64,000 bases of DNA from Botryllus schlosseri (taxonomy: Eukaryota). The translations under genes were made by a program, and so were the position numbers. The stretch covers positions 2,232,001-2,296,000 of the forward strand of contig CM119386.1 of NCBI GenBank assembly GCA_051294905.1. Direction: 5' to 3'. The first letter of the stretch is position 1. The number at the start of each line of letters is the position of its first letter. The notes under the pieces were generated by a model that had not been told where the DNA came from, did not search any database, and saw only the letters and a list, made by a program, of their open reading frames with translations. Positions 1 through 64,000 of this stretch are shown here, in pieces.

Positions 1-485
1 TCTGTTATAGAATCCGTTCTATTGAGCTTGAAAAAAAAAATATCTTCAACTGAACTTTTGACTGTTGTTAGAAATACGTTATTATTTATATGATGATTGA
101 TTTTATTTCCTCAGAGCGTCTCAATACACTGAAGGAGGTTTGGGTGATGCAAAAATATTGGGGGAGTATTAATGGCAAATACCCAGTTGCGCATTCAGTG
201 TCAGTAAACTAAATTGGAATTCATATTAGAAAAGCCTTTCACAGTGTACACTGAAATATGCCAAGAGTGTGCCACAGCATGGGTAAAATCTGTGAATCAG
301 TATGATAGATTCACATAATTGCATTCCGTGATTAAGAAAATATGATTACTGTGTATTTTCTTATAAAACGAGATGGACTCTACCTCATGAGGAGGCTGAT
401 CTCAAACACATAGACAAGTTGAAAATTTGCACCGTTCCATTATATCGACTGCTAAAAATAACAACATGCCCCGCACTTTTCAAAG

Positions 486-1490
486 ATCGATCCGAAACCG
501 TTTTACGCCACTTGTATCGAAGAAACCTGCACTTGCGAAACTGGCGGGCAGTGCGAATGCTTTTGCTCCGCAGTAAAGGCCTACGCAGAGGCCTGTGGTA
601 GGAAAGGAGCCATATCCAATTGGAGACTTGTGACAGGATGCCGTGAGTACAATGGTGATTCTTACTTCTAATTGTAGAGCAATATCACTGACGTTTTCCT
701 TGCAGCTGTCGAATGCCGCGAATTTACCAGTCCTGATTCGAATTTGTGTGATATCAAATACGATCCTTGCAAGCCTTGTGTGAAGACTTGCTGCAGCAGA
801 TGCGCAAGAGGCTGCTTCGAAGGCTGCTTCCCAAGGTATTCTTGTTGTTCAGCATAGTGTGCTCATTTGTTTGTGAAGTTATCATGGTTTCGCTGCAATG
901 GCCAAGTCATGTTTCTACCCATGTTGGAAACGGTATGTATATTAAGGTGGATATCACTTCTCTCTGATCATCCTTTTGTATCAAGCATAGACAGCAAAGT
1001 TTGAATATCATTTGATCCATAATCATAGTACCATAGCAAGATAGTGTAATGGTGATGCGTTCGGCTTCTTGATCGGCAGGTCGTGGGTTCGATCCCCGGC
1101 CGGGTAAGACCAAAGACTCAAAAACTGGTATCCGCGGCTATCCTGCTAGGCGCTCAGCAATCACCGATAGCATGGAGGAGAAAAAACGGGGTGCAGACTA
1201 GATGACCTTGCTATAAAGGCTGTATCGCATCTCTGTCGTCAAAGCATCCCGATGGTGCAGGCGAAAAAGAATACCCCTTATCTTCTCTCTCCCTTATTAT
1301 GAATTTTTGAATAATGAACCAAAACATATTATTAGTATTATTCAAGGACTCATCAAACACCGCAAACTGAATCCTGTTATCGATATCTATTCTTTTTCCA
1401 GTTGCACAAATGGTACAGTGTTCGAGCCTAAGAATGGAACGTGCGTCCCAGAGAAGGATTGTCTGTGTGAAAAAGCTCCTACTCATATCA
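486..1490 (+). CDS. D3 assembly C-terminal part: C8-3, TIL3, E3 (exons 486-642, 706-835, 1402-1490)
   Basis: [120 protein letters not shown]. The Cys pattern parallels vWF D3 ([27 protein letters not shown]...WRTATLCP). Phases 0-1, 1-2, 2-1. Confidence 0.93.
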
Positions 1491-4400
1491 GTAAGTACAT
1501 GCAATTACCATTTCCGAATTGAATTAAGTATATCATTCAAAGTATGCTTGTGATGAACTCGACTGCTTGAGTGTTCGACTACATACATTGCGATGCAGGA
1601 AAATTCTGATATTTTTCTCATTTGGCCAAAGTTTTGTATTTTTAACAAGTCATACGATGAGACGAGTTTTTGTATGACATTTATGGAATATTTACGGAAT
1701 ACCATCGTGACGCATTTTATGAATCTAATCTTGTTAATAGGTAGCTCTGCCATTAGAAAATATATCGCTTTCTTGCTCGCAAAATTCGATTTTAGCTGTT
1801 TCACATTTGCCTGAGGTAAACTATCTTACTTCTCACAATTTTGGATCTCAATTATAAAGAACAAATTAAAACCAGATGTGTACTGTGCAATAGCCACCGC
1901 ATATTGTACAATGTATATGCTTTACCTTGTAGTATGGAGATGAAGGACCCAACTTTCTAATAAAATTTGGACTGAATTTGGATTGCTAGCCGAAGCAACA
2001 GTAACTGATGAATAAATAGTCATAAATATTCCCAAAAATAATTGCATTGATGAAAACAAAATGACGCATCAGTAGATTTCCTGTAGCATTTGAATTACAA
2101 AGCAATGTCTCTATGATTTAGTGACACGGTTTTCTTTTATCGAATTGTTGAATTGGTAGCTAAGTAATTGATGAAACATGCCATGCACATTTGAAGCTAT
2201 CAACTACCTTTTCCAAGTACAGCATTTGCAACATAACAATAATATCAACCTAACATATCTACTTTCTTAACAGTTCCAACAGAAGCAACCTCAGGTATGT
2301 ATTATACAATATATTTGATATATTGTACCGCACTACTTTCGATTTTGGACGATGTTCATTCATGGGAGTGGTGTGTGTGATTAGTAGTCCAATGTAGTAG
2401 TCCTAAATAATAATCATCAAACCGATTTCCAATGGGTGGACTGGGTAACTATTGCCTAAAATGATGACTGTTGTCAATAGAGTGAATAAGGATATTTCGT
2501 AATTCAGGCATTGTCAGTGGTCAAAAATGCACTACTGGATAAAGATCAACTTGAATGCTAGCAGTTACTGATATTATGCCTTCAATTGGCAAACATTATT
2601 CAGTAAAATCTGTTCAGCTTTGCGAAATTTAAAGAATTGAAAATTCAGGCACTTTTTTGTGCAAATTGCTCAACCTTAGACAAATGTGAACTAAACATGG
2701 TGAAGGGTAGATCTGTATTTCATTTGACAGCTTTGGAATCCACTTTTATTAAACTAAGCAACCCACTAGCTGTCTTTGCTTAGCTATTGTTCGTCCATGC
2801 TTTTGTGCAATTTTTCTCCTGTGTTGCTGCATTGTTTCACTGTATTTGTATTCTGTTCCTCACTCGCACCACTTTTTCAAGCTGCTTGTTGCTATATACG
2901 CTGCATTGTTGCTATGGTTCAATTTCCATTCATGTTATTTATAAATTTTCATTATTGCATCACAATTTGCCATTTGGTTTTGAATCCAACCTTGTTCGAG
3001 TCAATGAAATATGAATGTACTGTTAAAAGCAGAGACAAAGAAGTTTGTCAGACCTCATTATTTACGATCCTGCTGCGGATCTAATATATTGCTGTTATTC
3101 TACTGTAAATACAAGCAATTGTCCTAACATCCTTGGCCTTGGATGTGTGTTATGCTTCATCTTTCATCTTCACTATTACTGTTACCGAATAATCATCTAT
3201 CAAATTGCAGGTGCCACACCTACAATCACAGGTAGGAATTGAAATTTTACATCACCAACGAGTTTATCATGGTGAAGTTATTTTACATTTGAATTGTTAA
3301 TTATCATTGTTTTATCATTCTTGTCGCTACTAATTTTATGATACCGGTATCCTTTGTATTAATCATTCAAACGTGTGTGTACCATATCATACAGAATTAT
3401 TTGCTACTACAACAAGTCCAACGGAGGAAATTGCCACCACCACACCAGGTAAATATATGCCTATGGCTTTGAACTTCACTTCACAAATTTTAATAATGTG
3501 CTGTATCAAAATATAATGGAGTGCCGGAATGCTGTTACATCCCCCACAAGCAAACAAGAGATGTCTGCTCAAATGTACCTTATTTATAATTGTATCATCT
3601 AGCTTATCGTCTATGCCCCAATACGTGCTCAACGAATGCTGGGAAGAAAAAGGTAAGATAGATTTGTCCCACATTCTCATGTAGCCTCCTGAACATCTTT
3701 TGATTTTGCATTTATCATAGAATTTTTGTCAATTGGAATGGTTGAGTATCATTGACATATCCTGCAACATATGTTAGTCTTTCTTTAGCAAGGTCAGTGA
3801 ACTTTCACTGCATATAGTAGTAGGTATTTCACAGTAGTTATTTCGACATAAGTCATACACCTGGCATACTGAAATCACGATAATCTATGATAGTTGTATA
3901 AATGATTTATATGTAAAACTACAATATATATTATGTACAATGATGGTAAATAAATACATTTTTAATTCTTTCAAAAATAAATCCAAAGTGTTACCAGACT
4001 CAAAAAGACCTGGCATTCGGCCATATGTGGAATCATATCAGTGTGACTTTGATCGGAATCCAGCTCCAAGACTTTGCATTATCCCAAGTCCTAAATACTA
4101 ATGCTAATGCAACCGAATTCCCCCACAACAATTATAACTGATGATAAGCTGTACTATAATTCCCCTTGTCACCGCATATTGCATCACATGCCAGATGTTC
4201 CATGTTTTACAATTAAAAATCATTTGTGCGCCAAACTGTTTACGTGCTGTCTTAACCAACATATCTATTGGTTGCGATTTTGGTGCTGTGAATAAATGTC
4301 TGATATTATTTGCTTCATCATATTATGGCACAGAGTCGGAATAATTTCTGCATTTATTTTATGCATTATGAGTTTTTGGTAAAGATATCTTGTCGTGTAG

Positions 4401-7400
4401 CTTGCTTGATTAACTCGATTGCATGCCAGCCACCAAAATTTATGATTTTTATCGTTACCAATGATTACCTGCACCATTGTAGTGGCTCCATTCTTGGCTA
4501 TTTCTCATTGGGAATTACCGTCCGGTAACCGAGTATGATTTTTTCTAGTCCTATGGTGAAACATGGCTTGAGGGATGCGTGGAAGTAACTTGCTATGAGG
4601 ACGAGAATGGATGCGCCAATACTACCAAGAAATTGACAACGTGCAATGATCCTCCAGTATGCAAAAGCCACGAGAGACAAGTTTTCCTTGTAAGATTGAG
4701 ATTACATTTTATCGTGCTTCAACTTATTAAAACAGGTGACACACTCCAAGCCGCCCTTAAATACTTGATATCTCAATTCAAGCACAGTGATGATGCAACA
4801 CCTGAGAAACTGCACTATTTTCCATATTGGTAGACAGTAAGCAGGCCAAAAATACAACGTAAACATCTATAATATATGGATTCATTTTGTACCATTTGTG
4901 CTTAAAATCCACTTCATAACTCCCTTTTCACATTAGTTCTGTGTATGGTTTAAAAAATTTATTTGGAACCAAAGCCAAATATATGATGTAAAAATGTCTT
5001 TTCAGAGAACTGATGAATGCGATTGTGATCACTTCGAGTGTGAATGCAATCTATGCACACACAAAGGGAAGACGTACAATGTTTCACAAAGGTGGCTTGA
5101 TGGCGATTGCGTCAATATGGTAAATCAAACTTCCAGTAATCGCCGACTGTGTTCAACGATGATTTTTGGTTTCTAAAGATATCAACCCATTGGCTTTTAT
5201 TAAGTATTTCGGAATAGTACTTTTAGGTATTCAAGTCATTGGCATTATACAGAAGGCTAGGAATTCTGAAACTGTTAAATTTGCGGATCACAAAACAGTA
5301 TGTATGTATGTATGTTCTAGTCACAATGAGAGCTGCATGTGGGAAATAATGTATTGCTTTCTGGACCGCTTTTATCATTGTTGTCAAGGGATGCCATGCC
5401 TGTAGAGTAGTTGGTATAGGAATTAAAGTAGTCTAAAGCAAAGCTGCTACGGCCAAAACCTGCATCAAAAAATGAAAAAGTTCTTCAATATCAATATAAT
5501 GATCAGGAGGTTACATAGAAACCTGTTATATAAAATGATATACATCCGTGGTTCTCAACCGGGCTCCGCAAAGCATTTTCATGGGGTCCGCAAAACCTTC
5601 AAATTTGCAAATGGTTAATAACCTAATTTGTATTTTTTTAATTAGAGTAATCTCGAGGCAGTTTTGCTTCATAACTGCTAAAACTTCATAACTCACATAA
5701 ACAGAATGGCCATCTAAGATGAAATATTCTACCGTGCAAACTCATTTTAATTGTCAAATTGCCAATAGCCTACTGATACAAACATATTGCTGTTTAGAGA
5801 TGTTTTGTTGGGGTTTTGAAAAAAAATGACAAGCTGGACCTGCTGGATAGAAATGACTATGCTGGACGTTTTATGTTCACTAAAAATCTGTTTCCTAATT
5901 TTGGTGCCATATATGTTGCGATCATACCAAAAGGTGTCGTCGGAAGCGTTGATCATTATCAATACAACACCTAGCTTTGTGGAAATAGATTTTCGGCACT
6001 CGTTCATATCAAATACATGGCGCGGATGTTCAACACAACTGCGTAGTTCAAGAAATTTAGCTACAGAATTTGCTGTGAAATAATAAAAGTGTTCCAATTT
6101 ATACATAGTTTAGATTGTGATGTTGTGTTTAAGAAAAGTCATTTTGTTGCTGTTTATCACTAGCCTACAGTTGATATTTGCACAGGACAGATGACGGTTG
6201 CATGACAATAGAGCTAAATTGGAACTAAAACTTTGAGGGTCCACGGGGTTCCGTGATGGTCCAAAATGGGTCCGCGAAGATAAAAAAGTTGAGAACCACA
6301 TATTTACATCTTTTCTGAAAGCACTACAAACTACTCGTTACGCCTGATAGTGACACACATCAAGCTGAAAAGAGGATCGGGTTAGAAGGATTGGGTTCAT
6401 TAACTGGTGAAACATTGCATGATATTATAGGTGACGTGCAGATATCATCTCGGATTCTTTACGTCACAATGGATCCATGATTTAGCAACATTGTGGGACT
6501 GATTAGGCCCTCTCATGTTTTCATGTTAGATATATAAGGGGAATAGCTTAGCTTTTACAATATTAATCATCCCACTCTTCCTATACTTTCATAGTTAAGC
6601 AACTGATCTCTGGCCTCAAATCTCTGAATTTTGCAGGAATGTGAAAGAGCCTCATGTCCAGACCCAGTTATCGACAGTGACCGTAGGAAATTCTGCCCAC
6701 AAAAAGCACCCAATATCACGTGTCAGAGATACTACAAGACCATGCCAGACGACAGCGATCCTTGCTGCCCAAAAAAGAAGTGCGTCAACAAATTTTGCAG
6801 TATGACGCATTTGTGGGGGTGAACTCGTTTCATGTTTTAGATGCGTTTGTGACCCAACTCTCTGTCCGACAAGCCCATCGTGCTTGGCGGGAATTCGACT
6901 CGATTCAGACAGAACTAATGACTGCTGCCATGTCTATAAATGCAACCCGACCTGTGTGTACAACGGAAAAGAATACACCGTAAATACATTTTAATGCATT
7001 CCTTGTTATAGTATATTCATATTGAAAGGAACCCGAATATTTTCGGCTTGCACAAGTTTGTCAATGGTAATTGTCAGGAACTAGTAGGGAATGGAAAAGA
7101 ACATCGTCAGCATTCCCTTGTGGGAAATATTTAAAAGACTCAATAAAAGATTTGGAGTTTCTTATTCATTCCGAACTGTCTATAGAGCAAAATTTTGTTT
7201 TTCTCCCAATAAATATCAATCAATAACGCATTTAAAAATGCAGATTCATCCTAATAATTCATTCGGTCGTGCGCTTGTTACGATTAACGCTTTGTGCATA
7301 AATGCATAGAAAGTGATTAGACTCTCACTGTAACTTGAACTTTGTCAATGGGAAATTCCGATTTTTCTTGCCAATAAGCATCAAGCTTCAAAACACTCCA

Positions 7401-7931
7401 CATTAGAGTGGCAGTGTAGTAGTTAGCGTTGTGGGTTACAGTATGATTAATGTAAGCATCTCAGTGCCATTTGATCTGCATGGCGTTTTTTCATCAAAGT
7501 CAAAGTGCTAAACACCATTAACCCTAAACAACAACAAAATACTATTAGATTGTCATTAACCTTCTAAAGGTGAGAATAAACACCCATGTAATTTTGATAG
7601 AGTGTGATGTTATTGATTCCGCTACTCTACCGAATTCTTCGTAGATGCTAACCGATTCCTCCATTTCCTAGAATGGCAATTTAGTTTCACGAAGTCAATG
7701 CTTCGATGAATTCTGCCGGTGCGATGAAGACACGTGCAGCGTGAACAAAGAGAACGTGGTGTCCTGCGCCGGTGTTAATACAAGAAAATGCATCAACGAG
7801 GATGTAGAACATTTCGGATCACTTCCAGTTCGGGACGGATGCTGCACTACATACAAATGCAATTGTAAGACTTCTTATAATTTTGTGCTTTGACATCGCC
7901 CTCACTATTACTGCTTCGGGCAGACCTGCAT

Positions 7932-7972
<41 letters not shown>

Positions 7973-10900
7973 TATGACGTTGAGGCAAACCTAGAATTGT
8001 TCAGACATGAAGTACTTTTACATTTCCGGAGTACTACTGCCCCTTTCATTCTTCACATACATCTACTAATTGATATTTTAATACCATGTTGGCCTGATCT
8101 CTCTATTGAATCCTAATATTGTGTGCACTGCACACATTGCCTGGTACCAAGACTTTTAGTACCAACGGTTCACGGTGGTGATTTCAGACGACCCCTAATT
8201 AAGTTGCCTGTAAAATGGGCAAGAAAAGGCACCGGTCACTCAACAGGATGACTGTTAATTGGTAAAGGTATGTGAATGGAGATGAAAACGAACAACTGTC
8301 GGATGTCTGTAGGAAAATTTCATTAAGATTTGAGATGCCAAATATGCAACTCTATTTTCAATATAACTCACAGTCATCTCGGAACCAAAACCCACAATGT
8401 GGAACCACAACATGTGATAGGTACTAGAAACCACATAATTAATTTAATGTTCAGGTGAATGTCGAGTTTATGGTGACCCTCATTACAACACATTCGATGG
8501 CAAATATTATGAATTTCAAGGAGTGTGCCAATACACATTAGTCAAGTATCGGGATTCCAATGATCTACACATCATCGGGTGAGTTACGTTTTGATCTATA
8601 TGTATTGGCATATGCTTCAAAAGCCCACGTATTGAAGATATGACAAACTTATCTTATTAATTTCAACAGACATTGGAATATGAATTCATGCTAGGGATTT
8701 CGTAAATTCTGCACCTAGATATCTAGCTAGCTAGATGAAGAGCGCTTTGAATTTAGTCGAATATGAATAAAAAGTTAGATGTTTGATTAGGCATCCAGAA
8801 TCGACGCACTCATGCCACAAATGTAATATTTTGCCAATTTAGGAGACATTATGATGTCTCTGATTAGCAGCATCAGCAAATATATATATGTAAAAAAGTA
8901 GATTTGGTTGAGTAATCAAATGCCTTTTTGCAGTTGATCGGAAGTGACTGCTTTCAAAATTACAACATCTATATATTCATGGCAAACTCAAAATGGCTAA
9001 AGACACTACAAATATATGCAATCATCAAATACATATTTAGTTACTGTGAGAAGAGGGTTATTTCGGTGTGATTTTCATGGTGAATTCACCCATAAGAAGT
9101 GATGCAAACTAAAATTACCTGTTGTACAAGTAAGCAGTTCAACCTAAAAATGGTTCAAGTAGAAGTGGAATTAGTCTGAAAGCATGATAACTTGAGTAAG
9201 TAATGAAAGCAGGCAAAACCTATTTCAGTACTGAAGTACTCCGAAACGGTACAAGTACTTTGTTACTGACCACGTCAGGTTGTAATATATTCTGATCGCT
9301 CTTTCTTTCAGCGACAACCAAGGCTGTAGTCCGGGTGGGAAAGCCGCAAGTTGTCTCAAAGACGTCATTATTCACTGGAAAGGCATAAAAATAGTGATCG
9401 GAGTTGATAACAAAGTAATTTTCAATCAAAGACCTTTCAGTAATATGTACTGACACATAAACTTTATACAGCTTGAAATCAACGGAGTACAAACTCCACG
9501 GAGACGCCTACCACGGCGAATAACGCGAGACGTCCGTGTTTCTGTACGTCGAACTGGCGAAGTCGTCGTACGCATCTCACCCATTGCTTTGACTCTGTAT
9601 TACCGTGTCGTTGACGGCATCGGGAATGTCAATATTAAAGTACCAATGAGCAAACTGCATAACAACACCGTCGGACTTTGTGGTGAGATCTGCTTGCTAG
9701 TGTCTAGGAATAGGAATAGGATGTAGTATAGTTTTGTCCTTATGCTTTTTTTGCAGCATATACACGACTCATGATAAACATACTCAAGATCTCTGCATAT
9801 ACATACCATGAGTGCATGATGTGCATATGCCTCTGTACAAAAAAGTATAGATGTAGCCTTGTATGGCTTTCTGAGTCTTGCAACACTGCTCTGTGCTATC
9901 CCGGTGATGCTGATCGCCAAGCAGAGAAGTCATTGATACCAGTGTTACTAATCAAGTCTTTGGTCTGACCCGGCCGGGGATTGAACTCACAATCTACCAA
10001 TCAAGAAACCGGACGCTTGTCTAGTGAATCGTTGGATATTTCATCTTTCTCAAATGGTTGTAACAGATATGTCTTGACACAGTCGCGGAGAATTAACTTC
10101 AGTCATAAGGCTCGATTACATGGGTTAAGTCAGCTTCGAAACTCGTTGGTCTTGTACGATTGAATGGTGTATATATGTTGAGATGAACCCGAATGTTTTT
10201 CGGCTGATGCTCGTAAGGGGTATTGTCAGCAACTATTAAGTACTACAGAGTAGGCAATCTTATGCCTGGGACGTCACATTTGGTGATGCGACTGTTGATT
10301 TACAAAGTTCTTCTCAATTCTCTACTAATTGCGTATGATCACCCCTGGCGAGTTACTCTTCGAGTATATTTCAATACCAGTGTATTATTCTATAGTGTGT
10401 TGAAGTTCTGTACCTCAGAGTCTCTTCGTTAGTCAAGCTTTCACATTTTTGACAAGGGGAAGAATTCAAATGGCTACACGTTGCTTTACGCTGAACTGTT
10501 TTGAGAAGTAGTTTACAAGCTGCAAAAGCAGTTCTGCTTTGCTTCAGTACATATTTAGTGAAGCCACTTTAGCACAACATGAACAGATTTTTACATGTGC
10601 AATCCCTGGATATAATCAATAACTGCATTTAGCATTCTTATTTTTATTCTTTTCATATATCCGCATGATATTTAAAGGCGTAATGCTGCAGTACTGAATT
10701 GAGTACCCATAGCGAACGGCTGGTTGCTGCTGCCTGGCTTATTAACAATAGAACGGGCACGTTGAGTATCCTTGCTTGTCGCAGCGCAAAAGAACATAGG
10801 TGTATGCAGGACCGTAACTGTCGCACCCCAAACCCCCCAATTGGGGGGGGGGGGGCCGAGCTCGAAGGGGGCCCAAAATTATTTCATAAATTAGCAAAAT

Positions 10901-13900
10901 TATAGAGTATTTTTTGAAAATTTATGCAGCTTTTTCAAAAAATTTTCGCGCCGGGCGCGATTTCTGGTTGCCAGACTTCTTGATTATTGGGTACTCTTCA
11001 CCTAAGAAAAAATACGCAAGGTTTATAGAAATGGGCATATCGGCGTTGGCCATTACCGCGCCACGTCACACCGAGATCTAAAGTTTTAGGTAATGTAACA
11101 TGCGACTCCAAGAGATGTGCCAGAACGATCGGCAGCGAGAAAACCTTGGCCGAAAAGTACTGCGCTTATGCCGATACATATAAGTGCATTTGTCCAATGT
11201 CCATAGGCGCCTAAATGACTGGCGCCGAATGTTCCTGTCTTGGCAATCTGAACCTCACAAGACAAATAACATCCCACACGAGAAAATTTATATGCCAGTG
11301 AAGAAATACCAATTTCAAATCGTGTGCGTGTTAGTACGTTTATGCGATTGATATTGCGGAGGTCACGAAATAACATCATGTAACGAAGTCATACCACCGG
11401 GTCCGCCCGCCCGAAGATGTTTAATTATTATTTACGGGCCTTACAGTTTCCAAGAGACCTCACTCAGCTCTACCGGTAAATCTGATTACGCGAGCAGAGA
11501 GGACAAGAAATTGATGGCAATATATATGCAATTCTCGATCTTATTGACCGATTTTATTATGAATCATTGAAAATTTTTGCGCGTGGCGCGTGCTTACTAA
11601 ATAATACTACTAATTACGTGGTAAAAGCGAACAACGTGATAGAGGGGGGAGAGTCGGTTTATCACCCTATGGGATCCCAAGACCCAAGTTCTTAAGGGGC
11701 CTGACGAAGTACTGTTTCGTTCCTTCCTACAGATATGTTTAATTATTATTATTGATGAGTGGTCCTACCTTTTCAAACACACCTCACTCCGCTCTACCAG
11801 TAAATCTTAATACGTGAGCAGAGAGAGGATAAAAATTGATAGCAATATATATGCAATAGTCGATCATATTGACCGACTCAATCATTAATTATAAAAAATC
11901 TTTACGCTTCGCGGGGCTAGACAAGACAGTGTTACACAGAGTTAATCCAGATGATAAATAGCGGAAATAGCGTAGAGGCTGAGGGCGGTTTATCACCCTA
12001 TGGGGGGCCCGAGACCAACGTTTTGGGGGGGGGGCCTGACGAAGTGCTGTTACAGCCCTGGGTGTTTGCAGACTTGGACAACTAGATAATTCTAGTTGTC
12101 AATTTCACTAAATTACAGCAAAATGCCAGTAATCTAGTTATAATCTAATTTATGAGATGTTTCTATGCTCTAAGTTAAATGTTTCTATACTCTAATTTTG
12201 ATTCTAATCTAATTTACTGTTTTCCTGAAAATGCCTCTTTGTCCGTGGCATTTTGCAGTGAGTTTCGCGCAGAGAAATCGGGTGCCAAGCCGCCATCAAA
12301 ATACTTACGGTGATATTGTGACAAATAATAGCCATGTTAGGATAGTAGCTTGTAGTCTGTGAACAGCCTTCTAGTTTCGATCACAAACATACCAGCAACA
12401 AAGAAAAAAAGATAGTTAATACAAGCTTGTTCACTTTCATGCCCTCAACTACATCAAGAAAAAAGAGGATAATTGCTTCAGATCTAAGCAGAGGAAAATA
12501 TTCTGAGACGATGAAGTGGAAAGATATTTCGCAGCAGAGCGTGAGAGCCTGGACTGTGATGCTTTGAGTTGTTGGAAAAGAGAAAATCGCTTTCCTCATC
12601 TCAAGGCTTTCAGCCATGCAAGAGAAATGTATAATGCAGGGGTCGCTATTCGCCAACTCAAAACGCATTACAGGTCACTTTTCAAATTTCGTAGAGGTCG
12701 CGGGCCCAAGAATGCAATATCGGGATAAGATAGGCCACACAGTTGAGCAACCACGTTTTTAAAATTTTACGTTAGTACAACGCCGTGCTCACTAACATAG
12801 TCGGTGGGCATGGTTTCCACAAAAGAAGTAATATTTTATTGAAGTACAAAACGAGCCAAGCTTGGTGTACAGACGTTAACCATTCTCTTGGGTATCGGAA
12901 TGCACTGTGATTAGATATGAACCAAACTTGATTTAGCTGTATTTCTTTCTCATTCTCAATTTCTTTCAATATCCAAGTTTTTGCAAATTCAGTAATTCTA
13001 ATTATGATATAATTTGAAATACACTGTGTGGTGTGGTGTGGTGTAATTCTAATTCTAATCTAATATGGAAGAGCTGAAAATTTTTTAGTTGTCCAAGTCT
13101 GGCTGTAGGAGATGTTCCTTCATCAATTTACTGCGCAAATGTGTTTGTAGTGGCCGTACATGTTACCTTTTGATGTAGCTGACAGGTAAAATCGTCCATG
13201 TAAACTAGTGCTTTTGTCGAGAATATCACAAGATGTTTTGGGCATTTGGAAATACGGAAAAGGACAAAATTCCAATCAATGACACGACGACACATATCAA
13301 TCATTGTGCAGAGACGAGAAATGGCGTCGTGATGTCAGAGTCCTTCCTAACCAGTGCAAAAATGGAGCGACTGCTTTGAACCATCATTTTCAAAATCCGA
13401 ATCCGATTCAGAAACTGATTACATCCTTCTTATTCAGGAACTTGCTCGAACGACCGCAACGACGACTTTGAAACTAGTCACGAGAACAGTACAGATGACA
13501 AAGATGAGTTTGGCAACAGCTGGCTTCATAATAAGACACAAGACAATTGCTTGCCTTGCAAAGAGTCCAAGAAACCAGAGTGCATGACATGCGACCAGCT
13601 TAGAAAGTAAGAAACATTGCCCATTTGATTTGGGAGTTTCTGGTGTTTATGACAAAGTTCTCGAAAAATCATCTGCCTTGTCTTAGTAACATTTCGGGGC
13701 ACTGGAGTTAGTACTGATTTTTGATGTTGCATCAATCAATATCTTCACTGGTCTCGGTAGTTCAGTCTATACGTTCAATTTTCCATTTCATGAAACGATG
13801 ATTTTGCTTGACACGGGCACTAAATGGTTTGTTCTAAATCTGGCCCCATTGGATTAAGCGCTGCATATTCCAACTGCAGTAATGGTGTCTGTCTTCTCAA

Positions 13901-16900
13901 ATTAAATTCAGTATTCTAGCTATGATTCTCTGTACATAATGTGTAAATGTGATTAATAGTGTATAATGTATTTGTAGGTAGAGGCATACCATTATTTCTT
14001 TGATTGGTTAACATATCATCCTGGTTTAGCTATTTAAAGTAACAGCAGATCCTCTCTCATGAAAGGTATATTGCTGTATATGAGGGATCTGGCATTCCAT
14101 AGTTATCAGTTGTCTGTGTCATTAGTTTTAACGAATTCATATGCCTGTATCACACACAGCTCAGCAACCATTAACATGGTTTTGCTGAAGACCCAGTAAA
14201 CATGCATATTTCAGTCATATATTTTTGTAACATCAGTCTCTGTATTTCAAATCTGATGTGTATAGTCACCTGATGGTCACTTGCGAATTTAGTTTTGCGA
14301 ATTGCAAGCAAATTATGTGTTTTCAGAACTGGGCAAGAACTGCCAGAAAGATGCACAAGGTGCACCGACGATAAGCCATGTGAGGAATTGCGGAACGCGA
14401 TCTTGAACAAGACTTGCACAATTAAACCGGATAAATTTGAAAGAAGCTGCCATTTTGATCAAAACAATGACAAAAAAGTGAGTTCATGTTTTACAGTAGC
14501 CCATGAATCGTGCATATCAGGTGAATTTATGTATGCCTTATACTGTTATACACAACAATCTTCTGTCCAGTTCATCCTATATTAATGTAAACCCAGATCT
14601 TGCGTTGACTGTGATCATCAAGTTATAGATTTTGTTATGTGATCTGTGTACAGTAGTCGTCAGACTGGTAGCACATATTTCTAGTAAACTTTTTCAAATG
14701 TTTGATTATCGAGTATCAGTTGCTCATGTAAGATGTTTCAATAGGCCTACTTCATGTTGTGCTTAAAATTCTGTTTAGCATTAGTTAGTACTGTGGATTA
14801 TGTTTGTTTCCTTCCATATTTATAAAAGTGATGTGACTTCACTCAAAATTTTAAAGCATGATCTGATTGTTTTAAATTGAAGTTTCTACCACCGGTATGG
14901 AATTTATACCGAGATTTCACTGCAAATACTCTGTATGACGCTATGATATGTATTGGATGGCCCACAACTCTTTACCCTAAAAAGCTGTCTCATATATCTA
15001 AAAGGAAGGAAGAGTGGGTCACCATATGAGCTGTTACCACTTCCAAATCACGCTCTGGCAAACTTCAAGGTCCAAATGTTACAGTTGTTCACCATGGTTG
15101 AACAAAAATATGTTTGTATTCGGTTGCTGATGAATCTTGTATTTATGCTTTATAGCTAGTTAACAGCGATGTCGTATGTTCACGAAAAATAATTTTACAG
15201 TGTTCTGTTTGTACGACCCCCTCCTTTGTTGAATATGCGGAAAATTGCGGAAAATGTGTGAAATGGCGAACAGCATTCAACTGCAGTAAGTATTCAAAAT
15301 AGCCATCTGATCATGGTATCTGTATCTGTAAGGTCTTCAATTTCACAGCTTAGCAATATAATTTGAATGATTGATACACTATATTCACACACTATATCTC
15401 ACATTTTCACATTTTCCAAAGCTCCAAATGGTTAACCAATCCACATGTGCTGAATTAGCATGTGATCTTCCTAAATTTCGACACCTAATGAAATTTTACA
15501 ATGGATTTTGTATTACCCGAATTTTAAGATTTCGAACTCAATTCGAGGGAGTGAGTTATTCAACATAAAGTAATTGGGAAATTGCCTTATTCTCGCTAGA
15601 AATCTGTCTAAAACAAGATTATCGCATTGAGAACATATTTTGTCATTTCAAGTACGAAAAGGATTGAATGAAAAGTTCACAAATTTAACGAAAATTGGAT
15701 GAGAGAGAGAGAGAGAAAGCTTGTATAAAGCTTGAATACTTTAATTTAAGAAATATTAATCACCAATTTTCTTCTACCAGTTTTTTTTTTTTTTGTAACT
15801 TCACATTAATGAGTAGGTACATTTAAATAATGCTCTCCTCTAGATTGTTAAAACTAGAATTAAAATTCATTAGTTTTACTACATGAAACCTTGGAACATA
15901 GCTGTTCCACCGATCTCAAGGGTAAATAATAGTTGAATCGTTGATAATTTCCAGCATGTGAATGACTTGTGCCAAGAGTTCCTGTTTCAAATAGAATGTT
16001 TTTTGTGAGACCTGACCTATCTCCTGATGTATAGGTGACGTGACGTAGTTTCATGAATTTTGCAGCTCCCACATGTGCAAAGGGTCAGATTTTCAAGGAA
16101 TGTGTCACCGAATGCGATGTGGCGAGAACATGCGCAAATAGAAATACTCTCGGAGAATGTGCAGACTTAGATGCAAACGGATGTAGCTGTCCCAGTGGAA
16201 TGATTTTCCTCGATGAAAATAAAGAAAAATGCGTGGAAGAGAGATGTGAGTTTGAAAATAGGTATTAATATATTTCAGGTATTTTGCAGAAGAAGATATT
16301 TACGCACCCTGGAAACACACCATGGATCGTTTTATGTGACCCTCTTGACTTTTGCATATTATATTAGTACCAATTGGTGGGAGTCATACAAAATTTAGAA
16401 ACGAAATTTCGATAAATTTTTGACCGAATTCAATCTAGTGAACAGATTGGATTTGAGTTCAATCGGTTACAGAACCAGAATCTAGAATTTGCCATATGAT
16501 GGTGATATAATCCTAATCGCCAAAAGTCCAACTCAATATAATAAAAATAAATATACCACCAAAATCTGGTTTTAAGTTTCTTTTGGCAGATTATTTCATA
16601 TTATTTGTAAGGTTGCGACTGCCCCACACCAAAGTGTGAGGAATACCAAGAAGCCGTGCCAAAACCAGGTCAAACCTCGGAAGACTGCTGCGCTGAGAAA
16701 ATCTGTCAATGTAAAGAAGACAATGTAACTTGCGCCTCACCCAAAGTACCAAGTCTGACAGATAAGGGCACTCCTGGATGTAACCACACTATCTGCATAT
16801 GTCCTACTGTTCCGGTATGTCCTACTGTGGACACGGATATCAATTGCGCATCTCCAGGGTGTGGGGTCACAGGTATAAGATTGGATTGATGTGATAAACC

Positions 16901-19900
16901 GAATGTCTGTATCACTATTATAAGTAGCCTATATATTTAGCATATTATTTAAACCACCGAGAAACTTATTCAAAATGGGACATCTATGTAATTAAAATGC
17001 GGTATTATGTCTGAAGGCTCACATAATTACTACATAGCATTGCGATATATGTTATATTTTTTGTAGGATACTACATGTTCATGACCGGTTTCAGTTTAAG
17101 GACCGATCTTGCAAATACTGACATGACAGAATACTGAAAGTATCATTGTGTTATGGATTCTGAATGGAGGCTAACGATGGCCACTGTATAAAGTCATTGA
17201 AATTTAATGATTTATTATTTGTTAATACACATTTAGCATACTCCTTCTGATATGTTGCATGCCAAATGCTTCTTGAAAAAACAAAACTAATACTATTTCT
17301 GGTGTTGTTAGAGAAAATCGGCGATTGCGGATGCACAGCGGAAGCAGTTTGTAGATGCAATGAGGCGTTGTGCCCCACTCTGCCAACATGCGACAGATGC
17401 CACAAGCTGGAAACGTCATATCCCACCAAAAATGACAGTCAACCCTGTGGCGGGAATTGTTGTCCAGTCGGCCGTTGTGTCCCCAAAACATGCCCACCGG
17501 ATACGGCAACGCCAAAAAATTATACTGCGGAATGCCCGTTTTTAGAGGTAATTTGATTTTGATGCATGCGTCCCATTGCAAATATGTTTTTCCCAGGGAT
17601 ATACAGATATCCCTGGTTTTTCCAATCCATTATCCTACCTTTTGATACAACATTAATTTATCTCCTGGCCACTTTACAATTCATGTGTCATATTGTAGGC
17701 TCCTCCAATGAAATAACATTTAGTTATGAACATTTAAGTTATCAAACATACTATTCTGCTTTCATGAATACCGAGAACTATTCAATATTACAATAACCTG
17801 CATGTAACATGCACCTATTTCATAGGCTCGCACAATTTTGCCTTGAAGTGACCTGCAATGATATAATTTACGAGACACAAGGTTCTAGTAGTTGTGCAGT
17901 CTACCTGAATTCTTTAAAAATGATTGAAATTTACTGATGCTATGTGTAAGAGGCAGACAGCCCAAGGTTATGTGAGAAGAGAGGGAGATTGTGGTTTTGA
18001 CTCTGACCTATTCCAGATATGCTAACTCTTTTCCGCATTTCTCCAAAGCAGCATTATATATTCTTTCTCAGGATAAAGGAGAATCTTATGACAAGGATGA
18101 CACAGAAAAGTGTTGTCCAAAACAATACAGTCCGGTTTGCGTCAAAAATAAATGTGACGTGTTCAATACTCCGTCCGAGTGTGAGCCAGGATACGAGATC
18201 CAACAAGTAAAGGTCAACGAAACGTCAAACACCAAAGTATCACTATATCGAAACTGCCCAATGGTTGACGAATGCTGCAAATACAAGGAGTGTGTGTGTA
18301 TATCATGTACGGATGGGTCAGGAAGACTTCTCTTAGGAGAGGAACGTTTGGATGAAAATGGGTGAGAGATCAAAGAATGCTGTTATCGGATAGGAAATAT
18401 TTGGTTCCTGTGTGTAAATAATAAATTTTTGTCCTTCTCTGTTTTTCATTTGAGATTCCACATCTGTTTTTAAGATTCCATAAATCAGATTATTCAATTG
18501 GTAATGCCTATTGAATCAGGCAGAAATACCTGATCAGCACAATACCGCAAAAACATTGCGTTATACGAGACTCAAAAGTTGGAAACTTCAAGCGATCCCC
18601 AATATCATTGATCAGCGCAGCAATGTGTTGTATCACGACTATTCTTAACAAATATCAGCCTGTATACCATGCAATTCTAATATCAAATTTCTCATCGCTT
18701 CAACAGTTGCAAGAGGATCAGTTGTCAGGCTGGTGTCCGAGGGGAGGATGGATGCTACCAAGTAACGGAACGTAAGCCAACATGTCCAGATCCTCCCATA
18801 TGCGACTGTAACCAAAGACTGAAAAAGACGCTGCCCACTGGCGGCGCCACTGACGTCAGCCAATGGTTATCACTGTGCTGCCCACGATACACGTACGTTT
18901 CTCCTCCATTGAATGCTCTCGGTTCACTTCAATTTTCTCGGCTTCAACACTTGCAGGTGTGAAGATTTGCCCTGTCCGGACGGATATCCTTCTGGTCCAA
19001 GCGCGTGCACTGCCCCATCCAAAAGAACTGTTGAATATTTGGTCAGTGGTTGTAACTTTGCCGCCTTGATTTCCGTGCCGATTATTTGCTCGATTTTAGG
19101 ACATTGATGGATGCGTCTATCCGAAGTGCGCAAAGGCCACTTGTAAGTGTGACCTGTGCATCGACGAGGACAATGTCACCCACGCCATCGGCACAGTATT
19201 TCCGGGAAGTGATAAATGTGACGAGTACACCTGTGTCAGAGGTAAGATGGCTTGATACATTCACAAACCAGACTTTTGATTGTAGTACTGTATTATGAAC
19301 GTTTGACCTCAATTGAAGGTCATGCATCTCAGCTCTTTTATGCAACCTAGTTTCTTGAAACCGGATTGCTGATCTAATCTATACGTTATTCACGCAATTT
19401 AAGATCTGGGTGTGTAAAATAATTTATGATGAAAATGAGAGGCCATTGGCACCGAATTTTGTGTGGATATGCAAAATCATGTGACGTCACAATCCCTCCT
19501 TATTAATGATGTCATAGAAACACTAGAATGCACTTTACTGCATGCCTCTGGTGTGCATACAGTGTTAAAACACACATGTGACGTTTTAATACCAGCCCTG
19601 CACTCAAGCCATAGAGTTAGTGTAGGAATTCCTGTATTCAATATTCTGCCAAATCACAAATAACGTTCCGTTTATGCCGGCTTGGTCCGATAATACCTAG
19701 ACCAAGCAACATTTTCCATGATTTCTTTCAGCGGAGGGTGCCGAGTGTCCACATTTGAAAATCACTCGCCAGGAATGCAGCCCAATATTGTGCCAAACTG
19801 ATTTTGAGGAATTGAAATCAGAGAAAGACCCGACCAAGTGTTGCCCGGATCAGGAATGTATCTGCAAGGTGATGCAAAATTTAGAGCTGCTGTTTTTTCG

Positions 19901-22900
19901 CTTGGGATATCGCACTTTGTATTGCGAACATTTCCACTAAAAGCTTTCCGACTGACTCTTATCAGTACATGTACCATTGTACAGGCAATACAATCAATCA
20001 AAATAAAAATACAGGAAATATTTTGTATAAGTTTATATGTATATGTTCTGTACCTCAAATGCATGGGATAAATTTCCATAAATATAAATTCAAATGCAAT
20101 CGAGTCGCGGTCACAAAATATGTACTTCTAGGCAGTATAGTACCTGAATCTAACAGAGAACGGTTTGCAAATTGCACTTTTCCAGCAGTTTTAACCATTC
20201 TAGAAATTGTTGCTTTTTGTGATGAGAGAATATTTGGTACACATTGCTTTCATATTGACTTTTCCCCTTCTGCTACAGATGGTGTGGCCGTGTGGTTAAA
20301 ATTGCTACTTCGACTAGTAATTGAGTATATATGTGTGATATTAATCGTATATATAATTGATGATTATTACAGATACTGTGACCCATTACGATATGTGGTC
20401 ATTTATGGATTACACCTGAATATTTAGGGACATTTTCGAAAATTCTTAACCAAAATCCTTCTGTCACACATTGTAACTAATCTTTCTCAGCCTGAGAACA
20501 TGCTCAAGGAAGTTTGCGATGACTATAAAAATGACACATCTACGTGCGACGACCCATCAAATATGATGCTGGAGGATACCGGGAAATATTTCAAGAATAA
20601 ATGTTGTCCCGAGAAGCAATGCGTTTGCAAGCCTGAAAGTCAGCTGGTGTGCGAAACCAAGTATGTATCTCAGTTTATTGCTAGATTGAGCCAAGGTCGT
20701 GGAAATACAAATTTTGGTAGTTCACTTCTTTCTGCTGGCAAAAAATGGGATTATATCGTTTGTTATTCATCTTGTCCCGCACTCACATCGTAAGCAATAA
20801 AAACAAATAAATTCGCATCACCTGTTATAGGAAATATTTTGCTTACGTATATGTTGAATGTTACTGTCCCTCAGATAGACCTATTTAAACCAGTATTGGG
20901 AGATTTTTATGAGTCATATTTATCATATCCATTATTCATATGCAGAAGTAAGTTTATATTCATATATATGTAACTCTCCTTGCATATATATTGAATTATC
21001 TAGATTGGTGTTGGTGTTTCATTTGAAACAATATTACTAATTTAAACAAGTTAAACTGCTCGGAATGTTTTAATTCGAATGTGCCAGCACATATGTTGCA
21101 GGTTTGACGCCTTCTTCCAAAATAAGAACAAGGCTAAAAAGCAAACTGTCGTAAACAATTGAGAAACACTGTGATCAAGTGATGTAATGATGTAAATTTA
21201 AATATGTCATCTCATTGGAAAGCAGGATATTACACGAACACCTTTCTGCATTAGGTATTAAAATCACTCTTCGGGATAGATACGGAATGTACCCAGAGCA
21301 AGTTCTCTACGTTTTTATTGACCATTGACTTTTTTTCCAGAACTTGTGACGAAAATTATGATTTGGTAAAGACAAGTAACACCAGTAGGACAAAGTGTTG
21401 TGCCGATTATGAGTGTGTGTGCAACTGTGCCAAAAAGACATGCAAGTACGAGACCTGGGTGGTCAAAAAGTAAGAACAATATAACATACCTGTAATGTTG
21501 CATTGAGGAGTTTCTATTCAGCCAAATTTATGGCTGTGTGATCGGTAATATTATTGAGAGCCTATGACTTCGCTTTCATTTTAAGCATGTATAAAGTTAT
21601 CAAAGTATAGGCTAATTCATTCTCTATCCAATAAGAAAATTTGAGCTTCGACCTACATTGGGCATATCTCTGTCATACTATCAGCGCACTTAGTTGAATT
21701 CACTCTTCTGCTAATGCCATGGCTCTTACAGGAAAATGCGTAAGTATAATTGTGTTTGTCAACTGTTTTGGCAACAACAATAACTCTCAAAATATCGAAT
21801 TTTTTCATAATTAGCTTGGTAAATATTTTATTCCTGTATCCAGTATTCAAAATATAATTTTTAGGAACATAAGATAAGATAAATTATAAGACAGGACGCT
21901 AGCTTAACAATGTATACTCCAAAACATGAAGGGCAGTGGTAGACCCTGGAAATCCGGTGTAGCAGTATTATGTTAACAGCAGCGTATATTACTTCATAAG
22001 CTATTGATATTACCAGCCACTACTAGCATCCATTCTTCGATATTATGAAAGTATCTAAATTTCTTTTTGTGGGACTTTGAATATACTAAAATTTATCATT
22101 ATACATTAGTATTAATTGCCAATTTACTCGTATTCATGCAATTATTTGTCAGTAATCAAGAGGGGTGTACCTGCGAATGCGAATGTGACAAAAACCTATG
22201 CGATACCCGAGAGCCTACGTGTCGACCTGGAGAGCACGTCGTACAGACAGGAAATAAAGATGACGGGTGTTGTCCAGTCTTTGAATGCGTGTGCAACACG
22301 ACCACTTGCCCTGCTATACCGACGGCAAACTGCAATGAATATCAAGTCGAGGTGATTTAAATATTTATCATATGAGATTTGGAAAAGCCATCACAGCCTC
22401 ATGTAGTCCCATTTATTGTGATCATTACAAGACGGTAAACATGCTATGGATTTTGGAATATCACAGACAAATTATGCTGCTTTAAATATACTGAATATGC
22501 TCTTAATCAAGTTCACCCAGAGGGCGTCAAAGTTATCAGCTTTGTCGCTCAATTAGTAGCAGAAGTAATTCTGTAAATATATATTATTTACCAGTAGAGG
22601 TAGAGATTTCAAAGAAAGAAGGATATGTAGGTCTGTGAAGTACGCAAGCAGTTATAAAAAGGATTTTGGCAGATGGACCACATATTTTTAGCAGGTATTC
22701 AGAATTGGTGACCTTGGAAATTGCGAGCTGCACCTTCGTGAATAACTTCAAACAGCCAATGATACTGCAAATAGATGCAATTTTCAAAAAATATATTCAG
22801 TCACTATGATCCCAAGGCTCTTTCGCTCATAGTTGTCACGACAATTCAACTGACGCAATCACGCAAACATATCTCAAAACTACTTTCCACTTTACAAAAG

Positions 22901-25900
22901 GTTTAAAATTAAGTAGCTTTGTTTTAAAACTGGCGAGTAGAATTAGTCTGAAAGCATATCCCCTTGAATAAGTAGTACAAGAGCTAAAATCAACTGGTGT
23001 GCTTGGAAAAATTGAAGGTACTTGGGTACTGACCACCTCTTATTTCATCCAACTTCTTTTCTCAGTACCCATGGAAGGAATCAAGTGAGGATTGCTGCGC
23101 GGCTAAGAACAAGTGCAAATGCAATCCGAACTCGGAAGAATTGGCTCGATTGTGTAACACGACGCAGGGCACGATGCCCAGTAACTGCAGCCAAGGGTGG
23201 GAGCCGTACGTCGCGAGCGTCATGGCTTCTGAAGACGACACAATGTGCTGCGACATTCAGTGCAAGTGCGTCAGCTGTGAAATGGGGAATGGGACAACTG
23301 TGGAGGTGAGATGCTGTTTTCAGCAGTACTATTAGGAAACAAAACAAAATGTGATGAAATCTCCGTTCAACTTGATATGTTCAGTGTTCTTGGCTAATGT
23401 TAGGGTGCCGATTAGTGCCATTAGTTTGTCGCTATCATCGACCATTAACCCTTGTATAGACATATAGTTGAACATGACAGATGACTTCAAGGAGGACGAA
23501 TCTTGGATATTTTGATTATTTACATTTGATTCCCAGTTGCTATATATTACATTACAAAAACACCCATGAAATTAGATACATTTCACTAGTAAGTGGGGAA
23601 AACAAGGAGGTGACGAATTAAAAGTATCGATGAGATGAAAAATAATAAGATTTTCGAACATGGCACCCCATATAACACAAAACGGCATAAAATAAATGAG
23701 TTATAGAAAAATGCTGTTACACAGTGTTGGAAGAAATATCGGTATCGACCATTAAAGGTAAAAATGCGTGATATGCGTGACTTCACAAGTGTCAGAGATT
23801 CTTAATCGAAAACTGACAGGAATGGGACTTTATATATTTTGTCCGTGATGTTTTTGTGGCATATGCACCGACTCATGAAAGACATACACACGATCTGCAC
23901 TTATGCCCAGAAGCTCACAAACACTGGATATAAAACTGGGAGTGGTCTGAAAAATTGCCACTTCAGTTAGTCATACCAGTTGAGGAAAGATAGAGTAGTA
24001 CAGTTTTTGAAGCCGAGAATCTTAGAATTCAGATTTTTACAAGTGGAAAGTACTTCTTGGAAGTACAGAACTTCAATATAAAATTGAATAGCATATTCAT
24101 ATTGAAATGAACCTGAATATTTCCAGCTGACTCTCTTCACGGTTAATCGTCAGCAACTAGTTGAGAATTGGAAAGAACATTGTATATCAGCAATCATATC
24201 TCGAAATATGACGTCACCAGCATGAAATGAGATCTCGAATAAGAGAGCGTTCATGTGGAAAGTAGTATATGGATAGATTTGCATTTTTTATCATCTTACA
24301 ATTTTCAAACATGATCTACAACCATTCAATATCCTAATGAATTGATCATTTCATTGAATTTCTGAGATTTCTGTGACTTTCTGTAACTCCTTGAGTTGTT
24401 TTGACATGATTTGTATACCGTCTCTTCTACTTGCAATGGAATAGAAATTAGTGACAGTACATTTAATTAGGTATCAACAGTTACCACTTCGACCAGCACT
24501 ACTTGGCATCTCATGTAATTGAATTCCGGGACTCATGCCAGCATTTGTAATTTGTCTTGATTCAATATTTACAAAACTACCTAAATCGTTTCAGATTGGT
24601 GCCGCGTGGCAGGAGACGGTCGGTTGCAAGGTTATAAGCTACAGGTGTTCCGAAAAAGTATTGACAAACGGATGCCACGAGTTAGTCACTCAAGAACGGG
24701 ATGTACCGTGCGAGTATACATCACTGGGAGATTATGAGGACAAAAATTGTGCAGCAAACACATACGCGGTACAGGCTACGCCACAGGCAGGCTGCTGTCC
24801 GGAGTTCAAATGCGGTGAGACTGGTAGTGTTGGGTTGTGAAAAAATATTGGCTAGTAGCAAGGGCAAGCCCACTATTGATCATGTAGAATTATATGACGC
24901 ATCTTTGACTACAAATTCACTACTTTAAAACATTTCACAGTATTTTTTTTGTCATTTCAAACGCAGGGAAATACAAAAGTTGAGAGTTCGTTCTGGGAGT
25001 TTTTCTGCATCTCATTCATGATATTATTCAGGCAGTCAATTTGAACGGATTCGTGATTATAATTCGAAATACTCGGATGTAAGAAGACTTATTATGGTCT
25101 CGTTGTATGAATTTTGGTTGTTTTCTGGTGGAATATTTCATTTCAAAACCACTGCTTGTAATAAAGAAAGAGATTTATTTCGTCAACCCATGACGCCATA
25201 AAATAGAACACTTATAAATATCCAGTATTTGACAATGGTAATATTGGTAAGTAAAATAGAAGTGGAGGTATAATTATTGATTTGTAATGCTGTTCATATG
25301 AAAAACTATTCAAAAGTATGTTCAGGAGCATGTTAATTAATTGGATTTATATTCTCCTCAAACCTGGCACTTGCCAATGGTCAATGTAACTTTGAAAATC
25401 ACAGCCTTAGCTTCCTTAAATTCCTAGCTCTTTCAATTATCCTGATACTTGACGTACTAACCACACTAAACCACGTATTAATCGATTTCTTCCAGTTAAT
25501 TGTCCGACCAAGGACTGGTCTTGCAACTCTTATGCCGAGACCAGAATCGCCAACGCCTCAAATCCTCGTTGTCCCGGAGAATGCATATGTGCCAACCCGC
25601 TCGGGAAAGAGCAAAACGACTGGTGCTTGAAGGAAGCCGTGTGTGGCGGAAACGAAGTGTCCAGTCCGTTGGCAGCCTTGGAATCCGGCACTGTTCACGC
25701 GGACAAATGCTGTCCGCAGTACAAATGTGTCTGCGCGGAATGCCCGTCTTCAGTCGTGTCATTAGATGCTTTAACTCCGAACACAGACAATTGTGAGGTT
25801 GCAGTTGTCAGTCCTTCGGATGCGGATAAAAAATGTTGCCAGAATCACGAAATTCAGTGTGATGTGTCTTGCACTTGCCCAACGATAGATCTGAACTGCC

Positions 25901-28900
25901 AATCGGAAGAGGCGGCTTGCCTGCAAACTACAGGTGAGTGCCAACGAATATATAAACACTAATTTAAAGTAGCCATTTATTATCAGGGTTGTAAAAGTTC
26001 CAAGGTTCCCAGTCACAAGTCAATCTCACTTTTATAGTTTTGGCTTGAGTCAAGTCGAGACATTTTCAATCCCCCACCGAGTGCAGTCAGTCACTGTCCA
26101 AGTCAGTGAGCAGCGGGTCGAGTACGAGTCATAGTGTTGTGACATAGCGTTGTTGCTCGAGTCATGAGCAATGACTCAAGTACAAGTCGAGTCAGTTCAC
26201 AAATTGACTCGAGTCGAGTAGAATGTAGTCGTTTTATCCGTTTAAAAAATGACTCGAGTCAAGCTAAGTCACCAAAAATTAGTGACTCAAGCCGGACTCG
26301 AGTCGAGTCATGACCCGAGTCATTGCAACCCTGTTTATTATGCTACATAACTATTTTTCTTGCTCCTATTTTAGATTCCAATGTACGTTTTATGGAACAT
26401 TGAGTCTGAAAATTGTTTATTGTATGATCCGTGCTTATCAATTTTGACCTTATTTTTTTCTCTGCAAGTAGTGTGCCTGTCGTATATGTATTTGAATACT
26501 GCCTATGCACTCGATTTTAAATGGTATTGATATGTGGCTAGGCTCATTTGAACATGTAATGAGCTATTATATAACAGTTTTTTTCAATCACAATCTTCGC
26601 AAGTAACAAAATGTACTCTGTTTAAAGAATCAAAACTTCAAAATTTGGCTGTTGTACGAGCTTTTCTTGTATACCAGAAGTATGGTACTCCATCATTGCA
26701 TTGATCCAGCAGACTTGATAGCGCTTATCTATGGACTGAACTCATCGGTGAAATCTCTCGCCACCAAGCCCGATTTCAGCAGCAATAAACAAATTATGCT
26801 CATACTCATATTTGCAGTAATTGAGGTCCTTAACCTCGTCAGAGTGAAAAGAGAAGTCCGTACGCGGTTATTTTTTAATTATCACCTAACCAGTTGGACT
26901 GGCCTAATCGAGATGCTGAAAATGTTGTTGCAGTAGATTTTGAATCTTCAAATGCTCTTTGTCATGGAAAATTGTTCCAAAGTCGTTATTTGTGTATGTC
27001 CCGCATCAATCTATGAAGTATTTTTTACACCCAACATCAAGTTACGCCGACAAGAACAAGGCAATCATAACCATCGGATTTAGATTAAAATCTCCTAGCA
27101 ATATTTACTACTATCATTATACAAACACAGAAGCACATATGTTTGATGGTGGCATCGCATTTGCTGGATTCCCTAAGACGAAAACGTTTAATGGAGGATG
27201 TTATGATTTTATAAGACTGCGTGTTGTCCTGTCAACCTACAATTACGTTTACTCATCATAAAATGTGTTCACAATTTGAGGATCCCTAGTCCGTATAGAG
27301 ACAAAATTCCACAAAATCTTTTCCAGTATCAACGAATAAATGCAATTGCACGGTCAACGCCGAATGTAAATGTAATCCTGACCTCTGTCCGACCGTGACA
27401 TGCAGTGAATGCGAGATCATGGACGAGAGGGATCCTGTGGTGAATTCATTGGCACCGTGCTCTGGCAGCTGTTGCAAGATAAGAACGTGCATAAAAAAGC
27501 CTTGCCCGTCCGTAACGGTGCCGAACATACCGCCTCTGTGCCCTTTCCTCGAAAAGATAAGTAGCATTTTGTGAATGAAAATACCGAAGTAAATATAGGT
27601 GATAATTTTCGTTACCAGCACAACGAGGTATACGGCAACGATAAATGCTGCCCGGAAAGAATCGATCTCAAATGTACAACAAACACTTCCGATTGCCCGA
27701 TTTCAAGCCCGACTACGTGCGAACCTGGATATCAACTCGAGACTATCCGCGCTGCCGATTCTACTGACATGAGAGTGCGCATGGCTATGAACTGCCCGAT
27801 GGTGGACGAGTGCTGTCCGATTCGCGTATGCGTTTGCAAGTCCTGCGTTTATGAAGGAGGAAGGATGGACCTTGGCGCATCGCCTGTCACTTCACCGGAC
27901 GGGTAAGATTAGCGCAGTGATAGATAGATCATTTATTCAAATTGTTTCACACGGAAAACATGAAAATTTCAAATTATTCATCGGTATAGATAGGGAAGAC
28001 ATGATACGTCAATCCCTTCTCTGTAACACAAAGATTATTCGTTACCGGTTATCATTGCATTCATCACGGACTCTTCCTTGTATTGTTCCGCCGAAATGTC
28101 CTTGAATTCGCACTGCTTAGCAAAGGCACGGCGTTTCTGAACGTACTCAGACATGGTGTTCGAAGGCTGCTGATTCCTATTGTGGCTAACTCATGACCCG
28201 CATAGACAAGAGTCTTCTTTTTCACGTACAAGCCCTCAAGAAATTTCATCGCATCCGTAAACGTCGATTCTTCCTCAACCAGCGAAAAAGATCCAGACGA
28301 CAAGTACCCTGCCATTATACTGAACCTATCCATCTCTGAGTCGCCATCCCTTCTGGCAGCATCAAGGGAAACTTTAGATACGCCTTTATTACGCCCATCC
28401 AGTGCTTGAACGCCTGAACAGCATCATCATCCCTTGGCACAGCCTTTAACTTGGATACGCGAATGAGTGTCTAGTTCGACGCGATAGTAGATCTTTTCAG
28501 TTAATAAAATTCTGGTGACCTCTATTTCACAGAGTATCCAAGGCTTGTATTAACTGAAAACGTGCATTATACGCGACACAGCTAGGCCACCAACTATTAG
28601 GTACCAATAAATAAATTAGGAGGGAGACAATATACAGTGGAGAAGAAATGTTATCAAGTACTAATTCGTTAACTATGTAAAGGACGAGACAATCGCACAG
28701 ATCGATCTAGAACCTATGGCCATGTCCTGAACAATATCCTCTGCTTCTCATGCGGGGCTACGAAATATAATCGACTTGTTCTATACAAATCTATGTGATT
28801 AGACTCAAATAAAAATTTGTAGATTTGTAAGTTTGCTTGGAAAGATCTATCTGAGACTTGTTTTTACCTGTTAATGAAACACATTTCGATGTGCATATTG

Positions 28901-31900
28901 ATGTGTAACATTATTTTTTATGATGCCTGAATGTTTCATCGGAAGTTGGATCAGTTCAAAAACATGGGCTCCAGTTTGCCTATATAAACTAATTTGTCCT
29001 AAAATATTAGTCATCAGACATGCTTGAAACCGATCATGATCAAAATTATGTGGTTTGATGTGATGTATATGCATGTGCATTGTCCATGTATTAAATAGAT
29101 AAATTCCTTTATCAGCTGTTCCAAATACACCTGCAATCAGGAGCAGAAACGTGATGATGGTTGCTATAACGTCACTGTCCAACACCCCGAGTGTGTGCCT
29201 CCGCCACCTACTGAATGCTACCAGTCAGTTACTACTGAGAGGCCATCTGGCGCATGTTGTGACAATCATCAGTAAGTAGCCGAAGTGTGCAATCAATAAT
29301 CGATCAAATAATTTTACCATCGTTTTCATCTATAGGGTACAGAATAACCCCTGTAGCTCGAGCTACAATCCAGGACCAAGCAACTGTACTTACCCGGCAA
29401 AACGTGAAGTTACATCTGAACAGGTTGGCGAGAATCTATTTTGCAACAGTCAAAACTGTATTCCAAATTAAAATAAATACACACACTTAAAATAAAACAC
29501 TAGTTATCTTACAAGTTATGGAAACATGAATACTTGAACATTTGTGAATCGGATGCTACAGTAATATAATGTATGGTAATGCTAATATATCTTTTATTAT
29601 TAGGATGGAAGCGGGTGTGCTAATCCGAATTGCCCAATCGCGAAATGTGTATGTACCGCGTGTCTGGATTCGAATAACGTTACTCACTCTATCGGCTCGG
29701 AATATACTGCCGAAAACGGGTGTGACATCTACACTTGTTTGGAAGGTAAATCAAAAGGTAAACAAATTGCTTGATTCATGTAAATATCAGAGGATTGCAA
29801 TCTAATTCTCATCGTGATGAACTAAAAGACCTTCTTGTTGACTTGTAGTTACCTACCTTTATGGCAATCTCAGAAATAAACTTTTTAAATAAACCCTTTC
29901 AGAACGTTATTATATCGTGCTGCAACTTTGAATTCACCCCTGCACCGAATTGCTACAGAGGTGTGGCCTGTTCTACGGCCCTAGATGCTGCATGCCAGCC
30001 TGGGTTCTTCTGATGCTCTTTAAATCCTTAATCCAATTGAAGTTACAATATGGCATCCTGTGTTGGGGGGAGGGGCTGCCAGTAAAACCGCACTTGAGCT
30101 ACTGCAAAAACTACAACATAATGTACTCTGTTCCTTATCATAGCTAGGGCCCCAAAGGGGCCTGGTTGTCCATCCAAGTTGTTGCTGAAGAGATCCGACA
30201 GTAGACCAGCATGTCCACATTCAAATCGAAATATAAGCAATTTGTATTAAATTAATACCGGTCCGTCCTCAAGATTACCGGACCACTACCTGACCTATCG
30301 ATCTCACCTTCCCTAACATGCCACATCATTTTTGTCGCTTGCTTTTCTATATTATCTTTTACTTTTCGTTCAGTGTGGATGCCTCCTCTTTATATCGCCT
30401 AGGCTAAGGTGGGAGTCTGATTTTAAAGACTACTCCTTACTATCTATCGCGATTTTTGTGGTGTATTGAACTGATAAAATTGCTAATAAATCGAACCGAA
30501 GGTAATATATATCAATATGTTTCAGTTCAGAGAATAAAGCAATAAGATAGTAAGAGACAAAGTGACACTGTAATGGTATCAATAAATCATATATCTTAGA
30601 ACAGTGATACATGATCCGTCGCTGCAAATCCAGCTAATTCATGAAATGTTTGCGATTATTTACAAACAGCTTGTATAATCATGAAACTTTCCCCAATTGC
30701 GTAGAAGCGTCGTCATTCATGAAGCTCGTAACTTTAGTACTCCATCTGTTTCTAAAATGAGAGTTAACCAGTGACTGTACGCTGTCTGTATTAAAATATC
30801 AAATATGCAATATCATAGTTTTTTAAATCATCAAGCATTTTTTGACTAATTCTACTGGAATCTACTGAATAAATACTAGAGATCGAGTTTACTGGACCAC
30901 ACTCTTGCCTTTCATTCCATGCCACCACATTCTGTCGCTTGTCCTTTTATCTTATCTTCTACAACTTTTCATAAAGTGTTCATACGTTTACTATACATAG
31001 CCTAGGCCCAAGTAGTTGTCTGATTTCTCCTTCTCCAAGTCGTTTCGACACCTTCCTATCTTTTCATTGTATCGGAAGCATATGGTGTGACAATTTGATG
31101 AAACTTTTATTAATAAACTGAACTAAACTGAAGTGAATTCCCAATGCTCTAAAGCACTGATGCCATACTACAACAAAAATACTGCTATCCATGTTTGGAT
31201 TAAGTCACTACCTTCGAGTCACGAGTCATCTCGAGTCATTGCACATTTTGACTGGAGTCAAGTTGAGTCAATCGATTTTCGAAGGTGACTCGAGTCAAGT
31301 CAACTCACGATTCAAGTCAAAATGAATTTTCGAAGTACGAGTGATGATGCAAAGTCATTACATTTTGCTGGGTGAGAGACAGATTAATTGGCCATTTATT
31401 TGGAATCAAATAACGTATATAACTGCTAATAAAATAAGTGAGTAACTGGACAGCTACATGCCACATTCTGTTATTATCAGCTAAAATACTGGATCGAATA
31501 CGAACCCTCGAGAAGTTGCAACTAAACAAATTCATATGGTACAATACACTACCCATCTTCACATCCGGGAGAATGGAACGCATAAACTATATCTGTTCGA
31601 TTTAAATTATACAGGAGGGTTAGTAAAGGTGAGGACTGCGCAATGTAAGCTCTGAGCCATCTAAGAAACAAAGGCGCGTTGCTATTAGATTAATCAACTA
31701 CTACCATGACAATGCACGCTGTGATCATTTCGTACCCGGTCAACTTATTTGTGATGTAACAATGGAGGATCAGTAAGAGGTGCAATCAGTGAATGACTGG
31801 CTGCTCTCGCAAGTGACATTTCGCGAACAATCCGAACATACATAAGGTATGGTGATTTAATCGACACCATTTACTTGATGAGTTGAAATTGACTCTTAAA

Positions 31901-34900
31901 TTTTGCTCCGAGTCATGAGTCAATCATCATTTGTGAAGCGCTGAGTGAAGTCAAGTAATTTCTCAAGTAATTGCTCAGTTTCCAGTTTAAGTCTTGGTAA
32001 ACACCCTTTATATAACTCTGTTTAGTGATATCAAATGGTTCGCATTTATAATATACGAATTTCCCTCACTTTTAGCACGTTCTGGTCGCATTTTCAATTA
32101 CCTGTACCAATAGACGAAATCCCAATAGTGTGGTTACTTTACTGTTCTTCGAAATTATAATGAAATGTCTGTCTTGGCCGTGTGAGTCTCGAGTCATATA
32201 GCTTGGTTTGAGTCATGCGTAATGACTCGATTCCAAGTCGAGTCAATACACAAATTGACTCCAGTGAAGTCATTTCCGTATTTTGAGAAAATGACTTGAG
32301 TCAAGAAGAGTCATCAGAAAATCGTGACTCGAGTCATTTTACAACCCTGTTCAAAATAGTACATTTTCTGTTAATTCTCTCTTTACAGGTATCCAATTTT
32401 TTCTCTTAACCTGAACAAAAAACATGTGTTCTCAAACCTGAATTCGTTAATACTTATGTGCATTTCTCAAGCTTATTTGCTGCACCGTTCCCCGAACTGT
32501 TGATTTTTGTACTCAGATTCAAATGCTGGATGTGCAGTACCGACATCGGACAGGCGGTATTGCGTCACCACACCTATACCTCGGAAGATCTGTGAAAAAG
32601 TAGGATGTTGTTATGATGGAACTGCACCGATGAATGCACGCTGCTACTTATATGTCGGTAAGATTTCATTTGGACTATGCATTGTGAATTGTGTCGATTT
32701 ATACAATATTTTGTGGCTATCGAGTTAGTCACATGCAGTGTTTTCTCTTCAGCAAGCAAGTTACTGCGAACAAAACATATATATTACGGTTGTTACAACA
32801 CAATTATACTTTCCTCTGAGCTTGTAAGTGTAAGTGAGCATTTTACAATATCGAAGAACTACCGTCCTGTTTTACCATTAGTGACATGTGCATGGCTGGG
32901 AAACAATAGTTTTCCCAAAATTGAGGCCTTCCATGGTATCGAAAATCTTTGTGGCATTGTTTCACAATTGGAAGTAACACAATGACACGGTGTTAGCAGA
33001 ATATCTTACTACAATCATTCTCGCATCGACTTTTCAGAAGCAACATTTGATACAATCAACGTCCGAGTGGTGTAAATTTCATGATTAGCTCAACTTATTT
33101 TACTTTCAGAACCAGCAGAGACATGTCCCATTCTTGTAAAAAAGGAATCTTCTTGCCCTACACCCTCTTGCAACGCACAGTTTGAGGTGCTGAAAGAAGT
33201 TCCTGTTGCTGGAGAATGCTGTCCCAACCGTACTTGCATATGCAAGGTATGTTTTGTGTTAAATTTGGAATTTGAGTAGCCAGTCAAAAATTAATGCAGC
33301 AAGCTGGGTCACAATTAACTCTTTCCTTCTATAGATTGTTCATGGTTACTCACATTACTGCGACACTGATATCCAGTTTGTTGTGGTGCACATCAATGTA
33401 ATCAGCAGTTAAAAGCTACAACAACTTTGCAAAACTATTACGTTATTTACCCTTAGATGAATTTAGATTGTTTATCTCTAAATGTGAATTTTGTCAACTT
33501 GTGAACTACCACCACGACCTCCGACCCTTGCTGAGCTGTGTATTGTTTGGAGCCGATTTTTTTTTATTTAGGCTATTAACTAACAAATATTGCAAATGTG
33601 AGCTATTTTCACACCCGGCCCATCATTTTACTTGATGTTAAAGAAATCAGAACCAGATTCATTGCATTTCAAAATAACTCGACTATAATAGCAGTCTTGA
33701 TTCCCAACATTTAGACCGATGAAATGTTGAAAGAAGTTTGCGACAACTATCGGAACGATACGAGCTCATGTGCAGACCCTGGAAACATGGTACTGAGACC
33801 GAATGGTAAATTTGTTGATCATCAGTGCTGTCCGCAAAAGGATTGCGTCTGCAAAGAAAAGGACCAAATAAGATGCCAACGAAAGTATGATACCTAGAGC
33901 GTTTTTTTTTTGTCAAAAAAGGGAAAATTTGGACCTGAAAAATCAAAATTTTGTCTTTTTTGACATAAACAAACTGAATTTTGACCTAATTTCGACTTAA
34001 CGTATGCAAATTAGGTGTTTTCCCACATAATGTTAAAATTATACCACTTATCTTAATTTCTGATTGGAACTGGCTGAGTAGTTTTGTCTGAAAAAAAGTT
34101 TTTGGCTTAGAAGCAGGCAACTTTTTACATGAAAAAAACAATATTTTAACAAAGTCTAATACCATGAAGAATTCCAGTGGTTACAATATGTATTATGGTG
34201 TAAATAATTTTAAAAAATTGCAGTACAACGAGAGACACTTTCCTACATTCTTGGGTAGAAAGTGCATGTCCATCTAAGAAGCTTGCCAAGGACGTTCAAC
34301 AGCAGCAGTTGTCGGCTCAGTTGTTGCTTCATTCCAACAATGTTGTCTACATCACAATTTTTCATCACGCGCTTCTTATATAAGAATGATGCAATGCCCA
34401 AGTAGTCTTTCTTCAGTTAGGATATTGCGGTACGTTGACCATAACACCATGTCTACCTATTTGTTTTATTTGATTTGTTTATGATTCACAATGGGCAGAC
34501 AATTAACCGTTTGCAACGGTAAGCCTATAAAGTAGGCTATAAGCTGTAAAATATCAAATGATAAGTTCACCGACAGTGCGAAATCTATGTTACAAACGAA
34601 ATGCAGACGTCAAATAGATTTTGACTTCATGAAAAATTTTGACAAATTTTGACCTAATGCTACAATTTTGGCAAAATTTTGACAAATTTTGACATGTCAA
34701 AAAATAACCGCGCTAATGATAACATATTTGTTTTGCTATGTCGATCCCACGATATTGGTTTCTCTAGGAAGTAGCTTATCATTAAATACTGCTGCGGTTT
34801 TGGAGTATGAGCAAGGTTTCTAGTCGGGAGTAGATTGGAATACTATTATAAAATTAACTTATCAATCGTGCATGTAGGTTGATAATAACACTATAATAGA

Positions 34901-37900
34901 AAATTACCGGAAAGCTTGTCAATATACATTGAATCTCAGCAGAAGGTCTGAAGTGTAAATTTTAAGCACTTTGTGCAGGACACGCTGTTCCAATGCCTGT
35001 CATACACCAGTCAGGAATCCGATTTGAAAAATCATTTTGGTCATAAAAAAGCGTGTAATTTCACACTATATCTCGTACTCCCTGCTTTGGTGGTTTGTAT
35101 CCCCAACGGCTCCATCGAACCGTGGTTAAGAACCCCTGCCCTAGAAAAAATATGAGAATTAATTTTGTAGCAGTCCATCAACTTCGTTGGCCTGATTTGA
35201 GTTTATGTCCTTCACGCGACAGGACATGCGCCGGAAAATTCAACAAGGCCGTAAAAACATCAAATGCCAGCGCAACGCAATGCTGCGACGAATACTCGTG
35301 CGTTTGTGACTGCACAGAACAAGAATGTCCATACAAGACCTGGAAACCGAAAAGGTTCCTCATCGCTTTTACATTACTAGGCCTACAAAATTGAACCATG
35401 CTCTTGTTACATATGAAGGGATGAGGCATGTACATGCACTTGTGAATGCGATAAAGATTTGTGCGACGCATCTCGTCCCACGTGTTCGGACCACGAGGAC
35501 TTGATAGAAACGGGTACCACGGACAGAGGTTGCTGTCCTGTGTACGAATGCAGGTGCAATGCCACAAGGTGTCCAACTCTGCCTAGCGCAGACTGCAACG
35601 CCCTTCAAACTGAGGTAAATTCTTTATTACCTCTTTGTGTACTAAGGAGACATAATCCTGACTACTTTGCGCCCCGACTCATTCAAGAGATCTCTTGAAA
35701 CTCAGTGATAATGACCCCACACGATTGACTTTGTTATATCAAGAGCGTCTTGGAGCTGCAGAACATCAATATTGAATGGTATATTCCTATTGAAATGAAC
35801 CGGAATATTTTCGGCTGACACTCATCAGGGGTAATCATCAGCAACTGCGAAATTCATGCCCTTATCATCATAGTTTGTATTACCATTGTTGATATACAAT
35901 CTTTTTCCCATTCTCTACTAGTTGCTGACGAATGGCATCCGAAAATATTCAGGTTTATTTCAATATGAACATACTATTCATTGGTTGATATATGTGTTTA
36001 ACATTGATACTTTCTTTGATAATAAAACACAACCCGTAAATTCACTTGCTGCTTTGAATTATAAGTTCTGTTGCCACGACTTTCTTCAGTTGTTAGTACT
36101 GGTAAGGTTTGTTATTACCCTTCATCAATTCGATAAAGACTTAATTAATGCGAGCATTGCAAGAGAATATTTTTGTCATTGTATGGATGATTTCCACTCT
36201 TGCATAAGTAGAAATTACGAGATGCAAATTTAGTACCCTTAAATTGTAATCCTATTTCGACCTGATGCATTTGAGGTAACTGGAAAGATAAGTCAAGTAA
36301 GTCCATTTCAGAAGAAATCTTACTTCCAAACGAATACTCAATGCCACTTGTGGTCGGATTCCGTGTTTTGAGTTTTTTAAAGTTTCGTGTACAGTGTACA
36401 CACACATCACATTTCGGGAAAATTGTATCAAAATTTGAGCCAGATTCACAGGTGACTAAGCCGGGCCTCCACAGCGATTTTTGAAATTAGTTACATTATC
36501 ACGTTAATGCCCCGCATATATTCTTGTAAAATTGCTAGGTCATCCATCAGTCTCAACGACCTTGAAAGCTATCCGCGGAGCTTTTTTGAAATGGGAGAAA
36601 GTTATGACCCTATTTTTCTATTTTTCAATTATCACTTCCAGATGTAATGACTAAAAATATATCAAACTATAAATTCTCAACAATTCATAGCAATTATTGG
36701 TCAACCGCATGTGGCCTTTTGGCAAAAAGGTGGATTGCCCTGGGACTATATCAAGAAATCTGCACCAATTACCCACATTTTAATAATGTCGTTCTATAGC
36801 CTAGATTAGAACCCTGTATGAGCCAAATAGGGTGTTAAGTGTAGTTCCTTGAAAAGTTGACGTGTACCTTTTTGTCCATCTGCCTATATCATTGGACATT
36901 GTCTGTATTTGTATTCGTGAGACAATGATAATCAATCCCTTTTAATTTGTATTCCCGCGCAGTACATAATTATAGTTACCGTAATCACCGGTAAATACAG
37001 ATTTTCAAGATGCTTCCCTATTTTATTGAAGTACACTTGGAAGCCCACAGTCTCGAGTTGCTGTCCGACTGAGAAACGCTGCAAATGCAATCCCGACTCG
37101 GAGGAATTGAAGCGCCTCTGTAACGAAACCGGCCGAGAGGTTTCGGGAGGTTGCGCTGCAGGTCACGAGCCTTACGTGGCGCGAGTGATGGCCGACAGTG
37201 ACGATGGACTTTGCTGCGACGTGCAATGCAAATGTGTCAGTTGCATCACGGGAAATGGAACTGTCAAAGAGGTATCGTTGCGGGAATGTATCCAATTTTG
37301 TACGGGTGACAATTCGGAAATTTACACGATGTCTGGACCATATGACGTCATTGTACAGACTTTTGTAAAAACTTTTCATGTTCAAGTTCTTTGATTATGT
37401 AGTAGCAACTTGGAAATTACAATGTTATTTAAAAGGTAATTTGAAGCAGAGAGATCATCCATTCTCCAAATCAGTTTCACATCCAGATTTAAACTAAATC
37501 CATTTACAATTCAATTCAATTCAATTTATTGATAATCTTCATCATTTCAATACATCACAAGACTGCAATACAACGAAAGATAGGAAGATGTCGAAATGAC
37601 TTGCATTAGTCTTCGGTATCAGACACCCACTTGACCTAGGCAATATAAAAAAGGATGCATACACACTGAACGAAAAGTAAAAGAATATAATATAAAAGGA
37701 CAAGTGATAGAAAAGATGGCATGTGCCGGAAGGCGAGATCGATATGTCAGACTGTGGTCCGGTCAACTAGAGGGTCAAGTAATATTGATTCAGTAGAAGT
37801 TGTTTGTATTTCAACTTGAATGAGGCCATGCTCGATGCCTGTCATATAGCCGGCAAAATGCAAAAATGTAAAATTTTTCTCACAACTATGAGAACAATGA

Positions 37901-40900
37901 ATCTTTTCGATTTTACGATGTTTGAATTTGAACCAGTGACTCATATTGTCTGTGGTAGCAAAAAGTGCAATGAAGTTTGATGTAGCCATACCGTAATCAT
38001 TGTCCACTGAATAAAAATCAAATATTGAAACAATCACATTGAACTAGGTGATGGATGTCAGTAAAAGCATTCATTGGTATGACGTAGTAGCTGAAGTCAG
38101 CACGTATATTCACCTTGTCGTTCGTCTTGAATTTAGGCATGAAAATGCTTCAAAGATCAGTGATAGCTTATAGCTTTGTTACACATTTGAGACATGGGAA
38201 TTAAAATTGAGTGCAGTGATATCATGTTGATCAATTTGATCCTCTGTTGTAGCTCGAGTGGAGGACAGTTTGCCTGTAAAACTGATGTTCATGTCAGTTC
38301 AAAGTACTGCAGAATTTCGATGTTATAAAAAGATTGGAAAGAGTCAAAATGACTTGTTATAGATTGTTGACGCTGATAATAATCCTAATCGTCGACTTTC
38401 ATCTACAAATGATAATAAAAACACATTGTATAATGCGCAAGTATGCGGGATGAGGAATTCAAAAGCGGGCTTATTAAAATTGAACAACATATGAAGGTAA
38501 GAGGTTTCCGTAGGTTGGAATATTAGGTGAAATGAATCGATCAAAACTTGACCCACAAATGCTACTCTTCTTCATCATTATTCAGTTTAATTCAGTTTTA
38601 CTAAATATTTATCTATGAAACACAAACACGATTGTGACATCATGAGAAGATATGGAGCGGGTTGAATGAACTGTCCGTCGATACATCAGCATGTGACATA
38701 TAAGGATATATGTAAAGGTTAATTTCAGGGCTAGGGTTAGAGTACGGGTTAGTTTTGGAGTTGTGAACCCACATACCACAGTGACGTATGTTGAAGTGTA
38801 ACACGCTCAGCTGTCGTTTTCCATTGTGTCGCATGCTCAAATGCCGGACAACCGAATGAACGACTGAGAATATTCAATAAATGAATTAAACAACCACCAT
38901 GGTGAAACATATTCTGCAAAGGTTGCCAAAACAATGATTAACATTCTCATTTCCAGATCGGATCTGTTTGGAGCGAAATCACTGATTGCAAGCGTGTCGG
39001 GCACAGATGCTCGGAACAAGTGCTAGACAACGGGTGCCATAAGATTATCACAACCGAAGAAACTCTGCCGTGTACATACTCGTCCATCGGAGACTTTGAA
39101 ACTAAAAATTGTGGTGCTAATCAGTACGCCGCGGAAACTGGAACAGATGGATGTTGTCCCACGTACACTTGCGGTATGTCGATTACAGTTATCTGCACGT
39201 ATGCATGGTTGGTATGCTTCATCACAATGATCAATATATACATATTGTAATCGTGGATTTCATCTCCTAAATTATATATGTATGCCACTCCTACCATGAA
39301 TTCACTTTGATATCCTATGAATTCTAGTATTTGTAGCTTGGTGCCACATCAGTTACCAAGTCAACCGTTTTGTAATCATTGTTAAATAATATTGCTCTGC
39401 AATATCGTGTTAAATTTCTGTATTAACAATATGTGCACTAGCACTAGCACTAGCACTAGCACTAGACTGAACAGCATTAAAGGTTTTAACAAAATTTGAA
39501 TTCTGGTTAGTTAAACTTACGCAACGGCATACAACACCAGTTGTACTTTGGTTAAGATCTCACTGTTTATGACAAAGAAATACAAATTTCCCGCTACATC
39601 AAGTGAATGTCATGAGATTGCTAATCATTTATTATAACAGGAGTTTATTTGGTGTTTACCAGGGTTGTGACCAATTCACAAAGTTCTAAATCACAAGTCA
39701 ACTTGACCTTTATAGTTTTGGGTCGAGTCAAGTCGAGTCATTTTCCATTCATCATCGAGTCAGGATACAACGGGTCGGGTCGAGTCTGAGTCATAGTGTT
39801 AAGACTCGAGTCCAAGTCAAAGTCATAGCGTTTGCTGTTCACTATCGAGTTTAAGTTAGGCTCAACTCATTTGTGAGAAACTCCTGGCTGATATCGAAGG
39901 CCTGGGAATCATAATAGACTCATTTTCCGCACTCTAAATATGTTTATTCAAACAGATAAAGGATATTTTCTAGGCCTATTTTTCAATTTTCGGTCCTGAG
40001 ATACGAGACTTGAATAGGTCATATAGCATGTGCCGAGTCATTCATAATGACTGGAGTACAAGTCGAGTCAATACACGAATTGACTCGAGTCGAATGGAGT
40101 CATTTTCCCCTTTTTGAGAAAATGATTTGAATCAAGTTTAGTCAATGAAAAATTTTGACTCGAGTCATTACAATGTTTACAGCCTCTATTTTTAATGGAA
40201 GTCATTTGAACTGGGATTAGCTTTGCTTTGATTTCTGCACCTCCTAATGCCGTCTCTCTTTCTCACGTTAATGCAAACGATCCGTAATCAGTGCTTCCTT
40301 GACAGAACCTTGCGGTAGCTCCAACTGGAACTGCGACGACATCACACAAGTCCGACAGTCCAACGACACACACCCGCGTTGCCCGGGACAATGCGTATGC
40401 GCGTCTCCTATGACAGAAGATCAAAAGGAATATTGCTTAAAAAACGCGAAATGTGGCGAATACGAGAAAGCGGTTGATATCTCTCTCGGTGAAACCGGGA
40501 CGGCGCACACCGACAAATGCTGCGCCAACTACAAATGCGTGTGTGACACCTGTCCATCGGCCATTGTGGGGCCAGGGGCATTGTCACCTAATGCGACTAA
40601 TTGTGAGGAGGTGCGTGCCACTCCCGAAGGCCTGAAATGCTGTCAGAATCATGAGATTGTGTGTAGGGAATCTTGCGAATGCCCCACGTTGGATTTGAAT
40701 TGCCGAGAAACACAAGGATGCTCGCAGACTGTCAGTAAGTCCAATTTATAATTCTCTTGGATTCCTATATTTCTAACGATATATATGTGGACAGTATATT
40801 TGTGTCTAATTAGAGTTAGCAGGCAATGTTCTGAATCCGAAAAGTACTTGGAAATCCAGGGTTGCATTCGGAGAATAGTATTAGTTGTAAAAAGTAATCA

Positions 40901-43900
40901 TTTGTATCAGAATTAAGTCATGGTTTTGATGGGATGCACATAACTTGTGTAATTTGTAGCTTTGAACACTGGATGTGGCTAGAATCACCTCTCCATGACC
41001 AACGACAGTATACTGAAACTATAAAAAAGGAAGTTTCCCTTTGTGTACAACCATTATACAATATCTATATACACATCGTCAATGATCATCCACTGTAGCA
41101 AAGCTATCTTTAAATCACTTGGCCTTCACTCGTACTCGGTTAACTACAAAAGAGTTAGAAACAAGTAGTCTAATGCCTTTGTATTGCGATTCCATTCTTC
41201 TACAGGTTTTAATGTAAACGGTTTCAAAGCTGCACGGGCCTCGGCGAGTGCCTGATGGTATTCAATAAAAGTATATATAATTAGGAAGCAACACAATCCT
41301 TAGACACGGAATGATCCTATTCGGCACCATAAAATTCTACATCCACATCAAAATCTGACCATACTGTATAAAAACCGAACCAGCATAAAATGGCAAAACA
41401 AAGACACGGTTGTTTTCTTCGCAAATTTACCATCTCTCTAATTCCAGAATTGCTGTAGTGCCGCAGACGGTAACAATATTCTGCTTTCAGCGAAAGCCAA
41501 CAAATGCAACTGTCCAGTAGAGGCGACGTGTTCCTGCAATGTTGAGGCGTGTCCGGAGGTGACTTGTGGCAGATGCCAAGTGAAGACCAGCACTGACCTT
41601 CCTTTCGATTCCGGCTCGCAATGCGGGGGAAATTGCTGCCCCAATGTCACATGCCAGCCGAAGACTTGCACGCCTGTTGACGACATCTCCATTCCTTCGC
41701 AATGCACCTTTCTGAAACAGATAAGTCTTACATATTTATGACTGTCCGATGTCAGTGATTATAGGCATTGGTTTTGGACTCTGCAAGCCGTGGTTCAAAT
41801 TGGTTCTTTTACTGTTTGCTGAATTCGTTATATCTTTTGACTACTTCCATTTATACGTGACAGATATATTGGCAAGACTACATAATTTTTGCTCCATGGA
41901 TTTTATCAAGTAGAAAGTGGATTTGGGATATGCACGCACCACTTTTATGAGTGATATGCTCACGACGTCTGGGCGAAAGAACCCCGGAATCTGGCAGTCA
42001 GTTTTTATTCATATTTTCATCATTTCAAAACATCAAAAGACTGCGATACAATGAAAAGATAGGAAGGTGTCGAAACAACTCGGATTAGCTTTTAAGTTCA
42101 GACACCCACTTTAGCCTAGGCGAAGTAAAGAAGAGGCATGCACACTGAATGAAAGGTAATGCAGAGAATATAAGACGCAAGCGACAAAATGAGGTGGAAT
42201 GTGTCAGAGGGCGAGGTCGACGTTAGGTCGTGGTCCGGTAATCCTGAATGCTGGCTAGTATTCATTTAGAAGAAATTGCTTGTATTTCAACTTGAATGCG
42301 GACATGCTCGACGACGGTAGGATAGCCGGCGAGATGCTGTTCCAAAATAACTGATAACTGAGTACATTTTCGAAAATTGCCTCCATTTTCAGATGCATTG
42401 GTTGTTTTGTGTTAGCCGCGAAGACGCACCCTACAATTTCGAAAGTCTCCGATTAACTGCTAAAATACAAAATCTACCGTACTGCTAATTACATGAAAAC
42501 TTTTTAAATTTTCCGCTGCTATTTGGAGTAGATTTGACTTGTCTTTGAAACTACTAGGCCTACTATTTTAACCACCCCTGCTCAATAGGTCTGTTCAACA
42601 ATACCTTTTTTGTCAAATTTTACTGGCTACCTGAGAAAATTGTTATTTTGCCTAAAAAAACGCTGCACACCAATTTTGGCTCAACTCAAACCTACAGAAG
42701 CATTGCTATATGAGAAAATCTTAGTAATTAGTTATTAAAAATTCATCTAAAATTTTTATAAATTTTACTGGCTACCCATGAAATGGTTAGGTTGTATGAA
42801 AAAATGATTCACAACAAAATTGACTCAATTCGAACCCGTAGAAGCGAAGCTATTAACATTTGGGATTTCAAATTATCGTATTTACGGTGGGTAGATCTAT
42901 GAGAAGAAGAATTTGCCGCCGTAAATACTCTTTTTTTCCAATCCAAAGTTTTGTATTCCAATAACTTTGCTTCTACTGGTTGGAATTGTGCCAAATTTGT
43001 TGTGCATAGTATTTTCAAGCCACCTAACAATTTCATGGGGTAGCCGGTAAAATTTGAAAAAAATTTATATTTATTTTCATTGGATAAATCCAAAACTATT
43101 TTCTTATATAGTAACGGTTCTATAGGTTAGGATTGAGCCGAAATATTGTGCAGGGCTTTTATTAGGCAACATATCAATTTTGTCAAGTAGCCAGTGAAAT
43201 TCGAAAAAAATGTCATTGAAACACTATTCCTATTACCAATGCAGCGTGCAAAACACATCAAATTGTTTTCAGCACACTGAGATATTCACCAAAGAGGACA
43301 AGTGCTGCCCATCACGTAAATTACTTGCCTGCGACGGCAATTGCCCGGACAATATGGAGCAGACGAATTGCAGTGAAGGCTACGACCTGAACACGGCCAA
43401 CCCCACAGACTCTCCTGATTCTGCCGTACGGGCAATCGCGGATTGCCCGAAAGTGAAGACATGTTGCCCGCACACGATTTGCATTTGCAAATCTTGCGAG
43501 TACGAAAACGGGAAAAGGCTTCGACTGGGGAGCAGTGTTTTGTCCGAAAATGGGTAACAATTAATCTCTCACATTTTTTACCGATTGAGTAGTTTGTAAG
43601 AAGCCTGGTGAATGTCACAGAGATGTCATAAATTGTTGTCAAGATTGAGAAATAGGTTGAATTAGCAGTGAATAAGTACTGTGACCGCAGTACTCTAATA
43701 CAGTGGTTCTCAACCTTTTTGACCTTGCTGACCGGGAAAACTTCTAAACACATGTTGCGGACCGGGGAACCTTAAATACTTCAAATTTAACCCAGTATAT
43801 ACTTGCGATAAATGTATGCAACTCAAACGCAATTACTAAAGACTTTGAGTAAGGCTGCTTTTCTGATATTAGACACGTTATAAGCGTTATACTCGGCTCT

Positions 43901-46900
43901 ATTGAATTTTCTGTAACGCGAAGACATGTTAAAACCACTGACGTGATTTTGATTGTTCCGGTTCTTCGAAAATATTGTGACTGTTTCTGGATAGCCACTA
44001 TTATATTGCCAAATGTCGCTAAATTGTACTGTCAAAAATGAACAATGTTTGTTCAAAAAGTCTTCTTAGCTTTCACATATAATTATCGTCGTAAACGGGG
44101 CTTTTTGTAGGCTAATTTGGAGCTCTTTCATGCAACACCCGTAGCATTGTCACATACGTCAAGTCCGTGAACTCTATAGCACGAAACCAAGCAGTAAAAT
44201 ACGTTCCAAATTTCTAAATCAATTATTAAATTGTCATATGACATTCTTGAATATTTGACCGGCAGTTGAGAACCACTCCTCTAATATATTCTCTCTACCT
44301 GCACCAACCCACTCGATTTTGCTTTTGCATGTTTTGGCTGTAATATTGACTTACCGGTATTTGCATTTCATGTAATGCCCAGTAGAAATTCATTGAGTAA
44401 ATCGGCATCTTTTTATCAGCGACATCCATCTGCATGACAGTGGCAAAGTAGGGTTCCAATTCGTACTACTTATGATCCTTCCGCATTGCGATAACAGGCT
44501 CAATGTTTGTATCAGATTATTACCAAATAAAGACCTGTCATCCGTTGCCGAAAAATACTTTTGAAGTTACTTACCTGAGTACTTTCTTGTCTTGGATTTT
44601 TCGAAAATGCTATAACCATATTACATCCATATAAGTTGTATCAGTGATTATTTTACTACCTTTCAATAAGTTATAAGTCGAATATTACATTACACAGTCC
44701 TTACCGTTACCATTTTGTAGCCATCTCTGTAAATAACCAGATCCACCAGACCCTTTCTGTTCCAGTAAAGGGAATCAGTTGTATGAAGTATATCGATATA
44801 CAGTTATAAACCATCTAGTTAGGAGATCAATCAGGCAATTTATGATTGAAACTGAGTTATTTGTATTTGAATGTATTTGGAATTTCTCAGCATTGCTATT
44901 GTAACAGCAATTTGCAATGTGGGAATGCTCAACTTCAGAGCTGTATTTTGAATGATGATAGCAACTCAGCAATGCCATGTCAACTTGCACAGCCATAAGT
45001 GCAGAACCTGCAAATACAGCATATTACAGCACATTGCTGCATTGTCTGATTTTCTCTGGTTCAAACTCTGCATTGATCAGATAAGCTTGAACAGGTAGAT
45101 TTTATATTCCGCATAAATGTGTCTTCGTGCGACCCTGATATCACGAATCTGGAGTTCTTATGACATCAGAAGTCTCCTCATACCCGCACATAATAGAGGA
45201 AACCTTCTCATGACTATCATGAAATCGCACACTCCACCTGAAATCAATGATACATACGCGAGGGTGCGTCCGTCATTTTGTGTTTGATGCAAAACTTTGA
45301 TTTCAGTTGCTCGCGTTTTACATGCACGGCCGACGTCAAAACTGAAGACGGTTGCTACCAAGTCACACAAAAGTTTCCTGAGTGTGCGCCTGCACCTCCT
45401 ATTGAATGCTATCAAACTTTGACTACGATACCCGCAAACGTGACAACAAAAGTGAACAGAACAGGACAATGGAAACAACTCTGTTGTCCGGAGCACAGGT
45501 ATTTATCTGTGGTAACATTGGGCGAAATAGATTAAAAGCAATCATAAATGTCAGAGTTGAAGATAAAGAATGCACCGTCGACTATAATCCAGGTCCAGCA
45601 TCCTGTCCTTACCCAGCAACGAGGGAGATATCATATGAGGTAAAATCTTCCATTCCTTCGATATGCACACATTGTGAATATGTTCTTCCACCAGACTGTA
45701 GATGCCTGTGAAAATCGAAACTGTCCGATTGCCAGGTGTGTGTGCGACAAATGCGTGGACGCCGATAATAACACACACGATATCGGAACTGTGTATTCTA
45801 ACGGGAACAAGTGTGAAAATTACACGTGCTTGAGAGGTACGATAAATGATATTTACCTTGCCAGCTGCACCTTGTGTTGAGTAACTATATCCCCTTTTGC
45901 GTTCTGTGGTGATAGTATTTAATACGAATTGGTAATAAATCTTGGATCGAATCAATTCGTTTCACTGGATTGTATCTGCAGTCTGCACTATAGTGAATAG
46001 ACATGCGGAGGCATTGATAGTCAAATAGAAGCATTATTGCATTTTAAAATTGCTTGAAAATTTCCAAGACACCAATTCTTGGATTCGTCCCATCGTTAAC
46101 GGTATCACATTTCTAAATAAGTGCAGTGACTATGCCATATCTGCAATGATTCTATCATCTATCATTATTGAAATAAACCCGAATATTTTCGGCTGACACT
46201 CGTCAGGGCTAATCGTCAGCAACTAGTAGAGAATTAGAAAGAATATTCTATATCAACAATCGTATCACAAATTATGAAATCACCAGCATGAAATTTCGAA
46301 TACAAGAGCGTTCAATGTACTAGATGTTAGATGATATGCAAACTCCTCTTGTTGACACAGCCTTGGCTGGTGTATTTTGATAAAAGTCGACTCCAAGTCA
46401 CACAAATGAAAGTTCAACAAAAGGAGTTCTTGTACCATCTATAAATAATACATTGAACGCTCTTTGCATTCGAAATTTCATGCTGGTGACGTCATGTTTT
46501 GTGATACGAATGTTGATATACAATGGTCTTTTCAATTCTTTACTAGTTGCTGAAGATTACTCCTGACGAGTGTCAGCCGAAAATGTTAGGGTTCATTGCA
46601 ATATGAATAATTGAATATGCTACTGAATTGTATATTGGAGTAGCGTACCTCCAAAAAGCTCTGCAAGCAACAATCATATTCCTTTCGTGCATTTCTAAAA
46701 CTTATTTGTGGCGCTGTTGTCCGAATAATTACCTGTTGATTTATGTACTCAGATTCAAGTGCAGAGTGTGCAGTAGCAACGTCAGACAGGCAATATTGCG
46801 TCTCCTCGCCTATATCTCCAAGGAGGTGTGCTCGAATGCGATGTTGTTATGATGGGAGTGCGCTGGAGAATGCACGCTGCTTTAGGAAGAGAAATACCGG

Positions 46901-49900
46901 TAAGGTTTTCTTTAGACTAGGCATCGCGAATTGTGTTGATTTATGAAATTTTTTGTGGCTATCGAGTTAGTCAAATGAAGTGTTCTCACTTCAGCAACCT
47001 AGATACCTAGAACAAAACATATCGGTCAAGGTAGGTAGAACACGACTATACTTTCCTGTGAGGTTATTAAGTGTAAGGATTTCAAGAATATCGAAAAAAT
47101 TACAGTCCTGTTTTACCTTTAGTGACATGCGACTGGCTGGGAAACAATAGTTTTTCCAACAGTGAACCCTTCCAATATAATAACACAGTGCTATAGGAAT
47201 TTCCTATTGACTTTTCAAAAGCCACATTTCATTGAATGTTTGCACACTGCTATACCATCAATGTCCGAGTGGTGGCAATTTCTTGATTGGTTAAACTTAT
47301 TTTACTCTCAGAACTATGCTATATCTGCAATGATTCTTTTGACATTGCAGGTGGAGACAGCCTATGCCCACAGCCAAAATTGAATGTGCCTGATTGTCCC
47401 ACTCTAACTTGCAACGATATGTATCAGCTGATGAATTCAACAGCAGTACCTGGACAGTGCTGTCATGAGGAGGCATGCTACTGCAAGGTAAACTATGGAA
47501 GGTTGTATGATTGTGAAGATGCAGGAAATATTCGTATCCAATAACCACCAGACAAGTGATAACTACATGACTGACACTTCAGTAGTTGGGGCAACATAGA
47601 GACACACACAGAGCAGCCCGTCTGAGAATATGCACTTCAATATACTTTATTTTTAGTTATTAATATTATCTTAATCAAAACTGCTCCACACTGAAAAGAT
47701 GGTGAGGAGTGCAAATGAATTTAAGTCTCTCAAGCTAACGACCTATAGATAGCAAATAAGAATGATAAAATTGGACATGCGTACGGAATAAGAATGCATA
47801 AAAATAGCCAATCAATGAATGATGTATATGTCATACAGTATGATGTATAGTTAACATCATTTAAAATAATGCCACACTTGTGGTTGTGGCTTGGTACATT
47901 CTCCGAGATGCTACTAACGGTATATGCATGTCTGTCGTCATGATCTTATCGCCGGTATCAGTCAATACCGCTAAACCACTGTTCTTTGTTTTGTTAAATC
48001 CTGCATATTTATATGTGTTCTATTTATTTTGGCGTCATTGTTGACGAAATAAATATCTTTCGCTTCCTCTGTCATTGCTTTGGGACACTGTACTTCCTTG
48101 TTCAGTTGCCATTGCCTCTAATCTTCGACGAAACCGAGGATTTTGATGATTTTATAGGCCTAGCTGAATGATCAATAACCATGCCCATACTGTACTGGGT
48201 CGTTTTGACATTTTCTAGTCCACACATGTACCCCAATATTGTATAAGTTTTGATATGGGTCCTAACAGATGGATGCAGTTTGAGAGACTTGTTGACCTGT
48301 TGTTCAGTTCAAGTTCAATTGAAATTTCATATATTCAAAATGCAACAAGATAGGAAGTAGTAAAACGACTTGGAATAGTCCATCAACTTTGGCCAACTAA
48401 CAAAAAATAATATGGGGCATATCAGGTATGCGTATTGTGATACAAATATCCAAAGATACCCTAAAATAGGCAAGCAATGTAAATTGGGGATGAGCTTGTG
48501 GCTGTAGATATGTGAAACACCAATGGGCTGATCTCGAGCGCAATCCACTATTTATTGTTGACATTCCAGCCTGATGAAATGTTGAAAAATGTTTGTGACA
48601 ATTGGGTGGAAGACGCTAGCAACTGTTCGGACCCAGATAACATGATGGTCGAGCTCACCGGGAAATTCAAAGGCCACGAGTGTTGCCCGGACAAAAGTTG
48701 CATGTGCAAACCAAAAGAGATTCTGACCTGTTCGAAACCGTGAGCTGGTTAATAGTTATGAATTCTTTGATAGCAACAGTGAAGTGAATCATATATTACA
48801 ACCGTATTTTCTTTTACATTAAAATTGAACTTTATATTAATAATGAAATGAACCCGAATATTTTCGGCTGACACCCGTCAGGGGTAATCGTCAGCAACTA
48901 GTAGAGAATTTTAAAGAGCATTGTGTATCAACAACCGTAATACCAAATATGACGTCACCGGCATGAATTTCGAATAATAATCGGAGCGAAGAGAGCGCTT
49001 AAGCTCAACATACTATTTTCAGATGCGACACAAACTCTTTCTGTAGGCACAGACTTGGCTTGCGGATTTATTCGACTCAAAGACACCCAAATGAAAGTGT
49101 AAACGACTTCTCCAGATAACACAAAAAATGTGGTCGCGTTAACTTTTCGCGCAAACAGGATTATCCACCAAATCTGTGTCAATGGCAGAATTTATGCGTC
49201 AGCCGAAAATATTCGGGTTCATTTCAATATGACTATGCCATTCAATTGTATATTGCAGTTCATATGATTTGTACAGAAGTGAGCCACAGAATATTTACAA
49301 AAAGGAAGTTGGCCATGGATATAAAACAAATAGGAGCCACTGCTCTACAATATTGAATTAATTCCCAGTTTTTTTTCAATATTGAGGCTTGCAGTCTGAA
49401 TAGTCACTTTGGCATTGGCGTTTCATTACTAGGAGTAGCCCACAGTTCAATCAACGCAAAAAACAAGATACTGTGGACTCATAGAACATGTGGACTGCCC
49501 TGTTCTCAAGTTACATTATTGCGTGTCATAAAAAAATACCTGTGCTGTCTTTAGAACTTGTCCGAGCGGAAATTACAAATTGGTCGAAACTGCACCGGCA
49601 ACGGAGGACAAATGCTGCGCAGATTTTGAGTGTCAATGCGACTGCTCTGAGACTCGTTGCGACTACCCTTCTTATGTTGTAAACAGGTATCATGCAACAT
49701 TTCTGCTTGCTAGTTAATAACTTAATAGTCATCTTGAGATTGTGGCGGTAATACTTTGAGTGATATCTTTTCAGCACGGAAGGCACGTGTGATTGCAAAT
49801 GTGCTTGTGATCCAAATCGCTGCGTTGCCCAGGAAAAAGTTTGTCCTGCCGGTGAATATCTATCCCAAACGGGAACAACAGATGCTGGATGCTGCCCAGT

Positions 49901-52900
49901 GTATGAGTGCGTGTGCAACACAAGCTCCTGCCCGACATTACCATCTGCTGACTGTGACAAATACCAAGTAGAGGTAATAATATATAGATTTCCTCTTCTG
50001 GGTATGCTATCTTACATGTTCTGATGATGAAGTTGACTAGGTATGTGCTGTTTTCAACTCCAAAAAGGTGACATTCATGTTGCTATCAAGAGAAGTATAA
50101 TATTACTGTTGAGATCTGAACAGAGCTAGGAATTATCAACAAAATACCCATATATGACATATATTGTTTCCACTCTCGATTTTGAAATCCAAGCCAGGCA
50201 CACTTTAGGTTCAAAATCAAGCTTCCTTCCCAATGTGTAAGTGTGAGAGACCCATACATAACAATAATCATATGCACCCTCATTTACATTGCCTGGATAC
50301 ATACTCGACAAAATTTAATACCCAAATAAATATTTCATACTCCCCCTATAACAAAGTGCTCTCAATATACCCATCCATCTTGTTGCAAGACCAATCCATT
50401 CTTGAAATCATTTTTCTCGTCGAGTTTGGTCCCCGTATTTGTGTATCGTTTGGCATTACGTATTGAAACGAGACTGTCCCATATAATGCATTATATATAT
50501 GTGAGTTCATCAGAAATCAGTTGATATCAAAATCTCCTGATTATTCGAATCCGGACTTTTGACTAGGCTCGAATCACGTATTATATTCAATATTTAATTT
50601 CAAAATGAATTACCGATTACTGTGTGCATATAAACTTCAATATTTTTGGTCAACAATAAACTCTGGTTCACTATGGTATTAACATATACATATAATTCAT
50701 TGTTCAATGAAATTAGTATGAAATCTGATATTTTGATTACCTTACTCGTAAATCGTGTGCGTGTATTCGTAAATTGACGAACCCAACAGCACAAAATTTA
50801 GTCAGCCATTTTTTAAATCATGTCAAATTAAAAACGTACTGGGTTTACTTTTACATCGATAGCTGATCAATCTAAATTTAATCACAAAATATGGCAATAT
50901 TTACTGTCCATAGTGAATTCTTTTATAACCACATTAGCATGGTTACAGTTACTATCTTTCGTTATCAGGCATATCATACCTCATTTTAAGCAGAATCTGT
51001 TTTCATCTGTTTCCATACCTACTCTTTGGCGCCTGACCCTTTTCGCACCAAATTCTGTAATTGACCGTAAATTTCTCAGTATCCTTGGAAGGACTCAGTG
51101 TCCGCATGTTGCCCAAAAGAAAATCGATGCAAATGTAACCCGGATCCGAATGTGCTGCGTGGACTTTGCAACGAAAGCAGGAACGCGTACAGCGAATGCG
51201 AGACAGGCTACGAGCCGTATGTAGCGAGAGTGATGTCTGAAGATGACAATTCTGGGATATGCTGCGAGGTGCAATGCAAGTGTGTCAGTTGCAAATTGGA
51301 AAATGGAACTGTCGTGAAGGTATGGTAGTGCTTGTTTCCAATATATATAATTTTCTCCAATCCGCTTTATTCAAGTAAAGATAGACCACATGATCACAGC
51401 AATAAATGGATACAAGTATATGTTTTTTCGAAGCATGTCACTGGACACAGTAGAATTATGTAACGTTTCCAAACACAGTAAAAGCTTGTTACCTTGTTTG
51501 TACTCAGCTGCACGTACAAGTATTGCTGCAATTTTCTACTCAACCACTGATTCGGGCAAAACCTGTCCAAGTACAGTATTTCAGTGATGCAGTCACTTGC
51601 TAACCAAGTCTAGAAACACATACATACATGATGTTTGGGTCCCCATTCCTCACGCATTCATTTTTAATCCCGCAATTCCTCATCAACATTCTGATTTCGT
51701 TAAACATTTTTTCAGGTCGGCGAATCATGGACTGAAACAAAGCAATGCAATATCATCGACCATCACTGCTCAAACGAAAAGCTATCGAACACTTGCCACA
51801 AACTCGTCTCAAACGAGCGAGACGTTCCTTGTTCCTATACATCTGCTGATGCCTATGCTGCCGATAATTGTGCTGCGTTTGAGCATGCGGTTGACATTAC
51901 CAGCCCGGGAGGATGCTGCCCAAGCTACCGCTGTGGTGAGCCTTTCTGTTTTACCAAATAGTATTTTCTTTTGCTCATCAATTCTGTTTGAGTATCCGTA
52001 TAATCAGAATGAAGGGTGAAGGCATATTTGAGAATTGGTGACTGTTACCTTTAGAATGTTTTGTCAAAAGATGAAGTCCTAAATAGTTATCTGTTGGAAT
52101 TTCACAATGAACTTGGCTAATGGTACACTCTATGGCAATTTGCCTGATTGTAACTCCAGTCTCCAGGAACATGCAACTGTGTAGGCCTATGTGGACTGAA
52201 ACAGTATATAGTTGCTGCATACCATAATAATATGCATGTGTTACAATTACAATATGCAATTCCGTATGTGGCAATATATCATGGTTACGCTTAGACACTA
52301 TGCAGAAGCAAAACACGGACGGCAAATGCAGAATGTGACACAACCAAAATGAAACTGTAGCACATCTGATGTCCGGCTGTGGTGCACTTGCAGCTACCGA
52401 AAACACATGGAGAGACAATAGGATTGGTCACTACATTCATCTTGAATTATGCAAACATTTTAACATCACCACTTCGACAAAAAATTGGCGCAAAAAAAAG
52501 TGAATGCTGACTCATTAAACTGGCTGTCCCAGCTGATCACAACATACCACAAAAGATTCAGAAAAACAATCCAAATACGCAGAGCTCAAAATGGAATGTG
52601 AGAAAATGTGGTGATGCAAAATAAACATTGTGCCGATAATCATTGGCGCCACAGGGGTCGTGAGCAAAAAACTCATGAGACATATCCAACAGATTCCGGG
52701 TAACGTTCGATTCGACATGATAAAAAAGATCACATTATTGGACACTGTGTATATTCTTCGAAAAGCCTTGAATGCACCAATGGATTAAAATTACACTGGT
52801 GAATCACAGCATAATTTCTGTAATTTCGATTCTTCATTCTCAATCATCTGTAATCTGACTTCTCCATCGCTTGCACAGGAATAACAATTTGAATGTATTA

Positions 52901-55900
52901 CTGAAATTTTAATAATTTACTCCAACCTCACCCTTTTCCTTTTGGGGCAGTTTGCTCCCCGGATTATGTGTGTTTTTACCAGTTTTACTGTGAATAAATA
53001 ATATATTTTTATAATATTTATCAAAGACGTAGTACAGAGGTATATGTAAAGAATGCTAATGTATTTGGAAATTATTATTATTCCAGGCCATGAAAAATTT
53101 TCAAATTTAATTGATGGTATGAGTTGCTTAACAATGGTTTTCTTCGCAACACGGCAACACATCAAATGTGAACTTCATGTTGAAATCCATATTCAACAGA
53201 GCCATGCACAACTTCAACATGGAATTGCGATTCATCAAACGAAGTCAGACTACCGACTGAGAGCAATCCTCGTTGCCCTGGAAACTGCACTTGCGTTCAG
53301 CCAATGCAAGAAAAGAATTTGAAGGCGTGCCGCGAAACTGCAAGTTGTGGGGTGTATGAGAAGCCTCGCTTGCTATCATCAGGCGCCGCTGGGGGTAAAC
53401 AGCACCCGGACCATTGCTGTCCCAATTATGAATGTGTCTGTGACACTTGTCCCAACACTACTGTCACTAGAGACCAGCTTACAGCTAGATCAGAATACTG
53501 TGAGGAGGTTACTGTCCAGCCTCCTGGAGATAGAAAATGCTGCTTGAATTATCATGTCACTTGTGGTGCGGATTGCGCTTGCGAAGAGATAAATCTGATG
53601 TGCAGCTCTACAACTGGCTGTGAGCAAAAGCCGGGTAAGTCCAGCTTAATCTTATCCCTGTTTATTCTTACGTCAAAGGCAGGTAAGATACGGCCCGAAA
53701 CGGGATTTTGAGCTGTCCGCAGACAGTTTTCGGTCTTACATGATAATGTGTACCATGGTCACAGTCTAACGCAATCTACCACATATGTCTCATTGCATTC
53801 AACATCTATTGGAGTACATTAACAAGACAAAGATGCGTTGCAGTCTAACAGATGTTCATGTGCTGTCTATACTAAGGGTTTTTAAGTCTGACAGGCAGCC
53901 AGAGTTCCTCGAACTTGTTAACAATTTTGATCGACCACAGATGTCTTCTTGACTTCAACAGCTATTGAAGAACTTTATGATATCTAATTCATGAGATACT
54001 GTTTTTATGTCTCTAAGCTTTAAACTTGAAGCCGACACTAAATACAATTATTTCCATGTATAGGTGGATGTATCAATTCAGGAATCCGGCCCGCAAGTAC
54101 TTCATTTTTCCTTACCAGGCTAATCGACTGAAGAAGCTGCCCTCCCCTGGCTTAAATGATTGCTTAAATGATATAGAAGTCCCTCCTATATATTTGAGAA
54201 TTGGAAACCCCAATTCGAAAGTATTGCTGTGTTTACGGCATTTGATGCCGTTTCGCAACCACGGTCATTTGTACGCCAGGACTATGCATAATTGCTAAAC
54301 CTTTGGCAAAATTAACTTTGGCTCAATGGTTTTATAAAACAGTACGAGTATAGATACACCTCCAAGACAGGAAGCAGGAATCCTTCACAGTTGAATAAGC
54401 CATATCATGATTATATCCTTTGCTTTTAGTGTCAACGAACCAATGCAATTGCGTGACCGAGGCAGTATGTCAGTGCAACAACGCGACTTGCCCTCAAAAG
54501 TCTTGTGGCGAATGCCAAGAGCTGCAAGTAACGAAACCGACATCGAATCCTGCTCTTACATGCAACGGTAACTGTTGTCCGGAATTGACGTGTGTGCCGA
54601 AGCCCTGTCCGGAACAAGAAGATACGACCATTCCGTCGAAATGTACTCATCTGGAACAGATAAGTGTCTTCTTATATCCTTTTATCGGTTACCCCTGAAA
54701 TCTAGGTCTGAATACAAGCTTCTTCTGTACGTCTTCAGTGCACCAGCGTATCTTTGTGAGCTAGTGTCAATGTAAAATCCTGGAGTAGCTCTACATTCTC
54801 AGTCGCAAAAACTCTTGTCAGTTCCAAGAGTCAGAACACCGACCTACAGATTATTATTATATTATTATTATGTTTGGGATATTTTGTCGAAATATTTTTG
54901 CCAATATATTTACTCTAAACTTTCAACTGACTCTAATCGAAAGCAAACATCAAGAAATACATAGCTTCAAATCAGAAGTAGGCTATTATCAGAATTACTG
55001 TTTGTGACATACCCTTACAGACAAAACATACATCCCAAGATACCATCGGCCGCTAAAACGCACGATACATCGTAACCACAAAAATGCTGATACATTACCA
55101 CAGCACCATCGAAATATACCTTTGTACTATTCATTATTCTAAGCTTTTCTTGTAAGGCCTCTGTCCAAAATGTTAGAGTGACTAAATTGTCCGTTCGTAC
55201 ACATTGTTTTCTGCTACCTCAACGTTCAGTACCATTAAAACATTGCAGTGATATCTATAGTTTCTATATATACCTGAAACATTGTAGCAATGCATATTAA
55301 TTTCTGGTTGATGAAATGTAATTGATGCTGTGTGACGACTGTGCCATAATATTTAATGTTAAATTGAAAAAACTATGTATGGCGTCTATCATTTCAATAA
55401 TTATAAGATGAAGTCATTTTCCTCTGGAGTTTTCAAAGGCACTGAATTTGATATCCCTAATAATGTAAAAATTACCTGTGTAATCAAGGGTGTTGAGAAG
55501 CAACGTGAATAAACAAGTCTAGTTTGTGATGAAAAAATACCTTATTAGGTAAATTCCATTGAAATGGTCTTATTATTTTGGTTGGGGTTAGGGTTATGGA
55601 AAAACTCCTCATCTCAAAACAGGTCGCTGCAATGGATAGCAAGACAGAGCCGCTTTCTTCATAGATGAATTATGGTCATTTGTCTGTTCCATATTTCCTG
55701 AGATTTACTCTTGGTTCTTTTCAGCACAAATTGGACTATTCGAACGATACGTGCTGTCCTAACAAGGAAATCGCCTGCAAAACCGTTCTCAACGAATGCC
55801 CTTACCCGATTTTGACGTCTTGTCCGGAAGGTTTCGATCTGCATACGACCCCAGCGGCAGACTCCACTGACTCGACCGTGTCCAATGTTGCTGACTGCCC

Positions 55901-58900
55901 GATGATCGATAAATGTTGCCCGCATAGAACTTGCGTTTGCAACTCTTGCAAATATCCGAATGGCACCCTTAACGTTGGTTCCGAGCCTGTGTTTTCAGCG
56001 GACAGGTAGGAAATATTTCGATTTTAAAGACACGCGAAATCTTTATGTAGAAAGGTTCAATAACAAACTGATTTTACCTTTTCTATATACCCGGGTGCAT
56101 ATATAAACTGCTTCAGTATTTAGTTCACTAAAACTTCCGTTAAACTTGAAATATATTTACGTACTAAGAAACCACAGCTTTAAATAAAATTATAGAGACG
56201 ACAGATTTCGTGTTAACAAGAGAGGCTGTTTACATATTCATTTGGGTGCCTCAAAGTCTACTTTTAGAAAAATACTCCAATCAAGTCTGTGCTGAGCTTT
56301 GCGACGCGATTGTTCATGTACAATGCTCTTTCCAATTCTCTACTAGTTACTCACAATCACCCCTGACAAGTGTCAGTCGAAAATCTTGGGTTCATTAAAA
56401 TGTGAATATAGGCTACTAATTAATTGTATATCGTAGCCATTTACTTCCAAGAAGCTCTATGTTATTTAATCATTCATATAATCACCAAACCAGCAATCAG
56501 GGTTGTAATGACTCGAGTCACGAATTTTTTGTGACTCGACTTGACTCGAGTCATTTTCTTGAAATGGGAAAATGACTCGACTCGACTCGAGTCAATATTT
56601 GGATTGACTCGACTTGTACTCGAGTCATTGCGCGTGACTCAACTCAAGTCATTGACTCGGCTTATTTTATGTGACTTGAAGGTGAAGAAAGTTGCGAATC
56701 ACGATGGTTAGATCAACGCATGTCACGAATTCTGTCGACATCGTTATTTGTCACCACTGCTTTCGTTGCACTCCTCTGATATCAGATATGCGCCGCCGTA
56801 AAAACAAAAGACAATGGTACATAGTAGCAAAGAGCAATGCATTGTACAAAATCATCCAGTGATGAAGAGGTAATAGATCCTCCGCCATCAAAGTACTCAA
56901 GACATTTCAATTATACAAGCAAACAATCGAAGCAAAGTCCAATTAGAGCCAAAGAAATGACTCGGATGGTCAAGTAGCCTACTTGGAAGAGACTGATAAG
57001 CTCATGTGTAGATATGAAGTCGATGATTCTTTGCATTTTTGGCCGGCTAGAATGGATGAGTATCTAATGGTCTTCAGTGTGGTTCAAAATTGGATTTCAA
57101 TTCCTGCATCTAATGCACCAGAGGAACGTGTATCCAGTGGATGTGGATTATTCTAAGGCCATGCCGCCTCAACATATATGAGAATCTCCTTTTCACTTTA
57201 GTATTTTTCAAGTGTAACTCATTGATTTGATCTGGTGTCTGTGAAAACACACAATACCCTCCGTCCGTTTGACGTTTTGTTAGGTATGTGCATTGTGCAC
57301 GTGATAATAATGAATGGCTAATGTTGTGTGATATTTGTACAATGGGGCCGATCAAAAATACCTTCTTTTTTATTCTATTTGGTGGCTACATGATAAAATT
57401 GCTACGTTGCATAAAAAGAACACTGAATCTGGCCTAATTTGAAAAAGTGGAATCAATGAAATGAGAGGAGAAAATTTTGGATTTGAAAATACATGGAGTA
57501 TTTTAGTGAGAAATGATTTCATATAATATAATTACATACTAGCAGTAAGTCGACTATTTTTTCATATCCGAAATATTCTACTCTAATAACTCCGCTTCTT
57601 CTAGTTGGAATTGAGCCAAATTTTCTATGAATCATATTTTTACACAATCTAACAATATCATGAGGTAGCCGGTATATTTCGAAAGTCTCTATTTGTAATT
57701 AATCCAAAATATTTTCTCTTAGCATTGCTTTCTACTGGTTGGAATTAAGCCAAATTTAGGTTCTTTTAGATAATCTAACAATTTTAAGAAGTAGCCTCTT
57801 TTTTGAGATTCTGTCCTCATTTTTGAGAATTTTTTTGGTAATCATAGGGCAAATTAGACTAAGATACAGTGAATCAGCACTAAAGTAACGCTCCGGCGAC
57901 TATTTCGGCAGCTGAGCAGGAAAGTTGACCTTTTTTTCTGGTCAACCACCTGATATGATGTGAAAGCAAAACTGTACCTCTACATAAGCGTTTATCTGAT
58001 GAATCTGTACCAGCTTGTATCTAGCTAGACGTGAATTCGGAGGTCTTCTATCAGATAGTATGTAGACGCGAATTCGTTAATTCTCTATAAGCTATTGGTG
58101 AGCGGTCGTCGATGTGCTCGTTATAAAAACTTAATGCTTTTATTTGTGATATATCAGACTGACAAGACAGATATTTGATTTAAAGTTCTAAGATTAATAA
58201 CGTTATCGTATTGGCGGCATGTCTCGTCTATCTGTAGCATCGGTATATGAGGCCAGGAACTGTCTGTTATCTGCCTAACTAAATAAACTTGTACCAAGAC
58301 TATGATAGGGACAAAATAAGCATGTTTGGCAAGCAAGAAACTCGATATCACCCAAGCAGGATTGAAAACATAAGTTGAACATGACTTCAATAGTGTGACT
58401 TGGACTCGACTCGAGTCATAACACTATGACTCGGACTTGACCCTTAAAACGGTGACTTGGACTCGGACTCGAGTCGGTGATTAATTGAAAATGACTCGAC
58501 TCGACTCGAGTCAAAACCAAAAAAGTCAGATTGACTCGTGACTCGGAACCATGTGACTTGGTTACAACCCTGCCAGCAATTCGCGCCTATGCTTGAAGCA
58601 TTATGGACTAATTTAAAATCAGCCATCAGTACCTGTGCGAGATCGAAGCTTTTCTACATTACATACCTTTACTACAAAAGTGTAAGCGACCACTTCAATT
58701 ATCTCTCACTCTATACAATGTGTTTTAAAAGATGCACAAAATACACATGCACGAACGGTGCCAAAGATGCGGACGGCTGCTATGTTGTGACTGAAGAGAG
58801 ACCCCAGTGTAGCCCCGCCCCACTATTGAAATGCTACCAAGAGTTGGAGACTCCGGCTGCCTCTCCCAGTGCTACGACAGCAAACGGCTTCTCATCGAAT

Positions 58901-59469
58901 TGCTGCCCTCAAAACAGGTAATTCGGAAGTAATTTGGATCTTACTCATATACTGCATGAAGGGCAAATTCGATTTGGGTATTGATTGTAATGGTTCTAGT
59001 CAACTACTGAGGCAAGATTTTTTTTGTACACCTCTTTCAACCAAGTGTGATACTAATAACAAGAATTGCTATTGCTACTTTCTTCCCACCTTCAGAGCCT
59101 TGACATCTTGGTTGGCCGTATGGTATCATCCAAAACTATATACTTATGTAGAAACGGCATTGTTGTGCGTAGCGATTACCCATCATTGTCGCAAATCAGA
59201 ATTAAAAAGGAATAATCGGAAATATACCTATTTATCCTCAATTTCATATGTGACTGGCGAAATTTCTACGTTGTAACAAGAATGAATGCTTGACTCGGCC
59301 TGAAGCGTAATTTTTTATTCGGAATCTCATATCTTGGTTACTCGCTTTTTCACAACCCTAGCCGCATGTGCTCTGTTTTTGTAGCGTTGCGGAGAAATCT
59401 TGTGGACCAGACTACGTAGCAGGGCCTGATTCGTGTGCTTTTCCGAGAGTATTGCAAACTTCGTATAAG
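486..59469 (+). CDS. Giant multi-exon vWF/gel-forming mucin-like secreted protein (partial: D3 end - mini PTS - Cys-rich - D4 - tandem Cys-rich super-repeats with trefoil inserts); 62 exons in window, continues beyond both ends
   Basis: Hand-traced exons with polypyrimidine-AG acceptors and GT donors (three AT donors) splice into one stop-free frame with matching intron phases; 10,962 nt = 3,654 codons. VWD, C8 and TIL motifs are recognisable by similarity to vWF/MUC2-type D assemblies. No start or stop codon in the window. Confidence 0.93.
1036..1292 (+). mobile_element. tRNA-derived SINE
   Basis: A-box-like TAGTGTAATGG (1042-1052) and B-box GGTTCGATCCC (1086-1096), followed by a body (ACCAAAGACTC...GGTATCCGCGGCTATCCTG...) that recurs inverted at about 60800-61075. 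Confidence 0.8.
2274..3448 (+). CDS. Thr/Pro/Ser-rich mini mucin segment on micro-exons (2274-2294, 3211-3231, 3395-3448)
   Basis: Three phase 1-1 exons of 21, 21 and 54 nt, each with an AG acceptor and a G|GTA donor, read [32 protein letters not shown]. Further micro-exons could have been missed. Confidence 0.72.
3603..7864 (+). CDS. Cys-rich vWC-like linker between PTS and D4 (exons 3603-3652, 4549-4689, 5006-5119, 6637-6779, 6841-6979, 7672-7864)
   Basis: AYRLCPNTC.../[15 protein letters not shown].../[35 protein letters not shown].../ECERASC...[16 protein letters not shown]...[24 protein letters not shown]...[10 protein letters not shown]. All phases are compatible; 61-nt intron at 6780-6840. 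Confidence 0.87.
5546..6301. mobile_element. hAT (Charlie-like) MITE
   Basis: Termini CCGTGGTTCTCAAC ... GTTGAGAACCAC with subterminal GGGGTCCGC repeats; TSD not clear. Confidence 0.6.
7936..7968. repeat. (AG)n microsatellite
   Basis: Perfect AG run. Other short runs: (AG)n 15700-15718, (CTAGCA)n about 39437-39465, (CAT)n about 61662-61679, (GTT)n about 63712-63731. Confidence 0.9.
8455..13606 (+). CDS. VWD domain of D4 assembly (exons 8455-8578, 9312-9414, 9472-9682, 13438-13606)
   Basis: [31 protein letters not shown] at the start and [18 protein letters not shown]...DEFGNSW near the end are hallmark VWD motifs (GDPHY.TFDG; GLCG.C...DD; FG.SW). Confidence 0.93.
9845..10030 (-). mobile_element. 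Related tRNA-derived SINE (diverged subfamily)
   Basis: Reverse complement reads ...GTGAGTTCAATCCCCGGCCGGGTCAGACCAAAGACT...ACTGGTATC..., matching the head and core of the 1036 SINE. Confidence 0.65.
10807..12060. mobile_element. hAT-type non-autonomous element with internal ~320-bp duplication of its 3' part
   Basis: TIRs CAGGACCGTAAC / GTTACAGCCCTG (10/12); 8-bp TSD GGTGTATG / GGTGTTTG (7/8); 11413-11720 is repeated at about 11731-12050. Confidence 0.7.
12069..13101 (+). mobile_element. hAT element with decayed transposase C-terminal fragment
   Basis: 16-bp TIRs CAGACTTGGACAACTA / TAGTTGTCCAAGTCTG. The internal frame [27 protein letters not shown] (about 12520-12610) resembles the hAT dimerisation domain (D.L.WW....FP.L). 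Confidence 0.7.
14327..16245 (+). CDS. C8-4 and TIL4 modules of D4 (exons 14327-14477, 15201-15285, 16066-16245)
   Basis: ...[12 protein letters not shown].../[28 protein letters not shown] (C8-type Y...C...V.WR...C), then [23 protein letters not shown]...[22 protein letters not shown] (TIL). Confidence 0.88.
16612..16872 (+). CDS. Cys-rich exon leading into the super-repeat array
   Basis: Phase 1-1 exon [13 protein letters not shown]...[11 protein letters not shown]...[18 protein letters not shown]. Its end resembles the end of the last exon of each repeat unit (CPTIDLNC). Confidence 0.82.
17312..25933 (+). CDS. Super-repeat unit 1 (12 exons, 824 aa, no trefoil)
   Basis: Exons 17312-17547, 18072-18361, 18707-18892, 18957-19041, 19100-19241, 19732-19868, 20491-20660, 21341-21469, 22153-22351, 23066-23305, 24595-24814, 25496-25933; all GT-AG. 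About 114 Cys and 13 CC dyads by hand count. Confidence 0.92.
25984..26333 (+). mobile_element. hAT MITE with GACTCGAGTC palindrome arrays
   Basis: TIRs CAGGGTTGTAA / TTGCAACCCTG and a perfect 8-bp TSD TTTATTAT. Confidence 0.85.
27327..40734 (+). CDS. Super-repeat unit 2 (13 exons incl. trefoil, about 854 aa)
   Basis: Exons 27327-27556, 27619(or 27622)-27902, 29116-29271, 29336-29423, 29604-29745, 32517-32657, 33110-33246, 33715-33884, 35223-35354, 35419-35614, 37032-37271, 38957-39173, 40306-40734. Each is homologous to, and in the same phase as, its unit 1 counterpart. Confidence 0.9.
27557..27621 (+). other. Non-canonical intron, AT donor (AAG|ATAAGT ... TTACCAGCAC), unit 2
   Basis: Read-through hits TGA within 6 codons. 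Homology requires a phase-0 junction after CPFLEK. The acceptor is AG (27618) or AC (27621), both in frame. Confidence 0.78.
29950..30510 (+). mobile_element. CR1/L2-type LINE 3' fragment
   Basis: Broken frames [18 protein letters not shown] / [14 protein letters not shown] and [15 protein letters not shown] resemble the CR1/L2 ORF2 C-terminus, followed by a 3' UTR shared with four other fragments. Confidence 0.7.
30880..31135 (+). mobile_element. CR1/L2-type LINE 3' UTR fragment with AATAAA and (ACTGA)n-like tail
   Basis: Aligns with 30270-30510 and, inverted, with 37505, 41975 and 61680. Confidence 0.6.
31200..32349 (+). mobile_element. GACTCGAGTC-family hAT derivative (left end decayed)
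   Basis: GAGTC/GACTC arrays at 31200-31320 and 32180-32340; right TIR TTACAACCCTG ends at 32349. Confidence 0.6.
32517..32657 (+). CDS. Trefoil (P-type) domain cassette exon, unit 2
   Basis: Phase 1-1 exon [47 protein letters not shown]. The six-Cys spacing with GCCYD matches the trefoil motif (C...R..C...C...GCC(F/Y)D...C(F/Y)). Confidence 0.82.
33895..34715. mobile_element. hAT-type MITE inserted 10 nt into an intron
   Basis: Imperfect TIRs (left TAGAGCGTTTTTTTTTTGTCA; right TGTCAAAAAATAACCGCGCTA); TSD ATGATACC / ATGATAAC (7/8); subterminal AAATTTTGAC repeats. Confidence 0.65.
37505..37870 (-). mobile_element. CR1/L2-type LINE 3' fragment
   Basis: Inverted copy of the same 3' UTR with a (TTCAA)3 tail at about 37508-37525. 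Confidence 0.65.
39660..40170 (+). mobile_element. GACTCGAGTC-family hAT MITE
   Basis: Starts CAGGGTTGTGA, body aligns with 25984-26333, right TIR degraded. Confidence 0.7.
41491..53634 (+). CDS. Super-repeat unit 3 (13 exons incl. trefoil, about 870 aa)
   Basis: Exons 41491-41720, 43273(or 43276)-43553, 45307-45498, 45555-45639, 45695-45836, 46753-46899, 47351-47487, 48570-48739, 49555-49686, 49775-49973, 51080-51319, 51716-51935, 53200-53634. Confidence 0.9.
41975..42340 (-). mobile_element. CR1/L2-type LINE 3' fragment
   Basis: Reverse strand [18 protein letters not shown] followed by the shared 3' UTR. Confidence 0.68.
42610..43205. repeat. Foldback / long inverted-repeat element
   Basis: Arms of about 200 bp (AAATTTTACTGGCTACC... 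/ ...GTAGCCAGTGAAATT); a related copy lies at about 57370-57815. Confidence 0.65.
43701..44278. mobile_element. hAT Charlie-like MITE
   Basis: TIRs CAGTGGTTCTCAAC / GTTGAGAACCACTC and a perfect 8-bp TSD CTCTAATA. Confidence 0.85.
46160..46625. repeat. Inverted pair of hammerhead-bearing repeats (about 165-bp arms)
   Basis: 46166-46320 is the reverse complement of 46450-46610. Similar pairs lie at about 35764-35990 and 48826-49250. Solo arms lie at about 7005-7110, 10160-10240, 24080-24260 and 56335-56420. Confidence 0.75.
46559..46592 (+). ncRNA. Minimal type I hammerhead ribozyme motif (best-preserved sense copy)
   Basis: ACTC-CTGACGA-G-tgtcagc-C-GAAA-ATGT-T-A-GGGT: intact CUGANGA/GAAA core, 1-bp stem II, near-palindromic AATGTT stem III, UUA triplet, stem I ACTC/GGGT. 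Structure inferred by eye; activity untested. Confidence 0.55.
46753..46899 (+). CDS. Trefoil (P-type) domain cassette exon, unit 3
   Basis: Phase 1-1 exon [49 protein letters not shown]; 26/44 residues identical to the unit 2 trefoil. Confidence 0.82.
54430..59469 (+). CDS. Super-repeat unit 4 (first 4 exons; rest not found in window)
   Basis: Exons 54430-54659, 55725(or 55728)-56005, 58732-58917, 59385-59469 ([29 protein letters not shown]), homologous to the first four exons of units 1-3. Confidence 0.88.
54660..55727 (+). other. Non-canonical intron, AT donor (CAG|ATAAGT ... TTTTCAGCAC), unit 4
   Basis: Same position (after CTHLEQ); acceptor AG at 55724 or AC at 55727. Confidence 0.78.
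56498..58572 (-). mobile_element. Long GACTCGAGTC-family hAT derivative with transposase relic and nested foldback
   Basis: TIRs CAGGGTTGTAA / TTACAACCCTG and perfect 8-bp TSD CCAGCAAT. The arrays run opposite to the 25984 copy. A + strand relic [17 protein letters not shown] (about 57097-57147) resembles the hAT motif SIPASSA.VER.FS. Confidence 0.8.
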
Positions 59470-59505
59470 GTAATTCACATTTCTTAGAAATTCTAACCGT
59501 CTTCG

Positions 59506-60795
59506 CATGGGCTGTGATGACTCTAGTGATGACGCGACTAGAGTCACAATTTTTTGGTGACTCGAGTCATTTTTTCAATGCGTAAAATGTCTCAACTTGG
59601 ACTCGAGTCATTGTGCATGACTCGAACCAAGTCATATGAATTGAGACTAGGACAGCCAAGACAGACAGTTCATTGTAACTTCGAAGAATAGTAAAGTCAC
59701 TATAATATGGGTATTTCGAATATCAGTCCTGATACTTGGAAAATAAGGCCAGAAACTGTTAGGACTGAGCAAAATTATTTTTTGAGTTCAAAGTGAGCCA
59801 TTCTATATCACTGTAGCTGAATTGAAAAGGTTGGTCGCACCGGATTGAACTCAAAACTGAACAGTGAACGTAATCACTTGGAATCGGACTCGAGTCACAA
59901 CAATATGGCCTTTATTCCGAGACTCGTCTCTATCTCAAACTCAAGTTGTGGTGAACCAAGCACGGGCTGAGTCCAGCTCAGATCGATAGAGTGTTTGGCA
60001 TTCGGATAGGATTTCGAGCGGAGCTCAGTTTTGAGTCTTTACTCAATAGATTTGACAGCTGACGACTGCTTGCAGACGTATACGGTTCTGCTAATTGCTC
60101 GCGATCTGGCAATCCACGGTTTAGATGTCAGGCTGGTTGCATAGTATTGCCCTCAATTACGTCATTACATTGTGTGGAGATTCTACAATGGATGTATAGA
60201 CGAAATAACACCGTGCTATCTGTAACCACTACCCGTACATCACCGTAGCTTGATCTATTCAAGTATAGCTCGCCGTATATCCCATTCATTTCAAATCGGT
60301 AAACATATATTATATCTCTCAAGCTTAATAGGAATTTAGGGACTATCTGACATACTGTTTTAGCCAATGCAAATATTTACATATAATTAAACATCAGACT
60401 TCATCCTGAAATCTTCAGGAATAAGCACAAGTTATTTATTGAATTACTGATGATGGGTGGTGGTGCCGTGTGATGTGGTTGATATTTCCACCATACACTG
60501 GGACAAACAGTTTTTTTAACGGTATTGCAATGATCAACCTTGAGTACATTCATGAAGCGCCAGGTAATCTACTATTGTGTATTGCAAGGGATGAAAAATG
60601 TCCATCGATTTGAGAATACCCCACGTAGTCAACGATGAAGCCATTCTGAATACCAATTCTTATGCAATGTTGACGCAAAATGAGTTACAGCACTGAGTAA
60701 GGTTTATAAAGACCCTATACTCATTGAATTAGACCAAGACTTGACTCCGCGGCGAATTGAACATGAGTCATCTTGACTCGAGTCAAAACTATGAA

Positions 60796-60829
<34 letters not shown>

Positions 60830-61127
60830 GGTTTTCTTTTTTTTCTCGCACCATCGAGATGCTCTTTGACGACAGAATCGCGAAACGGCCTTTATAGTAA
60901 GGTCATCTAGTCTGCACCCCCGTTTTTTCTCCTCCATGCTATCCGTGATCAATAAGCGCCTAACAGGATAGCCGCGGATACCAGTGTTCGAGTCTTTGGT
61001 CTCTCCCGCCCCGGAATCAAACCCCCAACCTATCGATCGAGTAGCCTGATGCATCACCATTACACTATCTTGCTCGGCGGTGAGATTGACTTTCGACTTG
61101 GAACCCTGTAACTTCGTTACAACCCTG
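59506..61127 (-). mobile_element. GACTCGAGTC-family hAT derivative containing a SINE
   Basis: Degenerate left end CATGGGCTGTGATGACTC, GACTC arrays, right TIR GTTACAACCCTG ending at 61127. Confidence 0.6.
60798..61075 (-). mobile_element. tRNA-derived SINE, second near-full copy, with (TC)n tail, nested in a hAT derivative
   Basis: Reverse complement aligns along its length with 1036-1292. Confidence 0.8.
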
Positions 61128-61679
61128 TGTCCTCATCATTTGTTTGAATTCCTTGAATCAATCTTAAGGAAATGTTCGTTTTACAAGACTTTTTGACAGG
61201 GTGACTGGCCAACACGATAATTTTTGAAGTTGGATATATTTTTAACAATGCATTGCCACCATAATTTCTTGTGAACGGGCTATGTCAACCAAAAGTTTGA
61301 TTAGCTTGACCGTGAAATTCAGGAGGTTCAGTATAAAAAGAACAGTTTTGACGCATTGACCTAGCCATGGGCAGAGCAAGAGAGCATTCGAATATTAGAT
61401 TTCCGAAAATTTTTGTAAATGAACATGGGGTGGTGCAGATTGACTTACTTGAAAAATTTGCTGTCCCGAGCTTTCTACGTTTTAGTAACCTTCTTGAACA
61501 CTCAACAGATGGCTTTTGGTTTCAAAAACTCAGTCAAACTGCATTCACAGTTATGAGAAAACGTAATAATTCCGGTATCACATGTTGAAAGCTTCAGTTT
61601 AGCGGCGTGTTGCCCATGGGAACGCCTTTTTAGCACCAGCTATCTCCGAGCCAGGACACACCATCATCATCATCATCAT

Positions 61680-61945
61680 TGGTTTATTCGCAATTTTATC
61701 ACTTCAATACATCACAAATAATCTGATACAATGAAACAAACAATCTGATACAATGAAAAGGCAGGAAGACTTCAAAGCGACTTGGAGTAGTCTATGGAAT
61801 CAGACACCCACCTTGGCCTAGGCGATGTAAAGAGGAGGCATGCACACTGAATAAAAGTAAAGAAGATAGTATAGAAAAGAAAGCGACAAAAATGGGGTGG
61901 CATGTCATGGGAAGCGAGATCGATAGGTCAGTCGTGGTCTGATAA
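61680..61945 (-). mobile_element. CR1/L2-type LINE 3' UTR fragment
   Basis: Aligns with 42040-42240. Confidence 0.62.
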
Positions 61946-62799
61946 TCTTGAGGATTGACAGTACAGTTGAAATGTGAGAAAATACGTGACTTCGTGTTAG
62001 ATCTCCCGCAAGCGATAGAAATTTTGCCCTAACTGATCCACGTGCGCTGCTGTGTAAATGAGAACCGCAAGACATGCAATCTAGATACATACATATATTA
62101 CTGAGCGAGTTCATTAGTTACCTGATATATTTTTTTTGCTTTGCGCAGATAGTGCATGAATGCTCACTCATTGTTCATGACATAAATGTCCACTGATTTT
62201 GGTGCGTATGGTAAGATAAGGCTTCTGTTGAACATTTTCTAATCAATACAAAAGTGGCCTGTGGCATGTGACCCTTTGGTCAGAAAGGCTGGTCACTATT
62301 GTGTTCTTGGTAGGCCATATTTTCAATACACAATTTAATAGTACATTGATATTGAATTATACTTGACTGGTTGCTAACGATAACCTGAAATAATTCGGGT
62401 TTATTTCGATATTAATATAATATTCAATTAAATATTAATTGAATGGACTCTCGATTTGCTGTTGCATTGTTCAAATAATCAGCTAGGTTTCATCCATTTA
62501 TCCACTGTGGTATAAATCAGCTACAGGTGTCATACCTTAGACCTGCCTGTTCTGTTACACAGATAGATGTGCATTAATATTAATCTTGCATCGAACAACA
62601 CATTCATATTCCCAATTTATTCACCATAAGCTTTTCAACTGACCCTTGTCGGTAGTGGCCGTCAGTATAATACAGAGATTGAAATTCGAAATGTAAAGAT
62701 GAAATAGGTAGTGTGAGGTAAGAATGGTATAACAACTACAATGAACTCAAGCAACAATGAATTCCTAGTGATATATTGGCCAGTGAAAGTGGCTTTGCG

Positions 62800-63845
62800 A
62801 AATACTGACTGAGCATAGCAATTCTCTTGCATTCCTTGATGTCTTCGTATAAAAAAGGAGGTTCCTAACGTCAGTCTTTAGGAAAGACACATTCACTGGC
62901 CAATATTTCGCTTGTAATTCATTTTGTCCGACAAAGCGCAAAACTAATCTGATACGAACACTTGTTCACAGGGCTCTAAGTCGGAACTTGAATCTGAATT
63001 AGATTTTATACGGAAAATCCCTGATCACATTGTGAAGTCCACCGTTGACTTCAGAGCCACTAAATTCATTGGACCCAGTCAATATCCAGTCTATTTAGAT
63101 TTACCATGGATTGATAAAGTTTCTGGTAGATTTGACAAGCAAATCAAGTCGTCTGTCAGTCAATGTTTCATATGGGTACAACGTAGGATTGTTCTCACTA
63201 CAAAATCTCTTTTTCCTGCAACACAGAAGGATGTACCACGTGCCACAAAACACAGTAGTATTATTTACAATTATGTGTGACACTGCGACAGTCAGTGTGT
63301 GGGTCGTTCTTCACGTCACCAACAAAGAAGCAACCAACATGTGCCCAACCAGAATAAAAAACCTGACGTCAATGCAGTCAATCGCAGACCAGTAATCCTT
63401 TCTTGCGCGACTATGACCAGGCAACGGCATATAACTCTCCAATAGGTCAGCACCTTCTGACGCATCCAGAGTGTGCAAAATCGTATTACGATTACAAATT
63501 TTCAATTCTTGCATGTGGACGTAGTCTGTTCCATTTAAAGGTTCTGGAATCGACTGTAATAAAACTCGACAAACCTATTCTTTGTCGACAAAAGGACCGT
63601 CTCGGTTCTCTCCATGTATTTCATTAGTGTTGCGTCTCTATCTATATATTATAGCTTATTTATATTGCACTAATTGCATTTTTGCCTAATGCTCTCTTTT
63701 TATTAAATCTCTTGTTGTTGTTGTTGTTGTTATACCATTGTTACGTCGCACTACCTATTTCATCTCTACATTTCAAATTGCAATCTTCGTATTAAACTGA
63801 CGGCTACTACCGACGATGGTCAGTTGAAAAGCTTATAGTGAATAA
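62800..63845 (+). mobile_element. Decayed Penelope-like retroelement (RT C-terminus + GIY-YIG endonuclease) with terminal hammerhead motif
   Basis: Broken frames SLAFLDVFV*KRRFLTSVFRKDTFTGQY...NLIRTLVHRAL (RT thumb), YLDLPWI, IIYNYV*HCDSQCVGRSSRH...NQHVP and SPIGQHLL...FSILACGRSLFHLKVLESTVIKLDKPILCRQ (GIY-YIG). Stops and frameshifts are present. Confidence 0.8.
63795..63839 (+). ncRNA. Minimal hammerhead motif at PLE 3' end (core mutated)
   Basis: ACTA-CCGACGA-TGGTCAGTT-GAAA-AGCT-T-A-TAGT: perfect stem I, palindromic AAGCTT, U4-to-C core change. Confidence 0.55.
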
Positions 63846-64000
63846 ATTACGAATATGAATGTGTTGTTTGTTGCAATAGTCAAATTCTGTACCACAAGGA
63901 ACTTATTTGATATTAATCTGTAATCATAATAAAATATTCGCGAATATTTCAACATGAATATACTGTTCATTAGTACATGTAAGTTCTTGCATATAGTATT

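What the first reader, a model, noticed from the sequence alone, without database searches (positions are those of the whole stretch)
17312..59469. vWF/mucin with a massively expanded C-terminal Cys rod: 12-exon, 824-870 aa super-repeat, at least 3.3 copies
Seen: after D4 the gene repeats a 12-exon block with conserved exon sizes (e.g. 142/142/142, 137/137/137, 170/170/170, 240/240/240 nt), phases and Cys spacing. Each unit has 13 CC dyads and about 14% Cys, with many N-X-S/T sequons. Known: vWF has six C domains after D4 and gel-forming mucins have fewer; their length comes from A domains or PTS between D3 and D4. Inference: here polymer length appears to come from tens of disulfide-locked vWC-like modules, suggesting a stiff fibre or net-forming protein (e.g. 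a filter-feeding mucus net or adhesive) rather than a classical glycan gel. I do not recognise this higher-order repeat as a described architecture.
Basis: partly seen in the sequence, partly recalled or inferred. Interest (0 to 1): 0.75.

Follow-up and report, generated by a model that had tools for sequence, protein, structure and literature searches.

The report
Giant sea-squirt VWF-like gene, four-fold cysteine rod
A colonial sea squirt has a real, transcribed giant gene of the von Willebrand factor / mucin family whose tail is an ~850-residue, 12-13-exon cysteine-rich block repeated four times, an unusual build whose role (perhaps a fibre of feeding slime) is untested.

Summary
On the + strand a 12-exon block (13 with a trefoil exon) repeats with conserved exon sizes, intron phases and cysteines. 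U1 is 17312-25933 (820 aa), U2 27327-40734 (856 aa), U3 41491-53634 (868 aa). U4 starts at 54430 and runs past the window.

Extending the locus shows four units, not tens. The fourth is divergent and is followed by a VWC-like module and a cystine-knot-like end, about 18.4 kb beyond the window. Upstream lie three VWD-C8-TIL assemblies and a probable D4. There is no PTS or VWA region.

Spliced contigs from two public runs confirm six junctions, including unit 1 to unit 2 and an AT-AC intron. The genome is Botryllus schlosseri or a close relative.

The modules are invisible to Pfam and to PDB sequence search. One confidently modelled module weakly matches VWF C4 and fibronectin type I folds. The E12 and E10 unit exons, searched as profiles, matched only this gene in the genome. 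E12 has one homologue among 1.84 billion proteins.

Verdict: a new variant of the VWF/gel-forming-mucin family. A polymer or fibre role is inferred, and tissue expression is untested. The scan noted a comparable Cys-module rod gene on other DNA of this genome (s1-234243).

The parts
462..854 (+). C8 domain exon (462-668) and a following Cys-rich, TIL-like exon (678-854) of the third D assembly (D3). The VWD of D3 lies just upstream of the window.
   Evidence: Pfam C8 E=4.3e-15 for 462-668. D3 VWD exons upstream: L012:7241-7627 (E=1.7e-9) and L012:9469-9879 (E=1.4e-5).
4549..7890 (+). Cys-module exons between D3 and D4, within open frames 4549-4830, 4937-5173, 6628-6819, 6806-6991 and 7672-7890. 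They are of the same module kinds as the repeat unit. No PTS or VWA is present.
   Evidence: BLASTP similarity to unit exons E3, E6, E1/E9 and E9. No Pfam family on these or neighbouring frames. No S/T/P-rich stretch anywhere in the gene.
9454..9723 (+). End of the VWD domain of the fourth D assembly (probable D4).
   Evidence: Pfam VWD E=0.0036, 18 bits, below the gathering score. A GLCG motif is visible in the translation.
16044..16265 (+). TIL domain exon of the probable D4.
   Evidence: Pfam TIL E=3.5e-5, 24.3 bits against a cut-off of 24.5.
16611..16886 (+). Cys-rich exon (14 Cys in 92 aa) between D4 and unit 1.
   Evidence: Open frame with weak similarity to E9. No Pfam hit.
17312..25933 (+). 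Super-repeat unit 1: 12 exons, 2463 nt, 820 aa, no trefoil exon. Exons: 17312-17547, 18072-18361, 18716-18892, 18957-19041, 19100-19241, 19732-19868, 20491-20660, 21341-21469, 22153-22351, 23066-23305, 24595-24814, 25496-25933.
   Evidence: Splice and phase model with no stop codon. The E11-E12 joint and the E12-to-unit-2 joint are seen in spliced contigs.
27327..40734 (+). Super-repeat unit 2: 13 exons, 856 aa. Exons: 27327-27556, 27622-27902, 29116-29271, 29336-29423, 29604-29757 (alternative donor 29745), 32517-32657 (trefoil), 33110-33246, 33715-33884, 35223-35354, 35419-35614, 37032-37271, 38957-39173, 40306-40734.
   Evidence: Model. Joints E1-E2, E2-E3, E3-E4 and E4-E5 are seen in runs X1 and X2. 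A loose end after 29757 equals the start of the trefoil exon at 32517.
41491..53634 (+). Super-repeat unit 3: 13 exons, 868 aa. Exons: 41491-41720, 43276-43553, 45307-45498, 45555-45639, 45695-45836, 46753-46899 (trefoil), 47351-47487, 48570-48739, 49555-49686, 49775-49973, 51080-51319, 51716-51935, 53200-53634.
   Evidence: Model. It has no stop codon and all phases match U1 and U2. There is no direct RNA evidence here.
54430..59469 (+). Super-repeat unit 4, first four exons: 54430-54659, 55728-56005, 58732-58917, 59385-59469. The unit continues beyond the window, in window-style coordinates: E5 64253-64394, trefoil 66138-66269, E6 69325-69461, E7 70439-70608, E8 70667-70804, E9 72216-72408, E10-like 73259-73444, and a fused 918-nt exon 75202-76119. 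A VWC-like module follows (78353-78532, 79447-79583, 79627-79680), then cystine-knot-like exons 80918-81057 and 82296-82417 ending in a stop.
   Evidence: tblastn of unit exons on the extended locus. Splice model and in-frame path to the stop. Pfam Trefoil on L003:2140-2268.
32517..32657 (+). Trefoil (P-type) domain cassette exon of unit 2, phase 1-1. It sits between E5 and E6, inside a VWC-like Cys pattern.
   Evidence: Pfam Trefoil E=7.4e-8, above the gathering score. Spliced to E5 in run X2.
46753..46899 (+). Trefoil domain cassette exon of unit 3.
   Evidence: Pfam Trefoil E=7.9e-7. 76% DNA identity to the unit-2 cassette over 491 nt, flanking intron included (32458-32933 against 46687-47174), whereas other introns of the units are unalike.
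27557..27621 (+). 65-nt AT-AC intron between E1 and E2 of unit 2. The homologous introns of unit 3 (41721-43275) and unit 4 (54660-55727) have the same ATAAGT...CAGCAC ends. Unit 1 has GT-AG here.
   Evidence: Joint 27556>27622 with ends AT..AC in contigs of runs X1 and X2. Only this splice keeps the frame.

Best explanation
The window holds the middle of one very large gene of a botryllid sea squirt (Botryllus schlosseri or a near relative). The gene encodes a secreted protein of the von Willebrand factor / gel-forming-mucin superfamily.

Shown:
- Order along the locus: three N-terminal VWD-C8-TIL assemblies (D1, D2, D3); a short run of Cys modules; a probable D4; four copies of a ~820-870-aa block of about 13 small disulfide-type modules; one more VWC-like module; and a cystine-knot-like C-terminus.
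- About 3,700 aa lie from the start of unit 1 to the stop.
- Units 2-4 each carry one trefoil domain on a symmetric cassette exon.
- The gene is transcribed and spliced as modelled, at least across units 1-2.
- The units are old copies with an almost invariant cysteine framework.

Inferred from the family:
- The cystine knot dimerises tails in the ER, and the D assemblies link heads, giving long disulfide-bonded concatemers as in VWF and MUC2.
- The spacer between the linking ends is a long chain of compact N-glycosylated Cys modules, not a glycan brush (PTS) or A domains. The product should therefore be a thin, protease-resistant filament or mesh element rather than a hydrated gel.
- The three regularly spaced trefoil domains would act as lectin-like cross-linking or cargo-binding points.

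Most likely site of use is a secreted extracellular net or film of this filter feeder. The endostyle mucus net is the first candidate. This last step is speculation.
For: - Repeat and gene model.
- Transcription and splicing: GT-AG joints 24814>25496, 25933>27327 (unit 1 to unit 2), 27902>29116, 29271>29336 and 29423>29604, and the AT-AC joint 27556>27622, in contigs of runs X1 and/or X2 from two studies.
- Family: Pfam VWD, C8 and TIL on exons of D1-D3 (E from 3.5e-4 down to 5.4e-10); C8 at E=4.3e-15, TIL at 3.5e-5 and a weak D4 VWD; trefoil three times; and C-x-G-x-C ... C-x-C-C-x-P ... C-x-C at the C-terminus.
- No PTS and no VWA between D3 and D4.
- Constraint: 110 of 116 Cys columns invariant, dS saturated.
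- Module fold: model residues 147-236 have 10-residue block mean pLDDT mostly 72-89. The top match of 48,161 chains is VWF C4 (Z 5.6, rmsd 2.0, 46 aa). FN1 modules score about Z 5, and CCN3 and VWF C6 VWC domains align over 69 aa. Weak hits to the C-terminal parts of otogelin-like, MUC5B, NELL2 and VWF point the same way.
- Organism: an HSP70 ORF is 97% and 95% identical to B. schlosseri HSP70s and 82% to Styela clava.
- Context: VWF-like genes mark glandular endostyle zones in Ciona and Botryllus (PMC8462739, PMC2527998, PMC13635237).
Against: - No exon of the units reaches any Pfam family at E<=1, and none matches a PDB sequence.
- The structural matches are below the level that separates true relatives from common small folds (Z under 8).
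- The E12 module has no fold match at all (best Z 2.4).
- The cystine knot rests on a motif only and lacks the last Cys of the PROSITE pattern.
- D4 rests on sub-threshold or borderline HMM hits.
- Junctions U2-U3 and U3-U4, the 5' end and the signal peptide were not verified.
- Two bulk RNA-seq runs showed no reads on the exons, so expression is restricted or low, and no tissue is known.
- Polymerisation, stiffness and trefoil ligand binding are all inferred.
Confidence: 0.6

Rival explanations
1. The protein is the same, but it has a different job. It could be a component of the gut barrier membrane (like Ciona Ci-GFM1), of the tunic, or of clot-like material in wound or allorejection reactions, rather than of the feeding net.
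For: - Ci-GFM1, a D1-D2-D'D3-D4-VWC-CK protein, is a major component of the Ciona gut envelope membrane (PMC6109156).
- A Botryllus VWF-like transcript is also induced in macrophage-like blood cells during rejection (PMC2527998).
- Botryllus has several VWF-like genes of unclear orthology (PMC13635237).
- No tissue data were obtained here.
Against: Nothing here speaks against it. It differs from the best explanation only in the site of action. The protein lacks the chitin-binding domains that define the Ci-GFM1 role: only sub-threshold CBM_14 hits were seen (E 0.025 and 0.12).
Confidence: 0.25
2. The Cys-module array works as a growth-factor (BMP/TGF-beta) trap, as in Kielin/KCP, CRIM1, chordin or NELL. 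These proteins carry long VWC arrays, and the array would then not be a structural rod.
For: The nearest feature and fold neighbours include VWC2L, NELL2, CRIM1/CRM-1 and chordin. Kielin-type proteins combine many VWC repeats with a VWD domain (own knowledge).
Against: - Those matches are all non-significant.
- The protein has the full polymerising layout (three N-terminal D assemblies, a D4, a cystine-knot-like tail) that BMP modulators lack.
- The modules fail the Pfam VWC model.
- About 50 modules in four constrained copies, plus trefoil lectin domains, fit a structural spacer better.
Confidence: 0.08
3. The units are not one gene. They could be a tandem array of separate genes or decaying pseudogene copies, or an assembly duplication.
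For: Only the unit 1 to unit 2 junction was seen in RNA. Two RNA-seq runs had no reads on the exons.
Against: - All 41 modelled unit exons in the window (12+13+13 of U1-U3 plus the first 4 of U4) are open, with conserved phases and canonical or AT-AC splice sites.
- Unit boundaries are phase-1 to phase-1, and one is spliced in run X2.
- The Cys framework is under strong constraint.
- The copies are only 43-47% identical, so they are not haplotigs or collapsed repeats.
- No unit has its own start or signal-like exon.
Confidence: 0.03

Closest known systems
Human von Willebrand factor (D1-D2-D'D3-A1-A2-A3-D4-C1..C6-CK)
   Same: It has three N-terminal VWD-C8-TIL assemblies, a further D assembly, a run of small Cys modules after D4 and a cystine-knot-like end. 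The best structural neighbour of the one well-modelled module is VWF C4.
   Different: - No A domains.
- About 50 modules after D4 instead of six.
- The modules are organised as a four-fold ~850-aa, 12-13-exon super-repeat.
- They are not recognised by the Pfam VWC model.
- Three trefoil domains are inserted.
- Further Cys modules replace the A region between D3 and D4.
Vertebrate gel-forming mucins (MUC2, MUC5AC, MUC5B)
   Same: The same head (D1-D2-D'D3), D4, C-terminal Cys modules and CK layout. Weak fold hits fall on the C-terminal parts of MUC2 and MUC5B. Like these mucins, it is linked to trefoil domains (own knowledge: TFF peptides partner these mucins).
   Different: There is no PTS region and no CysD anywhere in the locus, so it is not a mucin in the strict sense. 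Here the trefoil domains are part of the polypeptide. Glycosylation would be mainly N-linked (11-14 sequons per unit).
Ciona Ci-GFM1 (2,880 aa) and the endostyle VWF-like genes CiVWFL1/2 and Botryllus BvWF
   Same: These are tunicate members of the same superfamily. Ci-GFM1 has D1, D2, D'D3, D4, two VWC and CK (PMC6109156). The VWFL genes are endostyle-zone markers (PMC8462739, PMC2527998). Lang et al. counted 17 multi-VWD proteins in Ciona (PMC4948705).
   Different: Ci-GFM1 has only two VWC domains after D4, and it also has chitin-binding and FN2 domains. Orthology between Ciona and Botryllus VWF-like genes is stated to be unclear (PMC13635237). No Ciona or Styela protein matched the E12 profile.
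Same-genome paralogue noted by this scan (s1-234243): a VWF-like polymer with about 23 VWC-like modules between D3 and D4
   Same: It follows the same principle: the polymerising head and tail of the family, with a chain of small Cys modules as spacer and no PTS or VWA.
   Different: The rod there lies between D3 and D4 and is not reported as a higher-order repeat. The E12 and E10 exons of the present unit occur nowhere else in the genome. I did not examine that locus myself.
Kielin / KCP / CRIM1 (long VWC arrays) and FCGBP (higher-order VWD-C8-TIL super-repeat)
   Same: Kielin, KCP and CRIM1 have long tandem arrays of VWC-type modules. FCGBP has a multi-domain block duplicated as a unit (own knowledge; FCGBP is discussed in PMC4948705).
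   Different: Kielin, KCP and CRIM1 lack the D1-D3 head and CK tail, and they are BMP modulators. The repeated block in FCGBP is VWD-C8-TIL, not Cys modules after D4.

Membership tests
VWF / gel-forming mucin superfamily (multi-VWD polymer proteins) | Three N-terminal VWD-C8-TIL assemblies (D1, D2, D'D3) | tested here: met
   Pfam on exon translations upstream of and at the start of the window. VWD was hit six times: start and end of D1, D2 and D3, with E from 3.5e-4 to 5.4e-10. C8 was hit three times (2.7e-12, 1.4e-9, 4.3e-15). TIL scored 3.9e-9.
VWF / gel-forming mucin superfamily (multi-VWD polymer proteins) | A fourth D assembly (D4) before the C-terminal Cys modules | tested here: inconclusive
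   VWD at E=0.0036, 18 bits, below the cut-off of 22.9. TIL at 24.3 bits against a cut-off of 24.5. There is no C8 hit on 14274-14582. GLCG and DDF...FGNSW motifs are visible.
VWF / gel-forming mucin superfamily (multi-VWD polymer proteins) | C-terminal cystine knot (CTCK) | tested here: inconclusive
   A coherent in-frame model ends with ...C-x10-C-x-G-x-C...C-x-C-C-x-P-x10-C...C-x-C-SGH-stop. The split exons give no Pfam hit, and the last Cys of the PROSITE pattern is missing.
Gel-forming mucin in the strict sense | Long Pro/Thr/Ser-rich (PTS) O-glycosylated region, often with CysD domains | tested here: not met
   From -30 kb to +84 kb around the window start, no 40-aa window in any + strand open frame has 55% or more S+T+P. 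The units are 21-23% S+T+P.
von Willebrand factor orthologue | Three VWA domains between D3 and D4 | tested here: not met
   The open frames between D3 and D4 give no VWA hit. The interval holds Cys-module exons related to the unit.
VWC (VWF type C / chordin-like CR) domain | Match to the family profile (Pfam PF00093) | tested here: not met
   No hit at E<=1 for any unit exon or for the 319-aa exon that holds whole modules. No PDB sequence match either. Most candidate VWC-like modules are split by introns, which lowers the power of exon-wise searches.
VWC (VWF type C / chordin-like CR) domain | Two-subdomain VWC fold (FN1-like SD1 plus SD2) | tested here: inconclusive
   Model residues 147-236 have 10-residue block mean pLDDT mostly 72-89. 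VWF C4 scores Z 5.6 (rmsd 2.0 over 46 aa), FN1 modules Z 4-5, CCN3 vWC Z 3.8 over 69 aa, and VWF C6 Z 3.3 over 69 aa. All are below the Z of about 8 that the tool's notes ask for.
Trefoil (P-type) domain | Match to Pfam PF00088 above the gathering score, with the six-Cys pattern | tested here: met
   U2 scores 32.6 bits, U3 29.3 bits and U4 33.1 bits, against a cut-off of 21.

The most novel reading that the evidence does not exclude
This gene may encode a structural filament of the ascidian pharyngeal mucus net, a material whose protein composition I could not find described in the literature searched. It would be a VWF-type concatemer whose spacing between cross-links is set by a hierarchical rod of about 50 Cys modules in four constrained ~850-aa units. 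Trefoil lectin domains nested at one-unit intervals would serve as the cross-linking or particle-binding points. In-frame skipping of whole units (all unit borders and the trefoil exon are phase 1) would be a way to tune filament length.
Probability: 0.12. Interest if true: 0.8.

Novelty: new variant of a known kind. Interest (0 to 1): 0.5.

Why it matters
Tunicates and lancelets feed with a fine rectangular mucus net secreted by the endostyle, the thyroid homologue. In the papers I could search, its molecular make-up is not defined, and VWF-like genes are only used as zone markers.

A transcribed VWF-family gene with no glycan brush and no A domains, but with a ~3,700-aa, four-fold, cysteine-locked rod carrying regularly spaced trefoil domains, is a concrete candidate for a non-gel, fibre-type use of the mucin/VWF polymerisation machinery.

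It also shows how such proteins grow. Duplication of a 12-exon block bounded by phase-1 introns was followed by later spread of a trefoil cassette exon. The case gives a rare, RNA-verified set of paralogous AT-AC introns.

If it is only one more of the many lineage-specific multi-VWD proteins of tunicates, the value is mainly descriptive.

Tried and rejected
- Pfam on single exons of unit 1, on E10 and E12 of unit 2, on the 319-aa fused exon and on the C-terminal exons: nothing at E<=1 except trefoil.
- phmmer and hmmsearch against PDB sequences with the 319-aa exon and the E12 profile: nothing relevant.
- E12 profile against 1.84 billion representative proteins: one true hit, P0001, a 119-aa fragment. 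It comes from two metagenome contigs that carry a complete E12-like exon with splice sites. A Rotaria protein at E=2.8e-4 looks like a chance Cys/Gly-pattern match.
- Scan of JGI metagenome contigs with the E12 alignment: no relative.
- E12 and E10 profiles against the animal's own genome: only the copies in this gene, plus one weak hit on C14.
- ESM-Atlas feature search: weak VWC/NELL2 leads only (score 0.77).
- AlphaFold2 of the fused exon: poor overall (mean pLDDT 51.6), so only residues 147-236 are usable. E12 model: pLDDT 69, no fold match.
- hhalign of the unit against itself: internal relatedness of sub-blocks is only modest (best off-diagonal probability 81%). BLASTP gives U2 4-488 against U1 390-803 at 24% identity, E=2.5e-19. 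I do not claim a clean half-unit repeat.
- dN/dS: not computable because dS is saturated.
- Spliced proteins could not be given to the family, homology or folding tools, which accept contiguous references only, so whole-unit HMM and structure searches were not done.
- Full-length orthologues in Styela, Ciona or Botrylloides could not be searched with modules other than E12, because of the length window of the search for homologous proteins and the single representative-library job.
- Rejected: an amphioxus origin, which was my first guess from the genome size and the 19 pieces in the scan's notes. The HSP70 test points to Botryllus.
- Rejected: SCO-spondin, because no TSP1 or LDLa exons were seen.
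Full report
**1. What is in the sequence**

Six-frame scanning shows a long series of Cys-rich, stop-free segments on the + strand only.

An all-against-all BLASTP of these segments shows that the series from about 17.3 kb repeats at about 27.3, 41.5 and 54.4 kb. Each segment matches its counterparts at 31-59% identity.

Choosing splice sites by conservation, consensus and reading-frame continuity gives a block of 12 exons. Exon lengths are nearly identical in every copy: E5 142, E6 137, E7 170, E10 240 nt, and the others within 3-21 nt. Intron phases are identical. Each block begins and ends in phase 1, so whole blocks can be added or removed in frame.

17312 is the acceptor of E1 of unit 1, and 59469 is the donor of E4 of unit 4.

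The spliced units have these properties:

| Unit | Length (aa) |
|---|---|
| U1 | 820 |
| U2 | 856 |
| U3 | 868 |

- Across the three units: Cys content 13.6-13.8%, 13-14 CC dyads and 11-14 N-X-S/T sequons.
- The sequon count is about 1.8 times the shuffle mean, and only 1.7-2.9% of shuffles reach it.
- Pairwise identity is 43-47%.
- Of 116 Cys columns, 110 are invariant in the three complete units, against 22% of other columns.
- Synonymous sites are saturated.

The copies are therefore old and constrained, not an assembly artefact.

**2. Transcription**

One search for sequencing runs found runs of the same (coded) organism whose contigs hold about a fifth of the sampled words of 22100-30000. 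That is roughly the exonic share.

Laying X1, X2 and two raw RNA-seq runs on 24400-30399 gave contigs that skip exactly the modelled introns:

| Joint | Junction | Splice ends / note |
|---|---|---|
| 24814>25496 | E11-E12 | GT-AG |
| 25933>27327 | E12 of unit 1 to E1 of unit 2 | GT-AG; run X2 |
| 27556>27622 | E1-E2 | AT..AC; both runs |
| 27902>29116 | E2-E3 | GT-AG |
| 29271>29336 | E3-E4 | GT-AG |
| 29423>29604 | E4-E5 | GT-AG |

A contig end after 29757 continues with the first 30 bases of the trefoil exon at 32517.

The two bulk RNA-seq runs had no reads on the exons, so expression is not ubiquitous.

**3. The rest of the gene**

The window is G000:C16:2232001-2296000. I fetched 60 kb upstream and 80 kb downstream.

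*Downstream*, unit 4 continues with:
- E5 and a trefoil exon;
- E6-E9 and a shortened E10;
- a single 918-nt exon that replaces E11 and E12. It holds two E11-like modules.

After unit 4 come a VWC-like module on three exons and two exons with a cystine-knot-like pattern that end in a stop at window-style coordinate 82417. One in-frame path with good splice sites links them all.

The array therefore has four units, the last divergent, and about 3,700 aa lie between the start of unit 1 and the stop.

*Upstream*, exon translations hit Pfam as follows:
- VWD start and end for three assemblies, C8 three times and TIL;
- a fourth assembly before the units, supported by a sub-threshold VWD and a borderline TIL.

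Between D3 and D4 there are only Cys-module exons related to unit exons. No VWA is present. No S/T/P-rich stretch exists anywhere in the locus.

The 5' end was not determined.

**4. The trefoil exons**

Units 2, 3 and 4 have an extra phase 1-1 exon between E5 and E6. It scores above the Pfam gathering threshold for the trefoil domain. Unit 1 has none.

By Cys pattern, the insertion point lies inside a VWC-like module, between the '...C-x-Y-T-C' of E5 and the next Cys of E6.

The unit 2 and unit 3 cassettes share 76% DNA identity over 491 nt, including intron sequence. The introns of the units are otherwise unalike. The cassette was therefore copied between units after the units had diverged.

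**5. What the modules are**

By eye, each unit has three longer modules with a VWC-like pattern: C-x-C...G...[WFY]...C...C...C...C...CC-P-x3-C. They span E2/E3, E5/E6 and E10/E11. About ten shorter modules end in CC-P-x3-C-x-C.

Sequence methods do not see them. No Pfam family hits any exon, not even the 319-aa exon that holds complete modules, and no PDB sequence matches.

*AlphaFold2 of the 319-aa exon* was poor overall. One module, residues 147-236, is usable: the unit E11 exons align to it, and its 10-residue block mean pLDDT is mostly 72-89. Results of an all-against-representatives structural search for this module:

| Match | Z | Aligned |
|---|---|---|
| VWF C4 (top of 48,161 chains) | 5.6 | rmsd 2.0 over 46 aa |
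| Fibronectin type I modules | 4-5 | - |
| CCN3 VWC | 3.8 | 69 aa |
| VWF C6 | 3.3 | 69 aa |
| Collagen IIA VWC | 3.0 | 68 aa |

Foldseek hits are non-significant but of the same kind: FN1, VWF C4, NELL2, and the C-terminal parts of MUC2, MUC5B and otogelin-like.

*The E12 model* has pLDDT about 80 over its first 80 residues. It matched no solved fold (best Z 2.4) and gave only weak VWFC, CRIM1 and otogelin-like neighbours in AFDB.

I therefore call the modules 'VWC-like in part, unclassified in part'.

**6. Distribution**

- A profile of E12 found only this gene's three copies in the animal's genome. E10 gave the same result.
- Among 1.84 billion representative proteins, the only true hit is a 119-aa fragment. 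It comes from two metagenome contigs that carry a complete E12-like exon with splice sites. It is 50% identical to unit 3, 44% to unit 2 and 39% to unit 1.
- This is evidently DNA of another animal, so the module is not confined to this genome.
- Styela clava proteins are in that library, yet none matched E12.

**7. Organism and context**

An intronless HSP70 ORF of the genome is 97% and 95% identical to the two Botryllus schlosseri HSP70 entries and 82% to Styela clava. The animal is Botryllus schlosseri or a close botryllid. This agrees with the 'sea squirt' label in earlier notes of this scan.

From the literature:
- Ciona has 17 multi-VWD proteins (PMC4948705).
- Ci-GFM1 is a D1-D2-D'D3-D4-2xVWC-CK protein of the gut envelope membrane (PMC6109156).
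- The CiVWFL genes are endostyle-specific (PMC8462739).
- A Botryllus VWF-like EST labels endostyle zones 2 and 4, and rejection-activated blood cells (PMC2527998).
- The 2026 Botryllus atlas states that orthology of VWF genes between Ciona and Botryllus is unclear (PMC13635237).
- I found no paper describing this super-repeat or the protein composition of the mucus net.

**8. Mechanism and verdict**

Shown: one transcribed gene with the head and tail of the VWF/mucin polymer family, and a four-fold, ~850-aa, cysteine-locked module array with three embedded trefoil domains in place of a glycan brush.

Inferred from the family:
- tail-to-tail dimerisation through the knot and head-to-head linking through the D assemblies;
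- concatemers whose spacer is a long chain of compact N-glycosylated modules, so a filament or mesh element rather than a gel;
- trefoil domains acting as lectin-like contact points.

The site of action is open. The endostyle mucus net is the first candidate, and gut membrane, tunic or clot material are the rivals.

It is a new variant of a known kind. The family and the idea of Cys-module rods in tunicate VWD proteins are not new: this scan reported one on another chromosome (s1-234243, which I did not re-examine). The higher-order 12-13-exon unit after D4, its private module types and the nested trefoils have no described counterpart that I could find.

Noticed in passing
window 27557-27621 (also 41721-43275 and 54660-55727): The E1/E2 intron of units 2-4 has AT-AC ends with a U2-like donor (AG|ATAAGT ... 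CAGCAC|). The homologous intron of unit 1 is GT-AG. The 65-nt copy is removed exactly as AT..AC in contigs of two runs.
   Followed up: partly
window 29745-29757, 32517, 46753: E5 of unit 2 has two donors 12 nt apart, both phase 1. An X2 contig ending at 29757 runs into the unit-2 trefoil exon. Another, ending at 29745, runs into 30 bases that match the unit-3 trefoil exon with 2 mismatches and do not match unit 2. This could be in-frame skipping of one whole unit, a polymorphic or converted cassette in that individual, or an assembly chimera.
   Followed up: partly
window 26000-26400 and 30000-30400: Intronic stretches show contig depth in the hundreds to more than 10,000 (exons: 4-11), many loose ends, and reads in all four runs. 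They are transcribed dispersed repeats inside the introns.
   Followed up: no
L017 (642 nt) and L018 (615 nt), metagenome contigs ERZ23499066 / ERZ27264312: Two metagenome assemblies hold a complete E12-like exon, with acceptor and donor. It is 39-50% identical to the three E12 copies. It is presumably DNA of another ascidian in those samples.
   Followed up: partly
G000:C14:4684720-4684968: There is a weak E12-profile match (E=0.0046) inside an uninterrupted open frame of 2,223 aa, possibly another giant Cys-rich protein encoded on one very long exon.
   Followed up: no
beyond the window: window-style 75202-76119 (L004:1202-2119): In unit 4, the part homologous to E11 and E12 is one 918-nt exon with two E11-like modules. 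This points to intron loss and remodelling at the last unit.
   Followed up: partly
window 11029-11211; also about 50.7 kb upstream and 59.6 kb downstream of the window: A recurring short open frame (...VTC.S.RCA[RK]T[IL][GS]SEKTLAEK.C...) occurs in introns and flanks. It looks like a dispersed element family.
   Followed up: no
G000:C7:13732348-13742132 and C7:10738250-10740061: There are three intronless HSP70 genes. Two form a divergent pair within 10 kb. They are 95-97% identical to the two published Botryllus schlosseri HSP70s.
   Followed up: partly

Follow-up and report, generated by a model that had tools for sequence, protein, structure and literature searches.

We identify in Botryllus schlosseri a 65-nucleotide (nt) intron with AT-AC ends that is spliced out of transcripts from three independent studies and whose removal most likely depends on the major (U1/U2) spliceosome. 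The intron lies in unit 2 of a plus-strand multi-exon gene built from a super-repeat of about 13 kb, which occurs in four copies within the window (the whole 64,000-nt stretch of DNA analysed here). We estimate at roughly 0.8 the probability that this segment is a genuine spliceosomal AT-AC intron of the type known as 'AT-AC II'. A sequence-only reading of the window had drawn attention to paralogous introns in units 2, 3 and 4 that begin AAG/ATAAGT, CAG/ATAAGT and CAG/ATAAGT, respectively, and that all end in CAGCAC. The letters read as claimed, and the coordinates and lengths were exact (Table 1); in unit 2 the donor ATAAGT occupies 27557–27562 and the terminal CAGCAC 27616–27621.

Table 1. 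Exons and introns at the AT-AC position and its paralogues (positions in the window; a slash marks the exon–intron boundary)
Feature	Positions	Strand	Features and basis
Unit 1 paralogous intron, 524 nt, canonical GT-AG	17548–18071	+	GAG/GTAATT ... TCTCAG/GAT
Unit 2 exon before the AT-AC intron	27327–27556	+	Cys-rich, ends ...CPFLEK, phase 0; open frame
Unit 2 AT-AC intron, 65 nt	27557–27621	+	AT..AC joint in X2, X5 and X12; gaaaag/ATAAGT at 27557, ...ttaccagcac/aac with 27621 the last intron base
Unit 2 exon after the intron	27622–27902	+	27556/27622 joint; open frame over six spliced exons
Unit 3 paralogous exon	41491–41720	+	Ends ...CTFLKQ; tblastn and alignment; canonical AG acceptor
Unit 3 predicted AT-AC intron, 1,555 nt	41721–43275	+	CAG/ATAAGT ... 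TTTCAGCAC/ACT; aaacag/ATAAGT at 41721, ...tttcagcac ending at 43275; sequence and paralogy
Unit 3 exon after the intron	43276–43554	+	Homology; GT donor at 43555
Unit 4 paralogous exon	54430–54659	+	Ends ...CTHLEQ; homology
Unit 4 predicted AT-AC intron, 1,068 nt	54660–55727	+	CAG/ATAAGT ... TTTCAGCAC/AAA; gaacag/ATAAGT at 54660, ...tttcagcac ending at 55727; sequence and paralogy
Unit 4 exon after the intron	55728–56005	+	Homology; GT donor at 56006

Four runs, each of a different study, were mapped to positions 24900–30800. Contigs of three independent studies (runs X2, X5 and X12) join 27556 directly to 27622, skipping 65 nt with AT..AC ends, at a joint with one ambiguous base (A on both sides, making TA..CA formally equal). 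This is the AAG/AAC junction that the sequence-only reading had named as diagnostic of AT-AC splicing. Support comes from two X2 contigs (depth 53), from X5 at depth 42.8 with a side of 134 nt, and from X12 at depth 24.5. One 603-nt X5 contig runs through 25695–25930, 27324–27556 and 27622–27755; it spans both this joint and the joint 25930/27324 (GT..AG once the cut is moved by +3), at which a 1,393-nt intron is removed, so the same molecule also bears an ordinary GT-AG splice. Five neighbouring introns are GT..AG on the plus strand (1,393, 1,213, 64 and 180 nt among the joints of the region), and six spliced exons form one open frame that reads ...CPFLEK and passes into the exon starting at 27622. 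Across 27320–27905, seven public runs from the same organism hold 0.83 of the sampled words, the value expected of exon-only RNA. Raw RNA run X24 has zero reads on the gene within 24900–30800. Three other ways of handling the donor were considered and rejected: a GT at 27512, in frame with CAG and put forward earlier as the donor whose use would overturn the AT reading, is unused in the mapped transcript contigs; use of the +5/+6 GT within ATAAGT would cause a frameshift; and A-to-I editing of the +1 base would yield GT-AC, which is no better a pair.

Retention of the 65-nt copy had been proposed as a length switch, and translation confirms that the unspliced frame reads ...FLEKISSIL-stop, truncating the protein before the later repeats. 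One X2 contig (27528–27651) indeed crosses the whole intron unspliced; its depth is 25, compared with 53 for the spliced contigs of that run. However, X2 also contains the unspliced 3′ part of the upstream intron (26998–27382, depth 34), which points to precursor or internally started RNA rather than to a specific switch, and X5 and X12 show the spliced form only. A stop codon far from the end of a gene normally triggers mRNA decay, as would be expected for this one. With a sole unspliced contig from a single run behind it, the switch is not upheld, and we regard regulated retention as unlikely.

The acceptor offers a second alternative, in which most transcripts, or a substantial share of them, are ligated at the AG three bases upstream and retain one His codon, AC being just one member of a tandem acceptor pair. 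CAG is conserved directly before AC in all three copies, the introns of units 2, 3 and 4 are phase 0, and AC and AG endings are both in frame. Yet the 65-nt joint is present and a 62-nt (AT-AG) joint absent in the contigs of X2, X5 and X12, evidence that consists of assembled contigs and so can mask rare variants such as low-level AT-AG use or retention. The ligation site shown in mature transcripts is AAG (27556) to AAC (27622), not the upstream AG; the His codon CAC at 27619–27621 is intronic, and the spliced mRNA reads ...FLEK/NEVY.... Substantial AT-AG splicing is accordingly quite improbable.

We favour AC ligation by the major spliceosome over removal of a minor-spliceosome (U12-type) intron with degenerated signals. 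In animals AT-AC ends are mostly U12-type, and the genome carries a U12 snRNA gene (101.9 bits), which makes the distinction between U2-type and U12-type introns meaningful here. Published work defines U2-type AT-AC introns by a 5′ splice site that follows the U2-type consensus except for A at +1 (PMC1557818) and stresses G at +5 in the known examples (PMC2831892). The donors AAG/ATAAGT (unit 2) and CAG/ATAAGT (units 3 and 4) fit the U2-type consensus except for A at +1, and have G at +5. They also fit U1: the U1 genes of the genome start ATACTTACCTG, and this end can pair with the donors everywhere except +1, covering eight of nine positions in units 3 and 4. By contrast, ATAAGT has only ATA in common with ATATCCTT, and the U12 donor ATATCC(TT) has no match within two mismatches at any of the three sites. 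The U12 branch box TCCTTAAC, expected about 10–20 nt upstream of the 3′ end, is absent within 60 nt of the three 3′ ends save for one two-mismatch match in unit 2, TCGTTACC, which at 5 nt from the 3′ end is too close; units 3 and 4 have none. Donors that pair with U1, in introns with neither a U12 donor nor a U12 branch box, are best read as U2-type AT-AC II. The earlier assignment to the U2 class thus stands as far as motifs carry it, and U1/U2 dependence of the unit 2 intron is inferred from these motifs; a degenerate U12-type intron is very unlikely. The U1 genes themselves form two large tandem arrays, one on contig C6 at about 6.91–6.95 Mb with a spacing of about 1.9 kb and one on contig C2 at about 28.76–28.90 Mb, with at least 42 copies above the Rfam cut-off.

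Junctions outside the canonical types frequently prove to be artefacts, and the types of the runs are unrecorded. Even so, template switching by reverse transcriptase, misassembly at the A and a deletion allele in the genome are already largely refuted as sources of the joint and barely credible. The sequence shared at the joint is 1 nt only, three studies show the joint at a depth matching that of the flanking exons, one contig carries it alongside a GT-AG splice, and the A is confirmed in an independent sample and three paralogues. The earlier caveat that the A at 27557 might be an assembly error is answered by the unspliced X2 contig, which has the same letter, shows zero differing letters over 27528–27651 and comes from a sample independent of the assembly. 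The joined 27556/27622 form is missing from the 495 Mb of genome DNA, and the unit exon has only four genomic copies, all within the window. On these grounds the joined form is a product of splicing and not of retrocopying or of a deletion allele.

Comparison among the units extends the AT-AC arrangement beyond unit 2. Units 2, 3 and 4 agree at each of the six donor bases and each of the six bases that end the intron (100% identity), whereas identity between units is 17–41% (random level) in intron positions +7 to +30 and −30 to −9, and 33–77% in flanking exon DNA. At the protein level, the units are about 44% identical to one another and 37–42% identical to unit 1, marginally the most distant. 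Identical termini around interiors at random level go beyond chance and, given the protein divergence, indicate that the termini have been held through long divergence. The motif AGATAAGT occurs four times in the 64 kb, three of them at the paralogous exon ends. In unit 1 the paralogous GT-AG intron sits one codon off the position in units 2–4. The pair of exons on either side of this position is bounded, in each of the four units, by GT-AG introns. That both ends had been kept through repeat duplication, as the sequence-only reading suggested, is borne out as DNA-level identity in units 2–4, with splicing seen for unit 2.

For unit 4 (54430–56005), runs of studies P3 and P4 hold 0.21–0.34 of the words, against 0.29 expected for exons alone and 0.75–0.82 held by DNA runs. 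The P3 and P4 share is close to the exons-alone value, from which it follows that the unit 4 exons are expressed without the intron; removal of the intron in these runs is thus indicated at the level of word shares. Searching protein fragments for what spliced unit 3 or unit 4 transcripts would encode gave no candidates, and exact-junction scans of a metagenome collection, run for both the AC and the AG ending of each of these units, gave no match. Unit 4 has on paper a weak in-frame GT-AG alternative (agt/GTCTTC to CAG), and no in-frame canonical alternative is common to several units. By paralogy, units 3 and 4 probably use AT-AC as well.

These features suggest how such an intron could be spliced. 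U1 would recognize the donor, as (C/A)AG/AUAAGU can pair with the U1 5′ end except at +1. At the second step, A at +1 would be unable to make the usual contact between the first base and a terminal G, but would be compatible with a terminal C, as in the suppression of G1A by a change of the last G to C in yeast and human introns. The acceptor would therefore shift to the nearest suitable AC, which lies three bases beyond the old AG. The arrangement AG/ATAAGT ... YCAGCAC/ in units 2–4 was probably inherited from one ancestral unit through tandem duplication of the super-repeat of about 13 kb.

How the arrangement arose is more speculative. A published proposal derives the known AT-AC II introns from U12-type AT-AC introns, as 'trapped' descendants (PMC2831892). 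Here the GT-AG paralogue in unit 1, the conserved CAG directly before AC and the AC that ends an in-frame His codon suggest a simpler path. We tentatively consider that an ordinary GT-AG intron may have become AT-AC by a single G-to-A change at +1; ligation would have moved from CAG to the in-frame AC, three bases downstream on the His codon, and the old AG would have been kept under selection, for example for recognition by U2AF. The 3′ site would thereby be split, with recognition at AG and ligation at AC. That the copies also share all three bases of the CAG is a hint that AG may still serve recognition. With four units and no outgroup the direction of change is unrootable, so the G-to-A origin is one that we infer. 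If true, it would provide a one-step route to U2-type AT-AC introns, with no need for a U12-type ancestor or for both ends to change at once.

The product of the host gene is a large, secreted repeat protein rich in cysteine, in which trefoil domains separate the units. Two trefoil (P-type) exons at 32504–32668 and 46740–46898 match PF00088 (31.9 and 28.9 bits, E values of 1e-7 and 1e-6), and Pfam scans of 15 exon or ORF pieces gave no family for the Cys-rich exons, only these inter-unit trefoil exons matching. The introns around the two trefoil exons are similar too (32460–33126 against 46689–47328). No annotated protein for the gene was found in very large protein collections. In a set of 1.8 billion representative proteins, the unit 2 exon has a single relative, P0001, an 86% identical, unspliced 113-amino-acid ORF from a Logan contig that forms a single-member cluster. 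P0001 reads ...SQH/KEVYGDDKCC at the junction position, and its Q-H would be compatible with the conserved CAGCAC. A 111-amino-acid ORF lies on the minus strand at 27286–27621, antisense to the Cys-rich exon, and an 89-amino-acid minus-strand gene call adjoins P0001 in its contig; most likely such antisense ORFs are not genes but follow from the codon make-up of the Cys-rich exon.

Further observations concern variation and transcription at the locus. Second-haplotype contigs from X2, X5 and X12 differ from the window at 5–6% of exon bases within 27418–27541, 27654–27696 and 27699–27903. Allelic divergence at the locus is very high, and P0001 may belong to the lineage of the second haplotype or to a still more distant one. 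X2 alone has contiguous unspliced RNA or DNA that extends across the exon's acceptor from roughly 330 nt before the exon, as well as over the 65-nt intron, whereas further into the upstream intron the depth is nil. That sample may contain a transcript that started internally or was only partly processed (precursor). A spliced-leader junction before 26998 in X2 was rejected, as the 12 'loose' letters resemble the genome and are allelic. Two intronic cores, 26011–26042 (32 nt) and 30452–30490 (39 nt), reach depths in the thousands in all runs. The raw RNA reads over these cores run on into unrelated sequence on both sides, and the two cores are mutually dissimilar; each is probably a piece of a dispersed repeat with high transcription. 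An Rfam scan of 24900–30800, which includes both cores, gave no match.

U2-type AT-AC introns account for about 1 in 10,000–30,000 introns of surveyed animals, and very few have been studied. Reported AT-AC II introns number 15 among about 186,000 in human, 6 in mouse and 3 in fly, while worm and Arabidopsis have none; 10 of the 15 human introns lie in paralogous sodium-channel genes (PMC1557818). For Ciona, the AT-AC total over both classes is 40 out of 113,879 introns (PMC2760879). The Botryllus locus brings together three natural copies (65 nt, 1.1 kb and 1.5 kb) and a GT-AG paralogue within one gene, a compact natural series for studying both the matching of first and last intron bases in exon ligation and the origin of such introns. 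Gene predictors restricted to GT/GC-AG would break or mis-frame the gene at three places.

The closest known counterparts are the U2-dependent AT-AC introns of the vertebrate sodium channel genes SCN4A and SCN5A, which are experimentally established (Wu & Krainer 1997, as cited in PMC1557818 and PMC6280755). Like these, the Botryllus introns combine AT-AC ends with A at +4, G at +5 and T at +6, have no U12 signals and have been multiplied by duplication. Unlike them, the Botryllus copies multiplied inside one gene through super-repeat duplication, their host is a lineage-restricted Cys-rich, trefoil-containing protein and not an ancient conserved gene, the locus retains a GT-AG paralogous copy, and the class is assigned from sequence. 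With U12-type AT-AC introns, the Botryllus introns share the terminal dinucleotides, in a genome that has the U12 snRNA gene, but not the characteristic donor and near-3′ branch box. A third comparison is with double mutants made in U2-type introns of yeast and human, G(+1)-to-A with G(last)-to-C, in which A at +1 is tolerated with a last C (refs 52–54 of PMC1557818). The same pairing of first and last bases is compatible with exon ligation in both settings; the mutants are laboratory suppressor pairs of reduced efficiency, whereas the Botryllus intron is natural, conserved and spliced this way in the main transcript form. As in NAGNAG-type tandem acceptors, two in-frame candidates (CAG and CAC) lie 3 nt apart and differ by one codon, the conserved AG preceding AC in the Botryllus copies, but here the second site is AC and only AC is seen in use. 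The unit 2 intron is thus a new, well-supported case of the rare but known AT-AC II class.

What the first reader, a model, noticed from the sequence alone, without database searches (positions are those of the whole stretch)
32517..32657. Trefoil domain built into a vWD polymeric mucin as a cassette exon
Seen: a phase 1-1 trefoil exon sits between the 5th and 6th exons of unit 2 and at the same position in unit 3, but is absent from the 490-nt equivalent intron of unit 1. Known: vertebrate TFF peptides are separate lectins that bind and cross-link mucins; trefoils occur in frog integumentary mucins FIM-A.1/C.1, which are not vWD polymers. Inference: the cross-linker is fused in cis to the polymer and can be skipped without frameshift. 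The TFF PWC(F/Y) motif is ARC(Y/F) here, so the canonical sugar pocket is probably altered.
Basis: partly seen in the sequence, partly recalled or inferred. Interest (0 to 1): 0.72.

Follow-up and report, generated by a model that had tools for sequence, protein, structure and literature searches.

The report
Trefoil domains inside a sea-squirt VWF-like protein
A giant sea-squirt gene of the von Willebrand factor/mucin family carries three real trefoil domains, each on its own exon and spliced into the mRNA, so a module that vertebrates secrete as a separate mucus-binding peptide is here part of the polymer-type protein; there is no evidence that the exon is ever skipped, and the protein has no mucin domain.

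Summary
Exon 32517-32657 (141 nt, AG/GT, phase 1-1) and its copy at 46753-46899 encode trefoil (P-type) domains. They score 32.6 and 29.3 bits against a Pfam cut-off of 21. Exon A aligns without gaps to human TFF3, and its predicted structure matches only trefoil structures. A third copy lies just past the window, in unit 4. The matching 490-nt intron of unit 1 has no trace of one.

Spliced contigs from two studies join exon 5, the trefoil exon, exon 6 and exon 7, so the exon is included. No skipping joint was seen, and raw-read runs did not cover the gene, so "cassette" is unproven.

The host gene has four VWD assemblies. Its D3-type C8 keeps the cysteine that VWF uses for multimer bonds, and it ends in a cystine-knot-like pattern. 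It has no Pro/Thr/Ser-rich domain, so it is VWF/otogelin-like and not a mucin.

The unit-2 and unit-3 trefoil exons share 80-85% identical intron flanks, while neighbouring exons are only 60-66% identical. The cassette was therefore copied between units later.

Both TFF3 sugar-contact residues (Asp20, Trp47) are replaced.

Earlier scan notes on the same genome report trefoils fused to other proteins; none is on other DNA. Moderately interesting, as a new domain combination.

The parts
32517..32657 (+). Trefoil exon A (unit 2), 141 nt, phase 1-1
   Evidence: Pfam PF00088 32.6 bits against cut-off 21. Gapless alignment to human TFF3. AF2 model pLDDT 82, and the Foldseek top 21 hits are all trefoil domains. 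Spliced contigs join 29757|32517 and 32657|33110.
46753..46899 (+). Trefoil exon B (unit 3), 147 nt, phase 1-1
   Evidence: Pfam PF00088 29.3 bits. 58% amino-acid identity to exon A. AG/GT flanks read.
29604..29757 (+). Exon 5 of unit 2 (ends in phase 1)
   Evidence: RNA-type contig joints 29423|29604 and 29757|32517; sequence.
33110..33246 (+). Exon 6 of unit 2 (starts in phase 1)
   Evidence: Joints 32657|33110 and 33246|33715. One 338-nt contig of run X2 spans exon 5, the trefoil exon, exon 6 and exon 7.
45695..45836 (+). Exon 5 of unit 3 (inferred)
   Evidence: tblastn homology to unit-2 exon 5 (57%); AG/GT sites read. No RNA was laid here.
47351..47487 (+). Exon 6 of unit 3 (inferred); a second in-frame acceptor lies at 47312
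   Evidence: Homology; sequence; alignment A3.
19100..19241 (+). Exon 5 of unit 1 (inferred)
   Evidence: tblastn 47% identity to unit-2 exon 5; donor read.
19242..19731 (+). Unit-1 intron (490 nt, phase 1) that lacks a trefoil exon
   Evidence: No trefoil-like ORF and no similarity to the cassette.
19732..19868 (+). Exon 6 of unit 1 (inferred)
32458..33109 (+). Unit-2 copy of the shared cassette block: last 59 nt of the upstream intron, the trefoil exon and the whole downstream intron
   Evidence: blastn block 32458-32933 against 46687-47174 at 76% identity. By segment: 84.7%, 73.0%, 80.5% and 84.6%. Neighbouring exons are 60-66% identical.
46687..47350 (+). Unit-3 copy of the shared cassette block
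462..668 (+). C8 module of the third D assembly (D3-type)
   Evidence: Pfam C8 56 bits. Best PDB matches are VWF 1075-1128 (E 7e-22) and MUC2 1044-1097 (E 4e-20). The cysteine aligned with VWF Cys1099 is kept.
8460..9687 (+). Fourth VWD domain (D4-type), split over exons
   Evidence: Pfam VWD 50.9 bits on 8448-8579. Genome scan hits at C16:2240460-2240570 and 2241316-2241687.
16044..16265 (+). TIL-like module after D4
   Evidence: Pfam TIL 24.3 bits, cut-off 24.5, so borderline.
17251..64000 (+). Four paralogous cysteine-rich units, starting near 17251, 27299, 41442 and 54411; unit 4 runs past the window
   Evidence: ORF maps, paralogue alignment A1 and tblastn. No Pfam family matches.

Best explanation
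The exons are genuine trefoil (P-type) modules built into one very large secreted protein of the VWF / gel-forming-mucin / otogelin superfamily of an ascidian.

Shown: the gene runs from about 25 kb upstream of the window to about 18 kb beyond it. It encodes three N-terminal VWD-C8-TIL assemblies, a fourth VWD, and four paralogous cysteine-rich units of unassigned fold. It has no Pro/Thr/Ser-rich mucin domain. Units 2, 3 and 4 each carry one trefoil domain on a single phase 1-1 exon, in the same phase-1 intron between exons 5 and 6. Unit 1 does not. In unit 2 the exon is spliced in.

Inferred: the gene ends in a cystine-knot-like pattern. The module entered this intron by exon shuffling and then spread within the gene. 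The unit-3 copy came from the unit-2 copy, or the reverse, as a 0.65-0.7 kb segment that carried its intron flanks, long after the units themselves had diverged. The exons are constitutive. If the protein polymerises like VWF or mucins, through a C-terminal knot dimer and D3 disulfides, it displays three trefoils per chain as a built-in multivalent binding array. [quoted passage not shown]
For: Trefoil identity:
- Pfam scores are 32.6, 29.3 and 30.3 bits against a cut-off of 21.
- Exon A gives a gapless 40-residue alignment to TFF3 with all six Cys and the conserved Arg in register.
- The AF2 model has pLDDT 82. The top 21 PDB hits and the AFDB hits are almost all trefoil domains.

Inclusion:
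- GT..AG joints 29757|32517, 32657|33110 and 33246|33715 appear in contigs of two runs from two studies.
- One 338-nt contig spans four exons.

Host gene:
- VWD hits fall at four positions along the gene.
- The C8 at 462-668 is 56% identical to MUC2 C8-3 and keeps the VWF Cys1099 equivalent.
- The D1 C8 matches MUC5AC, MUC5B and MUC2.
- There is no PTS stretch.

Spread within the gene:
- Intron flanks are 80-85% identical between units 2 and 3, the trefoil exon 73%, and neighbouring exons 60-66%.

Pocket:
- TFF3 Asp20 and Trp47 are the only side chains that contact the sugar, and D20A or W47A abolishes binding (PMC7221086).
- Here those positions are Tyr/Arg, Tyr/Arg and Gln/Lys.
- Other trefoils of the same genome keep Asp and Trp.

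TFF domains are generally single class 1-1 exons (PMC7350206).
Against: - Inclusion rests on low-depth contigs (depth 5-9) of runs whose RNA nature is only guessed.
- Contigs cannot show that a skipped form is absent, and the two raw-read RNA runs gave no reads on the exons.
- The cystine knot is recognised only by cysteine pattern. PDB sequence searches with the two half-domain exons found nothing.
- Polymerisation and any ligand binding are untested.
- The amino-acid divergence between copies A and B (dN 0.26) is about equal to the intron divergence. The non-cysteine surface is therefore weakly constrained, which would also fit a passenger module.
- No orthologue could be found to test conservation.
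Confidence: 0.75

Rival explanations
1. Regulated cassette: the trefoil exons are alternatively included or skipped, so the animal tunes how many binding modules the polymer carries.
For: All three exons are phase 1-1, and skipping joins 29757 to 33110 in frame. The intron flanks of the unit-2 and unit-3 exons are more conserved (80-85%) than the exon itself (73%). Conserved flanks are a pattern also seen around regulated exons.
Against: No 29757|33110 joint was reported in any of four runs. The donors (gtaaga, gtaagg, gtaagt) and pyrimidine-rich acceptors are strong. Phase 1-1 is the norm for TFF modules. A recent segmental copy explains the flank similarity more simply, because it stops exactly at the exon-6 acceptor and includes a relic acceptor in unit 3.
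Confidence: 0.15
2. Passenger or structural spacer: the trefoils are tolerated inserts in a hinge of the cysteine-rich rod. They have no ligand, have lost lectin function and are slowly degenerating.
For: Both sugar-contact residues are replaced in all three copies. The 'CG..GI' core motif kept by most trefoils of this genome is lost in copies A and B. Loop 3 is shortened in copy C. dN between A and B is about equal to the intron divergence.
Against: All three copies keep an open frame, all six cysteines, the conserved Arg and intact splice sites. dN/dS is 0.44, though it rests on 43 codons. The copy was retained after a secondary duplication, and the exon is spliced in. In TFF3 most sugar contacts are made by the backbone, so a changed specificity is as likely as no specificity.
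Confidence: 0.3
3. The trefoil exons belong to a separate small TFF-like gene nested in the introns, not to the VWD gene.
For: TFF peptides are normally small separate genes, and this genome has 60 or more trefoil exons.
Against: The contigs splice the trefoil exon directly to exon 5 upstream and exon 6 downstream of the host gene. The exon has no start codon context or signal peptide of its own, and it sits at the same host intron in three units.
Confidence: 0.02

Closest known systems
Vertebrate trefoil factor peptides TFF1, TFF2 and TFF3
   Same: Same domain: Pfam PF00088, six-cysteine spacing, conserved Arg and fold. Exon A aligns without gaps to TFF3. Each domain is encoded by one class 1-1 exon (PMC7350206). 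They function alongside VWD-type proteins: MUC6, MUC5AC and FCGBP (PMC7177656, PMC9737082).
   Different: TFFs are small separate secreted peptides that act in trans and need divalency to cross-link mucins. Here the domain is internal to a giant VWD protein. The two sugar-contact residues (Asp/Asn before Cys II, Trp before Cys VI; PMC7221086) are Tyr/Arg, Tyr/Arg and Gln/Lys. There is no seventh cysteine for heterodimer formation.
[quoted passage not shown]
   Same: Shuffled trefoil modules inside larger secreted proteins (PMC7177656, PMC7350206). The ZP1 and GAA trefoils are among the structural hits.
   Different: None of these hosts has VWD assemblies. FIM-A.1 and FIM-C.1 alternate trefoils with O-glycosylated regions and are described as unrelated to vWD mucins (PMC7177656). 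In the five full-text searches I ran, no paper described a trefoil and a VWD domain in one chain.
VWF, gel-forming mucins (MUC2, MUC5AC, MUC5B) and otogelin
   Same: D1-D2-D3-type VWD-C8-TIL assemblies plus a fourth VWD, a cysteine-rich C-terminal region and a knot-like end. C8-3 is 56% identical to MUC2, with the VWF Cys1099 equivalent kept.
   Different: There is no PTS mucin domain. In that respect the protein is like otogelins, which lack it (PMC5789918). No A domains were seen. The C-terminal region consists of four lineage-specific ~11-exon units with no Pfam match, found only in this gene. It carries trefoil inserts.
Other trefoil mosaics of this same genome, from earlier scan notes (alpha-amylase with six trefoils, TSR-trefoil proteins including the HrEpiC counterpart, LU-FN3-LU-trefoil)
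   Same: The same promiscuous phase-1 module is used in ascidian secreted proteins. I confirmed 63 trefoil HMM hits genome-wide.
   Different: The hosts differ. This is the only locus where trefoil hits and VWD hits fall in one gene (searches compared; both counts are lower bounds).

Membership tests
Trefoil (P-type) domain, Pfam PF00088 | Profile HMM score above the curated cut-off (21 bits) | tested here: met
   32.6 bits (exon A) and 29.3 bits (exon B); 30.3 bits (unit-4 exon).
Trefoil (P-type) domain, Pfam PF00088 | Six cysteines spaced C-x9-C-x9-C-x4-CC-x10-C, and the conserved Arg in loop 1 | tested here: met
   Exact spacing in A and B. Arg is invariant in alignment A2. The unit-4 copy has loop 3 shortened to 5 residues.
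Trefoil (P-type) domain, Pfam PF00088 | Trefoil fold | tested here: met
   AF2 pLDDT 82. Foldseek PDB ranks 1-21 are all trefoil domains, probability up to 0.99 and TM 0.61-0.67. E-values are weak because the domain has only 46 residues. AFDB gives mostly named trefoil/P-type/ZP4 proteins, several rows unnamed, one named FMR1 neighbor.
Trefoil (P-type) domain, Pfam PF00088 | Encoded by a single class 1-1 exon (PMC7350206) | tested here: met
   The unit-2 junctions are confirmed by spliced contigs.
Trefoil (P-type) domain, Pfam PF00088 | Disulfide pattern 1-5, 2-4, 3-6 | not testable with these tools
   Needs protein chemistry or a solved structure.
TFF lectins (GlcNAc-alpha-1,4-Gal binding) | Asp or Asn directly before Cys II (TFF3 Asp20) | tested here: not met
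   Tyr, Tyr and Gln. The residue's role is from PMC7221086.
TFF lectins (GlcNAc-alpha-1,4-Gal binding) | Trp directly before Cys VI (TFF3 Trp47) | tested here: not met
   Arg, Arg and Lys.
TFF lectins (GlcNAc-alpha-1,4-Gal binding) | Measured glycan binding | not testable with these tools
   Needs recombinant domain on a glycan array, or ITC.
VWF / gel-forming mucin / otogelin superfamily | Several VWD-C8-TIL assemblies (D1, D2, D3 N-terminal; D4 later) | tested here: met
   VWD hits at window-equivalent -24883..-20577, -14692..-7195, -2601..-362 and 8460..9687. C8 and TIL hits.
VWF / gel-forming mucin / otogelin superfamily | D3 cysteine used for intermolecular disulfides (VWF Cys1099 / MUC2 equivalent) | tested here: met
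   The motif G-x-C-E-C-F-C aligns with VWF G-D-C-A-C-F-C. The C1099A construct 7KWO marks the position. The second cysteine, Cys1142, was not checked.
VWF / gel-forming mucin / otogelin superfamily | C-terminal cystine-knot domain | tested here: inconclusive
   The cysteine pattern C-x-G-x-C, then C-x-C-C-x-P ... C-x-C, is present in L036:6895-7071 and L036:8262-8414. There was no Pfam hit and no PDB sequence hit.
Gel-forming mucin (strict sense) | Large Pro/Thr/Ser-rich O-glycosylation domain | tested here: not met
   No open frame on the gene's strand from -30 kb to +84 kb has a PTS-rich stretch.
VWF (strict sense) | A domains between D3 and D4 | not tested
   Only cysteine-rich ORFs were seen between 900 and 8400. 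No VWA profile search was run.
Alternatively spliced cassette exon | Symmetric phase, so that skipping keeps the frame | tested here: met
   Phase 1-1. Joining 29757 to 33110 restores a GAA codon.
Alternatively spliced cassette exon | Both inclusion and skipping isoforms observed | tested here: inconclusive
   Only inclusion joints were found in contigs of X1 and X2. Raw-read runs X14 and X15 had no reads on the exons. Contigs cannot show absence.

The most novel reading that the evidence does not exclude
This could be the first described case in which the mucus cross-linker module (trefoil) and a VWF/mucin-type disulfide polymer are one polypeptide. That would be a natural 'Rosetta stone' fusion of partners that vertebrates keep separate (TFF2-MUC6, TFF3-FCGBP). 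Three functional lectin sites per chain would make the polymer self-cross-linking or particle-capturing, for example in the ascidian feeding net or gut lining, with a glycan specificity different from vertebrate TFFs. Inclusion might also be tunable.
Probability: 0.2. Interest if true: 0.65.

Novelty: new variant of a known kind. Interest (0 to 1): 0.45.

Why it matters
Trefoil peptides and VWD-type mucus proteins are functional partners in vertebrates, but they are always described as separate chains. A chordate relative that has them fused in cis supports an old functional link between the two modules. It also offers a natural multivalent trefoil array for asking what trefoils bind when the canonical Asp/Trp pocket is changed. 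The locus is in addition a clean example of exon shuffling caught in progress: a phase 1-1 module sits in three of four paralogous introns, and one copy still carries its intron flanks from the donor unit. The limits are plain. Trefoils are promiscuous modules in this genome, the host is not a true mucin, and no function or isoform regulation has been shown.

Tried and rejected
- Orthologue search: a profile of the largest unit exon (A1) against 1.84 billion proteins gave one hit, a 119-aa fragment (P0001, 45% identity) on two ~600-bp metagenome contigs. It says nothing about trefoil context.
- The search for homologous proteins with the 74-aa ORF around exon A found nothing. The tool sees only proteins of similar length.
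- Cystine knot: PDB sequence searches with the two half-domain exons gave only chance hits, and Pfam gave none.
- Unit fold: the AF2 model of the 147-aa unit exon reached only pLDDT 61.6, and Foldseek found nothing meaningful. No Pfam VWC hit falls in the gene. The units stay unassigned. My impression that exons 5 and 6 resemble the two halves of a VWC-like module is unverified.
- Raw RNA-seq runs X14 and X15 had no reads on the exons, so inclusion could not be quantified.
- Rfam at gathering threshold gave no hit in the window.
- Literature: five full-text searches found no paper describing VWD and trefoil in one protein. Lang et al. 2007 (PNAS) is not held, so absence from the literature is not established.
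- The AFDB cluster search with the trefoil model returned no VWD-named entry. That is not evidence of absence.
- Nested separate gene: rejected by the spliced contigs.
Full report
OBSERVATION.

The stretch 32517-32657 on the + strand is a 141-nt open segment. It is preceded by a pyrimidine-rich ...tactcag and followed by gtaaga. Read from 32519 it gives a 46-residue peptide with the cysteine spacing C-x9-C-x9-C-x4-CC-x10-C. A six-frame scan of the whole window finds that spacing at only one other place, 46767-46880. That second site lies in a 147-nt exon, 46753-46899, with the same flanks. Both exons start with the last two bases of a codon and end with the first base of one, so both are phase 1-1.

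tblastn with the neighbouring unit-2 exons shows that the two trefoil exons lie between the homologues of the same two exons, called exons 5 and 6 of a repeated unit. In unit 1 these two exons are separated by an intron of exactly 490 nt (19242-19731, phase 1). That intron has no trefoil-like reading frame and no DNA similarity to the cassette.

A profile scan of the whole assembly added a third copy just past the window end, in unit 4. It is at G000:C16:2298138-2298269, which is L035:2138-2269. It is 132 nt, phase 1-1 and has a gtaagt donor.

IS IT A TREFOIL?

- Pfam PF00088 scores 32.6, 29.3 and 30.3 bits for the three exons, against a curated cut-off of 21.
- Exon A alone finds human TFF3 in the PDB (E 7e-4). 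The alignment is gapless over 40 residues, with all six cysteines and the conserved arginine in register.
- An AlphaFold model built on 16 trefoil sequences of this genome has mean pLDDT 82.
- The first 21 Foldseek hits in the PDB are all trefoil domains: TFF3, TFF1, the ZP1 trefoil, TFF2, acid alpha-glucosidase and maltase-glucoamylase. Probabilities reach 0.99 and TM is 0.61-0.67. E-values are weak only because the domain is tiny.
- AlphaFold DB clusters and the ESM Atlas point the same way.

The refutation test 'no trefoil HMM or structural match' therefore fails.

IS IT IN THE TRANSCRIPT?

I laid four of them on 28000-33999.

Contigs of X1 and X2, from two different studies, carry five consecutive canonical GT..AG joints: 29271|29336, 29423|29604, 29757|32517, 32657|33110 and 33246|33715. 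One 338-nt contig of X2 runs from exon 5 through the whole trefoil exon and exon 6 into exon 7. These runs are only guessed to be RNA, but multiple precise intron removals mean the contigs derive from spliced transcripts. So the exon is included.

No joint 29757|33110 (skipping) was listed. Contigs cannot show that a rarer form is absent. The two raw-read RNA runs, X14 and X15, had no reads on any exon of the stretch, so inclusion could not be quantified. Skipping would keep the frame: the last base G of exon 5 plus AA of exon 6 gives GAA, the same codon as with the trefoil exon's last G. [quoted passage not shown] Strong donors (gtaaga, gtaagg, gtaagt) also suggest constitutive use. 'Cassette exon' is therefore unproven.

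THE HOST GENE.

The window is G000:C16:2232001-2296000 of a 495-Mb assembly. I fetched 40 kb on each side.

- VWD profile hits on the gene's strand fall at four positions: window-equivalent -24883..-20577, -14692..-7195, -2601..-362 and 8460..9687. C8 and TIL hits follow them.
- The C8 at 462-668 is most similar to the C8 of the D3 assembly of VWF (residues 1075-1128, E 7e-22) and of MUC2 (1044-1097, E 4e-20; 30 of 54 residues identical).
- That C8 keeps the cysteine aligned with VWF Cys1099. The position is marked by the C1099A construct 7KWO.
- The C8 of the first assembly matches MUC5AC, MUC5B and MUC2.
- Downstream of the fourth VWD come four paralogous cysteine-rich units of about 11 exons each, starting near 17251, 27299, 41442 and 54411. 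More cysteine-rich exons follow.
- About 18 kb past the window there are two exons whose cysteine pattern (C-x-G-x-C, then C-x-C-C-x-P ... C-x-C) is that of a C-terminal cystine knot. That last assignment rests on the pattern only, because Pfam and PDB sequence searches were negative.
- No open frame on this strand, from -30 kb to +84 kb, has a Pro/Thr/Ser-rich stretch.

The protein therefore has the VWF/mucin scaffold but not the defining mucin domain. [quoted passage not shown]

The units match no Pfam family. They fold poorly (pLDDT 61.6, no structural match). Their largest exon occurs only three times in the genome, all in this gene. In 1.84 billion proteins it has a single relative, a 119-residue metagenomic fragment.

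HISTORY OF THE INSERT.

Between units 2 and 3, ordinary exons are 60-66% identical at the DNA level, and their introns do not align. The exception is one block, 32458-33109 against 46687-47350. Its parts compare as follows:

- last 59 nt of the upstream intron: 84.7%
- trefoil exon: 73.0%
- first 280 nt of the downstream intron: 80.5%
- last 52 nt before exon 6: 84.6%
- sequence immediately upstream of the block: background, 39-55%

The block ends at the exon-6 acceptor. In unit 3 the copied acceptor (exon start 47312) is followed 39 nt later by a second in-frame acceptor (exon start 47351), and the second one fits the other units better. Another first-stage note (s1-262662) read this as a relic that gives the direction of copying, unit 2 to unit 3. 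My alignment agrees that a 0.65-0.7 kb cassette moved, or was converted, between units long after the units had diverged. The direction remains an inference.

The unit-4 copy shares no flank similarity. It is only 41% identical to exon A in protein, so it is older or independent.

Between copies A and B, differences are spread evenly over codon positions (11, 13 and 14). dN is 0.26, dS is 0.59 and dN/dS is 0.44 on 43 codons. dN is about the same as the intron divergence. The cysteine scaffold is kept while the surface changes fast.

THE SUGAR POCKET.

In the TFF3-GlcNAc-alpha-1,4-Gal crystal structure, only two side chains touch the sugar: Asp20 (Asn in TFF1 and TFF2) and Trp47. D20A and W47A abolish mucin binding (PMC7221086). 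In the gapless alignment, Asp20 corresponds to Tyr and Trp47 to Arg in exon A. Copy B has Tyr and Arg, and copy C has Gln and Lys. Several other trefoils of this genome keep Asp and Trp (L001, L003, L005 and L007), so the canonical pocket exists in this animal but not in this gene. Binding of the vertebrate ligand is very unlikely. Whether another ligand is bound is open.

COMPARISON WITH WHAT IS KNOWN.

Trefoil modules are known as separate peptides (TFF1-3) and as shuffled modules in ZP1/ZP4, in GH31 glycosidases, in frog skin proteins and in FIM-A.1 and FIM-C.1. [quoted passage not shown]

Vertebrate TFFs work with VWD proteins in trans: TFF2 with MUC6, and TFF3 disulfide-linked to FCGBP (PMC9737082, listed). 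Divalency is needed for cross-linking. Five full-text searches found no paper describing a trefoil and a VWD domain in one chain. I could not query domain-architecture databases, and one key paper is not held, so novelty is provisional.

Within this genome, comparing the trefoil and VWD hit lists shows co-location only at this locus (both counts are lower bounds). Earlier scan notes report trefoils fused to an alpha-amylase, to TSR proteins and to an LU-FN3 membrane protein in the same genome. The module is therefore promiscuous here, which lowers the surprise.

MECHANISM AND RIVALS.

Most likely (0.75): the trefoils are constitutive modules of a VWF/otogelin-like secreted protein, acquired by exon shuffling into a phase-1 intron and multiplied within the gene. 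If the protein polymerises like its relatives, it presents three trefoils per chain as a multivalent array with a non-canonical specificity.

- Shown: domain identity, exon structure, inclusion in unit 2, host domain content and the cassette copy.
- Inferred: polymerisation, the cystine knot, constitutive use in units 3 and 4, and any binding.

Rivals:

- Regulated skipping (0.15).
- A ligand-less passenger or spacer (0.3; this overlaps the main reading in structure and differs only in function).
- A nested separate gene (0.02), which the spliced contigs contradict.

VERDICT.

This is a real and tidy finding. It is a new domain combination within well-known families, not a mucin, not shown to be a cassette, and functionally untested. 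Interest 0.45.

Noticed in passing
window 30452-31074 (in the 2.76-kb intron upstream of trefoil exon A): A repeat in the intron is covered at very high depth in all four runs. Many reads and contigs 'go back' from 31074 to 30452-30454 (for example 73 raw RNA reads in X15). This fits RNA from tandem copies elsewhere in the genome, or a circular RNA of about 620 nt. There was no Rfam hit and no clear terminal repeat.
   Followed up: partly
window 47312 and 47351: Unit-3 exon 6 has two in-frame acceptors 39 nt apart. The upstream one is part of the block copied from unit 2 and would add 13 residues including two cysteines. Which one is used was not tested. It is also the subject of first-stage note s1-262662.
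   Followed up: partly
window 29745-29759: Unit-2 exon 5 has two phase-1 GT donors 12 nt apart (G|GTAAAT at 29746 and G|GTAAAC at 29758). The spliced contigs use the distal one, which adds four residues compared with units 1 and 3.
   Followed up: yes
window-equivalent -25124..-24924 (L032): An EGF-like cysteine pattern lies just upstream of the first VWD hit. It may be the N-terminal part of this gene or the end of a neighbouring gene.
   Followed up: no
G000 genome-wide: At least 63 trefoil-profile hits lie on 13 contigs, several in tandem clusters (C5:1.17-1.20 Mb, C13:8.91-8.95 Mb, C9:23.51 Mb). Trefoil is a much expanded module in this ascidian. Some copies keep the canonical Asp/Trp pocket and many do not.
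   Followed up: partly
window 29711, 33752-33831: Contigs differ from the assembly at several exonic positions (for example C>T at 29711, and six differences in exon 7). These are probably allelic or strain polymorphism in a fast-evolving gene.
   Followed up: no

What the first reader, a model, noticed from the sequence alone, without database searches (positions are those of the whole stretch)
41721..43275. Second AT-donor intron (unit 3), 1.5 kb and TE-filled, still keeps ATAAGT...CAGCAC
Seen: the same non-canonical termini as in unit 2, in an intron containing a LINE fragment and a foldback. Inference: independent conservation of the termini in an unalignable intron argues for selection rather than a sequencing error.
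Basis: partly seen in the sequence, partly recalled or inferred. Interest (0 to 1): 0.7.

Follow-up and report, generated by a model that had tools for sequence, protein, structure and literature searches.

The report
Spliced AT-AC intron, major-spliceosome type
A 1.5-kb, transposon-filled intron in a sea-squirt mucin-like gene really is cut out at AT...AC instead of the usual GT...AG, and it looks like an ordinary major-spliceosome intron: a new example, in three repeat copies, of a rare but already known intron class.

Summary
ATAAGT sits at 41721-41726 and CAGCAC at 43270-43275. A transcript contig from another individual (run X6, 2625 nt, depth 57.7) joins 41720 directly to 43276. The same contig removes its three other introns at normal GT...AG sites and keeps one open frame throughout.

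The intron is therefore 41721-43275, AT...AC, phase 0. Only a 1-nt slide is formally possible.

Units 2 (27557-27621) and 4 (54660-55727) carry the same two hexamers, 100% identical. The neighbouring intron sequence is only 13-43% alike. Unit 1 has GTAATT...CAG at the homologous place.

The donor CAG|ATAAGT is the U2-type consensus except for +1. No U12 donor (ATATCC) or U12 branch site is present, although the genome does encode U12 and U6atac snRNAs. The best reading is a U2-type ("type II") AT-AC intron, a class known since 1997. Which snRNAs it depends on was not tested.

About 64% of the intron is mobile DNA: an antisense LINE 3' fragment and a 639-nt foldback.

This scan already reached the same reading for unit 2 of this gene. 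The new points are modest: direct cDNA support for unit 3, and a GT-AG paralogue plus an invariant in-frame CAG 3 nt before the AC, which suggest a one-step switch.

The parts
41491..41720 (+). Upstream exon (exon A of repeat unit 3). It ends ...TTT CTG AAA CAG, phase 0.
   Evidence: X6 contig record 9, positions 1671-1900; preceded by a canonical intron, 40735-41490, GTAAGT...CAG.
41718..41726 (+). 5' splice site CAG|ATAAGT. It matches the U2-type consensus MAG|GTRAGT everywhere except +1 (A instead of G), and G is present at +5.
   Evidence: Identical ATAAGT in units 2 and 4.
41721..43275 (+). The AT...AC intron, 1555 nt, phase 0.
   Evidence: contig positions 1900 and 1901 lie on 41720 and 43276; only a +1 slide is possible (TA..CA), and the spliced ORF is open.
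41995..42348 (-). 5'-truncated 3'-end fragment of a high-copy non-LTR (LINE-like) retroelement, antisense to the gene.
   Evidence: over 4000 candidates at 92-94% identity with a shared end; variable 5' ends, a (TCAG)n-type tail, and a longer copy with an ORF2-tail-like ORF; depth is thousands of times the single-copy level.
42579..43217 (.). Foldback (MITE-like) element that is nearly all inverted repeat. Its right end lies about 58 nt from the 3' splice site.
   Evidence: arms 42607-42709 and 42961-43063; copies match on both strands at 70-80% identity. MFE -247.9 against -128.5 kcal/mol for shuffles, z = -25.7.
43218..43275 (+). 3' splice region left free of mobile DNA. It has a short pyrimidine run TTGTTTT, then an invariant CAG (43270-43272) and the terminal CAC (43273-43275).
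   Evidence: There is no TCCTTRAY branch site.
43276..43553 (+). Downstream exon (exon B of unit 3). It starts ACT GAG ATA... and is followed by a canonical GTAACA donor.
   Evidence: record 9, positions 1901-2177, with 0 mismatches..
27557..27621 (+). Paralogous AT...AC intron of unit 2, 65 nt, ATAAGT...CAGCAC.
54660..55727 (+). Paralogous AT...AC intron of unit 4, 1068 nt, ATAAGT...CAGCAC.
   Evidence: from sequence and reading frame only.
17548..18071 (+). Homologous intron of unit 1 with canonical ends, GAG|GTAATT...TCTCAG|GAT.

Best explanation
Window 41721-43275 is a real, constitutively removed intron of a + strand secreted, mucin-like gene. The gene has C8, TIL and trefoil exons followed by ~13-kb tandem cysteine-rich units. 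The intron has AT...AC ends but U2-type signals, so it is a 'type II' AT-AC intron. Shown: the ends, the cDNA junction, the open frame across it, and conservation of the ends in three paralogous units. Inferred from established splicing biochemistry: U1 pairs with CAG|AUAAGU as it would with a normal donor, since 8 of 9 consensus positions match. The major spliceosome carries out step 1. In step 2 the intron's first and last bases must form a compatible non-Watson-Crick pair, so an A at +1 favours a terminal C over a terminal G. That would explain why the AC at 43274-43275 is used and not the AG three bases upstream. The two transposon insertions, together about 64% of the intron, lie between the signals and leave the first 274 nt and the last 58 nt untouched. 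The foldback can pair on itself in the pre-mRNA.
For:: X6 contig record 9 (2625 nt, depth 57.7) lies on 40305-40734, 41491-41720, 43276-43552, 45306-45495 and 45552-45639, with contiguous record coordinates; the three other introns in that contig are GT...AG, the spliced frame is open for 396 codons, and the AT-AC joint can slide by only 1 nt; exon A occurs only four times in the 495-Mb genome, all in this window, so the contig does not come from a processed copy elsewhere. ATAAGT and CAGCAC are invariant in units 2, 3 and 4 while the neighbouring intron sequence is about random. +2 to +6 match TAAGT 5 of 5, against 4 of 8 matches to the U12 donor ATATCCTT. No TCCTTRAY lies in the last 60 nt. 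Literature: U2-type AT-AC introns are defined exactly this way, and there are 15 in human, 10 of them in one gene family (PMC1557818). G at +5 is typical of them (PMC2831892).
Against: The junction rests on one assembled contig from one run. The only raw-read RNA run laid (X23) does not express the gene. Which snRNAs the intron depends on was not tested, and the genome does have U12 and U6atac genes. The pyrimidine tract is short (50% Y at -26 to -7) and no clear yUnAy branch site was found in the last 60 nt. No orthologue from another species could be examined for unit 3.
Confidence: 0.88

Rival explanations
1. It is a U12-type (minor-spliceosome) AT-AC intron.
For: The ends are AT...AC. The genome encodes U12 (101.9 bits) and U6atac (75.7 bits) snRNAs. 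First-reader notes list textbook U12 AT-AC introns elsewhere in this genome (unchecked).
Against: The donor is ATAAGTCT, not ATATCCTT: positions +4, +5 and +6 all differ, and these are the near-invariant core of the U12 donor. No TCCTTRAY branch site occurs within 60 nt of the 3' end in any of the three paralogues. The donor matches the U1 consensus instead.
Confidence: 0.04
2. The main product uses the AG at 43271-43272 (AT...AG, adding a His codon) or some other site, and the AT-AC contig shows a minor or assembly-made form.
For: CAG|CAC is in frame, so both products would be readable. Contigs show presence, not proportions.
Against: The contig that carries the AC junction has depth 57.7 across five exons, and no alternative joint was listed. 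An A at +1 with a terminal G is a poor second-step pair (established biochemistry, cited in PMC1557818). An assembly mis-join would need a shared 30-mer, and there is none. It would also have to land by chance on the predicted frame-preserving bases.
Confidence: 0.04
3. The unusual ends are an assembly error or a private allele of the reference, and the true ends are GT...AG.
For: A DNA run of another individual (X5) did not cover the donor. Its base calls at the acceptor were not among the differences listed.
Against: Three paralogous introns in the same assembly carry both changes. The cDNA junction excludes CAC, which a GT...CAG intron would have kept in the mRNA.
Confidence: 0.02

Closest known systems
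U2-type ('type II') AT-AC introns of vertebrate voltage-gated sodium channel genes (SCN4A, SCN5A and paralogues), as summarised in Sheth et al. 2006 (PMC1557818)
   Same: AT...AC ends. The donor fits the U2-type consensus apart from +1 and has G at +5. There are no U12 signals. The intron is multiplied by duplication of its host sequence: 10 of the 15 human cases sit in one gene family.
   Different: Here the copies are tandem repeat units inside one ascidian mucin-like gene. One paralogous unit has GT...AG at the same place. An in-frame CAG lies 3 nt before the AC in all copies. Dependence on the major snRNAs was shown by experiment for SCN4A and SCN5A, but not here.
U12-type AT-AC introns (minor spliceosome)
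   Same: The terminal dinucleotides. The machinery is encoded in this genome.
   Different: This intron lacks the /ATATCCTT donor and the TCCTTAAC branch site close to the 3' end.
Engineered G1-to-A plus last-G-to-C double mutants of yeast and human U2-type introns (Parker and Siliciano 1993 and later work, as cited in PMC1557818)
   Same: An A at +1 is rescued for the second step by a C at the last position.
   Different: Those are laboratory mutants that splice less efficiently. This is a natural intron, conserved in three copies.
Mass non-canonical splicing in larvacean tunicates (Fritillaria, Oikopleura; PMC13326754)
   Same: The host is a tunicate, and non-GT/AG introns are handled by the major spliceosome.
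   Different: In larvaceans it is genome-wide, involves other dinucleotides and goes with altered U2AF and snRNA modification. Here the other introns of the gene that were checked are ordinary GT-AG.

Membership tests
U2-type (type II) AT-AC intron | The intron begins with AT and ends with AC, as judged by a cDNA-to-genome junction. | tested here: met
   the contig joins 41720 to 43276; the only other placement is a 1-nt slide to TA..CA.
U2-type (type II) AT-AC intron | The 5' splice site fits the U2-type GT-AG consensus except for A at +1 (criterion of Sheth et al. 2006), including G at +5. | tested here: met
   CAG|ATAAGT, with TAAGT 5 of 5 at +2 to +6. This is a direct comparison with the consensus; the SpliceRack PWM score itself was not computed.
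U2-type (type II) AT-AC intron | No U12-type donor or branch-site motif. | tested here: met
   4 of 8 matches to ATATCCTT, and no TCCTTRAY in the last 60 nt.
U2-type (type II) AT-AC intron | A pyrimidine tract and a U2-type branch site upstream of the 3' end. | tested here: inconclusive
   only TTGTTTT directly before CAGCAC, 50% pyrimidine at -26 to -7, and no yTnAy match in the last 60 nt of unit 3.
U2-type (type II) AT-AC intron | Splicing requires U1, U2, U4 and U6, and does not require U11, U12, U4atac or U6atac. | not testable with these tools
   This needs snRNA blocking or depletion in extracts or embryos.
U12-type AT-AC intron | /ATATCCTT donor. | tested here: not met
   the donor is ATAAGTCT.
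U12-type AT-AC intron | TCCTTAAC-like branch site roughly 10-20 nt from the 3' end. | tested here: not met
   none in units 2, 3 or 4.
Non-LTR retrotransposon (LINE) fragment, for 41995-42348 | Copies share a 3' end and are truncated at variable 5' points. Longer copies encode a reverse transcriptase. | tested here: inconclusive
   The shared 3' end with a simple-repeat tail and the variable 5' ends are met. No RT domain was found: the ORF of a longer copy has no Pfam hit and only weak Atlas leads to clusters with PF09004 or RVT_1.

The most novel reading that the evidence does not exclude
The invariant, in-frame CAG three bases before the terminal AC may be a working part of the site. It could be read as an ordinary 3' AG during early recognition, while catalysis is pushed to the AC because the intron starts with A. 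Such a CAG|CAC tandem would turn GT-AG to AT-AC switching into a single-mutation step that keeps the frame: change +1 and the acceptor moves by one codon. That would explain why unit 1 of the same gene has GT...CAG at the homologous place. It would also contradict the published view that U2-type AT-AC introns are 'trapped' relics of U12 introns that cannot switch without two simultaneous mutations (PMC2831892).
Probability: 0.2. Interest if true: 0.6.

Novelty: new member of a known kind. Interest (0 to 1): 0.4.

Why it matters
U2-type AT-AC introns make up roughly 0.003-0.008% of introns in the animals surveyed (PMC1557818). Gene predictors and many aligners mishandle them, so the exons around 41720 and 43276, and those of units 2 and 4, are likely to be mis-annotated unless these sites are allowed. 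This gene also holds three AT-AC copies and one GT-AG copy of the same intron side by side. That is a natural series for asking how the first and last intron bases co-evolve. Finally, it shows that such an intron tolerates about 1 kb of transposon insertions as long as the terminal signals are spared.

Tried and rejected
1. The GT at 41725 (ATAA|GT) paired with the AG at 43272 gives an in-frame TGA at once. No AG or AC acceptor restores the frame (reasoned).

2. An upstream in-frame donor, CAA|GTGAAG near 41580, is not conserved in units 2 or 4 and is not used by the contig.

3. The U12 reading was rejected on sequence.

4. Reverse-transcriptase template switching was rejected. The two junction sides share only one base, and the joint is the assembled form.

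5. Cross-species tests led nowhere for unit 3.
- A profile of exon B against 1.84 billion proteins gave one hit, P0001.
- P0001 is 80% identical to the unit 2 read-through ORF and keeps Q-H at the intron end.
- Its DNA could not be fetched and its cluster has one member.
- The two unit 3 ORFs found no relatives. The length limits of that tool apply, so this blank means little.

6. The raw-read RNA run X23 has no reads on these exons, only on the repeats.

7. Run X5, DNA of another individual, covers the acceptor but not the donor, and the listed differences do not settle the acceptor bases.

8. Rfam and tRNA scans of the intron found nothing credible.

9. Pfam gave nothing for the cysteine-rich unit exons or for the LINE ORF.

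10. A tree of the four units was not built. Without an outgroup it cannot show the direction of the change.

Full report
What is there. A long + strand gene runs through the window. It has a C8 exon (462-668), a TIL exon (16044-16265) and trefoil exons (32504-32725, 46740-46943). After those come roughly 13-kb tandem units of cysteine-rich exons that match no Pfam family. The finding lies in unit 3. ATAAGT starts at 41721, directly after ...TTT CTG AAA CAG. CAGCAC occupies 43270-43275 and is followed by ACT GAG ATA.

Is it spliced there? I laid four public runs on 39800-45700. Run X6 holds a 2625-nt contig at depth 57.7, from another individual: it differs by 2.8-4.3% in two exons and not at all in three others. 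Successive record positions of this contig lie on 40305-40734, 41491-41720, 43276-43552, 45306-45495 and 45552-45639. Record positions 1900 and 1901 fall on 41720 and 43276. In one search the contig's three other introns resolve to GTAAGT...CAG, GTAACA...CAG and GTATTT...CAG, and the spliced sequence is open for 396 codons. The unusual joint can slide by only one base, which would give TA..CA.

The contig skips four introns cleanly, so it derives from RNA. A profile of exon A finds only four copies in the 495-Mb genome, all in this window, so it does not come from a processed copy elsewhere. The raw-read RNA run X23 does not express the gene, so I have no read counts. Minor use of the AG at 43272 cannot be excluded.

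Is it more than chance or error? The homologous phase-0 intron is bounded by the same two hexamers in unit 2 (27557-27621, 65 nt) and unit 4 (54660-55727, 1068 nt). The hexamers are 100% identical in all pairs, whereas the next 30 intronic bases are 13-43% identical, which is about random. The flanking exons are only 34-46% identical in protein. So all twelve terminal bases have been held while everything around them drifted. Unit 1 has GAG|GTAATT...TCTCAG|GAT at the homologous position.

Which spliceosome? The genome encodes U12 (101.9 bits) and U6atac (75.7 bits) snRNAs, so the minor pathway is available. The intron lacks its signals, however. The donor is ATAAGTCT, which matches ATATCCTT at 4 of 8 positions, and +4 to +6 all differ. 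No TCCTTRAY occurs in the last 60 nt of any copy. CAG|ATAAGT instead matches the U2-type consensus at every position but +1, with G at +5. This is how U2-type ('type II') AT-AC introns are defined in Sheth et al. 2006 (PMC1557818). That paper counts 15 in human, 10 of them in the sodium-channel gene family, 6 in mouse and 3 in fly. It also recalls that a G-to-A change at +1 is rescued by a G-to-C change at the last base in yeast and human introns. Ciona has at least 40 AT-AC introns of unstated type (PMC2760879). That the first and last bases pair, so that A goes with C, is established knowledge. Its application here is inference, and snRNA dependence was not tested. One weakness is that the pyrimidine tract is short and no clear branch-site match was found near the 3' end.

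What fills the intron? Window 41995-42348 is one copy of a family with over 4000 candidate copies at 92-94% identity. Copies share the end that carries a (TCAG/TCAA)n tail and begin at variable points. A longer copy runs into an ORF that looks like the C-terminal tail of a LINE ORF2. That ORF has no Pfam hit and only weak Atlas leads. I read this as a 5'-truncated LINE 3' end lying antisense to the gene. That is probable, not proven.

Window 42579-43217 is a foldback element with over 5500 candidate copies that match on both strands. It folds at -247.9 kcal/mol against -128.5 for shuffles, z = -25.7. Together the two elements make about 64% of the intron. They leave 274 nt at the 5' end and 58 nt at the 3' end untouched. 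No RNA family or tRNA was found in the intron.

Comparison and novelty. This is a new member of a known, very rare class. The same scan already reached that reading for the 65-nt unit 2 copy. I confirmed the sequence features of that copy but did not lay reads on it. Two things go beyond a bare new example.

First, a GT-AG paralogue sits next to three AT-AC paralogues of one intron.

Second, the CAG at -6 to -4 is invariant although the neighbouring bases are random, which points to constraint on it as well. Because CAG|CAC is in frame, a single change at +1 could move the acceptor by one codon and switch the intron between GT-AG and AT-AC. Lin et al. 2010 (PMC2831892) argue the opposite: that such introns derive from U12 introns and are trapped because switching needs simultaneous changes at both ends. 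My alternative is a hypothesis only. The direction of change cannot be set without an outgroup, and no orthologue could be retrieved.

Verdict. I put the U2-type AT-AC reading at 0.88. Interest is moderate to low (0.4), because the class is known and the same intron family was already reported by this scan.

Noticed in passing
window 54674-54682: Unit 4's intron carries a perfect U12-type donor consensus, ATATCCTTT, 14 nt downstream of its ATAAGT donor. Using it would be out of frame with the AC at 55727, and only a weak branch-site-like TTCCTGAGAT lies about 28 nt from the 3' end. It is probably chance, but it is worth a look in junction reads for unit 4.
   Followed up: partly
P0001 (Logan contig of 2165 nt, sample SRR25569784), against window 27565-27903: The only hit among 1.84 billion representative proteins is a 113-aa ORF, 80% identical to the unit 2 read-through ORF (end of the intron plus exon B). 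It is presumably from a related species. It keeps Q-H, which fits CAGCAC, at the intron end. Its DNA was not retrievable.
   Followed up: partly
window 16600-56000, + strand exons: The cysteine-rich exons of the repeat units match no Pfam family and have no detectable relatives outside this lineage. Only the C8, TIL and trefoil exons are recognisable. The repeat module looks lineage-specific or fast-evolving.
   Followed up: partly
window 41967-42360 and L008-L012, L017: The LINE-like family is young (92-94% identity, thousands of copies) and is transcribed on both strands in the bulk RNA run X23, at depth about 60-70 where the host gene is silent. Another piece with the same LQYGILCW motif lies at window 29932-30144.
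   Followed up: partly
window 40305-45639 (X6 contig): The transcript contig differs from the reference by 2.8-4.3% in exons 40305-40734 and 41491-41720, but by nothing in the next three exons. That suggests high heterozygosity with a haplotype switch, or a contig that mixes alleles.
   Followed up: no
window 45499-45554 and 27557-27621: The same gene has very short introns (56 nt GT-AG, 65 nt AT-AC) next to introns of 1.5-1.8 kb, at least one of them (41721-43275) swollen by transposons. The AT-AC ends work at both sizes, if the unit 2 junction reported earlier holds.
   Followed up: no
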